Source of the DNA: an uncultured Clostridia bacterium
GTDB taxonomy: Bacteria > Bacillota > Clostridia > Christensenellales > UBA1242
Length of the DNA: 54,498 nucleotides
Reading direction: 5' to 3'
Assembly: GCA_945937975.1 (NCBI GenBank)
Contig: CAMEUD010000001.1
Span: 1 to 54,498 of the forward strand
In this document: piece by piece, positions 1 through 54,498 of the stretch
Numbering within the stretch: position 1 is the first letter of the stretch
How the letters are laid out: every line of letters starts with the position of its first letter
Translations under genes and position numbers: made by a program
The notes under the pieces: model-generated
The model's database searches: none
Told to the model about the DNA's origin: nothing
The model's input: only the letters and a program-made list of their open reading frames with translations

Positions 1-1
1 T

Positions 2-2641
2 ATTGGTAGAAAACCAATTTCAATTTTGGTAAAGAAGGCAGCAGACACAGCTGTTGTTAATTATGAATTGACTTTAAATGAATGGTTTGGTGCTGGTAAT
101 GTACCAGAATACTTGAATGGTACATCATATGTAAGTGATTATATGGTTGATGTATATGTTGTTGGTGGTGATTTCGGTCCCGCTAAAAAAGAACCTATGG
201 AACTTCTTACTCAAGTAGATATGGATAATGACTTCTATGGTGAAAAAGAAGGTGAAGTTCTTAAAAAATATGTAAATGTTGATAGTAGCCAAAATGCATA
301 TAGCAGACTCACTTCAGATGTAGTATATAAGAACTATTTTGACGAAAGAGGTTTTATTCGTAGATTATCTGAAAATGAAACTATGGATACAAGACTCACA
401 AGATTCTTAAATCTTCCATCTGTAGAAGTAATTGCTAAATATACTGGTTCATTAATACCTAATTTCGTTGATAAATTTGGTAGAAATATATGGATTCAAA
501 AACTTGTTAATGATGATACTTTAAGCACAGGTTTAATCTGTACAATCAATGTTGATTTACTTGAACGTTCAATTGATGAGGAACAAGAAGTTAAGAATGA
601 AGTTATTGACCTTATTGGACATAATGTCTATAAGAAAATTCATGAAAACATGAAAAATGATGATAAACAAATTGTCCCAACTCTTAATTTTGATTTCTTA
701 TCTTATAAATTTGATTATAGTCAAAAAGAACAATCATTATCTATTTACTATCCTCTCAACAATGATTCTTCAGACTCTGATGATATATATAAAGAAAAAA
801 AATTATTCACTTACAAAAGACAGTTAGATGCAACATCTGACATTGATTATGATTCAACAGGTCAAGATGTACATCTTTTCGCATGGAAACTTGACATTGA
901 TGAGAAATTTATTGTTAATCATGGTTCTATAGATAAAAACACAAATATTCATATGGCAACATATGAAGACGAAAATGGTATACAAACTCAAATTCCATAT
1001 ATCTTATATACAGATACTACAATACTAGGTTATAAAACAACTAATGCGTACTTATCTTCAAAAATTGCACCAAAGGTAGAAGAAGGTGTATTAACAACAT
1101 TTGATATCGCTGAAAAAACTAATGCTGTTAATCTCTTTGGTGAACACAGATCTAAATTAGATGTAGATGGTGTTACTATCAATAATCAACCAATCTATAC
1201 AGATAAATATTGCAAAACTAAATATGAAAAGGTTGAATCAAATGAAGCAATTTTAGATAAGGGTACAGATATTTCTGTTGGTGATTATATTGTATCTTAT
1301 TATTATCCTGGTATATTAACAGATGAAAATGGTGAAGATGTTTATCCTAACAGAGAATCTGCATATTCAAGATTGGCAAGAGTTGTATCTGTAAAGAATA
1401 TCTACCAAAAAGTACCTATTAATGATGAAGATTTGAAGAATGATGATATTTTAGTATCAGAAAACTATATCATTCAAAAAGTAGCAATTCGTGTTGTTTG
1501 TTCAGAACCAATTCATACCAATAGAGGTGTTTCAGATAATATCATCTGTAGTGTTAAACCTATTGATAAGATTTGTGACAGATTACAATGGTTCTCTTTG
1601 AGTGGTTTCAAGATGAGAAAAGAACTTATGCCTGATGGCACAAATGAACGTCAAAATCAAATTCTTGATATGCTTCGTGAAGAACCAGAACAATTATCAA
1701 CAATCACTAATCTTTACAAAGCGTTAATTGATAGAGATTTTATACAATGGAGATATTTAGTTGACACATTCGGTTTAGGTCTTGAAGAACATTGTAAGAG
1801 TGTTTACACAAAGCTTTGCCAAGGTCGCAAATCTGCACTCGCTCTTATCAATTGTCCATCACAAGAAGACTTCAAGAAATCAATTGACCCATCATTCACC
1901 AACGCTACAAAGGGTGTAATGGTTGAACATATTGCAACTGGTGGTGATTTAAGTAAGAACCCACAATTCTTGTTCACTCTTCCAGAAGTAGAAGATGGTG
2001 CATCTTGGGGTGCATACTTCTATCCATACTTGAAGATTTCTGACTTATCAACAATTAAAACCGCACCTCCTGCAGCTTATGTATCTAACTTGTTCTTACA
2101 AAAGTACAACAGAGGTTTCGCATGGTCAATTGTTGCTGGTCAAAAACGTGGTGTCATAACCGGTAATCAAGTTGTTGGTGTTGAATCAACACTCATCCAT
2201 GAAAACAGAGATTATCTTGAACCAATTGGTATCAACTCAATTATTTGGGAAAATGGTGTTGGTGTTGAAATTTATGCAAATAAGACTGCTAAACAATCAC
2301 CAAAATCTGCATTAAGTAGTATCCATGTTCGTGAAGCATGTATTCACATTCAAGACAATGTTGAATCTATTTTAAGAAGATACGTATTTGAATTTAATAC
2401 AGCTCAAACTCGTATGGAAATCAAGACACTCGTAGATAACTTTATGGAATCTGTTAAGAACAATTCAGGTGTTTATGATTATAAAACAATTATGGACACA
2501 TCTAATAACACACAAGAAGTTATTGACAACAATATGGGTGTAATCGACATTTACATTGAACCTATTCGTGGTCTTGAAATCATAACTCAAAGACTTACAG
2601 TTATGAAGACTGGTGGTATCGCTGCTGGTTCATTTGAATAA
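2..2641 (+). CDS. Contractile tail sheath protein (T4 gp18-like); 5' end cut by window edge
   Basis: The frame is open from nt 2, with no stop upstream of the TTG at 26 used by the ORF track, so the gene probably begins outside the window. The C-terminal ~130 aa (GINSIIWENGVGVEIYANKT..SSIHVREACIHIQ..VFEFNT..IDIYIEPIRGLEII) follow the conserved sheath C-terminal domain pattern. A strong hairpin terminator follows. Confidence 0.75.
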   Translation: MGRKPISILVKKAADTAVVNYELTLNEWFGAGNVPEYLNGTSYVSDYMVDVYVVGGDFGPAKKEPMELLTQVDMDNDFYGEKEGEVLKKYVNVDSSQNAYSRLTSDVVYKNYFDERGFIRRLSENETMDTRLTRFLNLPSVEVIAKYTGSLIPNFVDKFGRNIWIQKLVNDDTLSTGLICTINVDLLERSIDEEQEVKNEVIDLIGHNVYKKIHENMKNDDKQIVPTLNFDFLSYKFDYSQKEQSLSIYYPLNNDSSDSDDIYKEKKLFTYKRQLDATSDIDYDSTGQDVHLFAWKLDIDEKFIVNHGSIDKNTNIHMATYEDENGIQTQIPYILYTDTTILGYKTTNAYLSSKIAPKVEEGVLTTFDIAEKTNAVNLFGEHRSKLDVDGVTINNQPIYTDKYCKTKYEKVESNEAILDKGTDISVGDYIVSYYYPGILTDENGEDVYPNRESAYSRLARVVSVKNIYQKVPINDEDLKNDDILVSENYIIQKVAIRVVCSEPIHTNRGVSDNIICSVKPIDKICDRLQWFSLSGFKMRKELMPDGTNERQNQILDMLREEPEQLSTITNLYKALIDRDFIQWRYLVDTFGLGLEEHCKSVYTKLCQGRKSALALINCPSQEDFKKSIDPSFTNATKGVMVEHIATGGDLSKNPQFLFTLPEVEDGASWGAYFYPYLKISDLSTIKTAPPAAYVSNLFLQKYNRGFAWSIVAGQKRGVITGNQVVGVESTLIHENRDYLEPIGINSIIWENGVGVEIYANKTAKQSPKSALSSIHVREACIHIQDNVESILRRYVFEFNTAQTRMEIKTLVDNFMESVKNNSGVYDYKTIMDTSNNTQEVIDNNMGVIDIYIEPIRGLEIITQRLTVMKTGGIAAGSFE

Positions 2642-2671
2642 TCAAGAATGATTTAAACCTCTATAAACAAA

Positions 2672-2699
2672 GGGAATAGATTAATCTATTCCCTTTTTT
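2672..2699 (+). terminator. Rho-independent terminator
   Basis: A perfect 22-nt palindrome GGGAATAGATTAATCTATTCCC is followed by T6. Confidence 0.8.
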
Positions 2700-2709
2700 G
2701 TTATATTTA
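2697..2709 (+). promoter_or_regulatory. Class-A promoter-like motif TTTGTTATATTTA (extended -10-like TGnTATATT)
   Basis: It directly follows the terminator T-run. The TATATT hexamer ends 7 nt before ATG 2715. Confidence 0.55.
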
Positions 2710-2714
2710 ATAAT

Positions 2715-4355
2715 ATGAATAAGTTAGAAGTTTTAGATTATATAAAAAATCATAATAAAGAGTATGGTGGTAAATTGGTGACTGAAAAAGGATTTAAAAA
2801 ACACTTTGAAGAGTTATATAATATTTTACAGTCAATGACATTTCCACCATATTCTGAAAAATGGGATTTTAAACAGAAACTATGGCATTTTTTAAGAGAT
2901 GATTATACTCAACATCTCTGTAAATGTGGTGGTGTTTTAAAATTCAGAAGTTTTTGGTTTGGATACAATGAATATTGTAAAGCGAATTGTCCATCTATGA
3001 TTGAAAACCAAGTGAAATGTGTTAAAGAAAAAAATAAATTAAAAACAAAGGAAGAAAAAGATAAAATTCAAGAGAAAGTCAGAAACACATTTCTGAAAAA
3101 ATATGGCGTTGAGAGATATTCACAGACAAAGGATTGGAAAGAAAAAACAATTCAGAAAAACCTTGAGAAGTATGGACAAGATTGGTATACGAAAACAGAT
3201 GAATATAAAATAAGATATGAACAACACTGTGAGAAAAAATATGGTACCGGAATCAAAAATTCTTTTCAAGATGAAAATGTAAAGAAACAGATACGAAAAA
3301 AGTTTTATGATAATTTCCTTAAAAATCATCCAAATGTAATTGAAGTAAAAGACAACACTTTAATATGTAAATGTACCGATTCAAATTGTACATTGTGTCA
3401 AGAAAAAATATATGAAATAGACAAAACAACATTTTCAGATAGAAATTATTATCATATAGATACTTGTACAAAAAGAACAACTCCACATGATCTATCATCT
3501 GGAATTGAAAAAAAACTATACAATTACATCAAATCCATATATGATGGTGTGATCATTGAAAATGACAGAAATATATTAAACGGAAAAGAAATTGATATTT
3601 ATCTTCCAGAATTAAAACTCGGTTTTGAATTCAATGGTGTTTATTGGCATAGTGAAATATATAAAGATAAAAAATATCACCAAGAGAAATCTCTTAATTG
3701 TTTAGATAAAGGTATTCAACTCATTCAGATATGGGAAGATGACTGGATATTCAGAAATGAGATAGTTAAGGATTTCATATTGTCAAAATTAGGAAAAACA
3801 TCTATAAATATAGGTGCTAGGAAATGTATTGTAAAAGATGTATCTAATTCAGAAGCATATCATTTTTTACAAACAAATCATATACAAGGTGGTGTTAAAA
3901 ATGGTTATACTATAGGGTTATATTATAATAATGAACTTGTAGAAGTTATGACATTCGGTGGTTTAAGAAAAAGTATGGGTTCAAATCCTATAAGTGGTCA
4001 TTATGAAATCTATAGAGTTTGTTCTAAATTAGGTTATAACATTCAAGGTGGATTCAGTAAATTACTTAAACATTTTGAAAATACATATAAACCTATCCAA
4101 ATTATTACTTATGCTAATTTAGATTATACTTATGGGAATGTTTATAATAAAACTGGTTTTCATAAAGATAAAATCTCAAAACCTACTTATACTTGGGTAG
4201 TTAATGGACAACGAAAACATCGTACGAATTTCAGAAAAAGCAAATTGAAAGAATGTATAGATAATCCAGATTTAACGGAAATTGAAGTTATGTATAACAG
4301 AAATTGTTGGAGATGTTGGGATAGTGGAAAGATAAAGTTTATTAAAAACTATTAA
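2715..4355 (+). CDS. Free-standing homing-endonuclease-like nuclease, paralogue 1 (Zn-ribbon-like N-domain, K.YG repeats, PD-(D/E)XK/Vsr-like core, extra C-terminal domain)
   Basis: It has its own terminator-promoter cassette upstream. The N-terminal ~90 aa are shared with ORFs 12825, 18487 and 19616 (F.QKLWHFL.DD, then C.CG..F..F..GY..YC...C). There are three 23-aa K.YG modules. EIDIYLPELKLGFEFNGVYWH...IQIWEDDW resembles DUF559/Vsr-type PD-(D/E)XK cores. The last ~180 aa (ARKCIVKDVSNSEAYHFLQTNHIQGG...) form an additional uncharacterised domain. Confidence 0.6.
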   Translation: MNKLEVLDYIKNHNKEYGGKLVTEKGFKKHFEELYNILQSMTFPPYSEKWDFKQKLWHFLRDDYTQHLCKCGGVLKFRSFWFGYNEYCKANCPSMIENQVKCVKEKNKLKTKEEKDKIQEKVRNTFLKKYGVERYSQTKDWKEKTIQKNLEKYGQDWYTKTDEYKIRYEQHCEKKYGTGIKNSFQDENVKKQIRKKFYDNFLKNHPNVIEVKDNTLICKCTDSNCTLCQEKIYEIDKTTFSDRNYYHIDTCTKRTTPHDLSSGIEKKLYNYIKSIYDGVIIENDRNILNGKEIDIYLPELKLGFEFNGVYWHSEIYKDKKYHQEKSLNCLDKGIQLIQIWEDDWIFRNEIVKDFILSKLGKTSINIGARKCIVKDVSNSEAYHFLQTNHIQGGVKNGYTIGLYYNNELVEVMTFGGLRKSMGSNPISGHYEIYRVCSKLGYNIQGGFSKLLKHFENTYKPIQIITYANLDYTYGNVYNKTGFHKDKISKPTYTWVVNGQRKHRTNFRKSKLKECIDNPDLTEIEVMYNRNCWRCWDSGKIKFIKNY

Positions 4356-4357
4356 AT

Positions 4358-4365
4358 CATAAATA
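4358..4365 (+). promoter_or_regulatory. Class-B promoter-like motif CATAAATA (T4 late-promoter-like)
   Basis: The context is TCATAAATAATTATA, ending 27 nt upstream of ATG 4392. Confidence 0.45.
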
Positions 4366-4391
4366 ATTATATACTATTATAATATAAATCT

Positions 4392-4670
4392 ATGAAAAAG
4401 ATTTCTGATAATTATTTAACTGAAGCACAAAAGATAGAAGTTGAAATCGCTTCAGAAAAAATTCTTAAACTTATTAATGAAAATAAGGGTGAGATTGATG
4501 AAGGTTTACTAGGAAGTATTATAGGTGGATTAGGTGGATTGACATTTGGTCCCGCAATCGGTAAGGCTATATGTAAAGCGTTGGGTATAGAAAGAGGTAT
4601 GTTATATAATCTCTTGACTAGTAGAGCATTTACTACAGCAGTTGCATCATATATCGGATATAAACAATAA
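4392..4670 (+). CDS. Small glycine-zipper-type protein, function unknown
   Basis: 92 aa. The segment GLLGSIIGGLGGLTFGPAIGKAICKALG is hydrophobic and glycine-zipper-like. A CATAAATA motif ends 27 nt upstream. It lies on the same strand as the flanking structural genes. Confidence 0.5.
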   Translation: MKKISDNYLTEAQKIEVEIASEKILKLINENKGEIDEGLLGSIIGGLGGLTFGPAIGKAICKALGIERGMLYNLLTSRAFTTAVASYIGYKQ

Positions 4671-4679
4671 ATATAAATT

Positions 4680-5069
4680 ATGAATTTAAAAGCAATTTCA
4701 GAACAAACCAAGATAAAGGATTTTGTCGAAATATATAACGATAATCTGAATGAAATTAATATTGAGATGATTAAAATGCAATCACAAATTAGTTCACTAC
4801 AACAACGTGTAGATGAGGTAAGAAATAATGTAAATAGAAATCTCAATAATTTTCATACTATGGTGATTAATCTGATTGATACAGAGATAGGCAGTGTTAA
4901 AAATGATGTACGATTAATTAAGGACAATATAGGAATGTTAAATTCAAGTATTGGTGATAAACCTACTGAAAAACCAGATGATGTAGAAGATTCAGATATG
5001 ACTGACGCATCTGATGATGTTTCTGTCAATAATGGTGATGAATCAACTGAAATCCCAGATGATTTGTAA
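4680..5069 (+). CDS. Coiled-coil protein with acidic C-terminal tail, function unknown
   Basis: 129 aa. The central part is heptad-like and N/Q/L-rich. The tail is acidic (PDDVEDSDMTDASDDVS..DESTEIPDDL). It sits tightly packed between structural genes. Confidence 0.5.
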   Translation: MNLKAISEQTKIKDFVEIYNDNLNEINIEMIKMQSQISSLQQRVDEVRNNVNRNLNNFHTMVINLIDTEIGSVKNDVRLIKDNIGMLNSSIGDKPTEKPDDVEDSDMTDASDDVSVNNGDESTEIPDDL

Positions 5070-5140
5070 GATTCAGATATGGATGATGTTACTACTAATT
5101 AATTTCAATTTAACAAATATACAAATTAAATTTACATTAA

Positions 5141-8100
5141 ATGAGTGAAAAACAAATGGATTATGTAAATATAGACAAAATCCAACCTAATGATATTATT
5201 GCAAATTCACAACTTACAATTAATAGAAATTTTGCAGAACTTGCCGAGAAATTGAATAATATAATTCATCTTCTTGGCACAAATGGTGTATTCGATAATT
5301 ATTACCCAATTGATATTGAATGGAATAAATCTGATAATGGTATGATTTATGGTAATATGATTCTTAATGATGAATTAGAAACAGAATTACCAACACAACC
5401 ATTACCATTTGCAACTCAAGAAATGGGTGGTATATTGAGTACAACATCACAGGCAATCGCCGGCAATAAAACTTTTATCAATGATATAATATTATCATAT
5501 GATAAGCTTAATAAAAAATGGAGTTCATTAAAAGGTATTGATAGTAGACCTATTATTACCCAATACCCTAATAGTGTCGTTATTGGTGATCCATCAGATC
5601 CAAAAAAATCAATAAGTATTAATTATAAAGATGGTAAGGTTGTAAGTATTACATCTGGAGTATTTGATACAGAACAAATAAAAAGCGATTTTACTGACTA
5701 TCTAAATAGTGAATTAGCAAAACTTCAAGAAAAAATAATTTCTGGAATCACAGATGCTAATAAAAAGTTATGTGATTATTTCAAAATTCCTTTCGACCAA
5801 CAAAACGATAAAAAAATTGAAAATTGGTGGGGTAATACACATATCACTACTGAAAATAATACATTTATGATTTCTGGATCTCTAAATCAGAAACATTTCA
5901 TACCTTGGGATATCCTTGATATTCCAGACAATCATATTGGTGATACATATGTTGATATTGCGAATAGAAAGTGTTATATTTATCTTTCTGAAAAAAATAA
6001 TTATATTTGGACAGAACTTGATGGCGAACAGTTTAAAGGTATTATTCAAATATTATTAGATGCCGCAAATGCTTTAAGTGTTACCGATGGTATGTCAAGA
6101 ACATTTGTCAGTAATAATTGTCCAGAACCTCCATATGATAAAGGTGATATGTGGATTAAAACAGATAATCAAAATAACGCAGAATTACTTTACTGTATTA
6201 AATCAAAAAAAGCAGATGAAAAAGGTGATGAAAAGGATTGGGGGTCATTTACTGCTTATATTAAAGAAGATGCTCTTGATGCGTGGAAAAATGATTTGGA
6301 AGAACAATTAAAAAATCAATTAGATAAGAAAATATCTAATTGGTTTGGTGTTGGTTCTCCTGAAGGCGAGGACGGAAACCAAAAAAGACCTTGGTTAGAT
6401 GATTCTGATAGTGACTTTGATGAAGATAAATTCCACGAAAATGATATATATACAGATATAGGTAAACTCCCACAAGGAGAATCTGATGACGATCCTGATG
6501 TGTCAGCAACTGCTGGTTATACATGGGCATTTCTTAAACAAGATAATACATATAAGTGGATTAAAACTGGACAAATGTCTGCATTTGAACAGTTATTACA
6601 ATCTATTGGTGGTATTGACGGTATTAAAGATGGTTTAAGAGATTATTATTATGTTACTTATGGATATTGGAAACAAGAAGAACCTAAACATACACATAAA
6701 GTTGGTGATATTTGGGTTGTTAAGATTGATAATACTAATCCTAAGAATAATAATAAGAACTATCTTGAAAATGAGGTCTATATGTGTATGAAATCAGATG
6801 AAAAAAATCCTCATAAAGGTTGGGACAGCACACATTGGATGAGAATATTAAGTTCAACTGATTATAATGATTTAGTGGAAAAAATATCAAATACACAATC
6901 ATCATTAGATTCAATTAATAGAAAATTCACATCATTAAATGATGATAATGTATTTAGTCTTTTAGAAAAAATAACTATTAGAAATGAATGGTTAAAAATT
7001 AGTGGTGAATCAAAAGATTATTATGAGTCTAATAATCATAATAGACCTACTAGTACTGAAAATTTGTTGAACTATTATATTAATGGTTCATTTCATAACA
7101 CATATAAAATCATTCAGGATAGTAAGTTAGAATCATCAATTGATCAAAGTATATTATCAGGATATAAACAGTCATTCTTGATATTATCTAAGTATTTAAT
7201 TTCTTGTAAGTTGTTTGAGAATAGTGACACTCAGATAAGTGACATATCTCAACCATCATCAAAAAGTACAAATGCAAACACAGGAGATATCATAGATGAT
7301 AATATTTCTGTAGAAATAGTACAAAGACCAACGTTTAAAGATACATTACTATCTTATTTTACAGATTATTATACAAAAGAACAAAATATTTTAATCATTC
7401 TCCAAACACTAAAGACCATAAAGACACAAACTGATGGTCAAATTAGACAGTTTGCGGGTAACTGTCCTGTTTGGAAATATAAGTTCCCAGATTTTGAAAA
7501 TTGGGATTATGCTGATCATTTAGGTGATGTTTACAGAGATGTTAGTTCTGGAAATCCTACATCTGGTTGGTTATGGAGATTTACAGAAGGAGATCTAGAA
7601 GAAAATTGCAAAAAAGAAGATTTTCCTAATCCTACAGGTACTTTACCTATACCAAAAAATTTAGTCATTGAGGATAGTGATAGTGATAGTGATAGTGATA
7701 ATAATAAGATCTATCATTGGCATCATGAAACATCAAAAGAATTAGAAGATTTAGCAAACCGACTTGAAGAGTTAGCAAACAAATATCAAAATAGTGATGA
7801 TGATGATTTCACTTTGTTTGTCAAAAAACCAAATCCTTATATTTATCAAGCAGGAGATATCTGGATTGTTCATAAGGATGATTATAATGACAATAAAGGT
7901 GTTGAGTGTATGCCTAAAAACAATAATCAATATAGTTGTGCTAAACAAGGTGATTTCTTAGTTGCGATAAGTTCCAATACTACTGACACTGACGGTAAAC
8001 ATAATCCAAATGATTGGGAACTCACAGATGTTTCTGAATCCATCAAACAAAGCACTTTAGAAAAAAGTGGTTTTGATGTCGTAACTGATGGTACAACAAA

Positions 8101-11065
8101 TATTGAAGGTGGATTAGTTTTAACAAATCTTATACTTATGAAAGATGTTAAATCTGATAAAGTTCAAGGAGGTATAAGTGGTAAAAAAGACGACAGAGTT
8201 GGGTTATTCTTTGGGGATAGTTATGATATTGCTTATCAATATGCAAATCAATTTCCATTTGAGGATTATAAACAAAAATATAACTCTGAAAAAGACGAAA
8301 CTAAAAAGGAAAACATTGTCAATAATGTTAGTAATTTATTAAACGAATTAAATAAATCTTTACCAAAAGGTATAACTCAAGAATCTACTAAGAATGATAT
8401 AGGTTCATTATATTGGTTATTAACTCGATATAATTGGGCTCACGATGCTGTGAAAACAGGTATAAGAAATTATTTTAACGATAAACCTTCTATAGGTGAT
8501 GATTATGGGAGTGCAGATACAATACGAATATATGTTGACACACAACCCAAACACCCATCTGTTTTAATAACTAAAGATGGTAAGGGTAGTAATATCGGTG
8601 GATGTTATATTGATGATTTATCTAAACTACGTGTACCTAGTGATCACATTGATAACTTGAGTGTTAATACATTAAAAGCTATTGAAGATGGTTCTACATG
8701 TGTTGCAAAAGTGGACAATTCATCATTTATGATTGAAGATGGTAAGGCATATATTAAAATGTCTTTATACAATGGACAACCTTTGGTTACCGGTTGTGAC
8801 AAGGATGGAAATGTTGTATTTGAAATCGGTGGTCATACAACTAATGGTACAGCTAATTATCAATACAATGATACAGTATTCAATATCTTGGTTAATTCAA
8901 ATGATTTAGATAAAATGTCATTGACAGATGTTGAAAAATCTCGTGCTGTTGTTAATTTACCTAAAGTTTCTATTGTCCCTAATTGGAATAATGGTGTTAA
9001 TGAGTTTAAATTAACAGATATTCACTTTGAATATAAAATTGGTACTAAAAATCAATATATTCAATATGAATGGAATGATTTAGAAAATGTTAAAGGCAAA
9101 CCTATATCTCAATATGGTTCTGAAACTCTATTAAGTAAATTAGAATCAATCTATCCAACCAACTGCACAAATAGAAAAGTTACATATAATGTGGGTACAA
9201 AAAACCAAATTATTTCTGACACAACAAGTTCAACCGATAAAAATAATTGGTGTGTTAATCCTGATGATGGTGGTTTAAAATTTTATTCACAAACAAAATC
9301 TTTAGAAGATTTACTTTGTATTGGAATTAACTTATTAGCAGACTCTGTTGATATAAATGATATGAAAGTATATGCAAGAGGACCTGAACCTAATACAAAA
9401 AGAATGTACGATCCATTAAATGTTGAATCAGTAACTTATAGTGATAATATTTATTATTATTCATGCATGTCTTCACGTCTATATCAATTGGTTGAGAAAA
9501 ATTCACATCTAAATGATGAGAATTTAATAGCTAACAAACAAAACAACGACATCAAAGACCTAATTTTAGCTCAAATTAATGATAATGATACAAACGAATA
9601 TAAAAAAGAAAATATTTATGTAACAACTGGGGATGATACCCCATCTGATGAAAATGTTACAGTTATTGTCCGACCTAATTCAACTGATAGTGTTGTTGGT
9701 AAAGATGATTATAAGTATGAGTATAAAATTGGTAGTGGGTTTACCACAATTACCCAATATTTAGTAAAAGATAGTGATTATAACTTCGAGTATTTTAAAG
9801 ATATAACAATCATTAACACTTATGTATATAATATATCGGATATATTAAATAGCGGATACTTGGAAAAAAACAATTACTATGGTTTTTGGAAAACAGGTAC
9901 ATTATATATTGTCAAATTTTATAATAGAGGATCCTTATTTTATGTGAATTGTTATGATTCTAATGGACTCAATTCTAAAGGGTATGATAATCTATCAAAG
10001 CTTATACCACAGGACTGGGTATTGGGTCATAAAGACGACCAAGACGATGTATTTACAGAACCATATATTAAATTTATATATACATTTTTCGACAACAAAT
10101 ATGGTGGTAATAAAAACAATTATTTTTATTTTATAACGAACACATCTGACTTGGTTAAGTATAAGTCTAATTATTTATACTATGATTCTGATAAGGCTCA
10201 TATTAAATTTAACATCCCAAATAATACGAATTACAATGATAAAGATTATTACTTATATCCAACAGATTCTATACAAAACCTAATAAATGGGTTAAATTCA
10301 TTAGAAAAAGATGGTTATACTTGGCTAAATATAAATGACTCGAAAAAAATTGAATCTGTAAGAAATAATTTATTATTATCAACGAACAATCCATATTGGT
10401 CGTCAATTAAATCATACTTAAAAGGTAGTTCTGTTCAATTACCAAAATTATATGATGTGAAATTTAGGGCAAAATATCAATATAATGAAAAAAATTATGG
10501 TGCATTATATTATAATTGGTCAGATAGTGTTATTTGTAGATCTAATAATAGTGTAATATCAGATAATACTACTGTTGATAATACTAAATATGTTGTGTCT
10601 GATTTTATGTGTAAATATGGAGATAACAACATCATATCTTATAAAGCTCACACAAATGTTAAACCACAAATACAATGTAGTATAATGAATATTTCAAGTG
10701 GAGAGGATATTACAGATATTGAAAATATTACATATGTGTATGCATTGGATAGTACAATAGAAGGTTTTTCATTAGAACAAAATGGTTATCTTAAAGTTAC
10801 TGAAAATAAATCAAGTAGTCCTAGACAATGTAAGATTAATATCAAAATTAAATATAATGACCATGGCACTATTGTTATTGTTGGAAGTGAGTCAATTATT
10901 GTGACTCAAGAATGTGTAGTTACAAAAACATATTTACACGAAAATCCCAGTATTGCACAAAATTTTGATCATAATTTTAGTATTTTAGACAACACATATA
11001 AGGAAGCATATGATGCAATAGTGAATTTTGATAAAATAGAATCTGGTAGTATGGCAACTCCATAA
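5141..11065 (+). CDS. Giant tail-fibre/host-recognition-like structural protein (1974 aa)
   Basis: Uninterrupted 5.9-kb ORF. The N-terminus (IDKIQPNDIIANSQLTINRNFAELAEKLNNI) resembles the start of many phage fibre proteins. A G-D-x-(W/Y) motif recurs (KGDMWIKTD, VGDIWVVKID, AGDIWIVHKDD, IGDTYVDI, LGDVYRDV). There is an SDSDSDSD linker. The remainder is N/T/Y/D-rich and has a beta-rich composition. Confidence 0.55.
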   Translation: MSEKQMDYVNIDKIQPNDIIANSQLTINRNFAELAEKLNNIIHLLGTNGVFDNYYPIDIEWNKSDNGMIYGNMILNDELETELPTQPLPFATQEMGGILSTTSQAIAGNKTFINDIILSYDKLNKKWSSLKGIDSRPIITQYPNSVVIGDPSDPKKSISINYKDGKVVSITSGVFDTEQIKSDFTDYLNSELAKLQEKIISGITDANKKLCDYFKIPFDQQNDKKIENWWGNTHITTENNTFMISGSLNQKHFIPWDILDIPDNHIGDTYVDIANRKCYIYLSEKNNYIWTELDGEQFKGIIQILLDAANALSVTDGMSRTFVSNNCPEPPYDKGDMWIKTDNQNNAELLYCIKSKKADEKGDEKDWGSFTAYIKEDALDAWKNDLEEQLKNQLDKKISNWFGVGSPEGEDGNQKRPWLDDSDSDFDEDKFHENDIYTDIGKLPQGESDDDPDVSATAGYTWAFLKQDNTYKWIKTGQMSAFEQLLQSIGGIDGIKDGLRDYYYVTYGYWKQEEPKHTHKVGDIWVVKIDNTNPKNNNKNYLENEVYMCMKSDEKNPHKGWDSTHWMRILSSTDYNDLVEKISNTQSSLDSINRKFTSLNDDNVFSLLEKITIRNEWLKISGESKDYYESNNHNRPTSTENLLNYYINGSFHNTYKIIQDSKLESSIDQSILSGYKQSFLILSKYLISCKLFENSDTQISDISQPSSKSTNANTGDIIDDNISVEIVQRPTFKDTLLSYFTDYYTKEQNILIILQTLKTIKTQTDGQIRQFAGNCPVWKYKFPDFENWDYADHLGDVYRDVSSGNPTSGWLWRFTEGDLEENCKKEDFPNPTGTLPIPKNLVIEDSDSDSDSDNNKIYHWHHETSKELEDLANRLEELANKYQNSDDDDFTLFVKKPNPYIYQAGDIWIVHKDDYNDNKGVECMPKNNNQYSCAKQGDFLVAISSNTTDTDGKHNPNDWELTDVSESIKQSTLEKSGFDVVTDGTTNIEGGLVLTNLILMKDVKSDKVQGGISGKKDDRVGLFFGDSYDIAYQYANQFPFEDYKQKYNSEKDETKKENIVNNVSNLLNELNKSLPKGITQESTKNDIGSLYWLLTRYNWAHDAVKTGIRNYFNDKPSIGDDYGSADTIRIYVDTQPKHPSVLITKDGKGSNIGGCYIDDLSKLRVPSDHIDNLSVNTLKAIEDGSTCVAKVDNSSFMIEDGKAYIKMSLYNGQPLVTGCDKDGNVVFEIGGHTTNGTANYQYNDTVFNILVNSNDLDKMSLTDVEKSRAVVNLPKVSIVPNWNNGVNEFKLTDIHFEYKIGTKNQYIQYEWNDLENVKGKPISQYGSETLLSKLESIYPTNCTNRKVTYNVGTKNQIISDTTSSTDKNNWCVNPDDGGLKFYSQTKSLEDLLCIGINLLADSVDINDMKVYARGPEPNTKRMYDPLNVESVTYSDNIYYYSCMSSRLYQLVEKNSHLNDENLIANKQNNDIKDLILAQINDNDTNEYKKENIYVTTGDDTPSDENVTVIVRPNSTDSVVGKDDYKYEYKIGSGFTTITQYLVKDSDYNFEYFKDITIINTYVYNISDILNSGYLEKNNYYGFWKTGTLYIVKFYNRGSLFYVNCYDSNGLNSKGYDNLSKLIPQDWVLGHKDDQDDVFTEPYIKFIYTFFDNKYGGNKNNYFYFITNTSDLVKYKSNYLYYDSDKAHIKFNIPNNTNYNDKDYYLYPTDSIQNLINGLNSLEKDGYTWLNINDSKKIESVRNNLLLSTNNPYWSSIKSYLKGSSVQLPKLYDVKFRAKYQYNEKNYGALYYNWSDSVICRSNNSVISDNTTVDNTKYVVSDFMCKYGDNNIISYKAHTNVKPQIQCSIMNISSGEDITDIENITYVYALDSTIEGFSLEQNGYLKVTENKSSSPRQCKINIKIKYNDHGTIVIVGSESIIVTQECVVTKTYLHENPSIAQNFDHNFSILDNTYKEAYDAIVNFDKIESGSMATP
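7673..7700 (+). repeat. (GATAGT)n hexanucleotide microsatellite encoding SDSDSDSD
   Basis: There are four full GATAGT units plus a partial unit inside the 1974-aa ORF. The repeat is in frame, so slippage would change linker length without breaking the ORF. Confidence 0.8.
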
Positions 11066-11068
11066 ATA
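11061..11068 (+). promoter_or_regulatory. Class-B promoter-like motif CATAAATA
   Basis: It overlaps the stop of the 1974-aa ORF and ends 34 nt upstream of the portal ATG. Confidence 0.45.
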
Positions 11069-11101
11069 TCTTATTAAGTTTAATTTTAAATAGTTAATTA
11101 T

Positions 11102-12823
11102 ATGGCAGGTTTTACAAGTAATAACAGAAACAATACAAGTAATCCAAATCCAGTAACCAGAATGTTGAGAAGACTCTCAAGTTTTGGTATGAACTATAAA
11201 GATGATGTGATACAGAATGTGAGGTCAACAGACCTCACATTCCAAAACACAACACTCCAGACCAATCCTAATAATGGTCAAGTTGGTTCAATTACTGATG
11301 ATAGTGTTCAAGTTCTTTTTGCAAGAATGTCATCGACGGATCCATCTCTTTCTAAAGGTTATTTCAATCTTTCTGAAGAAAATTACCAAAAGAAAAAGGA
11401 ACAGTTGAGGAAATTTTCACTTCAAGATGAGATTGAAGAAATATTGGATATTATTTGTGAAGAAGCTATTGTTTTTGATGGTGCGAATAAATTCGCAAAT
11501 ATTAGATTGAATTATAAAGTAGACCAAAAACTATTAGATGAATTTACGGAAGAATATAATAAAATTTATAATTATTTCGGTTTCTATGATACTGTTCAAG
11601 CAACAGATTATTTCAGAAAATGGTTAATTGATGGTTTTCTTGCATTTGAAATTGTATACAATCAAGAACAAACGGAAATTATAGGTTTTGTTGAATTGGA
11701 TCCCGTATCTCTTACACCAGGTATTGATCCAAATACTAATGAAAAAGTTTGGTTTGTAAATCAAACTCAAAATGGTACAACTGGTCAAACTACACAAGAT
11801 AGAATACTTTATGATTCACAAATCATTTATTTGGCTTATGCAAAAGCTGATGCCGTTTCAAGAATATCTTATGTTGAACGACTTATTCGTTCCTTCAACA
11901 TATTAAGAACTATGGAGGCGACAAGAATTATATGGGCGGTCACAAATGCATCTTATAAAACCCAATATATTATTCCTGTTGGTTCTGTTCAGTCGCCAAG
12001 AGGTAGACAGACACTCGCACAAGCAATGGCGAATTATAAAGAAGTCGTTGATTTTGATTGGGATTCTGGTGAAATCAGTACCAATGGTAGACCAATGCTC
12101 CAATTTTATAAGGACATCTTTCTGGCATCTGAAGGTGGTGAAACACCACAAATTCAAAATCTAGGTGGTGATGGTCCTGACATTTCTGATACAGAGACAT
12201 TGAAATATTTCAGAGACAAGTTAAGACAAGCTTCTAAAATTCCTAATAGTAGATTTGAAAAAGAACAAGGTGAAGGTGTATATACAATGTCTGCAGAAGG
12301 TATTAATCGTGAAGAAATCAGATTTTCTAAATTCATTTCAAGATTAAGATCAATCTTTTCAGAAATTCTCATTAAGCCACTTTATATTCAAATGTGTTTA
12401 AAACATAAAGAGATTATGACTGATATGAACTATCGTGTAAATCTCGGTCTTGAATATAATAAAGATTCTATCTTTGAAGAAAATAAAGAAATAGAATTGA
12501 TACAAAAACAATCAGATGTCATATCATCAATTAATTCATCTATGGTCGTCACCGATGAAGAAGGTAATGAAACACCTTATTTTGATTTTGATTTCCTTGT
12601 TCGTAAATTCCTTGGTATGAGTGATGAAGATTTAAAACTCAATCAGAGATTTAAAGATGAAAAACAATTACAAAAAGAAGGATATAAACAAGAAGATATC
12701 GCTAAAATTTTAGATGGTGCTCCAAAAGAAGATTTCAAACCCGTCAAAAAGAAGAAGAAAGATGAAGATGAAGATGAAGATGAAAATGGTGGAGACAATA
12801 ATAACCCATTAGCAGGTTTATAA
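11102..12823 (+). CDS. Portal protein (T4 gp20-like)
   Basis: 573 aa. The segment LQDEIEEILDIICEEAIVFD and the overall size and position (upstream of protease/scaffold/MCP) match gp20-type portals. The C-terminal tail is charged (KKKKKDEDEDEDEN). A CATAAATA motif lies 34 nt upstream. Confidence 0.7.
   Translation: MAGFTSNNRNNTSNPNPVTRMLRRLSSFGMNYKDDVIQNVRSTDLTFQNTTLQTNPNNGQVGSITDDSVQVLFARMSSTDPSLSKGYFNLSEENYQKKKEQLRKFSLQDEIEEILDIICEEAIVFDGANKFANIRLNYKVDQKLLDEFTEEYNKIYNYFGFYDTVQATDYFRKWLIDGFLAFEIVYNQEQTEIIGFVELDPVSLTPGIDPNTNEKVWFVNQTQNGTTGQTTQDRILYDSQIIYLAYAKADAVSRISYVERLIRSFNILRTMEATRIIWAVTNASYKTQYIIPVGSVQSPRGRQTLAQAMANYKEVVDFDWDSGEISTNGRPMLQFYKDIFLASEGGETPQIQNLGGDGPDISDTETLKYFRDKLRQASKIPNSRFEKEQGEGVYTMSAEGINREEIRFSKFISRLRSIFSEILIKPLYIQMCLKHKEIMTDMNYRVNLGLEYNKDSIFEENKEIELIQKQSDVISSINSSMVVTDEEGNETPYFDFDFLVRKFLGMSDEDLKLNQRFKDEKQLQKEGYKQEDIAKILDGAPKEDFKPVKKKKKDEDEDEDENGGDNNNPLAGL
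12761..12784 (+). repeat. (GATGAA)4 microsatellite encoding DEDEDEDE in the portal tail
   Basis: Read directly from the sequence: gatgaagatgaagatgaagatgaa. Confidence 0.8.
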
Positions 12824-12824
12824 T

Positions 12825-13982
12825 ATGACGAAAAATAATCTGTTACATTACATACAGAATGAAACAAATAAAAATCATGTCAGAGAAAATTATTTTAAAA
12901 AACATTTTAATGATTTTTATTCTGACATGATTTTATATACATATCCTGAAGAATTTTCATTTCCCCAAAAATTATACCATTATTTGAATGATGATATGAA
13001 TTTTACAATGGGTAAATGTAAAATTTGTGGGAAAAGATGTCATTATAAAAATTTTACATCAGGATATTATACATATTGTTCTAGAAAATGTAGTTTACGA
13101 GATGAGGAAACACAAAATAAAATCAAACAGACATCTTTAGATAGATATGGTGTTGAGTCTTATTCAAAAACACAAGAATATTTGCATAAAGTCAAAGAAA
13201 CAAATCTTTCAAAATACGGTGTTGACTCTTATTCAAAAACTACTGAATATAAAAATAAAACTAAACAAACCAACCTTTCTAAATATGGTGTTGAACATGT
13301 TTTGCAAAATAGTGAAATTTTACATAAAAAGGAACAAACTTGTTTAGACAAATATGGTGTTAAAAATTTTTCTCAAAGTGATGGATATTTAGAATTGTCA
13401 AAAAAATCAAACCTTTCTAAATATGGTGTTGAACATGTTTTACAAAATAGTGAAATTTTACATAAAAAGGAACAAACTTGTTTAGATAAATATGGTGTTA
13501 AAAATTTCACACAAAGTGATATATTTTATGATAAGATATATGATGTATACCTACCTAAAAAGGAACAAACTTGTTTAGATAAATATGGAAAAAAGAGTTT
13601 TTCACAAACATCAGAATATCATTTAAAAAAAACTCATAAAATATATAGTAAATTATTTGATATTTCTTTTGATTCAAGTTGGGAATTAAAATGTGCAGAA
13701 TTCTGTTTCTATAATAATATAGTTTTTCAATATCAACCAAATATTTTATTTGAATATCATTTTAATAATGACACACATTATTATCAACCTGATTTTCTCA
13801 TAAATGGTAAATTATATGAAATAAAGGGTGATCATTTCTTTGAAGGTGATAAAATGATTAATCCATATGACAGAAATCAAGATGGATTATATGAAGCAAA
13901 ACACCAATGTATGATAAAAAATAATGTTATAATATTGAAAAATGCTGAATTAGAAAATTTAAAATTATATTTACATAAATAA
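12825..13982 (+). CDS. Free-standing homing-endonuclease-like nuclease, paralogue 2
   Basis: The ATG lies 1 nt after the portal stop. It shares the N-domain (FPQKLYHYLNDD..GKCKICGKRCHYKNFTSGYYTYCSRKCS). It has seven 23-aa K.YG modules. The core YQPDFLINGKLYEIKGD is a canonical PD...ExK motif. Confidence 0.6.
   Translation: MTKNNLLHYIQNETNKNHVRENYFKKHFNDFYSDMILYTYPEEFSFPQKLYHYLNDDMNFTMGKCKICGKRCHYKNFTSGYYTYCSRKCSLRDEETQNKIKQTSLDRYGVESYSKTQEYLHKVKETNLSKYGVDSYSKTTEYKNKTKQTNLSKYGVEHVLQNSEILHKKEQTCLDKYGVKNFSQSDGYLELSKKSNLSKYGVEHVLQNSEILHKKEQTCLDKYGVKNFTQSDIFYDKIYDVYLPKKEQTCLDKYGKKSFSQTSEYHLKKTHKIYSKLFDISFDSSWELKCAEFCFYNNIVFQYQPNILFEYHFNNDTHYYQPDFLINGKLYEIKGDHFFEGDKMINPYDRNQDGLYEAKHQCMIKNNVIILKNAELENLKLYLHK
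13272..13588 (+). repeat. Near-identical 138-nt-period tandem duplication (two 23-aa K.YG module pairs) plus a third partial copy
   Basis: 13272-13382 and 13410-13520 differ at only a few positions (both encode NLSKYGVEHVLQNSEILHKKEQTCLDKYGVKNF.QSD). The stretch aaaaaggaacaaacttgtttagataaatatgg recurs at about 13557-13588. Confidence 0.85.
13974..13981 (+). promoter_or_regulatory. Class-B promoter-like motif CATAAATA
   Basis: It overlaps the stop of ORF 12825 and ends 29 nt upstream of the protease-scaffold ATG. Confidence 0.45.
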
Positions 13983-14009
13983 TATATAAATTATAATTAA
14001 TTATATACA

Positions 14010-16088
14010 ATGAAAGATAAAAAGTTACTTATAGTAGAACGTTGTAACTCTAACCTTCAAATTATCGAAGAACAACTTGAAGGACAAGATAAGAAATCTA
14101 TTGTATTAACAGGTCTTTTTACTACATTTGGCACTAAGAATAGAAATGGTCGTATTTATGAAAGTGCAGATTTTATACCTCATGTTGAAGCTTTAAAAGA
14201 AGCCATTAAAAATAGGACTCTACTTGGTGAAATGGATCATCCACATTCATTTGAAACTTCTCTTTCAAATGTATCTCATGTTGTGGAAAGTTTGGAATAT
14301 GATCCTCAACAAAATGCAATTGTAGGTAAAATCCGTTTACTTAATACTGCAAGAGGATTAGATGCACAATCATTAGTCAGAGATGGTATTCCTTTGAATA
14401 TTAGTTCTCGTGCTGCTGGTACAGTAGATGAATCAGGAAGAGTTAAACTTCAACAACTATTTACTTATGACTTGGTTGCCGAGCCTGGTTTTGCCAATGC
14501 ACAATTACACCAAATTAATGAAGGTGTAAATTATAATAATATTTCTGATAAATCAAGAAGTATTCTTGTAGCATTAAATGAAAATTATAAACCAAACTTG
14601 AATGAAAGTTATGGACTTTATAATGATAATGTAGATGTTTATGAAATTTCTGAAAACAATACATTACCAGATGTTGCTAAAGAAGGTTCTAAATCGACAG
14701 ATTTCGGTGAGGCACAAGCAACAGCAAATGTTACCAATGTGGCCAACAATGGTACTATTGTAAATGATGGTAAAGGTATGAAACAACCAGAACCAATAGA
14801 AGTAGATATAAAAAATAACAACAATATGGATAATGGACAGTATATACTATACTCTGATTTCCAAAAGTATAGTGAACATTTGTCAGATATTATTACTGAC
14901 TTACAAGATGCCATTGCAAACTATAAAGTAGAACTCGCAAACATGAAAGATGACAAGAGTCGTCCAACTGAAAAGTTTGATGCTTCCAATGTTGACAATA
15001 CCATGATTGCAAGTTTAGTTGCCAAAGAAGTCGCTAAAGCTACAAAAGATCTCGCAGTAGATAGTGATGAACAAGCCGCAGCAGTTGTAAAGGCAGAAGA
15101 AATGGAAGAAAAGTATAATAATCTTGTAAGTTATATGAAATATCTTGCTGAAAACCTTGATAAATCAATTACATATCAAGATTATGTAACAGAAGAAACA
15201 AATAAGATTATTGCTCACAACAACTATTTAGCAGAAAAGATGAATCAAATGGTTGATCATCAAGATTATCTTGCTGAAAATATGAATAATATGATTGCAC
15301 ATCAAGATTATCTCGCTGAAAATCTAAATGATACAATTGGTTATCAAAATTATGTAGCGGAAATGCTTGATAAGTCTATTGATTATTCTAATATGATCGC
15401 TGAAGAGCAAAACAAAACAATTGCTTACAACAACTATTTATCAGAAAAGATGAATCAAATGGTTGATCATCAAGATTATCTTGCTGAAAATATGAATAGT
15501 ATGATTAGCCATCAAGATTATCTTGCTGAAAATATGAATAATATGATTAACCATACTGATTATATTGTTGAATCAATTAATTCTAAAAATGAAAATATTA
15601 TTGAAGAAAATGAAGTTGTAGAAGTTCCTGCAAATAAAACTTCTAAACCTCAATTTAATTCTAAAGAATATCAATCATTGTTAAGTGAAAAGTTAAATTC
15701 CCTTATTAATACTGTTAAAACTCAATATGCAGAAGTTAAACAAATGGAAAAAGAAGCTCTTGAAGAATCAAGACAAAGAACTTCTGAAGCACAGAACTTT
15801 AACTTGATTAACTATATTCCAAAAAGACTTTCTGAAAGATGGTCAAAACTTTCTGACACAAGAAAACAAGAGATTTTAGCAGAGTCAAAAATGTTTGTAA
15901 TTAATAATGATGCAAGTGCAGAATATTTCTGGAATACTCGTGACTTGAGAGAAAAACAAATCCAAGTTGAAAAGATTGAAGAAAATGTAACAGCACAACC
16001 TCTTACTCCACTTAATCAAAATGTAATGTCTGATGAACGTTACAAAATGATGATGGAACAAATTAAGAGAAATATGCGTAAATATTAA
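14010..16088 (+). CDS. Prohead protease (T4 gp21-like) fused to repeat-built scaffolding domain
   Basis: The N-terminus KNRNGRIYESADFIPHVEALKEAIKNRTLLGEMDHP and NISSRAAGT align by eye with T4 gp21 (NRNKRLYPKRILEKAV...ALGELNHP, GVSSRGLGS). The following ~490 aa are acidic and coiled-coil, and include eleven 14-aa repeats (consensus near HQDYLAENMNNM). Confidence 0.75.
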   Translation: MKDKKLLIVERCNSNLQIIEEQLEGQDKKSIVLTGLFTTFGTKNRNGRIYESADFIPHVEALKEAIKNRTLLGEMDHPHSFETSLSNVSHVVESLEYDPQQNAIVGKIRLLNTARGLDAQSLVRDGIPLNISSRAAGTVDESGRVKLQQLFTYDLVAEPGFANAQLHQINEGVNYNNISDKSRSILVALNENYKPNLNESYGLYNDNVDVYEISENNTLPDVAKEGSKSTDFGEAQATANVTNVANNGTIVNDGKGMKQPEPIEVDIKNNNNMDNGQYILYSDFQKYSEHLSDIITDLQDAIANYKVELANMKDDKSRPTEKFDASNVDNTMIASLVAKEVAKATKDLAVDSDEQAAAVVKAEEMEEKYNNLVSYMKYLAENLDKSITYQDYVTEETNKIIAHNNYLAEKMNQMVDHQDYLAENMNNMIAHQDYLAENLNDTIGYQNYVAEMLDKSIDYSNMIAEEQNKTIAYNNYLSEKMNQMVDHQDYLAENMNSMISHQDYLAENMNNMINHTDYIVESINSKNENIIEENEVVEVPANKTSKPQFNSKEYQSLLSEKLNSLINTVKTQYAEVKQMEKEALEESRQRTSEAQNFNLINYIPKRLSERWSKLSDTRKQEILAESKMFVINNDASAEYFWNTRDLREKQIQVEKIEENVTAQPLTPLNQNVMSDERYKMMMEQIKRNMRKY
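15126..15587 (+). repeat. Eleven tandem 42-nt (14-aa) repeats in the scaffold domain, with an internal near-identical 210-nt-period duplication
   Basis: The units run VSYMKYLAENLDKS / ITYQDYVTEETNKI / IAHNNYLAEKMNQM / VDHQDYLAENMNNM / IAHQDYLAENLNDT / IGYQNYVAEMLDKS / IDYSNMIAEEQNKT / IAYNNYLSEKMNQM / VDHQDYLAENMNSM / ISHQDYLAENMNNM / INHTDYIVESINSK. About 113 nt starting at 15210 and at 15420 are nearly identical. Confidence 0.85.
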
Positions 16089-16094
16089 TCCTAT

Positions 16095-16124
16095 AAGAGT
16101 GGTTGAAATATACTACTCTTTTAT
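16095..16124 (+). terminator. Weak terminator-like hairpin
   Basis: The arms AAGAGT and ACTCTT enclose a 14-nt loop and are followed by TTTTAT. Confidence 0.35.
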
Positions 16125-16146
16125 ACAAACATAAACAACTAAAACG

Positions 16147-16566
16147 ATGTCAGAAATACTTCAGATAGTTATTACTAATTGTATAACTTTTCTCACCACA
16201 GGTGGTATAGGAAGTATTTTCTACTTCCGTTTACACAAAAGAATGAAAGAAGCGGAATTACACGCATCAGAAATCAGTAATTTATCTTCTTCAAATGATG
16301 AATGGATAAGATTGTATGAAACAGAAAGAGATGAAAAATCTAAACTGATGGAACAAAACCATATATTAAATGAAAGAATAAATAAATTACATGAAGATAA
16401 AGGATCACTTATTTCCAAATGTGAAAAAAAGGAAAGAATAATTTCTGAACTTAATTGGTACAGATGTGAAATTAATAGGTGTCCTTATAGAAAACCACCA
16501 AGAAAATATGGTGATTTTGATTTACCTGAAGATGCAATTATTCCAAAAGAAGAAAATGAAAATTAA
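16147..16566 (+). CDS. Membrane-anchored coiled-coil protein, function unknown
   Basis: 139 aa. It has an N-terminal hydrophobic segment (ILQIVITNCITFLTTGGIGSIFYF), then a coiled-coil stretch and a Cys-containing C-terminus (WYRCEINRCPYRKPP). It lies between the protease-scaffold gene and the MCP gene. Confidence 0.45.
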   Translation: MSEILQIVITNCITFLTTGGIGSIFYFRLHKRMKEAELHASEISNLSSSNDEWIRLYETERDEKSKLMEQNHILNERINKLHEDKGSLISKCEKKERIISELNWYRCEINRCPYRKPPRKYGDFDLPEDAIIPKEENEN

Positions 16567-16571
16567 ATTTT

Positions 16572-16579
16572 CATAAATA
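16572..16579 (+). promoter_or_regulatory. Class-B promoter-like motif TTTTCATAAATATAT
   Basis: It lies 94 nt upstream of the MCP ATG, which implies a long A-rich leader. Confidence 0.5.
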
Positions 16580-16672
16580 TATTAATAAAAAAAATAAATT
16601 ATCTAAAAGTTAATAGAAGCAAAGAACTTTTAGTTGATTCAATAAAAATAAAAAATAAAATTTAGAAAAATT

Positions 16673-18394
16673 ATGTTACAAAATGTTATTTTAAACGAAG
16701 CTGAAACCATGAAAACATGGTCAACCTTCATTACTGAGTCAACTGGTGTTACTGATAGAAGCAAGTTAGCTTGGATGAGTAAATATTGTGCTTTCCACGA
16801 TATGAATGAAAAGCAACAACTTAATGAGAGTGCTCTCGGTTATGCACATCTCAATCCAAATATGAATGTTGGTGGTATGGGTGCTCCTTATTTCCCAGGT
16901 GCAAATCCTAACAACGGTTATGATGGTGTTAGAGGTTCTGGTGATAACCCATTCTCACTTCTTCCACTTGCTGTTCAAGTAGCTGCTCAAACTATCGCTC
17001 TTGATCTCGTACCAGTAGTTCCAATGCAAGGTCCTCTCGGTATTCTCCAATACATGGATTATGTATATGAAGGCGGTAAGACAAACCTCCGTCCTCGTTT
17101 TGAAGGCGAATGGCCAATGGGTGATGAATCAAAAACTGCACCTCTTATGGTTAAGTTAACTCTTGCTAAGGGTGATGGTAGTGATGAAGATTCAGAAATT
17201 GGTATTACTGATGCACTCAACCACGCAAAACTTTTTGAAGAACTCAAAAAAGTATTCTACCCCGGTATGAATGCAATTCCTGTAGGTGAAGATTATGAAC
17301 TTAACTTCGTGGCTCTCGCTCGTATTGATGGTAAGCCTATCTTCCAAGTTAAGGAAACTCCTTATCACTATGCTCAAGCTAAGGTTAATGGTGGTGAAGC
17401 AGGTGCAAGCAGCCTTGCTGAACTTTTCTTCTCTCAAGGTAAACAAGTTCTTGGTTATGATGTTGTTGACATCGACACCGTTAAGGCTCTTGAAGATTTC
17501 ATCCCTGGTTTCACAGGTGCTGGTTTCAAGGAAGGTAAGCCAATGTCTGCAAAGGCTTATGATCGTGCAACTGGTGAATCAACTCCTTCTAACATGATGT
17601 CTTTGAATGTATTCACTGAAAAGGTAGAAGCTAAGACTATCCAAGTTAAGGGTACTATCACTCGTGAACAAATCCAAGACCTCAAGGCTTATGGTATTGA
17701 CGCTCTTGCACAAGTTGAAGCAGAGCTCGTTAACGAACTCACTCAACATATCAATAGAGAACTTCTTGACACCATCTTTGAACTTGGTGAAAAAAACTAT
17801 CAAGAATCTCTCGCATTTGAAGGTATTAACCTCAATACTCACTTCACAACTGATGTAAACGAAGATCCTGCTGCTCATAAGGGTTATGTAGTATCTTATG
17901 TAGGTGGTGGTGCTGAAACTCTTGGTACAATTCAAAGAAGAATTATGACCAAAGTTCTTGCAGCTTCTAACCTTATCGCACAAAGAGGTCGTAGAGGTGC
18001 TGGTACCTTTGCAGTTTGCTCTGCAAGTATCGCAACCGCTCTCCAAGATTGTGCTGGTTTCGTGGCTTATCCACTTTCTAATACAGTTAACCAAAACGCT
18101 GGTTCTCTCTATCCCGTAGGTGCAATTAGTGGTGTATCTATCTATGTAGATCCTAACATGCCTTGGTCTGACCAAAGAATTGTTGTAGGTCGCAAGGGTA
18201 AAGACAACGAACCAGGCGTAGTATTCATGCCTTATTTAATGGCTGATAAACTTTCTTACCCAGCTGAAGGTATGGAAGGTGCTCCTGTAACTTCTTTGAA
18301 GTCACGTTACGCAATCGTTCGTGCAGGTCATCATCCACAACTCTACTATTACACTTTCAACATTGAATGTGGTAAGGGTGTTAGCCTTATTTAA
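16673..18394 (+). CDS. Major capsid protein (T4 gp23-like)
   Basis: 573 aa. SLLPLAVQVAAQTIALDLVPVVPMQGPLGILQYMDYVY matches the conserved gp23 segment (..IA.D...VQPM..P.G..). It follows the protease/scaffold gene. By eye it has more C-ending codons than its neighbours, which is the look of a highly expressed gene. CATAAATA lies 94 nt upstream and a strong terminator lies downstream. Confidence 0.8.
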   Translation: MLQNVILNEAETMKTWSTFITESTGVTDRSKLAWMSKYCAFHDMNEKQQLNESALGYAHLNPNMNVGGMGAPYFPGANPNNGYDGVRGSGDNPFSLLPLAVQVAAQTIALDLVPVVPMQGPLGILQYMDYVYEGGKTNLRPRFEGEWPMGDESKTAPLMVKLTLAKGDGSDEDSEIGITDALNHAKLFEELKKVFYPGMNAIPVGEDYELNFVALARIDGKPIFQVKETPYHYAQAKVNGGEAGASSLAELFFSQGKQVLGYDVVDIDTVKALEDFIPGFTGAGFKEGKPMSAKAYDRATGESTPSNMMSLNVFTEKVEAKTIQVKGTITREQIQDLKAYGIDALAQVEAELVNELTQHINRELLDTIFELGEKNYQESLAFEGINLNTHFTTDVNEDPAAHKGYVVSYVGGGAETLGTIQRRIMTKVLAASNLIAQRGRRGAGTFAVCSASIATALQDCAGFVAYPLSNTVNQNAGSLYPVGAISGVSIYVDPNMPWSDQRIVVGRKGKDNEPGVVFMPYLMADKLSYPAEGMEGAPVTSLKSRYAIVRAGHHPQLYYYTFNIECGKGVSLI

Positions 18395-18422
18395 TTAGAT
18401 GATTAACAAATAATTAAATACC

Positions 18423-18453
18423 AAGAGAGAGTTTTTTAACTCTCTCTTTTTTT
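18423..18453 (+). terminator. Rho-independent terminator after MCP
   Basis: AAGAGAGAG - loop TTTTTTAA - CTCTCTCTT, followed by a T-run. Confidence 0.8.
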
Positions 18454-18464
18454 GTTATTTTTTA
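18451..18464 (+). promoter_or_regulatory. Class-A promoter-like motif (TTTGTTATTTTTTA)
   Basis: It follows the MCP terminator T-run, about 25 nt upstream of ATG 18487. Confidence 0.5.
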
Positions 18465-18486
18465 TAAAAAACTACCCATTTGAAAT

Positions 18487-19638
18487 ATGACAAAGGAAGA
18501 AGTTTTTACATATTTTAATACAAAAGGAATAGACAAATCAGGATTTCTGAAAAAAGAATCTGGATTTAGTAAAACATATCCAGCTTTATATGAAGAATTA
18601 AAAACTTGGTCATATCCAAAGGAATTTACATTTACGCAATTGTTATATCATTTTTTACAAGATGATAATGAATTTAAATTAGGTATATGTCCTGTAGATA
18701 AAAATAGGTGTACTTTTTTAGGTTTTCGTAAAGGATATTCAGAATGTTGTTCTTTACATTGTTTACAGAATTATGATAAACATAAAGAAAAAATATTTAA
18801 TACCAAATTATTACATTATAATGATGGTTCATTTACAAATAGAGATAAATTCATAAAAACCATGAATGACAAATCAGATGATGATAAACTATCATCTAAT
18901 CACAAAAGAAGTGTATCTTTAAAACAAACATATAAAGAAAGAGGTGAACAAATAAATGATGCAAAATGTAATACCAAATTGATTAAATATGGTAATCCTA
19001 CATATAATAATAGAACAAAATTCATAGAAACATATAATAATAAAACAGATACTGAAAAACAATTGGCAATTCAATTGATGAAAGAAACCAAGAAACAGAG
19101 ATATAATGATGAAAACTATTGTAATTCTAAACAGATTAAAGAAACTGCAAATCAAAAAATGATAAATAAATATCCAGACATTATATCTATTAATGGTAAA
19201 ATATGTACTGTCAAATGTCCAAATTGTGGAAATACATATGAAATAAGTAAAAGAATGTTTATGCAAAGAATTACACATAATCATATTCCTTGTGTAATAT
19301 GTAATCCTAAAAGAAAATTTTGGTCTATTGGGGAAAAAGAAATGTGTGAATATATCAAATCCATATATTCAGGTGTTATTATAGAAAATGACCGAAAAAT
19401 TTTAAAACCATATGAAATAGATTGTTTTCTGCCAGATTTAAAAATTGGGTTTGAATATCAAGGTGATTTTTGGCATCATGATAAAAAGTGTAAATCTCGT
19501 GATAAAAAGAAAAAATCTATCGCAGATAATATTGGAATTGAAATATATTATGTGTGGGAAAGTGAATGGATAAATAATAATTCTGTTATAAAAGAAACAA
19601 TACTATCAATTATTAATGACAAAAGAAGAAATTTTTAA
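18487..19638 (+). CDS. Free-standing homing-endonuclease-like nuclease, paralogue 3
   Basis: It has its own terminator-promoter cassette. It shares the N-domain (FTQLLYHFLQDDNEFKLGICPVDKNRCTFLGFRKGYSECCSLHC). It has degenerate K..YG..Y.N modules and two CxxC pairs (CPNCGN, CVICNP). The core YEIDCFLPDLKIGFEYQGDFWHHD...YYVWESEW is close to that of paralogue 1. Confidence 0.6.
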   Translation: MTKEEVFTYFNTKGIDKSGFLKKESGFSKTYPALYEELKTWSYPKEFTFTQLLYHFLQDDNEFKLGICPVDKNRCTFLGFRKGYSECCSLHCLQNYDKHKEKIFNTKLLHYNDGSFTNRDKFIKTMNDKSDDDKLSSNHKRSVSLKQTYKERGEQINDAKCNTKLIKYGNPTYNNRTKFIETYNNKTDTEKQLAIQLMKETKKQRYNDENYCNSKQIKETANQKMINKYPDIISINGKICTVKCPNCGNTYEISKRMFMQRITHNHIPCVICNPKRKFWSIGEKEMCEYIKSIYSGVIIENDRKILKPYEIDCFLPDLKIGFEYQGDFWHHDKKCKSRDKKKKSIADNIGIEIYYVWESEWINNNSVIKETILSIINDKRRNF

Positions 19639-20518
19639 ATATCTGAAATCCATACAAGACAAATCTGGTGGGTTTAAAAAACAAGAATCAATTAAGAAAC
19701 ATTATCCAGAATTATATAATGAATTGATTAATTCAAATTTACCAGATTATTGGTCATTCACTCAAAAACTTTGGCATTTCTTACAGGATGATTATGAAGT
19801 ACACAGATGTAAATGTGGAAAAGAACTTAATTTTGTTGATTTTAAAAAAGGGTACAGAAAATACTGTTCAAAAACTTGTCCATATGTTATAGAACATAAT
19901 AAAAACACTATTTTACTTGCTCAAAAGACATCAACACAAATAGAATCAAGGCAACGAGCAATACAAACGATTAAAAATAAAAATGGTGGTGTTTTTTGGA
20001 CACAAGATGATATAAAAAGATTACGGAATACATATCAACAAAATAAATTACGGATATGTGAAAATAGAAGAAATACTATTAAAAAACACATAACTGAAAT
20101 GTCTGATTTAACAAATACTTCTATTAAAGGTTCATCTTCAAAATGTGAAATACAATTTTATAAATATTTGATTAGTAAATATGACTATGATGATATATTC
20201 CCACAATATATGGATATAGACAGATATCCATTCGCTTGTGATTTTTATATTAAGTCATTAGATTTGTTTATTGAAATCAATGGTATGTGGACACATGGTG
20301 GTCATCCATTTGATGAAAATAATGATGAAGATATGAAAAAATTAACCATATGGAGAACTAAAAATACAAAATTTTACAATCAAGCGATTTATGTTTGGAC
20401 AGATTTAGATGTTAGAAAAAGAAATATTGCAAAAAAGAACAAATTAAATTATATTGAACTTTTTTCCCATAATATATCTGAATTAATAATACAATTTGAA
20501 AATAAAAACATATTTTAG
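19616..20518 (+). CDS. Free-standing homing-endonuclease-like nuclease, paralogue 4
   Basis: The start overlaps paralogue 3 by 23 nt. It shares the N-domain (FTQKLWHFLQDDYEVHRCKCGKELNFVDFKKGYRKYCSKTC). The nuclease-like core is FACDFYIKSLDLFIEINGMWTHGG. Confidence 0.55.
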   Translation: MTKEEIFKYLKSIQDKSGGFKKQESIKKHYPELYNELINSNLPDYWSFTQKLWHFLQDDYEVHRCKCGKELNFVDFKKGYRKYCSKTCPYVIEHNKNTILLAQKTSTQIESRQRAIQTIKNKNGGVFWTQDDIKRLRNTYQQNKLRICENRRNTIKKHITEMSDLTNTSIKGSSSKCEIQFYKYLISKYDYDDIFPQYMDIDRYPFACDFYIKSLDLFIEINGMWTHGGHPFDENNDEDMKKLTIWRTKNTKFYNQAIYVWTDLDVRKRNIAKKNKLNYIELFSHNISELIIQFENKNIF

Positions 20519-20550
20519 TGGTGACAGAAAAGTCATTAAAGAAACTAAAC

Positions 20551-20563
20551 TTTGTTATATTTA
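20551..20563 (+). promoter_or_regulatory. Class-A promoter-like motif TTTGTTATATTTA
   Basis: It ends about 25 nt upstream of the preferred exonuclease start 20589. Confidence 0.5.
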
Positions 20564-20588
20564 TATTAGTTTATTAATTTTACTTATA

Positions 20589-21347
20589 ATGGAAAAGAGA
20601 CCAGTTATATTTTTTGACCTTGAAACAACAGGTAATATGTCTAACCATGTCCGAATTATTGAAATTGCGGCAAAAAAGGTTGATATAGACACATTGGAGA
20701 TTGTTGACAGTTTGTATTATAAATTAAATAATGATGGTATTCCTATTGAAAAGGAAGCATTTGAAAAACATCAGATTTCTGAAGATGATGTAAAAGATTT
20801 ACCTACATTTACTGATGTCGCAAAAGAAGTATATGATTTCTTTAAAGATTGTGATTTAGGTGGATATTACTGTACTTTATTTGATAATGTAGTTTTATTC
20901 CAGAGTTTTTTGCGTGCTGGGATTCATTGGGATTTTAAAAATCTTAAAGTTTATGACATTTTCACTCTATACAAGAAATATAATAGTGGTAAATTATCAG
21001 ATGTATATCAAAAATACACTGGTAAGGAGTTAGTTGATGCCCATCAAGCGGACACAGACATTATGGCAACATTAGATATATACCGATCACAAAGAAAACT
21101 TGGAGAAGAATTTGATGATGAGGAACTTGAAGTATATAAGGACCATCTTGATATGGCTGGAAATTTCAGAGTTCGATTAAATGAAAATACTGGTGCGAAA
21201 GAAATTTATTTAAATTTCGGTAAACACAAAGGTAAGACTATTGACCAAGTTGACAAAACTTATTTTCAATGGATGGTAAATAATTCTGAAGGGTTTCCTG
21301 TTGATACGAGATATTTCGCAAAAAAAGTTTTAGTTAAATTGGGTTAA
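20589..21347 (+). CDS. DEDDh 3'-5' exonuclease (DnaQ/ExoX-like) with DUF3820-like C-terminus
   Basis: Exo motifs are FFDLETTG, YCTLFDNVVL and HQADTDIMAT. The C-terminal FGKHKGKTIDQVDKTYFQWMV resembles DUF3820. I prefer ATG 20589 (MEKRPVIFFDLE) over the track start 20496, because a class-A motif at 20551-20563 lies inside the extension. Confidence 0.75.
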   Translation: MEKRPVIFFDLETTGNMSNHVRIIEIAAKKVDIDTLEIVDSLYYKLNNDGIPIEKEAFEKHQISEDDVKDLPTFTDVAKEVYDFFKDCDLGGYYCTLFDNVVLFQSFLRAGIHWDFKNLKVYDIFTLYKKYNSGKLSDVYQKYTGKELVDAHQADTDIMATLDIYRSQRKLGEEFDDEELEVYKDHLDMAGNFRVRLNENTGAKEIYLNFGKHKGKTIDQVDKTYFQWMVNNSEGFPVDTRYFAKKVLVKLG

Positions 21348-21348
21348 A

Positions 21349-21380
21349 ATAAAAAGGAGAGAATTAATTCTCTCCTTTTT
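21349..21380. terminator. Bidirectional terminator between convergent genes
   Basis: The perfect palindrome GGAGAGAATTAATTCTCTCC (21356-21375) is flanked by an A-run and a T-run. Confidence 0.8.
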
Positions 21381-21381
21381 A

Positions 21382-21579
21382 TTAATATTTCTGTCCAGTT
21401 TCTTCTGGATTCGCTTGAACTTGTCCACGTTTGGGTTTAGTTATTTCTTCTATTTTATCAAAATATTTTTTAACCTTTTCATCATCTTTAGCGAAATCCC
21501 ATTTATGTTCGCATTTAATATCATATGATTTATTGTAATCAAATGTTTCTAAATCTTTTTTAATATATCTCATAATCAT
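21382..21579 (-). CDS. Hypothetical protein (65 aa)
   Basis: The ORF is tightly coupled downstream of the 373-aa fibre-like gene on the minus strand and ends at a bidirectional terminator. I recognised no motif. Confidence 0.4.
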   Translation of the reverse strand: MIMRYIKKDLETFDYNKSYDIKCEHKWDFAKDDEKVKKYFDKIEEITKPKRGQVQANPEETGQKY

Positions 21580-21583
21580 ATTT

Positions 21584-22705
21584 TTATTTTGTTATAAAAC
21601 CTAACTCATCATCTTCTATCCAATGGTTTTGAACATACCTCGCATCTGATTCATCTTTATTATATGAAAAAGGATCTCTGAAACTATATACTTTATTGTT
21701 ATTAACTAAAACCGCTTTATCATCTACTATATACCATCCTAGTTTTAATTGTTGGTTATTTAAATCTTTAACAAAATCATCATATCTGTCTTTGTATGAT
21801 GTATTTAAAATCATTGCATCTTTCAGACCCCTATAATCTTCAATTTTAAGAAATATTTTTCCCGCATCTACAGATGTTATGTATGTATTTTGTGCATCTG
21901 ATTTTGTTAAAAAGATATTATTAGATTGTATTTTTGTATAAAAATTATCTGTAATATATTTTTTTGTATAGAACTGATTATTATTATTATCTAATATTGT
22001 ATATAAATTATCTAATGTCGTATATCTTTTTATAGTTTCATTATTCACATAATTATCCAGTTCTCTTCTTTTTACATAGGATGTTAATTTCGGAATATCT
22101 GTTTTAAGTGCATATTTACCTTTTATTTCACTTTTTGTGAAATAATCTTCATATAATTCATTTTTAGTGATATATGGTGTTAAATATGAAGAAATTGTGT
22201 CTTTATGAACATAATTATTTTTTGCATCTGATATACTTAAATAGGATGATAATTTCGTTTTTAATGCTGATCCTGTTACATAGTTTTTTAAATCAGTTGA
22301 TTTTAAATAATTTTTAAGTTGATTTGAAAAATCAATTTTAGTAAGATATGTATCTTTTGCGATTCCTGCATTCAAATAATTTTTAGATATTAACTCGGAT
22401 TCAGTAACGAATGTATTAAAATCAACATCTTTCAATGATGATTTTGATAAAAATTCTTTCTGTGCCCATTTTTTTAACTCTTTTTCTTGTGAATAGATTT
22501 CTTGTGATACACTACTATAATTACTTTGTAATGTATTAATATTATATTTAAAATCAATTAATTCTTTCTTAATATCATTAATAGAATCTGATAATGTATA
22601 TATATCAGATAAATTTATTTCCTTAAAGTGTTCTTTTAATGCCTGAACTTCTATAGCTAATTGTGAAACACGCATTTCAAGTTCACTATAATTTATATCA
22701 CTCAT
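21584..22705 (-). CDS. Fibre/whisker-like structural protein with N-terminal coiled coil and ~11-residue repeats
   Basis: The N-terminus is heptad-like (LEMRVSQLAIEVQALKEHF). About 15 degenerate repeats follow, of the form Y(L/V)TK.(D/E).... (NYLKSTDLKNYVTGSALKTKLSSYLSISDAKNNYVHKDTISSYLTPYITKNELYEDYFTKSEIKGKY). The C-terminus is globular. TTTTCATAAATA lies upstream on the minus strand. Confidence 0.5.
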   Translation of the reverse strand: MSDINYSELEMRVSQLAIEVQALKEHFKEINLSDIYTLSDSINDIKKELIDFKYNINTLQSNYSSVSQEIYSQEKELKKWAQKEFLSKSSLKDVDFNTFVTESELISKNYLNAGIAKDTYLTKIDFSNQLKNYLKSTDLKNYVTGSALKTKLSSYLSISDAKNNYVHKDTISSYLTPYITKNELYEDYFTKSEIKGKYALKTDIPKLTSYVKRRELDNYVNNETIKRYTTLDNLYTILDNNNNQFYTKKYITDNFYTKIQSNNIFLTKSDAQNTYITSVDAGKIFLKIEDYRGLKDAMILNTSYKDRYDDFVKDLNNQQLKLGWYIVDDKAVLVNNNKVYSFRDPFSYNKDESDARYVQNHWIEDDELGFITK

Positions 22706-22726
22706 ATTGTTTTATGTTCTTTTATA

Positions 22727-22734
22727 TATTTATG
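22727..22734 (-). promoter_or_regulatory. Class-B promoter-like motif (minus strand TTTTCATAAATATATAA)
   Basis: It lies 22 nt upstream of minus-strand start 22705. Confidence 0.5.
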
Positions 22735-22738
22735 AAAA

Positions 22739-22751
22739 TTTGTTATTTTTA
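22739..22751 (+). promoter_or_regulatory. Class-A promoter-like motif TTTGTTATTTTTA
   Basis: It lies in the divergent intergenic region, about 19 nt upstream of ATG 22770. Confidence 0.45.
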
Positions 22752-22769
22752 TAAATAAATACTTTTATT

Positions 22770-23093
22770 ATGGAATTGAAAACACGATTAGATGTATTAA
22801 TCCAAGTTGCAAAATTAGCACAAAAGAATGGATTATTATCACTTGATGATGCATGTGTAGTTAAACATACAATTGATGAAGTGGAAAATAATACAAATCT
22901 TAAAGAAAATGTTGAAGTTTTGTCAAATGTAGCACTACTTACACAGAATAGTGGTAAATTATCATTAAAGGATGCGTATTATGTATATCTCGCATTAGAG
23001 GACATTAATAATGTAATTGAACTTGAGGGTTCAGATGAAACTTCTGTAAAGGTAGAAGAAACATCTACAAAAAAGACAAAAAAGACAAAATAA
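22770..23093 (+). CDS. Hypothetical protein with internal duplication (107 aa)
   Basis: There are two related ~35-aa halves (VAKLAQKNGLLSLDDACVVKHTIDEVENN and VALLTQNSGKLSLKDAYYVYLALEDINN). It is the only plus-strand gene inside a minus-strand block. A class-A motif lies upstream and a perfect palindromic terminator downstream. Confidence 0.5.
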   Translation: MELKTRLDVLIQVAKLAQKNGLLSLDDACVVKHTIDEVENNTNLKENVEVLSNVALLTQNSGKLSLKDAYYVYLALEDINNVIELEGSDETSVKVEETSTKKTKKTK

Positions 23094-23125
23094 AAAATGG
23101 TGAGAAATATTTCTCACCATTTTTG
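23092..23125. terminator. Bidirectional terminator between convergent genes
   Basis: The perfect 24-nt palindrome ATGGTGAGAAATATTTCTCACCAT (23097-23120) is flanked by an A-run and a T-run. Confidence 0.8.
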
Positions 23126-23131
23126 TTTTAA

Positions 23132-24619
23132 TTATTTCTTTAAATCATCTTTATCTGTCTTCTCTTGTTCTTGTAATTCTTTGTCATTTTCCTTTTTATT
23201 TTCCTGTTCTTGTTTTTTCTTTAATTTTTTTGCACTTACTGTAATTGCATCTACCAAGTCTTGAATATTATCTTTAAATAGTTTATAATTACTATTATCA
23301 TTATAAGATGATTTATAAATCTTATCATTTAATAAAAGTCGTACAACCTCGGTATATAAATTACCCTTTTCTGGATGATTTTCATCTATTACTGGTAAAT
23401 TATAACCGATAATTTTATCACTCATACTACATCTTGCCATTAATTCAATAATATCATCATTTTTATAATTCTTATCACCAGATACTGCATAAACAATCAT
23501 TTTACATACACCAACATAGAATGCTTGTAATGAATCTCCTGGTAAATCTTTTAATTTATCAGAAATATTTTTATTTTTCTTAATGATATCATCTATTGTA
23601 TTATTTACATTGTATAATTGTGTTGCAATAACACCTTTTTGTTCAGGTGAAATATTTTCATCTGTGGCCAATTGTTGTAATCCAAGCACTTCATCATTTT
23701 TTAAATTATCATTAAAATGGAAAATCTTTACTATTGATGATTTTTCTTCTTCTGATGATTTTTCTTCTTCAAATAAAATATTTAAATTTTCCATAATTTT
23801 ATTGAAATATTTAGATATTGTCACATTTACTTGACTTGCACTATTTTGTGTAATTGGTGTAACACCATTATCTTTTAACACTTTTTGTCTTTTAATTTCG
23901 AGTTTTTTTGTGGCCTGTTCTTCTCGTTGTTTTTCTTGTTTATTTTTTTTCTCAATTTCTTTTAATCTATCCTTTTCTGCCTTTTCTTGTTCTTTTAATT
24001 TGTTCTCCAGTTCTTTTTTCTGTGCATCAGACATTTTATCTGCTTTATCTTTTTTCAACCACGCCAACAACGCATCATTGATAACATCAGAGATGTCATT
24101 TTTTAAAATATTTGCCCACTTTGTGACTTTAGCTTGACCATCACAAGCGTCATTTATTCTTTTTTCCGCATTTTTTAATTTTTCAATGTACGTCTTATCA
24201 GTTAAACTGAATTTTTGTATAAATGCAGATACATTAGAAGCATTTTCAACATTCTTTTTGTCCTTATCAGATACTTCATCTTTTTGACTCACATTAAACA
24301 AAATATCTTCTAATTTCTTGTGTTGTTCATACTCTTCTTGTTTTGCTGCATATAATGTTTCTGCGAACATAACTAAACCTTGTCTTACATTCTGACATTT
24401 TTCTGGATATTGCATTTTAGTTAAAGTAAATCCATTTAACTTGTTATCCAATTCCTCTAATTTAGATTTAATCATTTCATTCGAACATTTAACATCATCC
24501 CAACCTTGTTTTTTTAACAATCCTTTTAAAAATTCAAAAAAACCTTCATTTACATTGTTACTATATCTTTTCGTATAAACTTCATTAATGAAATTATCTC
24601 TTGATAATATTTTACTCAT
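23132..24619 (-). CDS. K/E-rich coiled-coil protein, function unknown (495 aa)
   Basis: It has long charged helical stretches (KKELENKLKEQEKAEKDRLKEIEKKNKQEKQREEQ) and an EEEKSS tandem duplication. The ATGA start/stop overlap with the upstream 550-aa gene suggests translational coupling. Confidence 0.5.
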   Translation of the reverse strand: MSKILSRDNFINEVYTKRYSNNVNEGFFEFLKGLLKKQGWDDVKCSNEMIKSKLEELDNKLNGFTLTKMQYPEKCQNVRQGLVMFAETLYAAKQEEYEQHKKLEDILFNVSQKDEVSDKDKKNVENASNVSAFIQKFSLTDKTYIEKLKNAEKRINDACDGQAKVTKWANILKNDISDVINDALLAWLKKDKADKMSDAQKKELENKLKEQEKAEKDRLKEIEKKNKQEKQREEQATKKLEIKRQKVLKDNGVTPITQNSASQVNVTISKYFNKIMENLNILFEEEKSSEEEKSSIVKIFHFNDNLKNDEVLGLQQLATDENISPEQKGVIATQLYNVNNTIDDIIKKNKNISDKLKDLPGDSLQAFYVGVCKMIVYAVSGDKNYKNDDIIELMARCSMSDKIIGYNLPVIDENHPEKGNLYTEVVRLLLNDKIYKSSYNDNSNYKLFKDNIQDLVDAITVSAKKLKKKQEQENKKENDKELQEQEKTDKDDLKK

Positions 24620-26268
24620 AATATATTAATTTGTTTTAATTTGTTTACAATCCCTACTTGTGTTGAATTTAGACCATATATATGTTCACCAACACTTATT
24701 GCTCCAGAAATGTTTAATATGCCAGGAATAAATTTAGCGGTTATTTCACCTGGGATACATAATTGCATTAAACCTTTTGAATTATGTATCTCTTTCATTA
24801 TTTTCACTCTATCAATATAACAGTTACCTTTTGAATATATCTCTATATCTGTATTATTACATTTAGAGAAATAAAATTCAATTTCTTGGAAATCAGAATT
24901 ATTTAATTCCATTTCTTGAATCTCTTCGCCGATTTTAACATATATCATATAAGGTTCATCAAAATTATTCTTAATATTTAATATTACCTTTATACCATCA
25001 GTTATATCTATATTAGTAAATTTTATATATCCGTCTTTAAACATTCCATAGCATTCTGAACCTTTATATACACATATGATATTCTTATATTCAGAAACAT
25101 TCTCGTCTGCTGTATAATCAATTTCTATATTTTCAATTAATACATGTTCAGTTGGATAATTTATTTCAATATAGTCAATAATTGGTGTATAGTCTTTGAA
25201 ATTATTATTGTTGTTTACACCATCTTTTACACACATCGCCAACAGATATATACAATAGATGTTGTTATTATCTTCTTTAAATATTACATTTTTTTTAATT
25301 AAATCATCTGTTATACAATATTCTCTATTTCTATACACATAATTATCATTCCAAGCCAAAAAATTATATGAACAGACATCATCTACCATATGTGGAAAAC
25401 ACGTTACTTCAACATGATAATTTTCCAATACATCAACATAATCATTTTCAAAAATTAATTTATGAGTTTCACCTTTATATTTAACTTCATAATATGAATG
25501 TTTGTTTTTTGGATCTATTTTAATGCGATATTTTTTTCGTTCTCTATAAACCGCAACAACAGTAGTATCCTCATATATTTTAAATTCATATCTTCTATCT
25601 GTATTTAATTCAACATTCTCATATGTCAATCCTCGACATTCATCATCAAATGCTAATGTGTTGTTGAACCAACCAACAAATATATGAGTTTCTGTATCAC
25701 CAGCCTCCAATACTACAGTGTCACCGATGTAATATTTACCATATTCACCTTTGATATTTACATCAACATCATTCATTTCTAAATCTTCACCATATAATTC
25801 CAAATTAACTATATATCTTTCTGAACCGAAATTATAGTCATTATTAAATTGAAACATATCTTCTTGTAAAGATTTTATATCATCTGGATAAGAAAATGTC
25901 CCATACGAACATCCAAATACACCACTTAATTCTAATGTTAATCCATCAATATCTCTTAAATCAGCTTCATCTTGTAACGCATTATCACCTATATAAAAGT
26001 CAAAACAAACATCTTGACCTCTCATTATGTTTTTGATACATGGTACATATATAGAATAACCATCATTACAGATATTTGTGGAATTACCACAACTACCCAT
26101 CATAACGACATTTCTGGTATAGGATAAACCATTTGCCATTACGGTTTGTGATGAAAAATTACCATTATTATAATTATATGAACCATTGCCATAACCATAG
26201 CCCATATTAATATTGCCATAACCAATATTGCCATAGCCCATATTATTAAAATAACCAGTATTCGCCAT
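24616..26268 (-). CDS. Structural-type protein of unknown function with G/Y/N-rich N-terminus (550 aa)
   Basis: The N-terminus MANTGYFNNMGYGNIGYGNINMGYGYGNGSYNYNNGNF is low complexity. Two segments end in F(V/L)(G/A)W (HIFVGWFNN, YNFLAWNDN), loosely like bacterial B-repeat (Flg_new-type) domains. TTTTTCATAAATA lies upstream. Confidence 0.45.
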   Translation of the reverse strand: MANTGYFNNMGYGNIGYGNINMGYGYGNGSYNYNNGNFSSQTVMANGLSYTRNVVMMGSCGNSTNICNDGYSIYVPCIKNIMRGQDVCFDFYIGDNALQDEADLRDIDGLTLELSGVFGCSYGTFSYPDDIKSLQEDMFQFNNDYNFGSERYIVNLELYGEDLEMNDVDVNIKGEYGKYYIGDTVVLEAGDTETHIFVGWFNNTLAFDDECRGLTYENVELNTDRRYEFKIYEDTTVVAVYRERKKYRIKIDPKNKHSYYEVKYKGETHKLIFENDYVDVLENYHVEVTCFPHMVDDVCSYNFLAWNDNYVYRNREYCITDDLIKKNVIFKEDNNNIYCIYLLAMCVKDGVNNNNNFKDYTPIIDYIEINYPTEHVLIENIEIDYTADENVSEYKNIICVYKGSECYGMFKDGYIKFTNIDITDGIKVILNIKNNFDEPYMIYVKIGEEIQEMELNNSDFQEIEFYFSKCNNTDIEIYSKGNCYIDRVKIMKEIHNSKGLMQLCIPGEITAKFIPGILNISGAISVGEHIYGLNSTQVGIVNKLKQINIL

Positions 26269-26288
26269 TTGTTTATAGTTGTTTTATA

Positions 26289-26296
26289 TATTTATG
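26289..26296 (-). promoter_or_regulatory. Class-B promoter-like motif (minus strand TTTTTCATAAATATATAA)
   Basis: It directly follows the minus-strand terminator T-run and lies 21 nt upstream of start 26268. Confidence 0.5.
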
Positions 26297-26320
26297 AAAA
26301 AAGGAGAATTACCTTCTCCT
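26297..26320 (-). terminator. Rho-independent terminator (minus strand)
   Basis: AGGAGAA/TTCTCCT stem (26302-26320). On the minus strand it is followed by T6 and then CATAAATA. Confidence 0.7.
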
Positions 26321-26326
26321 TTTTTA

Positions 26327-27484
26327 TTATTTAAGTTTCTTAAAATGATTTACTTTCAGAAATTCTTTTATATTTTCCAATTCAAATAATTGGTCTGGAC
26401 CGATATTATAATGAAGAATATCATCTCTCATTTTATTATCCATATCTTTAACCAGATTATATCCTCTGAAATAAGTTGTCATCGGTTCACCAGATCTTAT
26501 TTCACAATCTTTATTTCTTCTTCTTGGTCTAACAATCGTTTTGAAAGCGGTGTAATCAGTCATATTTGGTGCTTGTTTCTTAACCCACTCAAACAAATCA
26601 CAGAAATCCATTTCATACATCAAATAAGAAATACAAGTTTTCAAAGAGATATTAAACAACACATTATCCTTTACTTTTTTCACTTTATTTAATGAATTCC
26701 AAACCGCAAGTCCTTCATCATAAGTTGAACTACTCTGTAATCCATAAGCAAATAACCATAAACCTGTTTCTTTTCCATAAAATCTTCTACCAACATGACC
26801 AGAAATTTCATGGGCAATTAAACCTTGAATATCTTCTTCAGAAAATCTTGATGTTTTATTTATATTTACATCACCCATTTTTACATTCATTCTAGGTAAC
26901 ATACCTGATTTAATGTGAACATCAAAATCAAATCCTAAATCATCAAGAGCATCTTCAATATCATCCTTACATTGTTCAGAATCAATGACTCTATCATTTT
27001 TAAAATCAGGTTTATGATAAGGATTTTTTTTCAAACAATCTAATGCATCTTGATAAAGTTTTTTATCAACTGGATTTTCCGTAACTTTATATTCTCCCTT
27101 TTCCAATTTATCTCTAATTTCAAGAGAATGTATCATAGATTCAATTTTATCAATATAAAATTTAACAATATAACAATCATTTTTTATATCTTCAAATTTA
27201 CCCATTAAAGCTTTAAATTTATCTATCATAGATAAATCAACTTCTGAATTTTCAATTTCAAGTTGTGGATAATATTTCTGACCATTTTCTCTGGCCTTCA
27301 TAAATTTATCAAATTCATCACGAATATTAACACATGTTTGAGCAACATATTTAGTCCTAAACTTTTCTATAAGTTTATGATATTCCTCATCCAGTTTCAA
27401 TAATGTGGATTTAGTTTCATTCGTCATTTTAAAGACACTTTGAGACTCAAATAAAAAATCTGTGAAATTAAGTATCATTATCAA
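26327..27484 (-). CDS. DUF1704-type zinc metalloprotease-like protein (HExxH plus EGLA motif)
   Basis: LIAHEISGHVGRRFYG is an HExxH motif. It is followed by STYDEGLAVWNS, which matches the (Q)EGLA signature I recall for DUF1704. The gene has its own class-B motif and terminator. Confidence 0.55.
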   Translation of the reverse strand: MIMILNFTDFLFESQSVFKMTNETKSTLLKLDEEYHKLIEKFRTKYVAQTCVNIRDEFDKFMKARENGQKYYPQLEIENSEVDLSMIDKFKALMGKFEDIKNDCYIVKFYIDKIESMIHSLEIRDKLEKGEYKVTENPVDKKLYQDALDCLKKNPYHKPDFKNDRVIDSEQCKDDIEDALDDLGFDFDVHIKSGMLPRMNVKMGDVNINKTSRFSEEDIQGLIAHEISGHVGRRFYGKETGLWLFAYGLQSSSTYDEGLAVWNSLNKVKKVKDNVLFNISLKTCISYLMYEMDFCDLFEWVKKQAPNMTDYTAFKTIVRPRRRNKDCEIRSGEPMTTYFRGYNLVKDMDNKMRDDILHYNIGPDQLFELENIKEFLKVNHFKKLK

Positions 27485-27496
27485 AAATATTTATTA

Positions 27497-27504
27497 TATT
27501 TATG
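27497..27504 (-). promoter_or_regulatory. Class-B promoter-like motif (minus strand TTTTTTCATAAATATAAT)
   Basis: It directly follows the minus-strand terminator T-run and lies 13 nt upstream of start 27484. Confidence 0.45.
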
Positions 27505-27527
27505 AAAAAAGGAGATTATTTATCTCC
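27505..27527 (-). terminator. Rho-independent terminator (minus strand)
   Basis: GGAGAT/ATCTCC stem (27511-27527). On the minus strand it is followed by T6 and then CATAAATA. Confidence 0.65.
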
Positions 27528-27533
27528 TTATTT

Positions 27534-28205
27534 TTAAATATCTAATGTAATTACTTTATTTACAGGTTCATATTGTTCATCACAAACACTTGCGTTTATA
27601 TAAGTAGTTTCACCCTTTTTTTCAACCTTTCCACCATCACCATGAATATGACCAAAACAATGATATTTAGGTGGATTTTCCATTTCTGTTAATACATTTA
27701 ATAATTCTGTACTACCTAAAGGTTCTTCACCAGTTCTTCCTTTTTTTTCCAAGTGAGATTTATCTAATATATCATATGGTGGACAATGAGTAATTAGAAT
27801 ATCCACACCTTCTGGTATATTCTTATAAATTTTTGTTAATTTTTCAGAATCAGAAACATTAAACGCCCATCCATAAAAATAAGGTTGATAAGGTGTTCCA
27901 TATATACTTATACCATCAACTGTGATTAATTCATCTTTAATATATCTTACACCATTATCATAATATAAATCAAATATGGGTTTTATATATTTTTCTGGTA
28001 ACATTTCACAAGTTCTATCATGATTACCAGCTACAAAAACTTTATAAGTATAATTTTGTTCTTTAAACCATTCAATAAATTTAAATAATTCAAAAATACT
28101 AAATCCAGAAGACATACAATCTCCTGAAAATACTAATATATCACCACCACATAAATTTAAAGTATTTTCTTTAGTATGTGTATCACTAATAAATGTAACT
28201 TTCAT
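27534..28205 (-). CDS. Calcineurin-like metallophosphoesterase
   Basis: The ordered motifs are ISDTHT, FSGDCMS, AGNHD, ITHCPP and FGHIHGDG. A class-A motif lies on the minus strand at 28219-28231. Confidence 0.8.
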   Translation of the reverse strand: MKVTFISDTHTKENTLNLCGGDILVFSGDCMSSGFSIFELFKFIEWFKEQNYTYKVFVAGNHDRTCEMLPEKYIKPIFDLYYDNGVRYIKDELITVDGISIYGTPYQPYFYGWAFNVSDSEKLTKIYKNIPEGVDILITHCPPYDILDKSHLEKKGRTGEEPLGSTELLNVLTEMENPPKYHCFGHIHGDGGKVEKKGETTYINASVCDEQYEPVNKVITLDI

Positions 28206-28218
28206 ATTTTTTTTATTT

Positions 28219-28231
28219 TAAAAATAACAAA
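28219..28231 (-). promoter_or_regulatory. Class-A promoter-like motif (minus strand TTTGTTATTTTTA)
   Basis: The plus-strand TAAAAATAACAAA is the reverse complement of the motif. It lies 13 nt upstream of the phosphoesterase start (28205). Confidence 0.5.
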
Positions 28232-28278
28232 AATGATTTTTCCTAACATATTATATAATATAACAGTTGTCTCAATTT

Positions 28279-28290
28279 TTTGTTATTTTT
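28279..28290 (+). promoter_or_regulatory. Class-A promoter-like motif TTTGTTATTTTT
   Basis: It abuts ATGATGATG (28291-28299). The hexamer TATTTT ends 7 nt before the third ATG. Confidence 0.5.
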
Positions 28291-29562
28291 ATGATGATGA
28301 AAACTTGTAATTACATAGAATTATTTGCTGGTGTGGGTGGATTCCACATCGGTTTAGATAATGCGAATAAGGATTTTTTTAAATGTGTTCTTGCAAATCA
28401 ATGGGAACCAAGTGTAAAAGACCAATTTGCAGCTAATATATATAAACAGAGATTCCCTGATGATTATCTTATTAATGATGATATCTGTAATGTGAAAGGT
28501 GATGATTGGGTTTGTGATATGATGGTTTTTGGTAATTGTTGTCAAGATTATTCTGTCGTAAGATCAAACACGTCATCTAAAGGTATTGAAGGTAAAAAAG
28601 GTGTTTTGTGGTGGGAAATCATACGTTTGATTAAAGAAATGAAAGTCAAACCTAAATATCTGTTACAAGAAAATGTTGATAGGATGTTAATTTCACCATC
28701 GACACAAAGAGGTAGGGATTTTGCTCTTATATTAAAATCTCTTGATGATTTGGGTTATGATGTTGAATGGAGAATTATCAACGCTGCAGAATATGGTTTT
28801 CCACAAAAACGAAAAAGAAGTTTTTTATTTGCTTGGCAAAGAAACTTATTTGATGTGAAAGATTTAAAAGAATGGGTTTTTAAAGATGGAATATTTGCAA
28901 CATCATTCCCAATTAAACAAGATTATGAAATGTCATTGATTAATGAATACCAGCTAATGGTTCCTGAAGATTGGGATTTAGTGGAAATCAGTGATAAATT
29001 TAATAAAGGTAATAAGAAATATAAAACACATAAGGCATTTGAAAATGCTGGTTGTTTAATTAATGGGAAAATTTATACTGTCAAAGTAACTGCGGATTAT
29101 AATGGTCCATATACTAATTTAGGAGATATTCTTGCAACTGGTGATGATAGAAATCTAATAACTGAAGATTTCTATATAAATGAAGCTGATATAGAGAAAT
29201 GGTCATATGTGAAAGGGCACAAGAAAATTGAACGGGTTAAAAAAGATGGTTTCAGATATATCTATAATGAAGGTTCTATGGCTTTTCCAGATTATCTTGA
29301 CAGACCAGCGAGAACACTTATAACAAGTGAAGGTAACACAACACCCAATAGGTTTACACATGTGATTAAAGACCCAATAAATGGAAGATACAGACGCTTA
29401 ATACCTTTGGAGTTGGAACGGATACAAATGTTCCCAGACAATCACACAGAAGGAACAACAGACAAAAAAAGAGCATTCTTGATGGGAAATGCGTTGGTTA
29501 CGGGAATAGTTACAAAAATCGGTGAAGAACTATATAAAAGACTTAAAGATGAAACAAACTAA
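28291..29562 (+). CDS. DNA (cytosine-5) methyltransferase, complete (motifs I-X in normal order)
   Basis: Motifs are I IELFAGVGGF, IV FGNCCQDYS (CCQ instead of PCQ), VI LLQENVDRM, VIII FPQKRKRSF, a TRD containing PARTLITSEG, IX RRLIPLELERIQMFPD and X MGNALVTGIV. The track start 28267 (TTG) was replaced by the ATGATGATG cluster at 28291-28299, which directly follows a class-A motif. The third ATG (28297) is also possible. Confidence 0.85.
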   Translation: MMMKTCNYIELFAGVGGFHIGLDNANKDFFKCVLANQWEPSVKDQFAANIYKQRFPDDYLINDDICNVKGDDWVCDMMVFGNCCQDYSVVRSNTSSKGIEGKKGVLWWEIIRLIKEMKVKPKYLLQENVDRMLISPSTQRGRDFALILKSLDDLGYDVEWRIINAAEYGFPQKRKRSFLFAWQRNLFDVKDLKEWVFKDGIFATSFPIKQDYEMSLINEYQLMVPEDWDLVEISDKFNKGNKKYKTHKAFENAGCLINGKIYTVKVTADYNGPYTNLGDILATGDDRNLITEDFYINEADIEKWSYVKGHKKIERVKKDGFRYIYNEGSMAFPDYLDRPARTLITSEGNTTPNRFTHVIKDPINGRYRRLIPLELERIQMFPDNHTEGTTDKKRAFLMGNALVTGIVTKIGEELYKRLKDETN

Positions 29563-30082
29563 ATTATCAGATATTATAGAAAAAAATGTTGATGATAAAT
29601 TATATTTGAAGAAAAAAGATTTTGAAAAAAGAAAATATCTTAAAATCTCATTATATAGAAATTGTACAATAAATGGAGATATTGTAACCATTGAAAAAGA
29701 TGATATCAAACCACCACAGATTTTAAAGATAAAAAGAACAGAAGAAGAAAAAAGAAGAAGACGCCAATTCGGAGAAAAAGGACTCAAATTTGGTTCTGGT
29801 AAATTTTTAGATGTCACTAATGATGGATATTCAAATACATTAACGACATTTTCATCTGATAATTATGTTTGGGACAGAAATAATCAAGTAAGAGAATTAA
29901 CTAATTATGAAGCATTCAGATTAATGGATGTTGATGAAGCAGATACATTAAAGTTATTGGAAACAATTCCTAAATCACAATGTAAAAAATTAGCTGGTAA
30001 TTCAATATGTGTGAATGTATTGACGGAATTATTTAGAGAAATGTTTAATAGAAAAGAAAATCCAGAAAAATCATTATTTTAA
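29549..30082 (+). CDS. C5-MTase C-terminal half only (variable region, TRD, motifs IX and X)
   Basis: It starts MKQTKLSDIIEKNVDDKLYLKKK, the segment that normally follows motif VIII. It then has a TRD-like YSNTLTTFSSDN, motif IX RELTNYEAFRLMDV and motif X LAGNSICVNVL. It has no motifs I-VIII. The ATG at 29549 overlaps the upstream MTase stop by 14 nt (the track used GTG 29522). Confidence 0.7.
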   Translation: MKQTKLSDIIEKNVDDKLYLKKKDFEKRKYLKISLYRNCTINGDIVTIEKDDIKPPQILKIKRTEEEKRRRRQFGEKGLKFGSGKFLDVTNDGYSNTLTTFSSDNYVWDRNNQVRELTNYEAFRLMDVDEADTLKLLETIPKSQCKKLAGNSICVNVLTELFREMFNRKENPEKSLF

Positions 30083-30083
30083 T

Positions 30084-30542
30084 ATGAAACAATTAATCGT
30101 AATAGCAGAAAAAGAAGAACTTAAACTTGTCGAACAGTTGGAATTAAAGAATATTCCTGTTTTAATTACTGGTGTTGGTGCTTTAAATGTTATACAAGCA
30201 CTTAACGAACTCCCTAAAGACATCGAGATAATCAATGTTGGTTATGCTGGTAGTAAAAATTTGACACCTGATTTCTATGAAGTTGGAGTTGTGACATTGA
30301 ATCATCCTAATGTTGAATATCCAGAACCTAGATATTTTTGTAAGAGAACAGGGAGATATGCGTCAAAAACATGTTACACTGGTTGTGATTTTGTATTAGA
30401 TACTGAACTTGATGATTGTCTGTTTGATATGGAACTCGCATATATAAAGTCTTTGGGGTTTAAGAATGTTATTTCATACAAATATGTAAGTGATAATCTT
30501 GATTTACAAGAATATAGAAATAAAATTAATGAATCAGAATAA
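30084..30542 (+). CDS. Miniature PNP_UDP_1-family nucleosidase, MTA/SAH nucleosidase (MtnN/Pfs)-like
   Basis: 152 aa. By eye it aligns with E. coli MtnN as follows: MKQLIVIAEKEELKLV with MKIGIIGAMEEEVTLL; PVLITGVGALNVIQAL..IEIINVGYAGS with ALLKSGIGKVAAA..DVIINTGSAGG; CYTGCDFV with IVSGDAF; LFDMELAYI..YKYVSDNLD with AVEMEATAI..VRAISDVAD. Confidence 0.6.
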   Translation: MKQLIVIAEKEELKLVEQLELKNIPVLITGVGALNVIQALNELPKDIEIINVGYAGSKNLTPDFYEVGVVTLNHPNVEYPEPRYFCKRTGRYASKTCYTGCDFVLDTELDDCLFDMELAYIKSLGFKNVISYKYVSDNLDLQEYRNKINESE

Positions 30543-30582
30543 TGTTAAAGTTGGACTACATCAACAAGACATAATAATATAT

Positions 30583-30595
30583 TTTGTTATATTTA
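30583..30595 (+). promoter_or_regulatory. Class-A promoter-like motif TTTGTTATATTTA
   Basis: TATATT (30588-30593) ends exactly 6 nt before ATG 30600. Confidence 0.55.
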
Positions 30596-30599
30596 AGAT

Positions 30600-30797
30600 A
30601 TGGGTAGTGATATTAATGTAAATAAACGACTACAAGAAACATTCAAAAAACTATACTGTAGTGATAAACACGAAGGTTGTTATATACTTGATTGTTATAA
30701 TAATACAATATATGATAATATATCACCTACTATTACTACAAGATATAATGCGTCATGTAATATGTTTTTAGTAGAAATTTCTGAAAATGAAGAGTGA
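30600..30797 (+). CDS. TRD-only C5-MTase module (65 aa)
   Basis: It is a paralogue of the first half of ORF 30787 (MGSDINVNKRLQETFKK..ILDCYNNTIYDNISPTITTRYNASCNMFLVE against MKSDINKNTRLQRTFNK..ILDCYGCSISKKIHPTIMSTYANANNHFLVR), but it stops before motif IX. A class-A motif ends 6 nt before its ATG. Confidence 0.55.
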   Translation: MGSDINVNKRLQETFKKLYCSDKHEGCYILDCYNNTIYDNISPTITTRYNASCNMFLVEISENEE

Positions 30798-31194
30798 TAT
30801 TAATAAAAATACAAGATTACAAAGAACATTTAATAAATATTTCAAATTAAATGATACTGATTTGTGCATATTAGATTGTTATGGATGTTCAATAAGTAAA
30901 AAAATACATCCCACGATTATGTCTACATATGCAAATGCAAATAATCATTTTTTAGTAAGACAAATAAATAATAAAATGGCAAAATATTATAAAATCCGAA
31001 AATTCACACCAAAGGAATGTTTTAGATTGATGGGTGTTGAAGATGCAGATATTGATAAGTTACTTAATTCAGATTTATCTGATACACAACTTTATAAAAT
31101 GGCAGGTAACTCTATTGTTACAAATTGTATGACACATATGTTCGATAATTTGTTCATTAATAGACCTAAAAAGAAAGATATTGAATTATGGTAG
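30787..31194 (+). CDS. C5-MTase C-terminal half only (TRD, motifs IX and X)
   Basis: It has the TRD IHPTIMSTYANANNHFLV, motif IX IRKFTPKECFRLMGV and motif X MAGNSIVTNCM. It has no motifs I-VIII. It overlaps ORF 30600 by 11 nt and sits immediately upstream of the catalytic half. Confidence 0.7.
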   Translation: MKSDINKNTRLQRTFNKYFKLNDTDLCILDCYGCSISKKIHPTIMSTYANANNHFLVRQINNKMAKYYKIRKFTPKECFRLMGVEDADIDKLLNSDLSDTQLYKMAGNSIVTNCMTHMFDNLFINRPKKKDIELW

Positions 31195-31225
31195 AATAAA
31201 TGTTAAAGATAATGATATTTTAAAT

Positions 31226-31963
31226 ATGATAAATAAGTATACAAAAGAAAATCCTTTGAAAGTGTTTACAGCATTTTCTGGTTATGATAGTCAATGTTTG
31301 GCATTAAATAGACTTGGTATTGATTATGAATTAGTTGGTTGGAGTGAAATTGATGAGTATGCCATTAAAGCACATAATGTTCTTTTCCCACAATGGAGTG
31401 ACCGAAATTATGGAGACATTAGTGAGATTGATTGGAACCAAGTACCTGATTTTGACCTATTTACCTACTCCAGTCCTTGTACTGATTTTTCACAGGCGGG
31501 ATTACAATTAGGTGGTACTGAAGGTTCAGGAACCCGTTCATCACTATTATGGGAATGTAGAAAAACAATCATTACTAAAAGACCAAAATATCTGTTATTT
31601 GAAAATGTAAAGGCATTAGTATCTTATAAGTTCAAACATTTATTTGAAAAATGGTGTAAAGAACTTGAGTCTTATGGATATGCAAATTTTTATCAAGTTT
31701 TGAATTCTAAAGATTATGGGATACCACAATCAAGAGAAAGAATTTTTCTAATCTCAATTTTAAAAACAGAAGATGAACCAGACCCATATTATGAATTTCC
31801 TAAACCCATTGAATTGGATAAATGTGTTGAAGATGTTTTAGAAGATAATGTAGATGAAAAATATTATATGAGTCAAGATGCCGTAGATAAATATATTAAA
31901 CATTTACAAGAAGATTATCCTAAAGAAGATTGGGTAGTGGAAGATACAGTTAGTTTATGGTAA
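31226..31963 (+). CDS. C5-MTase N-terminal catalytic half only (motifs I-VIII)
   Basis: Motifs are I LKVFTAFSGYDSQ, IV YSSPCTDFSQAG, VI LFENVKAL and VIII IPQSRERIF. It ends after CVEDVLEDNVDEKYYMSQDAV.. with no TRD and no motifs IX or X. The shared part is highly similar to the full-length ORF 48045. I prefer ATG 31226 to the TTG at 31181 by analogy with ORF 48045. Confidence 0.7.
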   Translation: MINKYTKENPLKVFTAFSGYDSQCLALNRLGIDYELVGWSEIDEYAIKAHNVLFPQWSDRNYGDISEIDWNQVPDFDLFTYSSPCTDFSQAGLQLGGTEGSGTRSSLLWECRKTIITKRPKYLLFENVKALVSYKFKHLFEKWCKELESYGYANFYQVLNSKDYGIPQSRERIFLISILKTEDEPDPYYEFPKPIELDKCVEDVLEDNVDEKYYMSQDAVDKYIKHLQEDYPKEDWVVEDTVSLW

Positions 31964-31967
31964 AAAA

Positions 31968-31992
31968 GGAGAGGATTAATTCTCTCCTTTTA
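31968..31992 (+). terminator. Rho-independent terminator ending the split-MTase unit
   Basis: The hairpin GGAGAGGATTAATTCTCTCC is nearly identical to the one at 21356 and is followed by TTTTATTTTTT. Confidence 0.8.
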
Positions 31993-32058
31993 TTTTTTAA
32001 ATAAATTTCTATAAATAAATTACAATATCTTGATCATATATACATCTATTTTTATATT

Positions 32059-32071
32059 TTTGTTATATTTA
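32059..32071 (+). promoter_or_regulatory. Class-A promoter-like motif TTTGTTATATTTA
   Basis: TATATT (32064-32069) ends exactly 6 nt before ATG 32076 of the TRD-like mini-ORF. Confidence 0.55.
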
Positions 32072-32075
32072 TAAT

Positions 32076-32252
32076 ATGAAAAAAAAAGCAATAAATACAA
32101 CAAAAGATGGTCTTTGCAGAACTATAGTAAGTTGGTATGCGAAAGGTGGTCGTACGAATTTTACGAATTGGAAAGGAAATGGACATTTTGCAATGACCGC
32201 AGTTTTGGAAGAATATGAAGACACAGAAAGCAAAAAAGAAAATAATATGTGA
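32076..32252 (+). CDS. TRD-like mini-ORF (58 aa; below the track cutoff)
   Basis: My own translation is MKKKAINTTKDGLCRTIVSWYAKGGRTNFTNWKGNGHFAMTAVLEEYEDTESKKENNM. CRTIVSWYAKGG resembles the T-(L/I)..y.kG element of C5-MTase TRDs. The tail VLEEYED resembles FLVEISENEE of ORF 30600. A class-A motif ends 6 nt before the ATG. Confidence 0.4.
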   Translation: MKKKAINTTKDGLCRTIVSWYAKGGRTNFTNWKGNGHFAMTAVLEEYEDTESKKENNM

Positions 32253-32391
32253 ATACCATGGTTATGGGAAAGATGATTCTAGAGAAGGTTCACATTTAAT
32301 TCAACGAACAGACAAGAAAGTATGTTCAACTATAACGACATTAGTAAGTTTTAATAAAGTTATTGTTGAGATTTATGAAGATGACAAATAG
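32215..32391 (+). CDS. Second TRD-like mini-ORF (58 aa), +1 frame relative to ORF 32076
   Basis: My own translation is MKTQKAKKKIICEYHGYGKDDSREGSHLIQRTDKKVCSTITTLVSFNKVIVEIYEDDK. It contains CSTITT and ends IVEIYEDD like the other modules. It overlaps ORF 32076 by 38 nt across an A6 run (32232-32237). A hairpin terminator follows. Confidence 0.35.
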   Translation: MKTQKAKKKIICEYHGYGKDDSREGSHLIQRTDKKVCSTITTLVSFNKVIVEIYEDDK

Positions 32392-32407
32392 TATACTATA
32401 GTTAAAT

Positions 32408-32436
32408 AGAGAGGTTAAACTTTAACTTCTCTTTTC
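32408..32436 (+). terminator. Rho-independent terminator after TRD mini-ORFs
   Basis: AGAGAGGTTAAA-C-TTTAACTTCTCT (one G-T pair), followed by TTTT. Confidence 0.7.
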
Positions 32437-32444
32437 TATAAATA
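32437..32444 (+). promoter_or_regulatory. Class-B variant TTTTCTATAAATATA (exact T4 late consensus TATAAATA)
   Basis: It follows the terminator 32408-32432 and lies 30 nt upstream of the topoisomerase ATG 32474. Confidence 0.45.
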
Positions 32445-32473
32445 TAGTATGTGTTTAAAAATATGAAATAATT

Positions 32474-34363
32474 ATGACTAAAACAATAGAAGAAAAATAT
32501 AAATCACTTTCTGAAGTGGAACATGTCAGAAAAAGATCAGGCATGTATCTTGGAAGCAAGGTTACAGAAAGAAGTGAACAATATATATTAGAAGATGGAA
32601 AGTTTATAAAGAAATTAGTTAATTATAATCCTGGTGTATTAAAACTATTTGATGAAATTATTTCTAATTCAGTAGACGAATCAAAAAGAAAAGGTAGTAA
32701 ATTAAATACCATTAAAGTTGAAGTAAATCAAGAAACTGGATATGTGGTTGTATATGACAATGGTGGTATCCCAGTTGAAATACATAAAGAGACTAAAAAG
32801 TATTTAGGAGAAATGCTTTTCGGGAGTTTAAGAACTGGTTCAAATTATGATGATACGGAACAACGAACTGTAGCTGGTACAAATGGTATAGGATCCGTTC
32901 TCGTTAATATTATGTCTGATGAATTTAAAGTGGAAACCGCTGATGGTAAACAAAGGTTTAATATGACTTGGACAGACCATATGTCAAATCACACCAAACC
33001 AAATGTTAAATTTTCCACATCACATTATACGAGAATTACCTATAAACTTGATTTCAATGAATTTGAAATGAATGGTATTGATAATGATTGTTTTAAACTA
33101 ATTGAAAAACGAGTATATGACGTTGCTGGTTGTAATCCTAATTTAACAATATTTTTCAATGGTAAAAAAATAATGATAAACTCTTTCAGAGATTATTGTG
33201 AAATGTATTTGGATAGTGAAAATGTATTGTTATATGAAGAAAATAAAAATTGGCAAATAGGCGTTTCTGTTTCACCTATAGGTAATTTTCAACAAATTAG
33301 TTTCGTGAATAATTGTTATACTTATGATGGTGGTACCCATAATGATTATGTATTGAATCAGATTATACCTACATTAAGAGAAAAGATTAGTAAGAAGTAT
33401 AAAACAGATGTGCTTCCTGGACAAATAAAAAACCATATATTTCTGTTCATCAATTCAACGATATTTAATCCATCTTTTTCAAGTCAAACAAAAGAAAAAC
33501 TCATCACAGACCAAAAGAATTTCGGAACAGAAATTAAATTAACAGATAAATTTATTAATTCAATATATAAAAGTGAAATAACAAATTCGATTACGGATTG
33601 GTTAGAACAAAAGAAAAATGCGGATGAAAAGAAAGCTGAACGAGAAGCGAACAAAGCAATTGCAAAAGTCAAGGTTGATAAATTGGTTGATTGTAAATGG
33701 GCTGGTGGATTAAAAAAATCAAAATGTAGATTGATTTTAACAGAAGGTGATTCAGCTATGTGTGCAATGAGAAAGTTTAGAGATCCTAATACAGATGCAG
33801 GATTAGCATTAAAAGGTAAATCATTGAATGTAAGAGATTTACCAAAAACAAAAGTTATGGAAAATACAGAAATTATGTCAGTAATGTCTGCTATGGGTTT
33901 AAGATTTGGTGAAAATCCAATTGTAATGACATCAAGTGGTAAGATAATAGAAGACAAAACAAGATTTGGTGAAATACAAATATATACAGATGCAGATGTT
34001 GATGGGACTTGTTGTGCGGCTTTAATACTTAATTATATACATAAATTTTGGCCATCTTTGATTAAAGCACATAAAATTGCAAGAGTGGAAACACCTGTGT
34101 TGATTGCAGAACATAAAAAAACAAAAAAAGAAACTTGGTTTTATTATGATAGTGAATATAGGGAATGGTTGGATAAAAATGATATAAATAACTATAATAT
34201 TCATTATTTGAAAGGCCTTGGTAGTTTAAATGATAAACAATCAAAAGAAATATTTCAAAATCCGCATAAGTATTATTATGAATTGGATGATTTTGCCGAA
34301 CAAAGTATGATAGATTGGTTTGGAAAAGATAGTGAACAGAGAAAGAAAATGTTATTAAAATAA
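32474..34363 (+). CDS. Type II DNA topoisomerase large subunit (GHKL ATPase plus Toprim; T4 gp39(+gp60)-like)
   Basis: Motifs are LSEVEHVRKRSGMYLGS, LKLFDEIISNSVDE, YDNGGIPV, GTNGIGS, Toprim LILTEGDSA and IYTDADVDG. ATPase and Toprim are in one ORF, not split as in T4 genes 39 and 60. Confidence 0.85.
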   Translation: MTKTIEEKYKSLSEVEHVRKRSGMYLGSKVTERSEQYILEDGKFIKKLVNYNPGVLKLFDEIISNSVDESKRKGSKLNTIKVEVNQETGYVVVYDNGGIPVEIHKETKKYLGEMLFGSLRTGSNYDDTEQRTVAGTNGIGSVLVNIMSDEFKVETADGKQRFNMTWTDHMSNHTKPNVKFSTSHYTRITYKLDFNEFEMNGIDNDCFKLIEKRVYDVAGCNPNLTIFFNGKKIMINSFRDYCEMYLDSENVLLYEENKNWQIGVSVSPIGNFQQISFVNNCYTYDGGTHNDYVLNQIIPTLREKISKKYKTDVLPGQIKNHIFLFINSTIFNPSFSSQTKEKLITDQKNFGTEIKLTDKFINSIYKSEITNSITDWLEQKKNADEKKAEREANKAIAKVKVDKLVDCKWAGGLKKSKCRLILTEGDSAMCAMRKFRDPNTDAGLALKGKSLNVRDLPKTKVMENTEIMSVMSAMGLRFGENPIVMTSSGKIIEDKTRFGEIQIYTDADVDGTCCAALILNYIHKFWPSLIKAHKIARVETPVLIAEHKKTKKETWFYYDSEYREWLDKNDINNYNIHYLKGLGSLNDKQSKEIFQNPHKYYYELDDFAEQSMIDWFGKDSEQRKKMLLK

Positions 34364-34385
34364 AATAGTTGTATTAATACAACTC

Positions 34386-34417
34386 GGAGAGTATCAGTTT
34401 GTAAAATTGTACTCTCC
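34386..34417 (+). terminator. Hairpin after topoisomerase large subunit (weak terminator)
   Basis: GGAGAGTA and TACTCTCC enclose a 16-nt loop. No clean T-run follows. Confidence 0.4.
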
Positions 34418-34434
34418 TATATTATATAGGTAAA

Positions 34435-34447
34435 TTTGTTATATTTA
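34435..34447 (+). promoter_or_regulatory. Class-A promoter-like motif TTTGTTATATTTA
   Basis: TATATT (34440-34445) ends exactly 6 nt before ATG 34452. Confidence 0.55.
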
Positions 34448-34451
34448 ATAT

Positions 34452-35789
34452 ATGAGAACCAAGACGATAAGTGATTTTTTAAATACTGATTATAAAGATT
34501 ATTCTATGTCAATAATTGAAGAAAGAGCAATTCCATCAGTAATTGATTCTTTTAAAAATGTTCAAAGAAAAATTATTGATATGTCTAATGAAATTTGGAA
34601 AACAGGAAATGAAAAACCAATGAAAGTTTTTCAATTGTGTGGTCAAACTTGTTCAAAAAAACTTTATGTGCATGGTGACACATCTTGTAACAATGCAATA
34701 ATCACTATGTGTCAAACATTTAAAAATAGTATTCCACTGCTTGAATCAGATGGACAGGTAGGAAGTCTTCGAGTTCCAGAATCAGCTAGTCCTCGTTATG
34801 TGGGTTGTTATTTATCTCCAAAATTTAGGTTTATTTATAAAGATTTTGAGTTAATTGAAAATAAAACTGAAGAAGGTCAAATTATTGAACCATTTTATTT
34901 TTTACCTATAATACCAACAATTTTAACTTGTGGAGCCCCTGGGTTAGCAGTAGGCTTCGCATCTAATATTCTTAATAGAAATCCTAAAGATATTATACAA
35001 GCATGTATAGATCATTTAAATGGTAAAAAAATTAAAGAGTTGAAACCATGGTTATCAGAATTTTCTGGTGAATGGGAACGAGATAAAGAAAATCAAAATA
35101 AGTGGTTTGCAAAAGGCAAATATGAAATCACAAAAAATGATGTTCATATAACTGAACTCCCACCAGATTGGACATTTGAGAAATATGAATCATATCTTGA
35201 AAGTTTAATTGATAAAAAGATTATCAAGGATTATGATAATAATTCCTCATCAGTTGTTGATTATATCTTAAAATTCAAGAAGGATGATTTACAGGAATTG
35301 ATAGAAAATGATAAACTTGAGAATATATTGAAGATTACAAGTTCATCTACAGAAAATCTTACAACACTTGATGAAAATGGTAAGTTAAAGATATTTGATT
35401 GTGCAGAAGATATAGTTAAATATTTTGTAGAATTCAGACTTGGTTATTATCAAAAGAGGAAGGATTATTTAATTGATAAGTTTAATAAAGAATTAAAGAA
35501 CTTGTGTTTTAAGGCTAAATTTATCAAGGCAATCATTGATAAAAAACTTGTTGTAAACAATACACCAAAACAGAAAATAGTGGATTGGTTGAATGATAAC
35601 AAGTTTGAAATGATTGATGGTTCTTTTAATTATCTGTTGAATATGCCTATTCATAGTTTGACTAAAGAAAGATTTGATGAATTGATGAACAATGCAAAGG
35701 ATAAGAAAAAACAACTTGAAGAAATCAAAACACGAGAACCAAAGGAAATGTATCTTGATGATTTAAAAGAGCTCAAGAAGAAATTATAA
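34452..35789 (+). CDS. Type II DNA topoisomerase DNA-cleavage subunit (T4 gp52-like, GyrA N-terminal type)
   Basis: YSMSIIEERAIPSVIDSFKNVQRKII is a GyrA/ParC-type N-terminus. SASPRYVGCYL contains the R-Y catalytic-tyrosine context. It lies directly downstream of the ATPase/Toprim subunit. Confidence 0.8.
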   Translation: MRTKTISDFLNTDYKDYSMSIIEERAIPSVIDSFKNVQRKIIDMSNEIWKTGNEKPMKVFQLCGQTCSKKLYVHGDTSCNNAIITMCQTFKNSIPLLESDGQVGSLRVPESASPRYVGCYLSPKFRFIYKDFELIENKTEEGQIIEPFYFLPIIPTILTCGAPGLAVGFASNILNRNPKDIIQACIDHLNGKKIKELKPWLSEFSGEWERDKENQNKWFAKGKYEITKNDVHITELPPDWTFEKYESYLESLIDKKIIKDYDNNSSSVVDYILKFKKDDLQELIENDKLENILKITSSSTENLTTLDENGKLKIFDCAEDIVKYFVEFRLGYYQKRKDYLIDKFNKELKNLCFKAKFIKAIIDKKLVVNNTPKQKIVDWLNDNKFEMIDGSFNYLLNMPIHSLTKERFDELMNNAKDKKKQLEEIKTREPKEMYLDDLKELKKKL

Positions 35790-35797
35790 ATTTAACA

Positions 35798-35805
35798 CAT
35801 AAATA
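35798..35805 (+). promoter_or_regulatory. Class-B promoter-like motif CATAAATA
   Basis: The context is ACACATAAATATAG, 22 nt upstream of ATG 35827. Confidence 0.4.
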
Positions 35806-35826
35806 TAGTGAAAAAATAATATTAAT

Positions 35827-36945
35827 ATGATTAAATCATTTGAAGATTTTATACAAGATTTTGAAATAAATGAAAGTAGTTTAGATACTATTGATATTTT
35901 AGAAATATTGGTGGAGATGTCAAAAGAGAATGAACTTGAAATTTCTGAAGGATGGTCTTTCGGTACGAGGGGTCGGAAGGGGGATAGAAAATTTAAGTTT
36001 GTTGGTGGTAAAAATGATACTGATGCGACATCAACAGAAATTTTTGATGAAAATGGTAAATTTAAATATCATGAAGTTCTTTTACCTAAAAGTGGAGTAA
36101 TGTCATATAATTTATATAAAATATCTGATATGAGGGTATCTAAAGCCTTAAAACATCCTCAAAAATTTAAAGATATTGAAAAAAGAGATATAGATTTTGA
36201 TTCTATTAATCAATTTATGAAAAGAACATCTTTATATATATATCAACTTTTAAAACATAATGAAGTTGATATTATAACATATCCTCAAAGTTCTAGTGAA
36301 TTTAATAAAGATATGGTTGAACATATTATGTCAAGATATAAATCATCACCTGGTATTAAATGTATACCTAATTTAATGACAAAAAATATCAGAAATGTCT
36401 ATATTAATTATACAATTGCCAAAGAATTGGGATTAACTGATAGTGAAATCAATCAATTAAGGAAGGATATAGAAAATTGGCAAAAAGATGCGGATGTATA
36501 TGAATTAAGACTTCAAGTTGATGCACTTAAAGATTCAATTGCTTATAAATTAGGTAAAAGAGGTAGACCTTCAAATGAAATTAAAAGAGTAAAAGAAGAA
36601 ATTCAAGCACTTGAAGAACTTATTAGAATTAAAAGAAAGGGAAGAAAAGGAAGAGATAAAACCATAACACATGACGGAAGGGCAAAGAATTTTGAAATAA
36701 AATCTATTGAAGATAGAAGAAGAAGATCATTAGAGGGATTATTTGGTATAAATCCCGCATTGCAAGGTATTCAACAAAATTTAAAAGGCAAACATATTGT
36801 TATTTTTGATGATAATATTTCATCTGGTGCTACACTTGATGATATATGTTTAGAATTACAAAAATTGGGTGTTGCGTCTATTCTTCCTATTACATTAGCG
36901 ATTATACCAAAAACTGTATATGGCGGTGTCCATGAGAAAATATAA
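35827..36945 (+). CDS. ComF-like phosphoribosyltransferase-domain protein with large insertion
   Basis: The C-terminal GKHIVIFDDNISSGATLDDICLELQKLG is a type I PRTase PRPP-binding loop. It is preceded by RRRRSLEGLFGINP, like the R..N..gaF element of ComF proteins. DIITYPQSSSEFN also resembles ComF. A ~90-aa K/R-rich coiled insertion separates the parts. Confidence 0.5.
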   Translation: MIKSFEDFIQDFEINESSLDTIDILEILVEMSKENELEISEGWSFGTRGRKGDRKFKFVGGKNDTDATSTEIFDENGKFKYHEVLLPKSGVMSYNLYKISDMRVSKALKHPQKFKDIEKRDIDFDSINQFMKRTSLYIYQLLKHNEVDIITYPQSSSEFNKDMVEHIMSRYKSSPGIKCIPNLMTKNIRNVYINYTIAKELGLTDSEINQLRKDIENWQKDADVYELRLQVDALKDSIAYKLGKRGRPSNEIKRVKEEIQALEELIRIKRKGRKGRDKTITHDGRAKNFEIKSIEDRRRRSLEGLFGINPALQGIQQNLKGKHIVIFDDNISSGATLDDICLELQKLGVASILPITLAIIPKTVYGGVHEKI

Positions 36946-36953
36946 TTTTAAAA

Positions 36954-36981
36954 AGAGTGAAATTTGAATTTCACTCTTTTT
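36954..36981 (+). terminator. Rho-independent terminator
   Basis: AGAGTGAAATT/AATTTCACTCT stem followed by a T-run that merges into the class-A motif. Confidence 0.75.
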
Positions 36982-36991
36982 GTTATTTTTA
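36979..36991 (+). promoter_or_regulatory. Class-A promoter-like motif TTTGTTATTTTTA
   Basis: It follows the terminator T-run, about 22 nt upstream of thyX ATG 37014. Confidence 0.5.
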
Positions 36992-37013
36992 CTTTAGTAA
37001 AAAAATTATAAAT

Positions 37014-37967
37014 ATGAAATTTGTAGAAGATAATGTCGAGTATCTTTCACAAGAACCAGGTGTGGAAGGTATGTATAAAATGATGGAACTTGCGGCGAGA
37101 CAATGTTACCTCACAACTGATTTGATTAAAGACGGCTCCGCACATAAAATTATTGATGAAGTATGTATTCCACATGGACACACTTCTGTAATTGAATTTG
37201 GAACAGTATATCTGATTATTCCATTGTATTATAAATTTGTTATTGAATCATATCAAGAAGATAGATATTCAAGAGTTAATATTGTTGGTGACAATGCGTA
37301 TGTTACAACAACATTTAGAACAATTCTTCAAGGAGATTATAAGGATCCTATAGAGGCAATTAAAAATAATTTTGATAAACATTGGAAAGATGACTTGAAA
37401 TTTTGGTCAGAACCTACTGAACACCACCATAAGAGATACTGTTTCAGATTTACTATGGATAGGGTTGGTAGTCAATCAGTCGTAAGACATAGAGGAACTT
37501 GGGGGATTTCTTATGCTCAGGAGTCAACTAGATATGTGAATTACAACAGAGATAAGTTTGACCATGAAATTATGGTATCAGTACCTTCTAAATTTTATTC
37601 TTTAATTGATGAATGGTCATTGAGAATTGATGAGAATGGTTTTGATTATAAGTGGTTAAAAGATGCACCATTTGAAAAACAACTTGTATTTTTAAGAGAA
37701 CATGATAAAGGTTGGCAAGTTTATGAGCATTCATTATTAACGGCAGAAAGAGATTATATGACACTCATTTCAGATTATTGTTGGAATACTGAAGATGCAA
37801 GAGGTGTATTGAATCTTGATATAAAAACACAATTTATGATGTGTGCTTATATAGAAGATTGGAAAATGTGGTTATTTAGAAGATGTGATAAACATGCACA
37901 TCCACATATACAAATGTTTGCCAATATGGTGAAAGAAAACTTTGAAAAATTGGGTATCAATATATAA
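37014..37967 (+). CDS. thyX: Flavin-dependent thymidylate synthase ThyX
   Basis: SVVRHRGTWGISYAQESTRY contains the ThyX RHR..(S)..Q.S.RY signature. I prefer the start at 37014 (MKFVEDN), because the track extension from 36957 covers the upstream terminator and class-A motif. Confidence 0.8.
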   Translation: MKFVEDNVEYLSQEPGVEGMYKMMELAARQCYLTTDLIKDGSAHKIIDEVCIPHGHTSVIEFGTVYLIIPLYYKFVIESYQEDRYSRVNIVGDNAYVTTTFRTILQGDYKDPIEAIKNNFDKHWKDDLKFWSEPTEHHHKRYCFRFTMDRVGSQSVVRHRGTWGISYAQESTRYVNYNRDKFDHEIMVSVPSKFYSLIDEWSLRIDENGFDYKWLKDAPFEKQLVFLREHDKGWQVYEHSLLTAERDYMTLISDYCWNTEDARGVLNLDIKTQFMMCAYIEDWKMWLFRRCDKHAHPHIQMFANMVKENFEKLGINI

Positions 37968-37970
37968 AAA

Positions 37971-37997
37971 AGAGTGGAAATATTTCCACTCTTTTAT
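37971..37997. terminator. Bidirectional terminator between thyX and the minus-strand 174-aa gene
   Basis: The palindrome AGAGTGGAAATATTTCCACTCT is flanked by A-rich and T-rich runs. Confidence 0.75.
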
Positions 37998-38522
37998 TTA
38001 TTTTTTTTTCATATATTCTGGTGAATATTGTTTAATTAGTTTAATTAATTTTTCTTCATCTATCTTATCATCAAATGGTGATTCCCAGAAGAACAATACT
38101 CTTATAATATTTGCACACCACCATTTCCAAGAGATACGGTATGTATCTACATCATATTTATATTCTGATGGATTATTAGATTTTTCATAATATTTTACAA
38201 GTCTTGCTGCTGTACTATAGCCTTCTCTGTCCGCATCCATCCATTTGATAGTCTCCAATGTTGCAGTTTTTGGTGTTGCCCCATCTACTAACATACCAGT
38301 AATTGGAAATTGGAAACCATAATCTGCAATTTCCTTTGAAAGATCTAATAAATCCGCCATAGTTTTACACTTTTTTAATTGTTGTGCAAATTTCAGTGCA
38401 GCTTTACCGAAATAATCGTCAAGTTTCTTTTTATATCTTTTGTCACCACCAGGAAGTTTGTCCCAAATTGTTTTTTCGGGCACATTTGATTCGTTTATAA
38501 ATTCATCAAAATTCTTTACCAT
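37998..38522 (-). CDS. Hypothetical protein (174 aa)
   Basis: It is a clean ORF on the minus strand, with CATAAATA 26 nt upstream (minus strand, 38548-38555) and a palindromic terminator downstream. I recognised no motif. Confidence 0.5.
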   Translation of the reverse strand: MVKNFDEFINESNVPEKTIWDKLPGGDKRYKKKLDDYFGKAALKFAQQLKKCKTMADLLDLSKEIADYGFQFPITGMLVDGATPKTATLETIKWMDADREGYSTAARLVKYYEKSNNPSEYKYDVDTYRISWKWWCANIIRVLFFWESPFDDKIDEEKLIKLIKQYSPEYMKKK

Positions 38523-38527
38523 AATTA

Positions 38528-38540
38528 TTTGTTATATTTA
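38528..38540 (+). promoter_or_regulatory. Class-A promoter-like motif TTTGTTATATTTA
   Basis: It lies in the divergent region, about 21 nt upstream of ATG 38562. Confidence 0.5.
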
Positions 38541-38547
38541 TATATAT

Positions 38548-38555
38548 TATTTATG
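38548..38555 (-). promoter_or_regulatory. Class-B promoter-like motif (minus strand ACATAAATAATATATA)
   Basis: It lies 26 nt upstream of minus-strand start 38522, adjacent to the plus-strand class-A motif. Confidence 0.45.
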
Positions 38556-38561
38556 TAAATT

Positions 38562-38993
38562 ATGTGGTTAAAAAATTTTTATAATGAATTAAAGGCTTGG
38601 CATATAATCAGAAAAGTTTATAAAGAAAACAAATCTGAATTTGAAAAAATTGGTTTAAAAAAAGATTGGTTTGGTAGATTGTGGTTGGTTATTAATCGTG
38701 ATCCTAAAATTCCATTAGGTTCTGCTGAAGATGAAGAACTTTTAGGTAATGAATTACATATTATAAGTGATTTTTTGATTAAAATGAATATTATGGATAT
38801 TCTTGCTTATGAATTAATACCTTTAGAAAAACATGATGAAGAAACATATGAAAACGCGTATTTAATTAAATTAACACCAGCTTGGAATCTTACTAAACAA
38901 TATGTTAATAAATGGTCGATTTCATTTATTGTATTATTTTTACTTGGATTAATTTTTAGTTTAATATATCTGTTTTCATTATGGTTGATGTAG
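38562..38993 (+). CDS. Hypothetical protein with C-terminal transmembrane segment (143 aa)
   Basis: A class-A motif lies upstream. The C-terminal WSISFIVLFLLGLIFSLIYLFSLWLM is hydrophobic. Confidence 0.5.
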   Translation: MWLKNFYNELKAWHIIRKVYKENKSEFEKIGLKKDWFGRLWLVINRDPKIPLGSAEDEELLGNELHIISDFLIKMNIMDILAYELIPLEKHDEETYENAYLIKLTPAWNLTKQYVNKWSISFIVLFLLGLIFSLIYLFSLWLM

Positions 38994-39361
38994 ATAAAAT
39001 GAATGAACTTGGTTTGCAATCATACCAAAAACAATTAGATTATATTGAAAATCAATATTTAAACTTAATTTATAATAGATTATTGGATGTTATACAAGAA
39101 CGGTGGGAATATGAAAAAACAATTAATTTAATTGAATGGAAATGTGCGATATGTGGTGAAAAAATTCTTGCTGATAAAAAACGAAATGATGTTGAAAATT
39201 TCGTTTGTAATCGATGTAAAGAATATCATAATAATAAAAATGAAATTATAGACCATAGGATTTTAGATTCAAGAACAAAGATGTATAAAACAATAGAAGA
39301 CAGATTATATGAAGAATTGGAAGATAATTTAACAAGTATAATGCAAAGGAGAGGCTTATAA
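38981..39361 (+). CDS. Small zinc-ribbon protein (126 aa)
   Basis: It has two CxxC pairs (CAICGEK, CNRCKEY). It overlaps the upstream ORF by 13 nt. A terminator hairpin overlaps its last codons. Confidence 0.5.
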   Translation: MVDVDKMNELGLQSYQKQLDYIENQYLNLIYNRLLDVIQERWEYEKTINLIEWKCAICGEKILADKKRNDVENFVCNRCKEYHNNKNEIIDHRILDSRTKMYKTIEDRLYEELEDNLTSIMQRRGL

Positions 39362-39374
39362 CCTCTCCTTTTTT
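39348..39374 (+). terminator. Rho-independent terminator
   Basis: GGAGAGG - CTTATAA - CCTCTCC followed by T6. It overlaps the last codons of ORF 38981. Confidence 0.75.
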
Positions 39375-39382
39375 CATAAATA
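39375..39382 (+). promoter_or_regulatory. Class-B promoter-like motif TTTTTTCATAAATAATAA
   Basis: It directly follows the terminator T-run and lies 21 nt upstream of ATG 39403. Confidence 0.5.
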
Positions 39383-39402
39383 ATAATATACATTTAATAG
39401 GT

Positions 39403-42400
39403 ATGCGAAATTTATTTGATAGTAAAAAAGGTTATGATTATGTGAGACTTGATGATGATGTGAGTTTTCAATTATTGAGAACTAACCCAGTATTAACATC
39501 AAATGCCAAAATTATATATGATGGTGATAATATTTATCTAGAATCATATCCAAACAATCATTTACTTGCGACACAACGATATAAACATGTACAAGTTTCC
39601 AGAAATGGATTTTTCAACAGAGATTTAAAAAATTTCCTTTTAGGTACAAAGGATACTGCATATGAAGTTCAACATAAAATGTCTAATATTGTTGTTGGTA
39701 ATGATTTTGACTATCAATTTGAAAATATATATTGGTGTGGTGCAGAAAGTATTGACTCAAAAGATTATTCTCAGGAGTTGGGATTTATCGCACCATTATA
39801 TCTACGAAAAAAGTTACCTAAATATTTCGTGATATTTAAGATTTCAGATCCATCAAATTATAATTTAATTGATACAATTTCAGATAGAACATATGATTTT
39901 AAATCTGATATTTTAAATAAGGCGACAATCATCAAATCATTTGATTTAAGCGAAGAATCACCATTAGGTAAATATATTAGAAATTATACAAGTCAAGTTA
40001 GTTTTAAATTTGACCAATCTATTTATACCAATTTCTCAACTAAAGAAATATATTTTTATGGTATTGATAGAAAAACGGGTTTATTGACTGAAAAAAATGA
40101 AAGTTTTTCGGATTTATTACAGAATGACAATACCATCACTAGAGTTGATGACTGGATTACTAATGGTTTTAAGAGAAATAATCTCATATTTCCATATATA
40201 CTGAATTTGGAATTTTTATTTGATGATAATGAAACTAAAAATTACCAATTTGGTAGATATTTTGGTATATATTGTGACGACATAGATTTATATGAATCAA
40301 AACCACTTGGAGAAGATATTAATGAAATAAATGAAAATGAGTTTTATTATATTAAAGATAAATTTAAAAACTTATATTCATTGAAAAAAAGACCAATATA
40401 CAATTATACAACAAATCCTAATGTATATAAACCTTCAAAATTAGATGAAAAAACAAAAAATGATATTAAGGAAGTTATAGGTGACAGCAATCAATTATCA
40501 ACTAATAATGTAATAATAACATCTATTCGTAAAAACAGAAATGATTTATATTTAACAAATGAAGGTATTAAATTAAATATACCAACATATGTGAACTATA
40601 ATAAATTGGTTGGATATACTATTGTGAGAAGTAATAGTGCGTATGAAGGTAATATTTACAATCGTAAATATGTCACTCAAAATGACTTACTTAACACTGA
40701 ATTTTTGAAAATTGCTGATAAAAAATATTATGTAACAACTGATTATACTAATGAGTATAAACAACCTTTTACCGCTGGTAAAACATTAAAAATATCTGAT
40801 ATAACAGGATATGACACTCATAAGATTAGGGTTTATTGTGAACCATTAAATACTGAATTACCGGGTAAAGCGTCATATACATTTAGAATCAATAAACCAT
40901 TTTCACATGGTGAGACATTATCATTTTTTAATGATGTCTATAAAAGTAGATATTTTGAATTACTTAAAAAATCAGGAACTGATAGTTCAGAAGATTCTGA
41001 TGTTGATTATTTATATGATGCGTTAGATAATTATAATTTCGCTTCATTTGTTGCTGATAAATATTACTATGATTATTATTCTGATAAAGATAATAGGGTT
41101 AAGTATTTTTATATTTTCCAAGCACAATTTGAAGGTTCGGATGATTTAAATACAATTATTCAAACAATAAAAAATTATCCAATTTCATTAGAGTCATTAC
41201 AAAATATTGAATCATATATAGTTAATGATGAAAGACCACATTTATATATTCCATCGGCAAGCAAATCAGAGTTTAATATATTAAACCAATATTTGAGTGA
41301 AACAAAAGGACTTGGTGGTTTGGATTATTATGTAGTTGAAAGTGATGAAATTTATAAAATAGATGATACTTATGAATATAAGGAATCAAATTATAAGTTA
41401 ACACAACCAGAATCATATACAAAAAATAGATTTTCTTGTAATGGTACTACTACACAAATTGCCGAGGCATTATGTCAATGTATTAATAATGTTGATTTAA
41501 AACACAGACAACTTTACGCGTATCATAAAGATGACCTTGTTGTTATTGAGTATAATCTGGCTGGTTCTAGATATAATAACAATGTTAATGTTGTATTTGA
41601 TAATTCAATTATTTATAATAATAAAATCACACAATACACAAAAGATTTTAAATTTAATGGTGGTACTGATGATAGTGACTGCTTATTTAAAATAAATAGT
41701 GATGATTTAATATTCTTTACTGGAGAAGAAACTAATGAAAAACATCGTTATATATTAACTTATGGTGATGTACCAGATACACAAATAATAGGGTACAAAC
41801 CATATATAAATGAATATGGATATATTGATGAAAATTATTTGGTTATTGCAACAGATAAAAATGGTAAATTTCTAAAACCAGGTCAAACAAAACAAGTTGA
41901 GTTGGCTGATGAATTTTTTCCAACAATAGGTATATTAAATTTTTATCCCGTTAAAGATTTTGATTTTGATACAATTGATTCCGTATATGGTGATGATTCT
42001 AATTTTCAATTGGAAATATCAAAATTAGAAAGATCATTATTATTAAATAATAACACCGATGAAAATGTATCTGTTGAAAGCAATTCATCTTTAAAACGAA
42101 AATCAAGAAGTACAACACAGAATTCAAATAATACTATGAATAGTGGTGAATCTTCTGAAGTTGTTCCTGGTCCCGGACCTAATCCAGAAAGGCCAGAAGA
42201 TCCATTTGATCCATATGATTCAGACAGTTCTGATGAATCAGATAATTCTGATGAACCAGAAGAACCAAATAATCCAGGCAGTAACAATAATACGGATGTA
42301 CCAGATTCATATAAAAACATAAAACCTGGTGTTTTCGATCATATAAATGTTAATAGATTGTATAATACATCAGGAGAAACTATTGTAAATGAATATCATA

Positions 42401-44748
42401 CATTTTATGAACATTTACTACCAGAATTGTGTACAATTAGTAAAAGTGTTCCATATATCACAAAATGGTCATATATTGATGGTGTTGATAGTTGTGAAAA
42501 TCCATATAGACTTAATATGAATAAAGTGTTTGGTCTAAGTAACTTATCTGCAAATTTATATTTTATTAGACCAAGTATAATGAATTTCACACATTCATTA
42601 CCATATTATTTAGTATCAAATAATATTTCTTTAAAAGAAAATGAATATCAATATATAAATGATCATAATTTAGTACCTAATACTGATTTAACATTTGATA
42701 CTTTAAAAAACAAATGGTTAAACCTGTTTCAAAATACAGATATGAATGTTTTTGATGAATTGTTTTTACACAAAAATACAGACAATTCAAAAATACAAAA
42801 AAAATATTCAAAGTTTAAATTTGGTTCTAATAATATAGCGGCATCAACATTGTTTAGAGGTGTAAAATTTACTATTACTGAAAGAAGAGATGGCATTGAA
42901 TATAATAGTCCAATTTACAATGACTATAAATTCTCATTTATTTATATTCCTTTCTCTTTTGATGGTGATATAAAATTCCACAATAAGGTATATTTTGTAA
43001 AAAATGACACATTTAAATTTATTGTTGGTATAATATTTGTTAATACTTTGGAGATTTTTAATGATTATGTACCACCAATGTTTAACAAATCATATGTTTA
43101 TGGATGTTGTTATGATTTATTTAAAATTAATACAGATAAATTATATAATAATGAAACTAAAATATTTTCAGTTACTAAACAACCATTTGAAGATATATTT
43201 TTAAATAAACCAGAAATAGATAGTGATGGATATAAAATATATGATATTACTAATCTTTCAATATCATCTCCTACTTTGTTAAAAATATTGTCTAATATGC
43301 TAAATATGATGAATGATAAAACTTTAGCAACTGAATTAATTACAAATGTAACATTCTATACAGGTGTGGATGATAGTGATTTACACAAATATGTTGAATT
43401 TGTTATCAATAAACATAGTAATATAAATCAGATTATTTATCAAAATGAAAGCATTTCATTCAAAAATCATATAACAAGTTGTAAAATCAAAACCAAACAA
43501 AATGTTTATGTTAATTTGTCGTTAAATACATCAATATTAGATAAGGATATTACTGCTGAACCACAAACTTTAATGGATGGAATATCTAAAGGGTTGTTCA
43601 GTATTATGAATAGTATATCTGCGAATGCAATATATGAAAACATAAAATATGATTATAAATCATGTGTTGTGTATAATACAGATGATTTTAAAATATCAAT
43701 CGAAAGACCACAAACTATTAATATTCTTGATATTTTTGATGTTACTCCAAAAATCATTGAGTTTAACAATAAACGAGTTGTTGGTAGTGTTGATATCATA
43801 CCAAAAGATGTAAATAATTTAAATATTAAACAACTTAATAGATATTCTGGTTATTATAATCCAATATTTAAAGATATTTTATTCTATAAAAATAATAGAA
43901 ATGAAAAATTTTTAAATTCAGAATTTGATTATAATTATCAAGATAATCATCATAAATTTGGTATTATTCAAAATATGTATCACCACAAAATAAGTACGAT
44001 GAATTCAGATAAAATTATCCGAACATTGTCACCTAAATATCCTATTATCGGGGAATACGCGTTAGATTTTGATGATTATAATATTTTTAATTCATCTTGG
44101 GATATGAATTATTTTACAAACCATATAACATCAACAACAAAAGAGAAATGTTCATATATAGCTGGACTCAAAGAAGGATTATGTATGTTCGGTAGCAAAT
44201 ATTTCCATGTTCCTGAAAAAATTGACATAACTGATTTTAATGGTTGTTGTGAATGGAATGATGACTATATTGATAATCCAGATAATTGCCCATATGAATT
44301 AATGTATAAAGAAGTGAATGGAAATAATGTCAATTACTATCTTTTCTTACGAAAACGAATTATACGATATTTCTGTGAAAATGAACAAGTACAACAGACA
44401 TTTAAAAAATATATAAATCCAAAGTATTCTTTTGCGTCAAAAGAAACACTTCAAGATGATATAGAAGAATATGTAAAGAAGAATATTATAGATTTATATG
44501 AGATTGATAATATCAACCTATATGTCAAAAAAACAAAAAGAGGTATAAATGATACAAATATAGAAAATGATTATGTATCAACATTTAATGATAGTATTTT
44601 AAAATTGTTAAGTGGAGAATTTAAAAAGACAGATAGGTTTTCAATCAGTAAAGAAAATGTAGATAGATTTGACAAAACACTTGTGTATAATTTAACAAAT
44701 GGTTTTGAAGAACGATTCGTGATTACATTTAGTATTAAAAAAATCTAA
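39403..44748 (+). CDS. Giant protein of unknown function (1781 aa), probably virion-associated
   Basis: Uninterrupted 5.3-kb ORF with TTTTTTCATAAATA 21 nt upstream and a strong terminator downstream. It has a central acidic/proline-rich low-complexity linker (PGPGPNPERPEDPFDPYDSDSSDESDNSDEPEEPNNPGSNNN). I saw no catalytic motif. Confidence 0.45.
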   Translation: MRNLFDSKKGYDYVRLDDDVSFQLLRTNPVLTSNAKIIYDGDNIYLESYPNNHLLATQRYKHVQVSRNGFFNRDLKNFLLGTKDTAYEVQHKMSNIVVGNDFDYQFENIYWCGAESIDSKDYSQELGFIAPLYLRKKLPKYFVIFKISDPSNYNLIDTISDRTYDFKSDILNKATIIKSFDLSEESPLGKYIRNYTSQVSFKFDQSIYTNFSTKEIYFYGIDRKTGLLTEKNESFSDLLQNDNTITRVDDWITNGFKRNNLIFPYILNLEFLFDDNETKNYQFGRYFGIYCDDIDLYESKPLGEDINEINENEFYYIKDKFKNLYSLKKRPIYNYTTNPNVYKPSKLDEKTKNDIKEVIGDSNQLSTNNVIITSIRKNRNDLYLTNEGIKLNIPTYVNYNKLVGYTIVRSNSAYEGNIYNRKYVTQNDLLNTEFLKIADKKYYVTTDYTNEYKQPFTAGKTLKISDITGYDTHKIRVYCEPLNTELPGKASYTFRINKPFSHGETLSFFNDVYKSRYFELLKKSGTDSSEDSDVDYLYDALDNYNFASFVADKYYYDYYSDKDNRVKYFYIFQAQFEGSDDLNTIIQTIKNYPISLESLQNIESYIVNDERPHLYIPSASKSEFNILNQYLSETKGLGGLDYYVVESDEIYKIDDTYEYKESNYKLTQPESYTKNRFSCNGTTTQIAEALCQCINNVDLKHRQLYAYHKDDLVVIEYNLAGSRYNNNVNVVFDNSIIYNNKITQYTKDFKFNGGTDDSDCLFKINSDDLIFFTGEETNEKHRYILTYGDVPDTQIIGYKPYINEYGYIDENYLVIATDKNGKFLKPGQTKQVELADEFFPTIGILNFYPVKDFDFDTIDSVYGDDSNFQLEISKLERSLLLNNNTDENVSVESNSSLKRKSRSTTQNSNNTMNSGESSEVVPGPGPNPERPEDPFDPYDSDSSDESDNSDEPEEPNNPGSNNNTDVPDSYKNIKPGVFDHINVNRLYNTSGETIVNEYHTFYEHLLPELCTISKSVPYITKWSYIDGVDSCENPYRLNMNKVFGLSNLSANLYFIRPSIMNFTHSLPYYLVSNNISLKENEYQYINDHNLVPNTDLTFDTLKNKWLNLFQNTDMNVFDELFLHKNTDNSKIQKKYSKFKFGSNNIAASTLFRGVKFTITERRDGIEYNSPIYNDYKFSFIYIPFSFDGDIKFHNKVYFVKNDTFKFIVGIIFVNTLEIFNDYVPPMFNKSYVYGCCYDLFKINTDKLYNNETKIFSVTKQPFEDIFLNKPEIDSDGYKIYDITNLSISSPTLLKILSNMLNMMNDKTLATELITNVTFYTGVDDSDLHKYVEFVINKHSNINQIIYQNESISFKNHITSCKIKTKQNVYVNLSLNTSILDKDITAEPQTLMDGISKGLFSIMNSISANAIYENIKYDYKSCVVYNTDDFKISIERPQTINILDIFDVTPKIIEFNNKRVVGSVDIIPKDVNNLNIKQLNRYSGYYNPIFKDILFYKNNRNEKFLNSEFDYNYQDNHHKFGIIQNMYHHKISTMNSDKIIRTLSPKYPIIGEYALDFDDYNIFNSSWDMNYFTNHITSTTKEKCSYIAGLKEGLCMFGSKYFHVPEKIDITDFNGCCEWNDDYIDNPDNCPYELMYKEVNGNNVNYYLFLRKRIIRYFCENEQVQQTFKKYINPKYSFASKETLQDDIEEYVKKNIIDLYEIDNINLYVKKTKRGINDTNIENDYVSTFNDSILKLLSGEFKKTDRFSISKENVDRFDKTLVYNLTNGFEERFVITFSIKKI

Positions 44749-44750
44749 AT

Positions 44751-44786
44751 AAAAAAAAGAGTGAGATTTTTTCTCACTCTTTTTTA
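44751..44786. terminator. Bidirectional terminator between the 1781-aa ORF and the tail-fibre gene
   Basis: AGAGTGAGA - TTTTT - TCTCACTCT (44758-44780), flanked by A8 and T6. Confidence 0.8.
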
Positions 44787-46673
44787 TTAATAAATTCTTA
44801 TTATAAATGGTATCGCTATAAATTCTGGTTGAATAGGTATTGGTTGTGGATTAAATAGACCTTTTTGACCAGTTTTATACACAAATGTGTCACTACTACC
44901 GCCACTTTGTGAACCCTTATCAAAGTGTGTAACCTCTTCACATCCATATGTGTTTTTTATATTCTCACGTGAATTTTCCCATATATATGATCCAGAATAA
45001 TAGTGATAGTGTTCTGGAAGATTCTCTTGTTTTAATGTTACCTCCTTTGAACCTCCAGTAGTAAATGGTTTATGATCATCACTAGCACCATAGATAAATT
45101 TGTTCATTAAATTTGGTAAATTATCACCCAAAAGTCCTTTTAAAGAAGACTTTATACGATCTATTGCTTGTTTATTTTTTTTCTCATCTTCATCAAAATA
45201 ACGATTACTTAAATCTAAATCATCAATTCTAGTACCATCACATAAATGGAATTGTTCAGGTATTTGATTCACATCTAATGTATAATACATTATTATACCA
45301 CCAACAGGTATAACAATATTTTCATCAACCGCACCAATTTGCTGACGTAATTCAAATTTTGTATAAGATTGTTTTCTTTTTGAAGTTGTGTCACCTAAAA
45401 ATTGATAAAATCCACCATCAACTGTTGAAACAACTTCATTATGGTATGTGAATTTACTATTCTTTGTAACATCAACATTATTTGCTTCAATTTCTATTCG
45501 AGATTGAGGATTTTCTTGATCGCTTATATTTGATAATAGTCTAACTAAAGATCTTGTATATTTGGGTTTGTCTTTAATCGTATCATCTGGCAAACCACTT
45601 ATTAAATCAATATAATTTCCATGTTCTGAATGTATATTAATCCTACCAACATTTATACTTGTTGATGCCACAAAATTTGGAGTGTTAATGTCATGTAATT
45701 TCAACGCGATTGAATTATCATTAATATACAATTCATTTGTACCAGTTGTTCCTGTTGTTTTGTTATAACATATAGATACTCCTGGACTATCCAATGATTT
45801 TGATCTGAATGATAATATATTACATTCATTTTCAGGGTCAGTTAATGCTATAACTGGGGCAATTAATTTTATATCACCTTCGGATTTAATATTAGATGAA
45901 GCATATCCATCACCATGACTATCAATATTTATAACATTAGAATTAACATTAAATTTATTTACAGCATTTATATTAACATCTTTTATTGATGATATATTTA
46001 ATTTATTATCATCAGATTTAATAAAACTATGAAATGTTGTATTGAAATTTTTGTCTGTTGTGTGGAAAGAGATACCACTATCATATATATTTAATGCACT
46101 CAATGTATCTGTTTTTGTATTTGACAGTTTATTTAAATTATCTGACAATGAAAGACCGACTATTTTTAATGTATTTTTATCATCATCAACAATATCATTT
46201 TTGAAATACATATATGTATCATCATTAATAGTATACTTGTTGAAGTCTGATAATGTACTTGCCAATCCACTATCTCCTTTATCACCTTTAATGGAAAAAA
46301 GTAAATCACTTAATTTCAGTCTGTCACCATCATCTAAAATAATATACAATCCACCATTCCATAGAATTATATCACCGACTTTCAAGTCTTCTAAATTGCT
46401 CAATACATCATTTAAGTACGCATTAACATCATCTATATTAGTCAGGCCTAATTGGTCAGATATAACATGTATTGGGTTTCTTGACAAACCGACAGCACCT
46501 CTATCACCATCAATTCCATCTTTTCCTGGTACACCACCACCATGCATTAGCAACTGATTGAAATTATAGTTACATTTTTCAACAAACGCACCTATACTAT
46601 CTTTTTTGTCTATTCTAACAAGTTTTAAATCATTTTTATCATTAGAGTTATCAAAAGCCATAATAACATACAA
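44787..46673 (-). CDS. Tail fibre protein with collagen-like triplets and phage tail collar domain
   Basis: Gly-X-Y runs are GVPGKDGIDGDRGAVG and KGDKGDSG. The C-terminal IPVGGIIMYY..PEQFHLCDGT..LPNLMNKFIYGAS..GGSKEVTLKQENLPEHYH fits the tail-collar pattern (P.G.I....P.G...CdG....lPdl.g.f..g....gG....L....lP.H.H). Confidence 0.75.
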   Translation of the reverse strand: MYVIMAFDNSNDKNDLKLVRIDKKDSIGAFVEKCNYNFNQLLMHGGGVPGKDGIDGDRGAVGLSRNPIHVISDQLGLTNIDDVNAYLNDVLSNLEDLKVGDIILWNGGLYIILDDGDRLKLSDLLFSIKGDKGDSGLASTLSDFNKYTINDDTYMYFKNDIVDDDKNTLKIVGLSLSDNLNKLSNTKTDTLSALNIYDSGISFHTTDKNFNTTFHSFIKSDDNKLNISSIKDVNINAVNKFNVNSNVINIDSHGDGYASSNIKSEGDIKLIAPVIALTDPENECNILSFRSKSLDSPGVSICYNKTTGTTGTNELYINDNSIALKLHDINTPNFVASTSINVGRINIHSEHGNYIDLISGLPDDTIKDKPKYTRSLVRLLSNISDQENPQSRIEIEANNVDVTKNSKFTYHNEVVSTVDGGFYQFLGDTTSKRKQSYTKFELRQQIGAVDENIVIPVGGIIMYYTLDVNQIPEQFHLCDGTRIDDLDLSNRYFDEDEKKNKQAIDRIKSSLKGLLGDNLPNLMNKFIYGASDDHKPFTTGGSKEVTLKQENLPEHYHYYSGSYIWENSRENIKNTYGCEEVTHFDKGSQSGGSSDTFVYKTGQKGLFNPQPIPIQPEFIAIPFIIRIY

Positions 46674-46683
46674 ATATATAATT

Positions 46684-46691
46684 TATTTATG
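46684..46691 (-). promoter_or_regulatory. Class-B promoter-like motif (minus strand TCATAAATAAATTATATA)
   Basis: It lies 11 nt upstream of the tail-fibre start 46673. Confidence 0.4.
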
Positions 46692-46707
46692 ATAATTTTA
46701 CAAAAAA

Positions 46708-46720
46708 ATTGTTATATTTA
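46708..46720 (+). promoter_or_regulatory. Class-A-like motif ATTGTTATATTTA
   Basis: It differs from the consensus at one position and lies about 23 nt upstream of ATG 46744. Confidence 0.4.
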
Positions 46721-46743
46721 AGATGTATTAAATTTTAATAATT

Positions 46744-47466
46744 ATGCCTACAAGATTACCAAATGTGTGTGATGAAGCAACATTAAGAAATGTTGAACTT
46801 CCAAAAAGAACGATTAGTTATACACCCGTTCCTAATGAGTTAATTTTTGATATTTTGCATGAACAATTAAACAAATATGACTTAAAGGTAAAACAAACAG
46901 ACCTTACAATGTCATTGGGTGGAAAACGATTTATAGGACTTTATGATATTGAATCAGAAGATGAAAACCTTGGTTATAGAATCGGATTTAAAAATTCTTA
47001 TGATGGTTCTATGGCTTTTGGTATGGGTATTGGATCTGTTGTGTGGCTTTGTTCAAACGGAATGATTCATGGAGAAATTTCCGAAAGGCGTGTTCATCGT
47101 GGAAATGCAGATAAAGATGTTGAAGAAATGATTAAAATTGGTCTTGAACAATATCAACACCAACATTCTGAAAACATAAGAGTAAGAGAACGCTTAAAAG
47201 AGATTTATTGTACGAATGATGACATTTATAAAATTGTCGGTAAGCTTTGTGTAGATGGTGTTATGAATGGCACCGAACTTAATAGAATGAAAAAGGAAAT
47301 TATTTCAAGTCCATTATTTGATAATTTAACATTACATCCTGATGGTTTTTCTGCTTGGGATTTATATAACCATGGAACAGAAACTTTGAAATCCGCATCA
47401 TTCAATTCATATTTTGATAAACATAATAATTTACATAAATTGTTTGTAAATGAATTTGAAATTTAA
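46744..47466 (+). CDS. DUF932-family protein
   Basis: FKNSYDGSMAFGMGIGSVVWLCSNGMI matches the DUF932 core as I recall it (NShDgs.a....G..v.vC.NGm). A class-A-like motif lies upstream. Confidence 0.55.
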   Translation: MPTRLPNVCDEATLRNVELPKRTISYTPVPNELIFDILHEQLNKYDLKVKQTDLTMSLGGKRFIGLYDIESEDENLGYRIGFKNSYDGSMAFGMGIGSVVWLCSNGMIHGEISERRVHRGNADKDVEEMIKIGLEQYQHQHSENIRVRERLKEIYCTNDDIYKIVGKLCVDGVMNGTELNRMKKEIISSPLFDNLTLHPDGFSAWDLYNHGTETLKSASFNSYFDKHNNLHKLFVNEFEI

Positions 47467-47470
47467 TAAA

Positions 47471-47496
47471 ATGGTTTGGTAACACCAACCATTTTT
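47471..47496 (+). terminator. Rho-independent terminator (bulged stem)
   Basis: ATGGTTTGGT - AAC - ACCAACCAT with one bulged T, followed by a T-run. Confidence 0.6.
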
Positions 47497-47504
47497 CATA
47501 AATA
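47497..47504 (+). promoter_or_regulatory. Class-B promoter-like motif TTTTTCATAAATAATT
   Basis: It directly follows the terminator 47471-47492, upstream of the ASCH-like cluster. Confidence 0.45.
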
Positions 47505-47588
47505 ATTAAGAATTATAGAAAAAGGAATGTTGGAAATCCAAATTGAGAAGAACAAACATTTCGGCTTTAATATTAAAGATGTATTGGA

Positions 47589-47855
47589 ATGAAAAGAATA
47601 TTAAGATTACCTGTAAACGAAAGATGGTATAAGTTTATAGAAAACGGTGAACTCACATATGATTATAGAGAAATAAAGCCATTCTGGCAGAAAAGACTTG
47701 AAAATAAAGAATATGATATAGTTGAGTTTTATCATCGATTTAATAAATCTATAAAACCAATACAATTTACATTTGAATGGATAAAAAAATCAAAACTAAC
47801 AGATTATAATAATTTACCAGTATATATAATAAAATTTGGTGAAAGAATAAATTGA
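47589..47855 (+). CDS. ASCH/PUA-like small protein
   Basis: 88 aa. LPVNERWYKFIENGELTYDYREIKPFWQKRL resembles the N-terminus of phage ASCH-domain proteins (..w...I..G.K..EyRe.k.yw..Rl). Confidence 0.45.
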   Translation: MKRILRLPVNERWYKFIENGELTYDYREIKPFWQKRLENKEYDIVEFYHRFNKSIKPIQFTFEWIKKSKLTDYNNLPVYIIKFGERIN

Positions 47856-47998
47856 TGGAAAACTTTATGTTGGCTCTGTTTAAAGAAGAAATTTTAATAG
47901 GATATTTTCATAGTGAAACAGAAATTAATGATTATATTAAAAAAACAGGCATTAAAAGAAAAAAATTAAAAATAATAAAGACATATCCACATTTTTAA
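47855..47998 (+). CDS. Small hypothetical ORF (47 aa; below the track cutoff)
   Basis: My own translation is MENFMLALFKEEILIGYFHSETEINDYIKKTGIKRKKLKIIKTYPHF. Its ATG overlaps the upstream stop (TGATG) and the ORF ends at the terminator hairpin 48002-48024. Confidence 0.3.
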   Translation: MENFMLALFKEEILIGYFHSETEINDYIKKTGIKRKKLKIIKTYPHF

Positions 47999-48001
47999 AA
48001 A

Positions 48002-48030
48002 GGAGATAATTCAATATTATCTCCTTTTTT
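48002..48030 (+). terminator. Rho-independent terminator
   Basis: GGAGATAAT - TCAAT - ATTATCTCC followed by T6, merging into the class-A motif. Confidence 0.8.
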
Positions 48031-48040
48031 GTTATATTTA
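48028..48040 (+). promoter_or_regulatory. Class-A promoter-like motif TTTGTTATATTTA
   Basis: It follows the terminator T-run. TATATT (48033-48038) ends exactly 6 nt before ATG 48045. Confidence 0.55.
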
Positions 48041-48044
48041 GTGT

Positions 48045-49235
48045 ATGAAATACAACAATGATAGACCATTAAGAGTTTTTACAACTTTCTCAGGATATGA
48101 TAGCCAATGTTTGGCATTGAAAAAAGCTGGCATCCCATTTGAACTTGTTGGATGGAGTGAAATTGAAAAAAGGGCTATTGACGCACATAATATTCTTTTT
48201 CCTCAATATTCAGATAAAAACTATGGTGACATCTGTAAAATAGATTGGTCACAAGTACCTGATTTTGATTTCTTTACATATAGTTCTCCTTGTCAGTCAT
48301 TTTCAATTGCAGGCTTAAAACAAGGTGGTGAGGAAGGTTCTGGAACAAAATCATCATTATTATGGGAATGTAAGAAGGCGATAGAAATCAAAAGACCAAA
48401 ATACTTGATGTTAGAAAATGTAAAAAATTTGGTGTCTAATAAATTCAAACCAACATTTGACAAATGGGTTTCTTATTTGGATTCACTTGGTTATACATCA
48501 TATTGGAAAGTATTAAATGGTGCAGACTATGGAATTCCGCAAGCAAGAGAAAGAGTGTTCTTGGTTTCTATTTTGAATCCAGAAGGTGATTTTGAATTTC
48601 CAAGACCAATTAAGTTGCAGAAGTGTATGAATGACTTTTTACAGAAGCCAAGTGAAATTCCTGAAAAATGTTATGTTAGTCAAGTTTGTATAGATGAATA
48701 TGTCAATAGTAATCCACATTTATTACAATTTGCGGGTGAAACAAATGATGATGAAATCGTGACACGAACGATAAATTCTGACAAATATACGGATGTTGTT
48801 AAAATGGGTAAACAAACAGAATTCGTATCACAAGTTGTTAAATCATTTGATGAAGAAATAGAAGTTAATTTATTTGGTGAAAAAAATAAAAAAGTTGATG
48901 TTGGTATGTATAATCAAATTCTACAGATAGGTAATATCCGAACAGATAGAGAAACATTTCCTAATCCACAATCAACAAGAATATATTCACCTAAAGGTTG
49001 TGCACCCACATTTACATTAGTTTATGCACCACTCATTTTTGTTAAAGAGAATGGGGTGTATAAAGTACGAGAAATGACTGGAGTTGAAGAAATGAGATTA
49101 ATAGGGGTTGAATATGATGATGTTCAAAAACTTGTTGATATGGGATTGGATAATACGAAATTATGTAAATTGGCTGGTAATTCCATCGTCGTAGATGTTA
49201 TGTCATATTTTTATAAAGAATTAATAAATTATTAA
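48045..49235 (+). CDS. DNA (cytosine-5) methyltransferase, complete
   Basis: Motifs are I LRVFTTFSGYDSQ, IV YSSPCQSFSIAG, VI MLENVKNL, VIII IPQARERVF, a TRD with CAPTFTLVYAP, IX VREMTGVEEMRLIGV and X LAGNSIVVDVM. A class-A motif ends 6 nt before the ATG. Confidence 0.85.
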   Translation: MKYNNDRPLRVFTTFSGYDSQCLALKKAGIPFELVGWSEIEKRAIDAHNILFPQYSDKNYGDICKIDWSQVPDFDFFTYSSPCQSFSIAGLKQGGEEGSGTKSSLLWECKKAIEIKRPKYLMLENVKNLVSNKFKPTFDKWVSYLDSLGYTSYWKVLNGADYGIPQARERVFLVSILNPEGDFEFPRPIKLQKCMNDFLQKPSEIPEKCYVSQVCIDEYVNSNPHLLQFAGETNDDEIVTRTINSDKYTDVVKMGKQTEFVSQVVKSFDEEIEVNLFGEKNKKVDVGMYNQILQIGNIRTDRETFPNPQSTRIYSPKGCAPTFTLVYAPLIFVKENGVYKVREMTGVEEMRLIGVEYDDVQKLVDMGLDNTKLCKLAGNSIVVDVMSYFYKELINY

Positions 49236-49247
49236 AAATAATAAGTT

Positions 49248-50102
49248 ATGAATAATAAAAAACCATATTATGATGAATTAGGAAATAATATTTTATATGT
49301 ATATAATACTCGACTAAAACTTCTCAAAAGTTGGGGGTATGATACAGATAAGATTATTGAATATTTAAGAAATAAACAATATCCTTCATATATAGAAGGT
49401 GTTTTATTTAACACAACAAACAGTAAGGAATTATATGAGAACTACTATGACTCTTGGGTTGAGTATTACAATATATCAAGTACATTTAACCAATATCGTT
49501 TAAAAGACAGAACTCCGTATTGTACATCAAAAGATCTATTAATGGATGGTTTATTCACATCAATTATGATTGATTTTTATAATAAAAAACATCCAGATAA
49601 ACCATTAATCATCAATGAACAAGATATGAATTTGGAATTAGTTACAAATGCATCACTTGCACCAGATTTCACACTTATGGATGGTAGGGTATATCTTGAA
49701 ATGAAAATCTGTAGTAATGGTGTAGATAGAGATGAAAAAAACAGAAATACATTTCAGTCTACATCTATCACTATTAGGGGTGAGGACGTAGAACGCATGT
49801 ATAAAAGATATGGTATTTATCAAGATAGACCCTTTTATTATTTGTTTATAAACCATACAGATAAACAATTAGTAGTTATTAAATATAATAAATTTAAAAA
49901 TAGTCATAATGGTCCTAATGGACAAAATGATGGTTCGATATATGCGAATCCAAAAATATTTAAACCTATTAAATCTCCAAATGGTGAAGTTGTAAATTAT
50001 GAAGAGATTGGTACACATTTACATTCATTTAATACACTAGATGAATTTATAGATGCTTTATATAAAGAAATAAATTATATATATAGATATGAAAATCGTT
50101 AA
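49248..50102 (+). CDS. PD-(D/E)XK-motif protein (candidate restriction or homing-type nuclease)
   Basis: 284 aa, starting 12 nt after the MTase stop and overlapping the dUTPase start. LAPDFTLMDGRVYLEMKI is a canonical PD..(10)..ExK arrangement and is similar to YQPDFLINGKLYEIKG of ORF 12825. I have no other recognisable motif, so the call rests on this short motif alone. Confidence 0.35.
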   Translation: MNNKKPYYDELGNNILYVYNTRLKLLKSWGYDTDKIIEYLRNKQYPSYIEGVLFNTTNSKELYENYYDSWVEYYNISSTFNQYRLKDRTPYCTSKDLLMDGLFTSIMIDFYNKKHPDKPLIINEQDMNLELVTNASLAPDFTLMDGRVYLEMKICSNGVDRDEKNRNTFQSTSITIRGEDVERMYKRYGIYQDRPFYYLFINHTDKQLVVIKYNKFKNSHNGPNGQNDGSIYANPKIFKPIKSPNGEVVNYEEIGTHLHSFNTLDEFIDALYKEINYIYRYENR

Positions 50103-50583
50103 TATTAAATTTAAGAAACTTGATGAAAATGCTGTAATTCCTTCATATGCACATTATGGTGATGTTGGAATGGATATGACTGCAATTGACTTGGAATATG
50201 ATGTAGAACATGATTGTTATATTTACCATACGGGTATCGCTATGGAATCCGATTATGGTTTTGGAGCATTCTTGTTCCCAAGAAGTTCAAATTGTAAGAC
50301 AGAAGCATATCTCACTAATCATGTGGGTATTGGGGATTCAGCAATTTATAGAGGTGAAATCCAATTCCGTTTTAAAAACCGTAATCCTTATAGGAAGTCT
50401 TTTTGGGAGTGGATTACAAGAAAAGTGAATGTTAAGAGAGCATTGAAATTTGCACCATATGAAGTTGGTGATAGAGTTGGTCAAATGGTTGTCCTTCCTT
50501 ATCCTATGGTTGAGAGTAAAGTAGTTGATGAACTCTCTGATTCTGTAAGAGGTTCTGGTGGTTTTGGGAGTACTGGTAAATAA
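50089..50583 (+). CDS. dut: dUTP diphosphatase (trimeric dUTPase)
   Basis: The five ordered motifs are GDVGMDM, FPRSSN, GIGDSAIYRGEI, GDRVGQMVV and RGSGGFGSTG. Confidence 0.85.
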   Translation: MKIVNIKFKKLDENAVIPSYAHYGDVGMDMTAIDLEYDVEHDCYIYHTGIAMESDYGFGAFLFPRSSNCKTEAYLTNHVGIGDSAIYRGEIQFRFKNRNPYRKSFWEWITRKVNVKRALKFAPYEVGDRVGQMVVLPYPMVESKVVDELSDSVRGSGGFGSTGK

Positions 50584-50587
50584 TACA

Positions 50588-50615
50588 AAGAGAGTGTTTT
50601 TTACTCTCTTTTTTT
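50588..50615 (+). terminator. Rho-independent terminator after dut
   Basis: AAGAGAGT - GTTTTTT - ACTCTCTT followed by a T-run, merging into the class-A motif. Confidence 0.75.
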
Positions 50616-50625
50616 GTTATTTTTA
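50613..50625 (+). promoter_or_regulatory. Class-A promoter-like motif TTTGTTATTTTTA
   Basis: It follows the dut terminator T-run, about 21 nt upstream of ATG 50647. Confidence 0.5.
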
Positions 50626-50646
50626 TAATAAATAATTATATGTAAA

Positions 50647-51753
50647 ATGAAACCATTATTTAAATATCCAGGCGGAAAATTTAATGAATATAATAATATT
50701 AAAAGATTTTTTCCAAAAATGATTGAAAACTATTTTGAACCATTTTTTGGAGCAGGTGGAGTATTTTTCAATTTAGTTAATGAACATAATATATTGGGTA
50801 ATACATATATAAATGATTATTCTGATAGTTTAATTGACTTCTATAAATCTGTGAAATCACAGGATTTTATTAATGAATTAGAGAAACTATATAATGCATG
50901 GGAGTATATTAAAGATTTTTCAGAAGAGTTTTTTAATATGTATGGTATGAAATTTGCAGAAATGTTATGTAATCATAACAAAGAACAATTTATAGATGAT
51001 GATATTTTTATCTATATTAAAAATAAAATAAATGTGTGTGATTATGATTTTCATGGATTTTCATTGATTGATAAAATTGTATTGTCAATCAATGATAAAT
51101 ATAAAAGATTTTCTAAAAAAGAATTAAAGTTTGATATTGAAGATACTGTATATAATTGTATAACAACAAGTATATGTCAAGCATTTTATTTTACAATAAG
51201 AGATATGTATAATGATTGGAATAATCATAATAATAAGCTCAAATATACTATATATGAAAGGAGTTCTCATTGGTTATTTATACGTGAATTCTGCTTTGGA
51301 TCTATGTTTAGATATAATTCTTCTGGTGATTTTAATGTACCATATGGAGGATTTGGATATAATTCTAAATGTTTTAAATGTAAAATAAACGCAATATCAA
51401 ATATTGATGTGAGAAATATCTTTAATCAAATAAGTATTGAGTGTTTAGATTTTGAAGATTTTATAAGTAATCATACATATGGAAATGATGATTTTATGTT
51501 TTTAGATCCACCATATGATTCTACATTTACAGATTATGATAAAAATAGTTTTACAAAAGATGATCATAAGAGATTAATGGAATGTCTTAAAAAATGTAAA
51601 TGTAAATGGTTAATGGCAATAGGTAAAACAGATTACATAATGGATTTATATAAGGATTTTAATATAATTGAATATGATAAAACATATATGTATCAAGCAA
51701 GAGGTAATTATGATAATAAACACACAAAACACATTATTGTAACAAATTATTAA
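50647..51753 (+). CDS. N6-adenine DNA methyltransferase, Dam/D12 class
   Basis: The N-terminal FKYPGGKFNEY..YFEPFFGAGGVFFNL is the SAM-binding motif. FMFLDPPYDSTF is the catalytic DPPY motif. It is longer than typical Dam because of an insertion between the motifs. Confidence 0.8.
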   Translation: MKPLFKYPGGKFNEYNNIKRFFPKMIENYFEPFFGAGGVFFNLVNEHNILGNTYINDYSDSLIDFYKSVKSQDFINELEKLYNAWEYIKDFSEEFFNMYGMKFAEMLCNHNKEQFIDDDIFIYIKNKINVCDYDFHGFSLIDKIVLSINDKYKRFSKKELKFDIEDTVYNCITTSICQAFYFTIRDMYNDWNNHNNKLKYTIYERSSHWLFIREFCFGSMFRYNSSGDFNVPYGGFGYNSKCFKCKINAISNIDVRNIFNQISIECLDFEDFISNHTYGNDDFMFLDPPYDSTFTDYDKNSFTKDDHKRLMECLKKCKCKWLMAIGKTDYIMDLYKDFNIIEYDKTYMYQARGNYDNKHTKHIIVTNY

Positions 51754-51757
51754 TATC

Positions 51758-51781
51758 AGGAAGGGATTTTCCTTCCTTTTT
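51758..51781 (+). terminator. Rho-independent terminator after the Dam-type MTase
   Basis: AGGAAGG - GATTTT - CCTTCCT followed by TTTT. Confidence 0.7.
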
Positions 51782-51822
51782 CATTCCATCATATCTCAAG
51801 TATTATCATATCACTCTTTTTT

Positions 51823-51867
51823 TTTGTTATTTTTATTTTGTTATGTCAAATATTTTTTGTATATTTG
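51823..51867 (+). promoter_or_regulatory. Three tandem class-A-like motifs (TTTGTTATTTTTA, TTTTGTTATGTC, TTTTTTGTATATTTG)
   Basis: Read directly from the sequence. The last copy ends about 23 nt upstream of ATG 51891. Confidence 0.4.
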
Positions 51868-51890
51868 CAGTGTAATTAAAAAAAGATAAA

Positions 51891-52316
51891 ATGAAACTAT
51901 ACGAAAAGAAAGTATATGAATGTGAACATTGTGGGAGGATAAGTAAGTCCGCTGGTGCAATGACACTTCATGAAAGGAGATGTAGGAAGAACCCAAATAT
52001 AAGACCATTGTGTTGGAAATGTAAACATTATCATACTGAATACAATGGTCTTGAACCAGCAACAGAATTGATTGAATGGTTAGATGGTTATGGATATGAT
52101 GGTCGTGAATTTAACGGTTCTTGTAAATTAAATGTGGTTATATGTTCTTGTGATAAAAAGAAGATGTTTAATCATATTGGTATTAAAAATGAACAACTTA
52201 AAGAAGAACTTTTAGAAAGAGATTGGAAATGTTCCCCTACAGAATCAGAAGGTTGTGAACATTTTAAAGATTTCAGTGAAGAATCTATGATTAAGGAAAA
52301 ATTGTTATCTTATTAA
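51891..52316 (+). CDS. Zinc-finger protein, function unknown (141 aa)
   Basis: YECEHCGRISKSAGAMTLHERRC is a C2H(C/H)-like finger, and there are further Cys pairs (CWKCKHYH). Tandem class-A-like motifs lie upstream. Confidence 0.45.
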   Translation: MKLYEKKVYECEHCGRISKSAGAMTLHERRCRKNPNIRPLCWKCKHYHTEYNGLEPATELIEWLDGYGYDGREFNGSCKLNVVICSCDKKKMFNHIGIKNEQLKEELLERDWKCSPTESEGCEHFKDFSEESMIKEKLLSY

Positions 52317-52338
52317 AGATATTAAAATGTAATTATAT

Positions 52339-53304
52339 ATGTCAGTAAAAAATTTAGACACAATATTGTGGACAGAAAAATATCGTCCCAATACTTTAGA
52401 TGGGTGTATTTTACCAAAGAGAATTAAGACAATGCTTGAAGATGGTGTTAAGATGAATATGTTATTTTATGGTACCGCTGGTATTGGTAAAACTACTACA
52501 GCGAAAGCACTATGTCATCAATTTGGTCACAATACACTTTATATTAATGGTTCAACAGAAAACTCTATTGATACTATTAGAACAAAGATTACAGATTTCG
52601 CACTGAATCAATCAATTCTTCATTATGACAATCCAATAAAAATTGTTTTGATTGATGAGTGTGATGGGTTTAGTCAACAAGCGTGGCAAGGTATGAGGGC
52701 AACAGTGGAACAATATGCCGCAAATACAAGATTCATTTTAACTGCAAATTATGAAAACAAGATACCAGATCCTATTAAGTCTCGTTTCCAGATGATTGAT
52801 TTTAATTTCACATCAGAAGAAACAAATGAGATTAAGAAGGGTCAGATACTTCGAGTTATTGACATTTGCAAGTCTGAAGGTATGACAATTGATAAAATGG
52901 CAGCGGTAAAAATGATTCAAAATTATTACCCTGATATGCGTTCAATCGTTAATCATCTACAGAAATATTATCTTGAAGGTAAGACCAATTTAACAGAATC
53001 TGATATCAAAGATTCAACCAGTGAATTTGCTGAACTGTATGATATGATCATCACAAAAGACAATCCTCTTGAAAACTACAAATTTGTAATGAAGAACTAT
53101 TCAAATTGTGTTGATGAGGTTGTCGCATCACTTGGTAACCCATTTATGGAATATATTATGAAGTCCAAACCTAATCTTATAGGTAAACTTCCGATTATTG
53201 CGGTACTTAATGCCAAATATCAAATGAATTTAAAAAATTGTATTGATCCAGTTATTGTTGCACTGGCGAACATTTATGAATTACAAATGGAAATTCAGAA
53301 ATAA
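52339..53304 (+). CDS. Clamp loader AAA+ subunit (T4 gp44-like / RFC small subunit-like)
   Basis: LWTEKYRPNTLDGCILP aligns with T4 gp44 EQKYRPSTIDECILP. The Walker A region GTAGIGKTTTAKALCHQ aligns with GTGKTTVAKALCHD. It also has Walker B VLIDECD and SRF. Confidence 0.85.
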   Translation: MSVKNLDTILWTEKYRPNTLDGCILPKRIKTMLEDGVKMNMLFYGTAGIGKTTTAKALCHQFGHNTLYINGSTENSIDTIRTKITDFALNQSILHYDNPIKIVLIDECDGFSQQAWQGMRATVEQYAANTRFILTANYENKIPDPIKSRFQMIDFNFTSEETNEIKKGQILRVIDICKSEGMTIDKMAAVKMIQNYYPDMRSIVNHLQKYYLEGKTNLTESDIKDSTSEFAELYDMIITKDNPLENYKFVMKNYSNCVDEVVASLGNPFMEYIMKSKPNLIGKLPIIAVLNAKYQMNLKNCIDPVIVALANIYELQMEIQK

Positions 53305-53312
53305 TATAAAAC

Positions 53313-53336
53313 AAGAGTTTTATTACATACTCTTTT
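53313..53336 (+). terminator. Weak terminator-like hairpin
   Basis: AAGAGT and ACTCTT enclose a 10-nt loop and are followed by TTT, merging into the class-A motif. Confidence 0.35.
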
Positions 53337-53346
53337 GTTATATTTA
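53334..53346 (+). promoter_or_regulatory. Class-A promoter-like motif TTTGTTATATTTA
   Basis: It follows a weak hairpin, about 23 nt upstream of ATG 53370. Confidence 0.5.
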
Positions 53347-53369
53347 ATTCAGAATTATTAATATATAAT

Positions 53370-54498
53370 ATGGGGAAAATCTATAAAGACATTGTTGAAA
53401 ACAATTCATCAACAGATATTCAAGATTTGATTGATTCTTTGAATAAAGTGACTTATATTTTTAGTGGTAGAGATGATATTTTATTTAGAGATAATGAAAT
53501 TGACAGAATCTATAACATTATGCACAAAAATGGATATAGGTCTGTATTATTAGTTGGTGATAAGGGATGTGGTAAAGTTTCAATAATTGAAGGTTATATA
53601 CAACGACTCACGAAAGAGTTAAGTAATGAAATTGTTATGACTGTTGATTATGATGAAATTTTAAAAACAATTTCTGGAACAAATGAATTTACAAAAATAA
53701 TTGGTGACATAATTTATGCTGCTGAACAAACTGATTATAATATTATTCTAAATATTAATAATTTGGGTCATTTATTGAATCAGAATTGTTATGGTAATGG
53801 TGGATACTTATTGTTTAACAATATTACAAAAGCGATTAAAGATTCTAACATTCGTGTTATCGCCACGACTACAAATGATGAATATAAACAAATTGAAGAA
53901 AATTTTCAATATCTTTTAGATAATTTCACTACAATTAAATTAACAGAACTCACACAAGAACAAAGTGCGGAGATTCTAAAAAATGAAATTGATGATTACG
54001 GAGAACATTTTAATTTAAAATTACCTGAAGGGATTGAAAATATCATTTGTAAATGTGCAGATAAATACATTAAAGATAAACCATTTCCACTAAAGGGTGA
54101 ATTATTATTAGATGAAGTTTGTGCATCAATTAGTAGTAAAAAATCAGTAAATACAAAAATTCAAAATTTAAATGCAAAAATTAATGAATTAAAATTGGAT
54201 TTGGCTGAATCTTTACAGAATAATAATTATGTTCAATGTGAAGAAATCAATAAAAAAATTGAAAAATTAAATAAATCAATTGATAAGTATCAATCAAAAC
54301 AAGAAATAATCAATGTAAGTGAACATGATATTCTTGAGGCCATCGGAAGTATTGTTGGTGTTAAAATGTCTAAACTATCTAAAAATCAAACAGAATTTTT
54401 AAAAGAGATGCCTATTGAACTCAAGAATAATGTTATTGGTCAAGATGAGACTATTGATATTATTGTGAAAAATATCCGTAGAAATCAACTTGGTTTGA
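53370..54498 (+). CDS. ClpA/ClpB/ClpC-type AAA+ ATPase, 3' end cut by window edge
   Basis: It is open from ATG 53370 to the window end, and is not in the ORF track because it has no stop. LLVGDKGCGKVSIIEGYIQRL aligns with the Clp D1 Walker A region. RVIATTTNDEYKQ aligns with RCIGATT.DEYRK. VSEHDILEAIGSIVGVKMSKL....LKNNVIGQDETIDIIVKNIRRNQLG is the typical D1-D2 junction and the start of D2. Confidence 0.7.
   Translation, partial: MGKIYKDIVENNSSTDIQDLIDSLNKVTYIFSGRDDILFRDNEIDRIYNIMHKNGYRSVLLVGDKGCGKVSIIEGYIQRLTKELSNEIVMTVDYDEILKTISGTNEFTKIIGDIIYAAEQTDYNIILNINNLGHLLNQNCYGNGGYLLFNNITKAIKDSNIRVIATTTNDEYKQIEENFQYLLDNFTTIKLTELTQEQSAEILKNEIDDYGEHFNLKLPEGIENIICKCADKYIKDKPFPLKGELLLDEVCASISSKKSVNTKIQNLNAKINELKLDLAESLQNNNYVQCEEINKKIEKLNKSIDKYQSKQEIINVSEHDILEAIGSIVGVKMSKLSKNQTEFLKEMPIELKNNVIGQDETIDIIVKNIRRNQLGL

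Follow-up and report, generated by a model that had tools for sequence, protein, structure and literature searches.

Hef of the T4-related phage U5 is, according to a review, an endonuclease that cleaves nrdB (PMC2988022), and Hef-type proteins have been assigned to the Vsr-like EDxHD family (PMC3239194). The prototype of the EDxHD homing endonucleases, I-Bth0305I (PDB 3R3P), is intron-encoded and binds DNA via two NUMOD2/HTH-like motifs. Annotated Hef-like genes (PHROG 3339) are free-standing, lie beside conserved genes and include those of the Klebsiella phages RaK2 and K64-1, the Campylobacter phages CP220/CPt10, Dickeya phage LIMEstone (F-LimIII/VII/VIII/X, adjoining baseplate and tail-tube genes) and Acinetobacter phage KARL-1. 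Two further enzymes are relevant as domain relatives: T7 endonuclease I (gp3; PDB 1M0D, 2PFJ, 1FZR), a small, stand-alone, structure-specific dimer of the PD-(D/E)xK type that resolves junctions, and Mom of phage Mu (PDB 8BV8), a GNAT-fold enzyme adding carbamoylmethyl to adenine N6.

Here, we analysed four nuclease genes, HEG1 to HEG4, of a huge phage from the pig gut whose portal, protease and capsid genes are of the T4 type. The four lie within its structural-gene module; the window is the whole stretch of 54,498 nt. They most likely represent free-standing homing-type endonucleases of one modular superfamily (Hef-like/DUF7487 nucleases) that occupy gaps of the structural module. In this they resemble the Seg (GIY-YIG) and Mob (HNH) genes of T4, which are likewise intergenic, located by conserved genes, patchily distributed and present as several paralogs per genome, although their catalytic folds and DNA-binding domains are unrelated to those of the window proteins.

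Position of the nuclease genes

Checking of ORFs and translations located all four genes, and PHROG matches identified their neighbours as sheath, portal and major capsid protein (MCP) genes, in agreement with the initial annotation:

2669..2696, +: terminator hairpin after the sheath gene, 12-bp stem and T-run
2698..2708, +: promoter-like motif TTGTTATATTT, 6 nt before the ATG of ORF 2715
2715..4355, +: ORF 2715 (HEG1), Hef-like homing endonuclease, 546 aa (profile searches, domain analysis)
12825..13982, +: ORF 12825 (HEG2), 385 aa, starting 1 nt past the portal stop
13272..13520, +: recent 138-nt tandem duplication in HEG2, 1.8 copies, 95% identical
18423..18448, +: terminator hairpin after the MCP gene (hairpin search)
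18452..18462, +: promoter-like motif TTGTTATTTTT, upstream of ORF 18487
18487..19638, +: ORF 18487 (HEG3), 383 aa, with degenerate repeat region and CxxC...CxxC cluster
19616..20518, +: ORF 19616 (HEG4), 300 aa

The sheath stop (2641) and ORF 2715 are separated by a 73-nt gap containing the first hairpin, whereas a single nucleotide lies between the portal stop (12823) and the ATG of HEG2 (12825). No ribosome-binding site is visible before ORF 12825, and from this arrangement translation of the gene is probably coupled to that of the portal gene; its stop codon falls within the conserved intergenic motif TTTTCATAAATA. ORF 18487 follows the MCP stop (18394) and overlaps ORF 19616 by 23 nt. ORF 19616 does not overlap the downstream exonuclease gene, because the true start of the latter is 20589. 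Metatranscriptome contigs that cover MCP terminate at ~18396, shortly before the second hairpin.

Two of the genes had been thought to carry their own terminator-promoter cassettes. Both hairpins are present, and the phage-specific motif TTGTTATWTTT (19 copies vs 1.28 expected, mostly just upstream of genes) directly precedes ORFs 2715 and 18487; a generic sigma-70 promoter scan, however, stayed at chance level (146 found vs 131 expected). The sheath-side hairpin also exists at nuclease-free sheath sites of relatives (junctions compared with L001-L011) and therefore belongs to the sheath gene. Motif TTGTTATATTT is present at occupied sheath junctions and absent from empty ones, and a second copy of TTGTTATTTTT precedes the exonuclease gene (20552-20562). 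Each insertion fits exactly into the interval from the terminator or stop codon upstream to the promoter-like motif that follows.

A common N-terminal domain, and K.YG modules that are clear in two proteins

The proteins were divided into the following domains:

2715-2999, +: HEG1 aa 1-95, N-terminal helical and Zn-ribbon domain
3000-3332, +: HEG1 aa 96-206, K.YG helical modules, DUF7487
3333-3488, +: HEG1 aa 207-258, second Cys cluster, beta-hairpin domain
3489-3794, +: HEG1 aa 259-360, Vsr-like EDxHD nuclease (E265, D294, E305, N307, H312, E341/D342)
3795-4352, +: HEG1 aa 361-546, Mom-like GNAT domain
12825-13103, +: HEG2 aa 1-93, N-domain
13104-13628, +: HEG2 aa 94-268, seven K.YG modules
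13629-13979, +: HEG2 aa 269-385, T7 endonuclease I-like PD-(D/E)xK nuclease (S284, E287, D323, E332, K334)
19321-19635, +: HEG3 aa 279-383, Vsr-like EDxHD nuclease (E281, D310, E321, Q323, H328, E356)
20111-20515, +: HEG4 aa 166-300, divergent PD-(D/E)xK/Vsr-like nuclease, core CDF...IEINGxWTH

Common to all four is an N-terminal domain of ~95 aa, helical with a four-Cys zinc ribbon, with pairwise identities of 31-39% (BLASTP over the first ~120 aa, E 1e-15 to 1e-24); in ORF 18487 the second Cys is lost. The consensus from 25 unique paralogs, once aligned, reads E..FKK.FPE.Y...FP...F.F.QKL.HFL.DD...C..CG...F..GY..CS..C. This sharing had been recognized before, with the N-domain and the C-terminal domain of ORF 2715 left unnamed; the latter now has a Mom-like assignment (see below), whereas no named family was found for the N-domain.

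The 23-aa K.YG modules correspond to Pfam DUF7487. They had been described in all four proteins, but are clear only in ORF 12825 (6-7 modules, 140.6 bits) and ORF 2715 (2-3 modules, 45 bits); ORF 18487 retains degenerate remnants below both the Pfam and the module-HMM threshold, as does ORF 19616, in which a short basic helical linker without clear modules follows the N-domain. In AlphaFold2 models (pLDDT 90-92), one module forms one 15-residue helix and a YG loop, and Foldseek returned no significant solved structural relative for the N-domain or the repeats. The zinc-ribbon and repeat regions carry a net charge of +2 to +12; from charge, position and analogy, both may bind DNA. To our knowledge, the putative DNA-binding parts of these proteins have never been studied.

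Like the NUMOD modules of I-TevI and I-HmuI and the repeats of TALEs, the K.YG array consists of short tandem helical units in variable number that adjoin a nuclease. The initial annotation inferred that the array may be a modular DNA-reading domain. As a TALE-like programmable reader, it would take one DNA step per module, with a few variable residues setting the target. Such a code could accommodate the basic array, its regular single helices in confident models, the range of 0 to 14 modules among 269 family proteins, the little conserved positions 5, 7, 17 and 19 plus two inter-module residues, and one BFVD structural neighbour labelled NUMOD3, a nuclease-associated DNA-binding motif. However, conservation is high at most module positions (K4 0.88, T8 0.87, Y13 0.89, G14 0.95, Q/K20 0.99), which looks more like backbone contact than base reading, and the hypervariable residue pair of TALEs is lacking. 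Pfam NUMOD3 gave no match at E<1, the array has no Pfam NUMOD match, and no solved structure found by Foldseek resembles it. The 138-nt duplication in HEG2 comprises two K.YG modules, leaving two near-identical module pairs in the protein, and a 339-aa, otherwise 99%-identical HEG2 allele lacks the two duplicated modules with nothing else changed. Finally, a degenerate array, or none, suffices in ORFs 18487 and 19616. A TALE-like reading code is rather disfavoured and appears quite unlikely.

Different nuclease cores on the same N-domain

Profile searches assigned all four proteins to nuclease families, and the core strings quoted in the initial annotation are all present in the translations. 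The match of ORF 2715 to PHROG 3339, "homing endonuclease", spans the whole protein (E 2.8e-116), and annotated Hef-like genes of Campylobacter phages, Lak megaphages and the Klebsiella phages RaK2 and K64-1 match it as well. Our sequence comparison covered the annotated Hef-like proteins of these phages; identity to the RaK2 protein was 32% over 100% of the length of ORF 2715, and the order is shared too, from DUF7487 repeats through a Vsr-like core to a Mom-like domain. The earlier idea of a possibly new architecture is not supported, because phages and giant viruses encode such proteins by the thousand (>2,300 homologues for ORF 2715 and >1,500 for ORF 12825, giant viruses included), the repeats are already a Pfam entry, and ORF 2715 matches the Hef-like family end to end. 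The full Hef-like layout is restricted to ORF 2715, as ORF 18487 lacks the Mom-like domain and ORFs 12825 and 19616 combine other nuclease cores with the same N-domain.

The ORF 2715-family profile matched I-Bth0305I (E 2e-4) with aligned catalytic D and H columns, and the EDxHD cores in the window share its catalytic core and residue pattern (E, D, N/Q, H, D/E). Across 61 homologues, E265, D294, N307, H312 and E341 show little or no variation, and the EDxHD residues are also kept in ORF 18487. In both I-Bth0305I and the window proteins the DNA-binding region, putative in the latter, is N-terminal to the nuclease; the window proteins differ in being free-standing and in having zinc ribbon and K.YG modules as putative DNA binders. 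The ORF 12825-family profile matched T7 endonuclease I (E 3.6e-6) in an alignment that spans the catalytic E, PD and ExK elements; S/E...PD...ExK lines up and does not vary, and the catalytic residues of this family are invariant across 68 homologues. Unlike T7 endonuclease I, this core is C-terminal to a long putative DNA-binding arm, and its gene behaves as a mobile insertion. By hhalign, the ORF 19616-type core reached 98.7% probability to the T7 endonuclease I-like and 93% to the Hef type, which by sequence places it between the T7 endonuclease I-like and Vsr-like types.

Location in the structural module and the probable coupling of ORF 12825 to the portal gene could also suit DNA-binding regulators or structural accessory factors with inactive nuclease folds. 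Yet the catalytic residues do not vary among the 61 and 68 homologues, all four window proteins have them, and most relatives lack these genes; we consider this reading highly improbable.

The C-terminal domain of ORF 2715 is a phage Mu Mom-like GNAT fold, typical of Hef-like proteins generally: among solved structures, Mom matched the ORF 2715 model best (Foldseek E 1.6e-7, 194 columns), and a 69%-identical homologue passes the Pfam Mom threshold, whereas ORF 2715 itself attains no Pfam Mom score. The conserved H389, R434 and Y477 correspond in the alignment to Mom H58, R111 and Y159 (record numbering), and helices are placed where Mom has its essential HTH-like insertion. Unlike Mom, the domain is fused to a nuclease, and I390 and N468 stand in place of Mom Y59 and D149. 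We know of no Hef-like protein with modifying activity.

Presence and absence among related phages

Among ~22 related phage contigs (portal ~80% identical), each junction is polymorphic for the presence of a nuclease gene. The sheath junction is empty in most relatives, with ORF 2715 orthologues in L010, L015 and L016/17; the portal junction is occupied only in the window and in L016/17/22. The MCP junction is empty in L003 and L027 and carries one or two nuclease genes in L006, L010, L017, L018 and L026, whereas the junction just before MCP is occupied in L016/17/22 and empty in the window. As close relatives lack the four genes at the same spots, these fit ordinary mobile homing-type genes, and their absence from most relatives at each site makes them dispensable. 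On the N-domain tree, sheath-site genes form one clade (98/97) and ORF 19616-like MCP-site genes a separate one (99/96); each gene lineage is tied to one site.

Seven further paralogs were found in the bin, on five other contigs, several on the strand opposite to their neighbours. Six of the seven lie beside recombinase, helicase or polymerase genes (UvsX-like recombinase, DnaB-like helicase, DNA helicase, DNA polymerase pieces).

Mobile genes or domesticated nucleases

The four nucleases might instead have been domesticated, now serving the phage rather than spreading selfishly, with their positions as relics of an old invasion; candidate roles would be to exclude related competitor phages, to degrade DNA of the host or of competitors, or to stimulate recombination and amplification. 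Among contigs with identical MCP, ORFs 18487 and 19616 occur in 10 of 10 and ORF 12825 in all five that span the portal junction; wherever these contigs cover the region the genes are intact, so they are fixed in this lineage and could be domesticated. No co-conversion signal was seen at the sampled divergence (70-85% nt): nucleotide identity of the flanks near the junctions was not higher in nuclease-bearing than in nuclease-free relatives. Same-site orthologues are 41-66% identical vs ~80% for flanking genes, so the polymorphism could reflect old gains and losses instead of active homing. ORFs 2715 and 18487 each have their own copy of the promoter-like motif, SegB is a published case of a homing endonuclease benefiting its phage (PMC13096335), and homing endonucleases are also reported to mark genetic-exchange boundaries (PMC10448857).

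Against domestication, most relatives lack the genes at each site, at least 11 paralogs neighbour classic homing targets, and site-bound lineages are the pattern expected of homing. Moreover, the two readings overlap, since marker exclusion is itself a consequence of homing. Domestication is thus unlikely, and the homing reading, as proposed initially, is well supported by the nuclease family matches and the junction polymorphism in relatives. The initial annotation had named fixed positions in all relatives as a refutation of homing; the clear polymorphism at every junction speaks in its favour.

The four proteins share a layout of N-terminal four-helix and zinc-ribbon domain, a basic one-helix K.YG array (long in ORF 12825, short in ORF 2715, degenerate in ORFs 18487 and 19616) and a C-terminal PD-(D/E)xK cutting domain, of which three versions are interchangeable: Vsr-like EDxHD (ORFs 2715 and 18487), T7 endonuclease I-like (ORF 12825) and intermediate (ORF 19616). 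N-domain and array together may anchor the enzyme along an extended DNA segment. If it acts as Hef, Seg and Mob do, the enzyme would, in mixed infection, cut a nuclease-free allele near the 3' end of sheath, portal or MCP, and recombinational repair from the nuclease-bearing genome would then copy the nuclease gene with its flanks, allowing these genes to home.

Phage contig and gene neighbourhood

The metagenomic bin comprises 1.3 Mb at ~29% G+C, and the window, one whole 54.5-kb contig of this bin, is phage DNA. Searches against PHROGs identified structural and replication genes around the four nuclease ORFs, of which ORF 2715 follows the sheath gene, ORF 12825 the portal gene, and ORFs 18487 and 19616, in tandem, the major capsid gene.

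Phage genes of the window identified by PHROGs
26-2641, tail sheath
11102-12823, portal
14010-16088, prohead protease
16673-18394, major capsid protein (MCP)
after 20589, DNA polymerase exonuclease

Gene calls on identical contigs added the Pfam families Portal_T4, Peptidase_S77 and Gp23. The closest deposited phage was the uncultured 462-kb huge phage LR756500 (MCP identity 45%), followed by the Lak megaphages (36%), and a megablast search of an 18.6-kb region against a phage collection gave no match. Related IMG/VR contigs reach up to 411 kb, thus the window is part of a huge phage. Source samples include pig gut metagenomes and metatranscriptomes.

Two further features of this neighbourhood were recorded. 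Variable cargo lies between the sheath module and the portal gene (window 5141-11065, and 4680-5069), here a 1974-aa gene at 5141-11065 for which no PHROG match was found; the corresponding gap between o4392, the gene downstream of the sheath site, and the portal gene ranges among relatives from 66 nt (contigs L011-L013) to ~5.9 kb. The prohead protease-like gene contains 42-nt tandem repeats (15234-15572, ~7.5 copies, 68-82% matches), which encode a 14-aa repeat.

Regulatory elements and transcription

Terminator hairpins are present 3′ of the sheath gene and of the MCP gene. For the motif TTGTTATWTTT, 19 copies were counted where 1.3 would be expected. They lie nearly always just 5′ of a gene, often joined to the T-run of a terminator, and ORFs 2715 and 18487 each have a copy upstream.

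Positions among the 19 copies of TTGTTATWTTT
2698, 18452, 20552, 22740, 28220 (reverse strand), 30584, 32060
34436, 38529, 46709, 48029, 50614, 51824, 53335, and others

A second motif, CATAAATAnnWTATA, was seen upstream of late structural genes in the window and in relatives. A generic sigma-70 promoter scan was discarded, as its count lay at chance level in this 28% G+C DNA. In contigs from pig gut metatranscriptomes the MCP gene was well covered and the contigs ended at the MCP end, while the nuclease genes were barely covered, in contig data that cannot prove the absence of RNA. This pattern fits an insulation of the nuclease genes by terminators, for which it is suggestive only. The initial annotation had reported four related nuclease ORFs; they are as described there, and that observation is confirmed.

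Junction occupancy among relatives

To follow the four genes through the population, we compared about 22 IMG/VR contigs whose portal and MCP genes are ~80% identical to those of the window.

Nuclease genes at four junctions in the window and in relatives (L-numbered contigs)
Sheath to o4392: ORF 2715 in the window; relatives mostly empty (92-137 nt); ORF 2715 orthologues (53-66% identity) in L010, L015 and L016/17/22
Portal to protease: ORF 12825 in the window; relatives empty (61-150 nt) except L016/17/22
Just before MCP: empty in the window; occupied in L016/17/22
MCP to exonuclease: ORFs 18487 and 19616 in the window; empty in L003 and L027; one or two nuclease genes in L006, L010, L017, L018 and L026

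All four junctions were polymorphic for the presence of a nuclease gene, a synteny pattern that the initial annotation had proposed to look for, and the boundaries were precise. ORF 12825 stands in place of ~25 nt that follow the portal stop codon and precede a conserved intergenic motif, within which the ORF ends. ORF 2715 is flanked on one side by the sheath terminator and on the other by the promoter-like motif belonging to the following gene, and at the tandem pair after MCP the TTGTTATWTTT motif is duplicated. In a tree of the N-domain, the ~95-aa region shared by the four proteins, sheath-site genes formed one clade (98/97) and ORF 19616-like genes of the MCP site another (99/96); gene lineages are each tied to one site. 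The N-domain groups do not track nuclease type, indicating domain shuffling.

Seven further paralogs reside on five other contigs of the bin, where they flank a UvsX-like recombinase, a DnaB-like helicase and a DNA helicase gene as well as fragments of DNA polymerase, several of them on the strand opposite to their neighbours. Beside such paralogs, the DnaB-like helicase and DNA polymerase genes appear to be in pieces (bin contigs C4:10634-11836, C22:255-1742 and C31:1954-2526), and by eye the junctions look intein-like (...LSHNS; DTDS then CAFD). Compared with window 18394-21347, the exonuclease gene after MCP is inverted or relocated in several relatives (L011-L015, L021, L029), which marks the MCP 3′ junction as a hotspot of rearrangement besides its role as an insertion site.

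On this comparative evidence the four genes are mobile. In the ten contigs with an identical MCP protein, ORFs 18487 and 19616 were present in all ten and ORF 12825 wherever the portal junction was covered. We compared nucleotide identity of the flanks near the junctions with that further away, in nuclease-bearing and in nuclease-free relatives, and found no difference and hence no sign of co-conversion; nucleotide identity to these relatives is only 70-85%. Because the genes are fixed in the identical-MCP contigs and this signal was not seen, we infer active homing rather than observe it. The reading of the genes as homing nucleases is well supported by this population pattern together with family membership.

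Hef-like nucleases with a Vsr-like core

ORF 2715 is, judged by sequence, a complete Hef-like homing endonuclease. It matched PHROG 3339 (Hef-like homing endonucleases) with E 2.8e-116 over profile positions 26-535 of 536, and in tblastn the genes annotated as 'Hef-like homing endonuclease' in RaK2 and K64-1 covered 100% of the protein; homologues with E <1e-10 exceed 2,300. ORFs 12825 and 18487 matched PHROG 3339 partially (about 3e-25), and ORF 19616 through its N-domain only (E 0.0024). The 'new architecture' suggested in the initial annotation is hence not supported, as the family is already annotated as homing endonucleases.

The ORF 2715 family profile aligned with I-Bth0305I (3R3P; E 2e-4), including the catalytic columns. 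I-Bth0305I is the Vsr-like EDxHD prototype, with which the ORF 2715 nuclease shares its catalytic core: among 61 homologues, E265, D294, N307, H312 and E341/D342 are either invariant or conserved to at least 90%. ORF 18487 has the same EDxHD core with intact residues (E281, D310, Q323, H328, E356) and lacks the last, Mom-like domain of ORF 2715. Hef-type enzymes had already been tied to the EDxHD family by Taylor et al. (PMC3239194), and Hef of phage U5 is, according to a review, an endonuclease cleaving nrdB (PMC2988022). In two Lak phages, Lak-C1 (MK250029.1, 19951-23122) and Lak-A2 (MK250019.1, 510285-513735), a Hef-like match adjoins the major capsid gene, mirroring the window.

T7 endonuclease I-like and intermediate cores

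The C terminus of ORF 12825 is a classical PD-(D/E)xK core. Its family profile matched T7 endonuclease I (1M0D) with E 3.6e-6, aligning the S/E, PD and ExK elements; across 68 homologues S284, E287, D323 and E332 are invariant and K334 is at least 90% conserved. Foldseek comparison of this nuclease with the PDB gave weak PD-(D/E)xK matches only (E at least 0.3).

The core of ORF 19616 (CDF...IEINGxWTH) has the EDxHD pattern. In hhalign it matched the T7 endonuclease I-like type with 98.7% probability (E 1.9e-16) and the Hef type with 93% (E 2.8e-7), and directly against the PDB its match was weak; this profile comparison relates the core to both other types, more closely to the T7 endonuclease I-like one. 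In relatives, the ORF 19616 orthologues reach 547-587 aa and carry an extra ~270-aa C-terminal domain that the window's ORF 19616 does not have.

Long ORF 19616-like genes at the MCP junction
L010:16280-18022
L026:16550-18313
L018:17841-19493
L017:19427-21070

The extra domain contains invariant PM(A/S)GFGG ... ECYD ... CCPPFG, which by eye resemble methyltransferase motifs I, II and IV in order and spacing. Sequence and profile searches of Pfam, PHROGs and the PDB, with 304 homologues, gave the domain no name and no support for a methyltransferase, and we treat this identity as a lead only.

A Mom-like domain in ORF 2715

Residues 361-546 of ORF 2715, a domain that the initial annotation had left unnamed, adopt a Mom-like GNAT fold in the AlphaFold2 model of the protein (pLDDT 90.5). 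The best solved Foldseek match of the model was phage Mu Mom (8BV8 chain A; E 1.6e-7; target-length-normalised TM-score 0.57), and the model also has the Mom-specific insertion, with helices 503-528 between strands 499-502 and 532-535. Pfam Mom (PF25680) gave no match at E<1 to ORF 2715 itself; the protein P0126, 69% identical to ORF 2715, scored 30.0 (cut-off 27.1). In a weak single-sequence hhalign alignment (E 0.017), H58, R111 and Y159 of Mom align with the conserved H389, R434 and Y477 of ORF 2715, whereas equivalents of Mom Y59 and D149 are not kept.

One might imagine Hef-like enzymes as a two-activity, single-chain homing system resembling restriction-modification ('cut-and-mark'), a scheme we consider improbable. 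Next to the Vsr-like nuclease, the fused and conserved Mom-like domain would chemically modify adenines, or else flip and read these bases. A carrier genome marked in this way would be protected against its own nuclease, or the mark would contribute to target definition. A length-variable arm of K.YG modules, the 23-aa repeats of these proteins, would track DNA within the same chain, and in the MCP-site sister lineage of relatives the different ~270-aa domain, with its methyltransferase-resembling motifs, would represent a second, separate arrival at this solution. The Mom literature searched makes no mention of nuclease fusions to Mom, and that Hef-like proteins constantly combine a Vsr-like nuclease with a Mom-like domain is apparently undiscussed in the literature searched.

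Repeat array and N-domain

The K.YG modules correspond to Pfam DUF7487 (PF24308), a family that the literature searched does not mention. With 140.6 bits for ORF 12825 and 45 bits for ORF 2715, both score above the curated threshold of 27 bits; ORFs 18487 and 19616 had no DUF7487 match at E<1 and contain only degenerate repeat remnants. Each module is predicted to form one 15-residue helix followed by a YG loop (models with pLDDT 90-92). Module number varies from 0 to 14 among 269 family proteins. A 138-nt duplication in ORF 12825, 95% identical, equals two modules, and a 339-aa allele of the protein, 99% identical, lacks exactly 46 residues. NUMOD3 (PF07460) gave no Pfam match at E<1, and its label was carried by one BFVD structural neighbour only.

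A logo of 1,258 unique modules showed strongly conserved K, T, Y, G and Q positions. Conservation across these modules is graded and a hypervariable pair is missing, which speaks against a TALE-like programmable array, as do the duplication of identical module pairs and the existence of the two-module deletion allele. We infer instead that the array is an extendable, mostly backbone-contacting DNA-tracking arm. In one contig with identical MCP (L051:2591-3849), the ORF 12825 copy has 100 extra nt in the repeat region that break the frame, representing either an allele that decays through a frameshift or a tandem repeat misassembled from short reads.

The first ~120 residues are common to the four ORFs (31-39% identity, E 1e-15 to 1e-24), and the N-domain consensus with its C-x(1,2)-C ... 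C-S-x2-C pattern holds in 25 unique paralogs drawn from the bin and from relatives. The models (pLDDT 90-92) predict four short helices and a zinc ribbon. Searched alone against 1.84 billion proteins, the N-domain found only 124 clusters (50% identity), almost always at the N terminus, and no named family was found for it. NCBIfam had no meaningful match for any of the four proteins. In Foldseek searches of the ORF 12825 model against the PDB, the N-domain and repeat array had no significant solved relative, and the whole model gave weak PD-(D/E)xK, MYND and YacG-like hints only. Predicted viral structures of the same layout are common, occurring in gut Myoviridae, Klosneuvirus, Marseillevirus and an iridovirus.

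Significance for phage biology

Free-standing homing endonuclease genes near structural and replication genes are well known in large phages, and the finding itself is largely ordinary. The ~22 relatives with empty and filled sites constitute a natural experiment and offer candidate DNA substrates on which Hef-like cut sites could be mapped. Furthermore, the same N-domain and DUF7487 arm is joined to three different nuclease cores, and thousands of proteins from phages and giant viruses contain this arm. If the arm is a simple, extendable DNA-tracking module, it may be of interest to enzyme engineers.

Follow-up and report, generated by a model that had tools for sequence, protein, structure and literature searches.

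The C5 cytosine methyltransferase (C5-MTase) M.AquI of Agmenellum quadruplicatum works as a heterodimer of two polypeptides, the large subunit carrying motifs I-VIII with the proximal variable region and the small subunit the distal variable region with motifs IX-X (PMC3404938). In the C5-MTases of the Bacillus phages SPR, phi3T and rho11s, several TRDs share one catalytic core and give protection from many restriction enzymes (PMC12707154). The circularly permuted C5-MTases ('type H': M.BssHII, M.Alw26I, M2.Eco31I, M.Esp3I and M2.BsaI) place motifs IX-X before I-VIII (PMC5944983). That C5-MTases tolerate a division into two polypeptides, even as overlapping fragments, is also seen in M.EcoHK31I, whose small polypeptide supplies motif IX only, and in laboratory fragment complementation of M.BspRI, M.BsuRI, M.HhaI and M.SssI. 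The latter splits are artificial, and neither they nor M.EcoHK31I are three-part systems or use exchangeable TRD subunits. In Type I R-M systems, recognition lies on the separate, exchangeable HsdS, which has two TRDs (PMC12707154). The literature searched yielded no C5-MTase experimentally shown to carry its TRD on a separate polypeptide, and no published description of free-standing TRD subunits or of a multi-ORF layout like the one described here, in agreement with the initial annotation, which knew of none.

This layout occupies positions 28279-32391 of the window, i.e., of the whole 54,498-nt stretch that was analysed. On balance, sequence comparisons lead us to favor the view that the island encodes a modular multi-subunit C5-MTase system beside an ordinary single-chain enzyme. 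The earlier proposal, in which one catalytic half is combined with alternative TRD/IX-X pieces and free TRD modules, appears partly supported, and the comparative evidence raises its credibility. All eight same-strand ORFs (+ strand, as are all features below) were recovered at the positions originally given, and PF00145 alignment bore out their motif content of one complete C5-MTase, one I-VIII half and two stand-alone TRD+IX+X pieces; ORF 30084-30542 and the mini-ORFs 30600, 32076 and 32215 had no match in the Pfam search. The resemblance of 30600 to 30787, and of 32076 and 32215 to conserved-family profiles, goes beyond chance, and we read all three mini-ORFs as TRD-derived modules. Their earlier description as TRD-like is backed by homology for 30600 and 32076, and for 32215 by context and weak pattern similarity only.

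The proposed division into three transcription units is plausible, with motif copies ahead of ATGs and terminator hairpins. Unit 1 opens with the promoter-like or initiation motif TTTGTTATTTTTA (28279..28291), which has one mismatch and shares its last base with the start of the ATG at 28291. Exact copies of TTTGTTATATTTA open unit 2 (30583..30595) and unit 3 (32059..32071), each 4 nt before the ATG (of 30600 and 32076, respectively), and a further exact copy at 34435 also lies 4 nt ahead of a start codon. The motif is enriched in the window (52 matches vs 24 expected; 0 of 100 shuffles reached 52). Intrinsic terminator-like hairpins end unit 2 (31964..31991, a 12-bp stem followed by a T run) and unit 3 (32408..32432).

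Unit 1 begins with the complete single-chain C5-MTase of 423 aa (28291..29562; PF00145 2-323 of 324, E 1e-55; dN/dS 0.08 vs L029); in L033, L035 and L037, too, the island begins with an orthologue of this enzyme (415-428 aa). In the window it is followed by the stand-alone C-terminal piece 'Chalf' (29549..30082, 177 aa; PF00145 187-323; TIGR00675 181-329), which runs from the segment opening the variable region through the TRD and motifs IX and X to the end ...EKSLF. Chalf has stand-alone orthologues of 177-179 aa (58-68% identity) in L002, L033, L035, L037 and L039, with dN/dS of 0.06-0.10. The next ORF (30084..30542, 152 aa) is conserved within the island (dN/dS 0.03-0.19) and is a possible MTA/SAH-type nucleosidase according to matches below curated cut-offs to the NCBIfam nucleosidase NF004168 (E 8.5e-5; 7.4e-7 over residues 2-154 for the L037 orthologue) and to the MTA/SAH nucleosidase NF005522 (E 0.04); no match was found in Pfam, PHROG or PDB sequences. 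DNA alignment with L033, L035 and L037 identified 30528..30575 as a stub of ~45 nt (MNQNNVKVGLHQQD): of a third TRD+IX+X gene, only the first ~14 codons survive. In these relatives the gene is intact with 112-113 aa (L033 1863-2201, L035 2784-3122, L037 3830-4171), and the 112-aa form has a dN/dS of 0.02-0.07.

The catalytic half of unit 2, 'alpha' (31226..31963, 245 aa, ending ...TVSLW; PF00145 4-216), contains motifs I-VIII and the segment opening the variable region, but lacks TRD, IX and X. Judged by this content, alpha alone cannot be a complete enzyme. The DxLExNVDxKxY segment of alpha is repeated in Chalf. Homologues of alpha form more than 120 clusters (74-98% identity, 242-260 aa) on contigs of up to 411 kb, with dN/dS of 0.06-0.10; the few homologues of 401 aa are intein-bearing forms. 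Inteins, which are normally kept only in expressed, needed genes, sit at the catalytic Cys in L002, L039 and P0113, among others. A paralogue of alpha lies outside the island, namely a second complete single-chain C5-MTase of 396 aa (48045..49235; PF00145 positions 2-323, E 5.5e-55), whose N-terminal part is 62% identical to alpha over 220 aa and which shares 45% identity with the IX-X part of beta.

Upstream of alpha lies 'beta' (30787..31194, 135 aa, ending ...DIELW; PF00145 269-322), a stand-alone TRD+IX+X piece. Its residues 11-124 align to the last TRD+IX+X of a single-chain four-TRD enzyme (L008 4885-6333), and three stand-alone proteins of 133-139 aa (P0240, P0246, P0263) match it end to end. 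Among the 150 nearest beta representatives, 116 are shorter than 260 aa, start with Met and lack the PC and ENV motifs. The TRD-only mini-ORF 30600 (30600..30797, 65 aa) is a tandem duplicate of the TRD part of 30787, with 45% identity over 64 aa to residues 1-63 (E 2e-13).

Alpha paired with Chalf or beta repeats the division of labour of M.AquI, again with slightly overlapping ORFs. Unlike in M.AquI, several alternative small subunits are available to a single alpha, the IX-X piece is encoded ahead of it, the small subunit of the relatives has no TRD at all, with the TRDs on a third protein, and the system is a phage orphan rather than part of an R-M pair. With the SPR, phi3T and rho11s enzymes the island shares its phage origin and multiple TRDs, but their TRDs are arrayed in a single polypeptide, whereas here they are distributed among several ORFs, including TRD-only ones; a relative with four TRDs in one chain does exist, namely the L008 enzyme. 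The order of IX-X ahead of I-VIII along the DNA recalls the 'type H' enzymes. These, however, are single chains (TRD-IX-X-I-VIII), whereas beta and alpha are encoded by two ORFs in different frames, and the fused relatives in L016 and L017 begin just before motif IX without a TRD, so that their permutation point differs. The reversed order is no oddity of this genome but the normal one in its clade. Nor is the layout unique, since multi-ORF TRD arrangements recur in unrelated phages (L001, L003, L006).

In the relatives, beta is reduced to the IX-X part (71-80 aa; dN/dS 0.09-0.31) and begins 5 residues ahead of motif IX (MKKYKIRKLTPREC...). As alpha ends before the TRD, the pair is therefore TRD-less unless a third protein, gamma, supplies one. 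The gamma family comprises 116 clusters, mostly of 105-141 aa, without a Pfam domain (dN/dS 0.04-0.08), and adjoins the catalytic half in the huge-phage clade; like HsdS, the conserved protein has two TRD modules. In L016, L017 and L021, one TRD-less protein combines IX-X with I-VIII, and around its gene lie strings of TRD-like mini-ORFs that each start with their own Met; some of these match the gamma1 profile (E 1.4e-6 in L017). For such TRD-less proteins, a TRD supplied in trans is the simplest reading. Other pairwise fusions elsewhere join TRD, IX and X in one protein.

A rather unlikely alternative is that only two-piece, M.AquI-like heterodimers (alpha+Chalf, alpha+beta) work and that the TRD-only proteins, although derived from TRDs, now have another role, e.g., as DNA-binding regulators, decoys or inhibitors, or merely as chaperone-like stabilisers. 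Split two-piece C5-MTases do have experimental precedent (PMC3404938), in contrast to TRDs in trans, for which none was found, and stand-alone TRD+IX+X pieces are very common among beta relatives. The AlphaFold2 model of an isolated gamma protein was also not confident (pLDDT 61.8, module 1 <50), and Foldseek matched it to nothing in PDB, no methyltransferase structure included; with a natural TRD+IX+X protein likewise at a pLDDT of only 52.6 (TRD part <50), structure prediction lent the modular reading no support. However, this alternative leaves unexplained why a TRD-less, IX-X-only beta is kept under purifying selection beside alpha in every relative, and why L016 and L017 keep their TRD-less fusion amid TRD mini-ORFs. 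Moreover, the gamma1 module is homologous to a TRD that immediately precedes motif IX in PF00145 proteins; in P0222, P0218, P0226 and P0228 a module of this type is fused to IX-X.

In the window, gamma is represented by the two 58-aa mini-ORFs of unit 3. The TRD-only 'gamma1' (32076..32252) matches the conserved double-TRD protein in its N-terminal module (HMM E 2e-30; 62% identity to the first half of L033's 112-aa protein). The TRD-like 'gamma2' (32215..32391) corresponds to the C-terminal module, now in the +1 frame (HMM E 1e-27; 47% identity to the second half). Its own similarity to a TRD is a weak pattern match (E 0.04), the TRD identity coming otherwise from context. Gamma2 has a dN/dS of 0.13-0.24; in L039 its orthologue is a free-standing protein of 62 aa, and in L002 it forms the N-terminal part of a 162-aa protein. 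Contrary to the original view of two independent modules, 32076 and 32215 derive from one ancestral 112-aa double-TRD gene, which a lineage-specific frameshift has cut into these halves.

That the ancestral gamma gene was a single ORF would also suit programmed frameshifting or transcriptional slippage joining the ORFs into ordinary longer chains. The overlaps of 14, 11 and 38 nt were correctly reported, as was the +1 frame of each downstream piece, which holds at all three overlapping junctions (each of the form xAT GAA -> ATG AAx), and the 32076/32215 overlap is A-rich (GAA AGC AAA AAA GAA AAT) with an A6 run and both frames open over 38 nt. We nevertheless regard such joining as highly improbable: each module opens with its own conserved Met (MKKKAINT / MRKPINV / MRVIPINT / MLRIMMNT), the junctions contain no canonical slippery heptamer, the frame relation varies (-1 in L002 vs +1 in the window), in relatives unrelated genes, a terminator or a promoter motif lie between the pieces, and other lineages, too, have separate ORFs of a single module (P0201, P0205).

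The AT-rich genome has many homopolymer runs, which could favor sequencing or assembly errors in the metagenomic contig as the source of the ORF breaks. We assign this explanation a negligible probability. The layout of 423/177/152/135/260/58/58 aa is found in three independently assembled contigs (L028-L030) of ~98% identical phages, and therefore the breaks are not assembly errors; the shorter contigs L031 and L032 contribute the 58+58 pair alone. Identical breaks come from runs SRR30769931, SRR30770062, SRR30769978, SRR30770051 and SRR30770026, and the independent assemblies refute the error reading. The piece boundaries are also kept in diverged relatives (L002/L004, L033-L039) at 60-80% protein identity.

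Clearly degenerate elements do exist, namely the 30528-30575 stub, the gamma frameshift, the lost ATG of 30600 and broken beta alleles, as expected if the pieces were functionless pseudogene fragments of a decaying, once single-chain multispecific methyltransferase. This reading is very unlikely and, for the clade, already largely refuted: purifying selection acts on every piece (dN/dS 0.02-0.3, with synonymous sites near saturation in these comparisons), the pieces keep their lengths across hundreds of clusters, the module boundaries have conserved start codons, and alpha has retained inteins. Alpha-only, IX-X-only and TRD-only genes are each separate and under purifying selection across the large huge-phage clade. 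Recurrent breaks and selection on every piece therefore rule out both assembly errors and a dead gene.

By comparison, the island of the window is a reduced version of the larger island seen in relatives, and this copy is partly eroded, with a stub partner gene, a frameshifted TRD-only gene and a 30600 that is startless in sister strains. In the ~98% identical sister phages 30600 has ATT in place of ATG, with the frame still open and no ORF called; its dN/dS of ~0.25 comes from 4 synonymous and 4 non-synonymous changes only, and it may be decaying. Of the damaged beta alleles, that of L028 is interrupted by a nonsense codon, P0237 has a 41-aa deletion that removes motif IX, and P0268 ends in a different C-terminus. 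Several pieces thus look dispensable in this phage species (30600, beta and the third TRD+IX+X gene).

Returning to the modular system, we posit that alpha would join Chalf or beta non-covalently, as the alpha subunit of M.AquI joins its beta, and that the target sequence would differ with the partner, since each brings a TRD of its own. TRD-only gamma may dock on a core of alpha and the IX-X part of beta and add specificities in trans, in a role akin to that of HsdS serving HsdM; this is an analogy only, without homology, as fold and chemistry are unrelated (N6-adenine vs C5-cytosine). The short ORF overlaps (ATG within xAT GAA, or TTA TGG TAR in relatives) may couple translation of adjacent pieces. 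The window also encodes a Dam-like enzyme, and with it and the two single-chain C5 enzymes the modular system would pre-methylate replicating phage DNA at many motifs and blunt host restriction. In this phage, as in many huge phages, the methylase is divided among small genes for a catalytic half, closing pieces and free-standing recognition modules; as these are conserved, their products probably combine in different ways, shielding phage DNA from several host restriction enzymes. The partly eroded copy in the window is consistent with specificity cassettes being gained and lost when hosts change.

The window is a phage fragment of 28% GC that encodes T4-like replication genes, namely topoisomerase II subunits (32474-34363 and 34452-35789), ThyX (36957-37967) and a gp44-like clamp loader (52339-53304). 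By topoisomerase II, its closest deposited relatives are uncultured phages of 634-642 kb, with an identity of only 47%. An alternative genetic code was considered and is unneeded, as every long ORF is intact under table 11. A 385-aa protein encoded on the minus strand at 26327-27484 carries a HEISGH metalloprotease motif and a MATCAP domain (PF08014, E 1e-15), of a family named for a eukaryotic tubulin carboxypeptidase and unexpected in a phage. The methyltransferase island (28279-32391) is flanked by a minus-strand metallophosphatase gene on one side and topoisomerase II on the other. The eight plus-strand ORFs described there by the initial annotation are present, and the overlaps of 14, 11 and 38 nt and the +1 frames of the downstream pieces are correct. 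At all three junctions the downstream ATG is embedded in xAT GAA. Programmed frameshifting, as read from this +1 junction rule, was rejected as the main mechanism because relatives use -1 junctions and each module has its own Met.

A PF00145 search of the ORFs agreed with the motif content previously assigned to one complete C5-MTase and to three partial proteins, here called alpha (the catalytic half, 31226-31963), Chalf (29549-30082) and beta (30787-31194), the last two being TRD+IX+X pieces. The complete enzyme (28291-29562, plus strand) covers profile positions 2-323 of 324, with motifs I, IV (PC), VI (ENV), VIII (QxRxR), IX and X and a TRD in one chain, and full coverage is found in no other ORF of the island (alpha 4-216, Chalf 187-323, beta 269-322). 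A second complete C5-MTase (48045-49235, plus strand; PF00145 2-323), which is a paralogue of alpha with 62% identity, and a D12-class N6-adenine methyltransferase (50647-51753, plus strand) are also encoded, which brings the complete DNA methyltransferases of the window to at least three, in addition to the split system. Not counting the complete enzyme, the island has five modules that bear a TRD: Chalf, the mini-ORF at 30600-30797, beta, and modules gamma1 (32076-32252) and, putatively, gamma2 (32215-32391) of a TRD-only protein termed gamma.

The motif TTTGTTATATTTA is enriched in the window, with exact plus-strand copies at 2697, 20551, 30583, 32059, 34435, 38528, 48028 and 53334. The copies that were checked precede a start codon by 4 nt (ATGs at 30600 and 32076, and the start at 34452), and the last base of a copy with one mismatch is the A of the ATG at 28291. 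There are no evident Shine-Dalgarno sequences, and a sigma-70 promoter scan of the window returned 45 candidates versus 39 expected from shuffles, which is not above expectation. In this phage, TTTGTTATATTTA probably serves as a promoter or as an initiation signal. Its position before the starts, together with terminator hairpins after 31963 and after 32391, makes the proposed division of the island into three transcription units reasonable.

The fragmented layout might have been an assembly error. The order of 423, 177, 152, 135, 260, 58 and 58 aa is the same in three sister contigs that span the island (L028-L030), and two shorter ones (L031, L032) contain only the 58+58 pair. These contigs are about 98% identical to the window and were assembled independently from different sequencing runs, which excludes an assembly error; the ORF breaks are real.

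The initial annotation regarded the three mini-ORFs as TRD-like. This holds by homology for 30600 and gamma1. ORF 30600 duplicates residues 1-63 of beta (45% identity, E 2e-13), and this segment of beta aligns with the final TRD of L008, a single-chain enzyme with four TRDs. In the PF00145 proteins P0222, P0218, P0226 and P0228, the gamma1 module immediately precedes motif IX (profile E 1e-8 to 1e-7), exactly where the TRD sits, and it is therefore homologous to bona fide C5-MTase TRDs. For gamma2, the assignment draws on its tandem position after gamma1, the common pattern x-[ST]-T-[IL]-T-T...h-V-E-h-Y-E and a weak similarity to the 30600-type TRD in an HMM comparison (E 0.04). An apparent link of gamma2 to motifs IX-X (hhalign against beta and against the L008 enzyme, and a first gamma2 HMM) was rejected as an alignment artefact; the signal came from the TRD+IX+X rows P0222 and P0218 misplaced in its columns, and vanished when these were removed.

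The module at 32076 is TRD-type as proposed and that at 32215 putatively so, and their separation into two ORFs arose in this lineage. In the related contig L033, the TRD-only protein is one 112-aa ORF overlapping the stop codon of alpha, and the two window ORFs are its halves, with 62% and 47% identity. The 58+58 split thus represents a lineage-specific frameshift in the linker, and from these comparisons the conserved state is a free-standing putative double-TRD protein beside alpha. We define the gamma family as small proteins (about 55-140 aa) that contain a single or a double TRD-type module and none of motifs I-X, encoded beside an alpha-only gene; 32076 and 32215 belong to it. A profile search with the family recovered 116 clusters, mostly of 105-141 aa and without a Pfam domain. 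The window gamma1 and gamma2 are likewise without Pfam, PHROG or NCBIfam match, and both match the family halves. In some lineages the modules are again separate ORFs (P0201, P0205), and in L039 module 2 occurs alone. Gamma lies 0-400 nt downstream of alpha in the window and in L002, L033, L035, L037 and L039. AlphaFold2 models of the gamma protein (62-sequence alignment, pLDDT 61.8, no Foldseek match in the PDB) and of the natural TRD+IX+X protein P0222 (pLDDT 52.6) were both uninformative, and the isolated pieces may fold only on assembly.

Homologues of alpha form more than 120 clusters with 74-98% identity, on contigs of up to 411 kb, and measure 242-260 aa throughout except for a few intein-bearing forms of 401 aa. 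The intein is inserted at motif IV (SSP | C...HN | CTDFS; L002 4840-6489, L039 4757-6007, P0113, P0115, P0118 and P0120), with the catalytic cysteine as the +1 extein residue. Island order was compared across L033, L035/36, L037/38 and the IMG/VR relatives L002/L004 and L039. It begins with a complete C5-MTase (or an N6/N4 enzyme), a Chalf orthologue of 177-179 aa and an orthologue of ORF 30084, and continues with a 112-aa TRD+IX+X gene, unrelated small genes, a beta of 71-80 aa consisting of motifs IX-X only, alpha and the TRD-only protein. Between the 112-aa gene and alpha, the larger islands of L033-L038 also have a DUF7487 gene and a number of conserved small ORFs (53-109 aa), among them one for a Cys-rich protein of 72-95 aa. 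DNA-level searches of the island and tblastn searches of gamma and Chalf against deposited phages gave no match, nor did tblastn of gamma against GTDB genomes.

That the pieces are pseudogenes is contradicted by selection. In the comparison of L033, L035 and L037, synonymous sites approach saturation and the proteins are conserved, with dN/dS of 0.06-0.10 for alpha, 0.04-0.08 for gamma, 0.02-0.07 for the 112-aa TRD+IX+X gene and 0.09-0.31 for the IX-X-only beta. Values for Chalf among these three are 0.06-0.07, and those for the window gamma2 against L002 and L039 are 0.19-0.23. Such low ratios at near-saturated synonymous sites identify working genes across the clade.

In this genome, several pieces of the island are eroding. 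Of the 112-aa TRD+IX+X gene, the window retains only a 5' stub of about 45 nt (30528-30575, plus strand). Two dead ATGGTA starts are also present on the plus strand, ATGGTAGAATAA at 31188 (31188-31199) and ATGGTAAAAAAGG at 31957 (31957-31969). In relatives, the counterpart ATGGTA starts overlap the preceding L-W-stop, and the window copies are remnants of these ancestral overlapping starts. The stub and the two dead starts show that the island was rearranged. In sister strains, ATT replaces the ATG of 30600 and no ORF is called there, and window positions 31995-32056 are missing. In L028 the TRD part of beta is interrupted by a nonsense codon (window-equivalent position 30883), P0237 is a beta allele that lacks motif IX through a 41-aa deletion, and P0268 is one with a different C-terminus. 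In the natural population of this phage species, beta thus occurs in at least three disrupted alleles, which suggests that the phage can do without this specificity in some hosts.

In the relatives, alpha stops short of any TRD, and beta starts five residues before motif IX; both are conserved, and TRDs are borne only by Chalf, the 112-aa gene and gamma. Fusions tie these parts together. A gamma1-type TRD is joined to IX-X in P0222 and others, and IX-X is joined to I-VIII in one TRD-less ORF of 440-451 aa in L016, L017 and L021. Strings of 43-73-aa ORFs flank the fused ORFs of L016 and L017; each small ORF has a Met of its own and a TRD-like core, and some match the gamma1 profile. With TRD-less alpha and beta conserved and the fusions connecting the parts, a TRD supplied in trans would be the simplest reading. 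In unrelated phages (L001, L003, L006), several TRD mini-ORFs, their frames alternating, come after alpha, and a TRD-IX-X or IX-X piece comes next. An HNH homing-endonuclease-like gene lies among the TRD mini-ORFs of the split methyltransferase in L001 (7253-7669), an insertion consistent with module boundaries being true gene boundaries. Beta's 150 nearest representatives at 50% identity include 116 that are shorter than 260 aa, start with Met and have no catalytic motifs, which makes C-terminal pieces on their own the rule in this subfamily. Two-piece C5-MTases have experimental precedent (PMC3404938), and there is also precedent for C5-MTase fragment complementation.

Among 121 ORFs in the window, L-[FW] endings are found in Chalf, beta, alpha and one spurious minus-strand ORF. 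The bacterial beta-clamp-binding motif is QL[S/D]LF or QxxLF, usually C-terminal, and the clamp has two identical sites (PMC12309361, PMC4549789). The window tails EKSLF (Chalf), DIELW (beta) and TVSLW (alpha) depart from this motif, with no Gln and with Trp in two of them. In the relatives, LW ends 118 of 120 alpha homologues and [LIM][FW] ends 104 of the 150 nearest beta representatives, whose tail consensus, Q(-5) L(-4) [TES](-3) L(-2) F(-1), contains the motif in full (of the 104, 79 have Q at -5, 90 have L at -2 and 97 have F at -1). Tails of the form Q-L-[TSE]-L-F occur in stand-alone and single-chain relatives (P0237-P0386); since single-chain members carry it too, the tail is a trait of the subfamily and not of the split. 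L-W was rejected as a pure docking motif because the start codon that overlaps it in TTA TGG TAR dictates it at least in part; the L-F ends are not explained in this way. The tails suggest that this phage C5-MTase subfamily may be recruited to the replication fork, and the phage's own gp44-like clamp loader is encoded in the window. A literature search found no paper tying phage DNA methyltransferases to clamp-binding motifs. DNMT1 is recruited to PCNA, and the clamp tail, if functional, would be the bacterial-virus counterpart of that recruitment.

A 152-aa ORF inside the island (30084-30542, plus strand) is conserved in relatives directly before the TRD+IX+X gene. It matches the nucleosidase profile NF004168 below threshold, with 22.4 bits (cut-off 129; E 8.5e-5), its L037 orthologue matches nearly full length (E 7.4e-7), and the MTA/SAH nucleosidase model NF005522 gives E 0.04; the ORF has no Pfam or PDB-sequence match. 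An SAH nucleosidase, if that is its identity, would remove the product inhibitor of the methyltransferases.

The initial interpretation, a combinatorial multispecific system built from split C5-MTase parts, is partly supported by the sequence data, strengthened by conservation, selection and fusions. We tentatively posit, as a possibility that falls short of being probable, that the C5-MTases of many phages are Type I-like, with a TRD-less core and free-standing exchangeable TRD proteins, the pieces maybe gathered on the sliding clamp. The core would comprise I-VIII plus IX-X, separate or fused in permuted order, and specificity would come from small TRD proteins whose mini-ORFs stand in strings and are translationally coupled. 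The C-terminal QLxLF or xxxL[FW] tails may gather the pieces on the sliding clamp at the replication fork.

The island system would work like the two-piece M.AquI and like the Bacillus phage multispecific enzymes, with many TRDs for one core, and by analogy may resemble HsdM/HsdS. Alpha corresponds to the large M.AquI subunit, with I-VIII and the proximal variable region (PF00145 4-216; FSGYDSQ, SSPCTDFS, ENV, QSRER), and ends after the NVDEKYYMS segment; Chalf and beta correspond to the small subunit, with the distal variable region (TRD), IX and X. The window system goes beyond M.AquI in its several alternative partners and TRD-only proteins. It differs from the circularly permuted M.BssHII (type H), one chain of TRD-IX-X followed by I-VIII, as beta stops at TAG 31192-31194 and alpha starts at 31226 in another frame; the fused IX-X/I-VIII ORFs of L016 and L017 have no TRD. 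With its five TRD-bearing modules, the island may, like SPR, phi3T and rho11s, have several TRDs for one core, but theirs are tandem in one polypeptide between VIII and IX, whereas those of the window lie in separate ORFs and frames.

In the split, permuted and multispecific C5-MTases known to us, the recognition domain is always joined covalently to some part of the enzyme. In a 2025 review, the TRDs by which phages achieve multispecificity are still placed 'in a single polypeptide' (PMC12707154). The modular multi-ORF layout is not known to have been described, and a literature search that reached few subscription journals, with REBASE outside it, found no published free-standing TRD subunits, which in so partial a coverage is not proof of absence. 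A separate, swappable recognition protein, if true, would be a new natural system and a template from which programmable or split cytosine methyltransferases could be designed for epigenome engineering. It would change the annotation of orphan methyltransferase fragments and 'hypothetical' mini-ORFs in phage metagenomes, stand-alone fragments being about three quarters of the nearest relatives of beta. For the phages themselves, it would offer cheap anti-restriction diversification by gain, loss and duplication of 150-200-nt cassettes.
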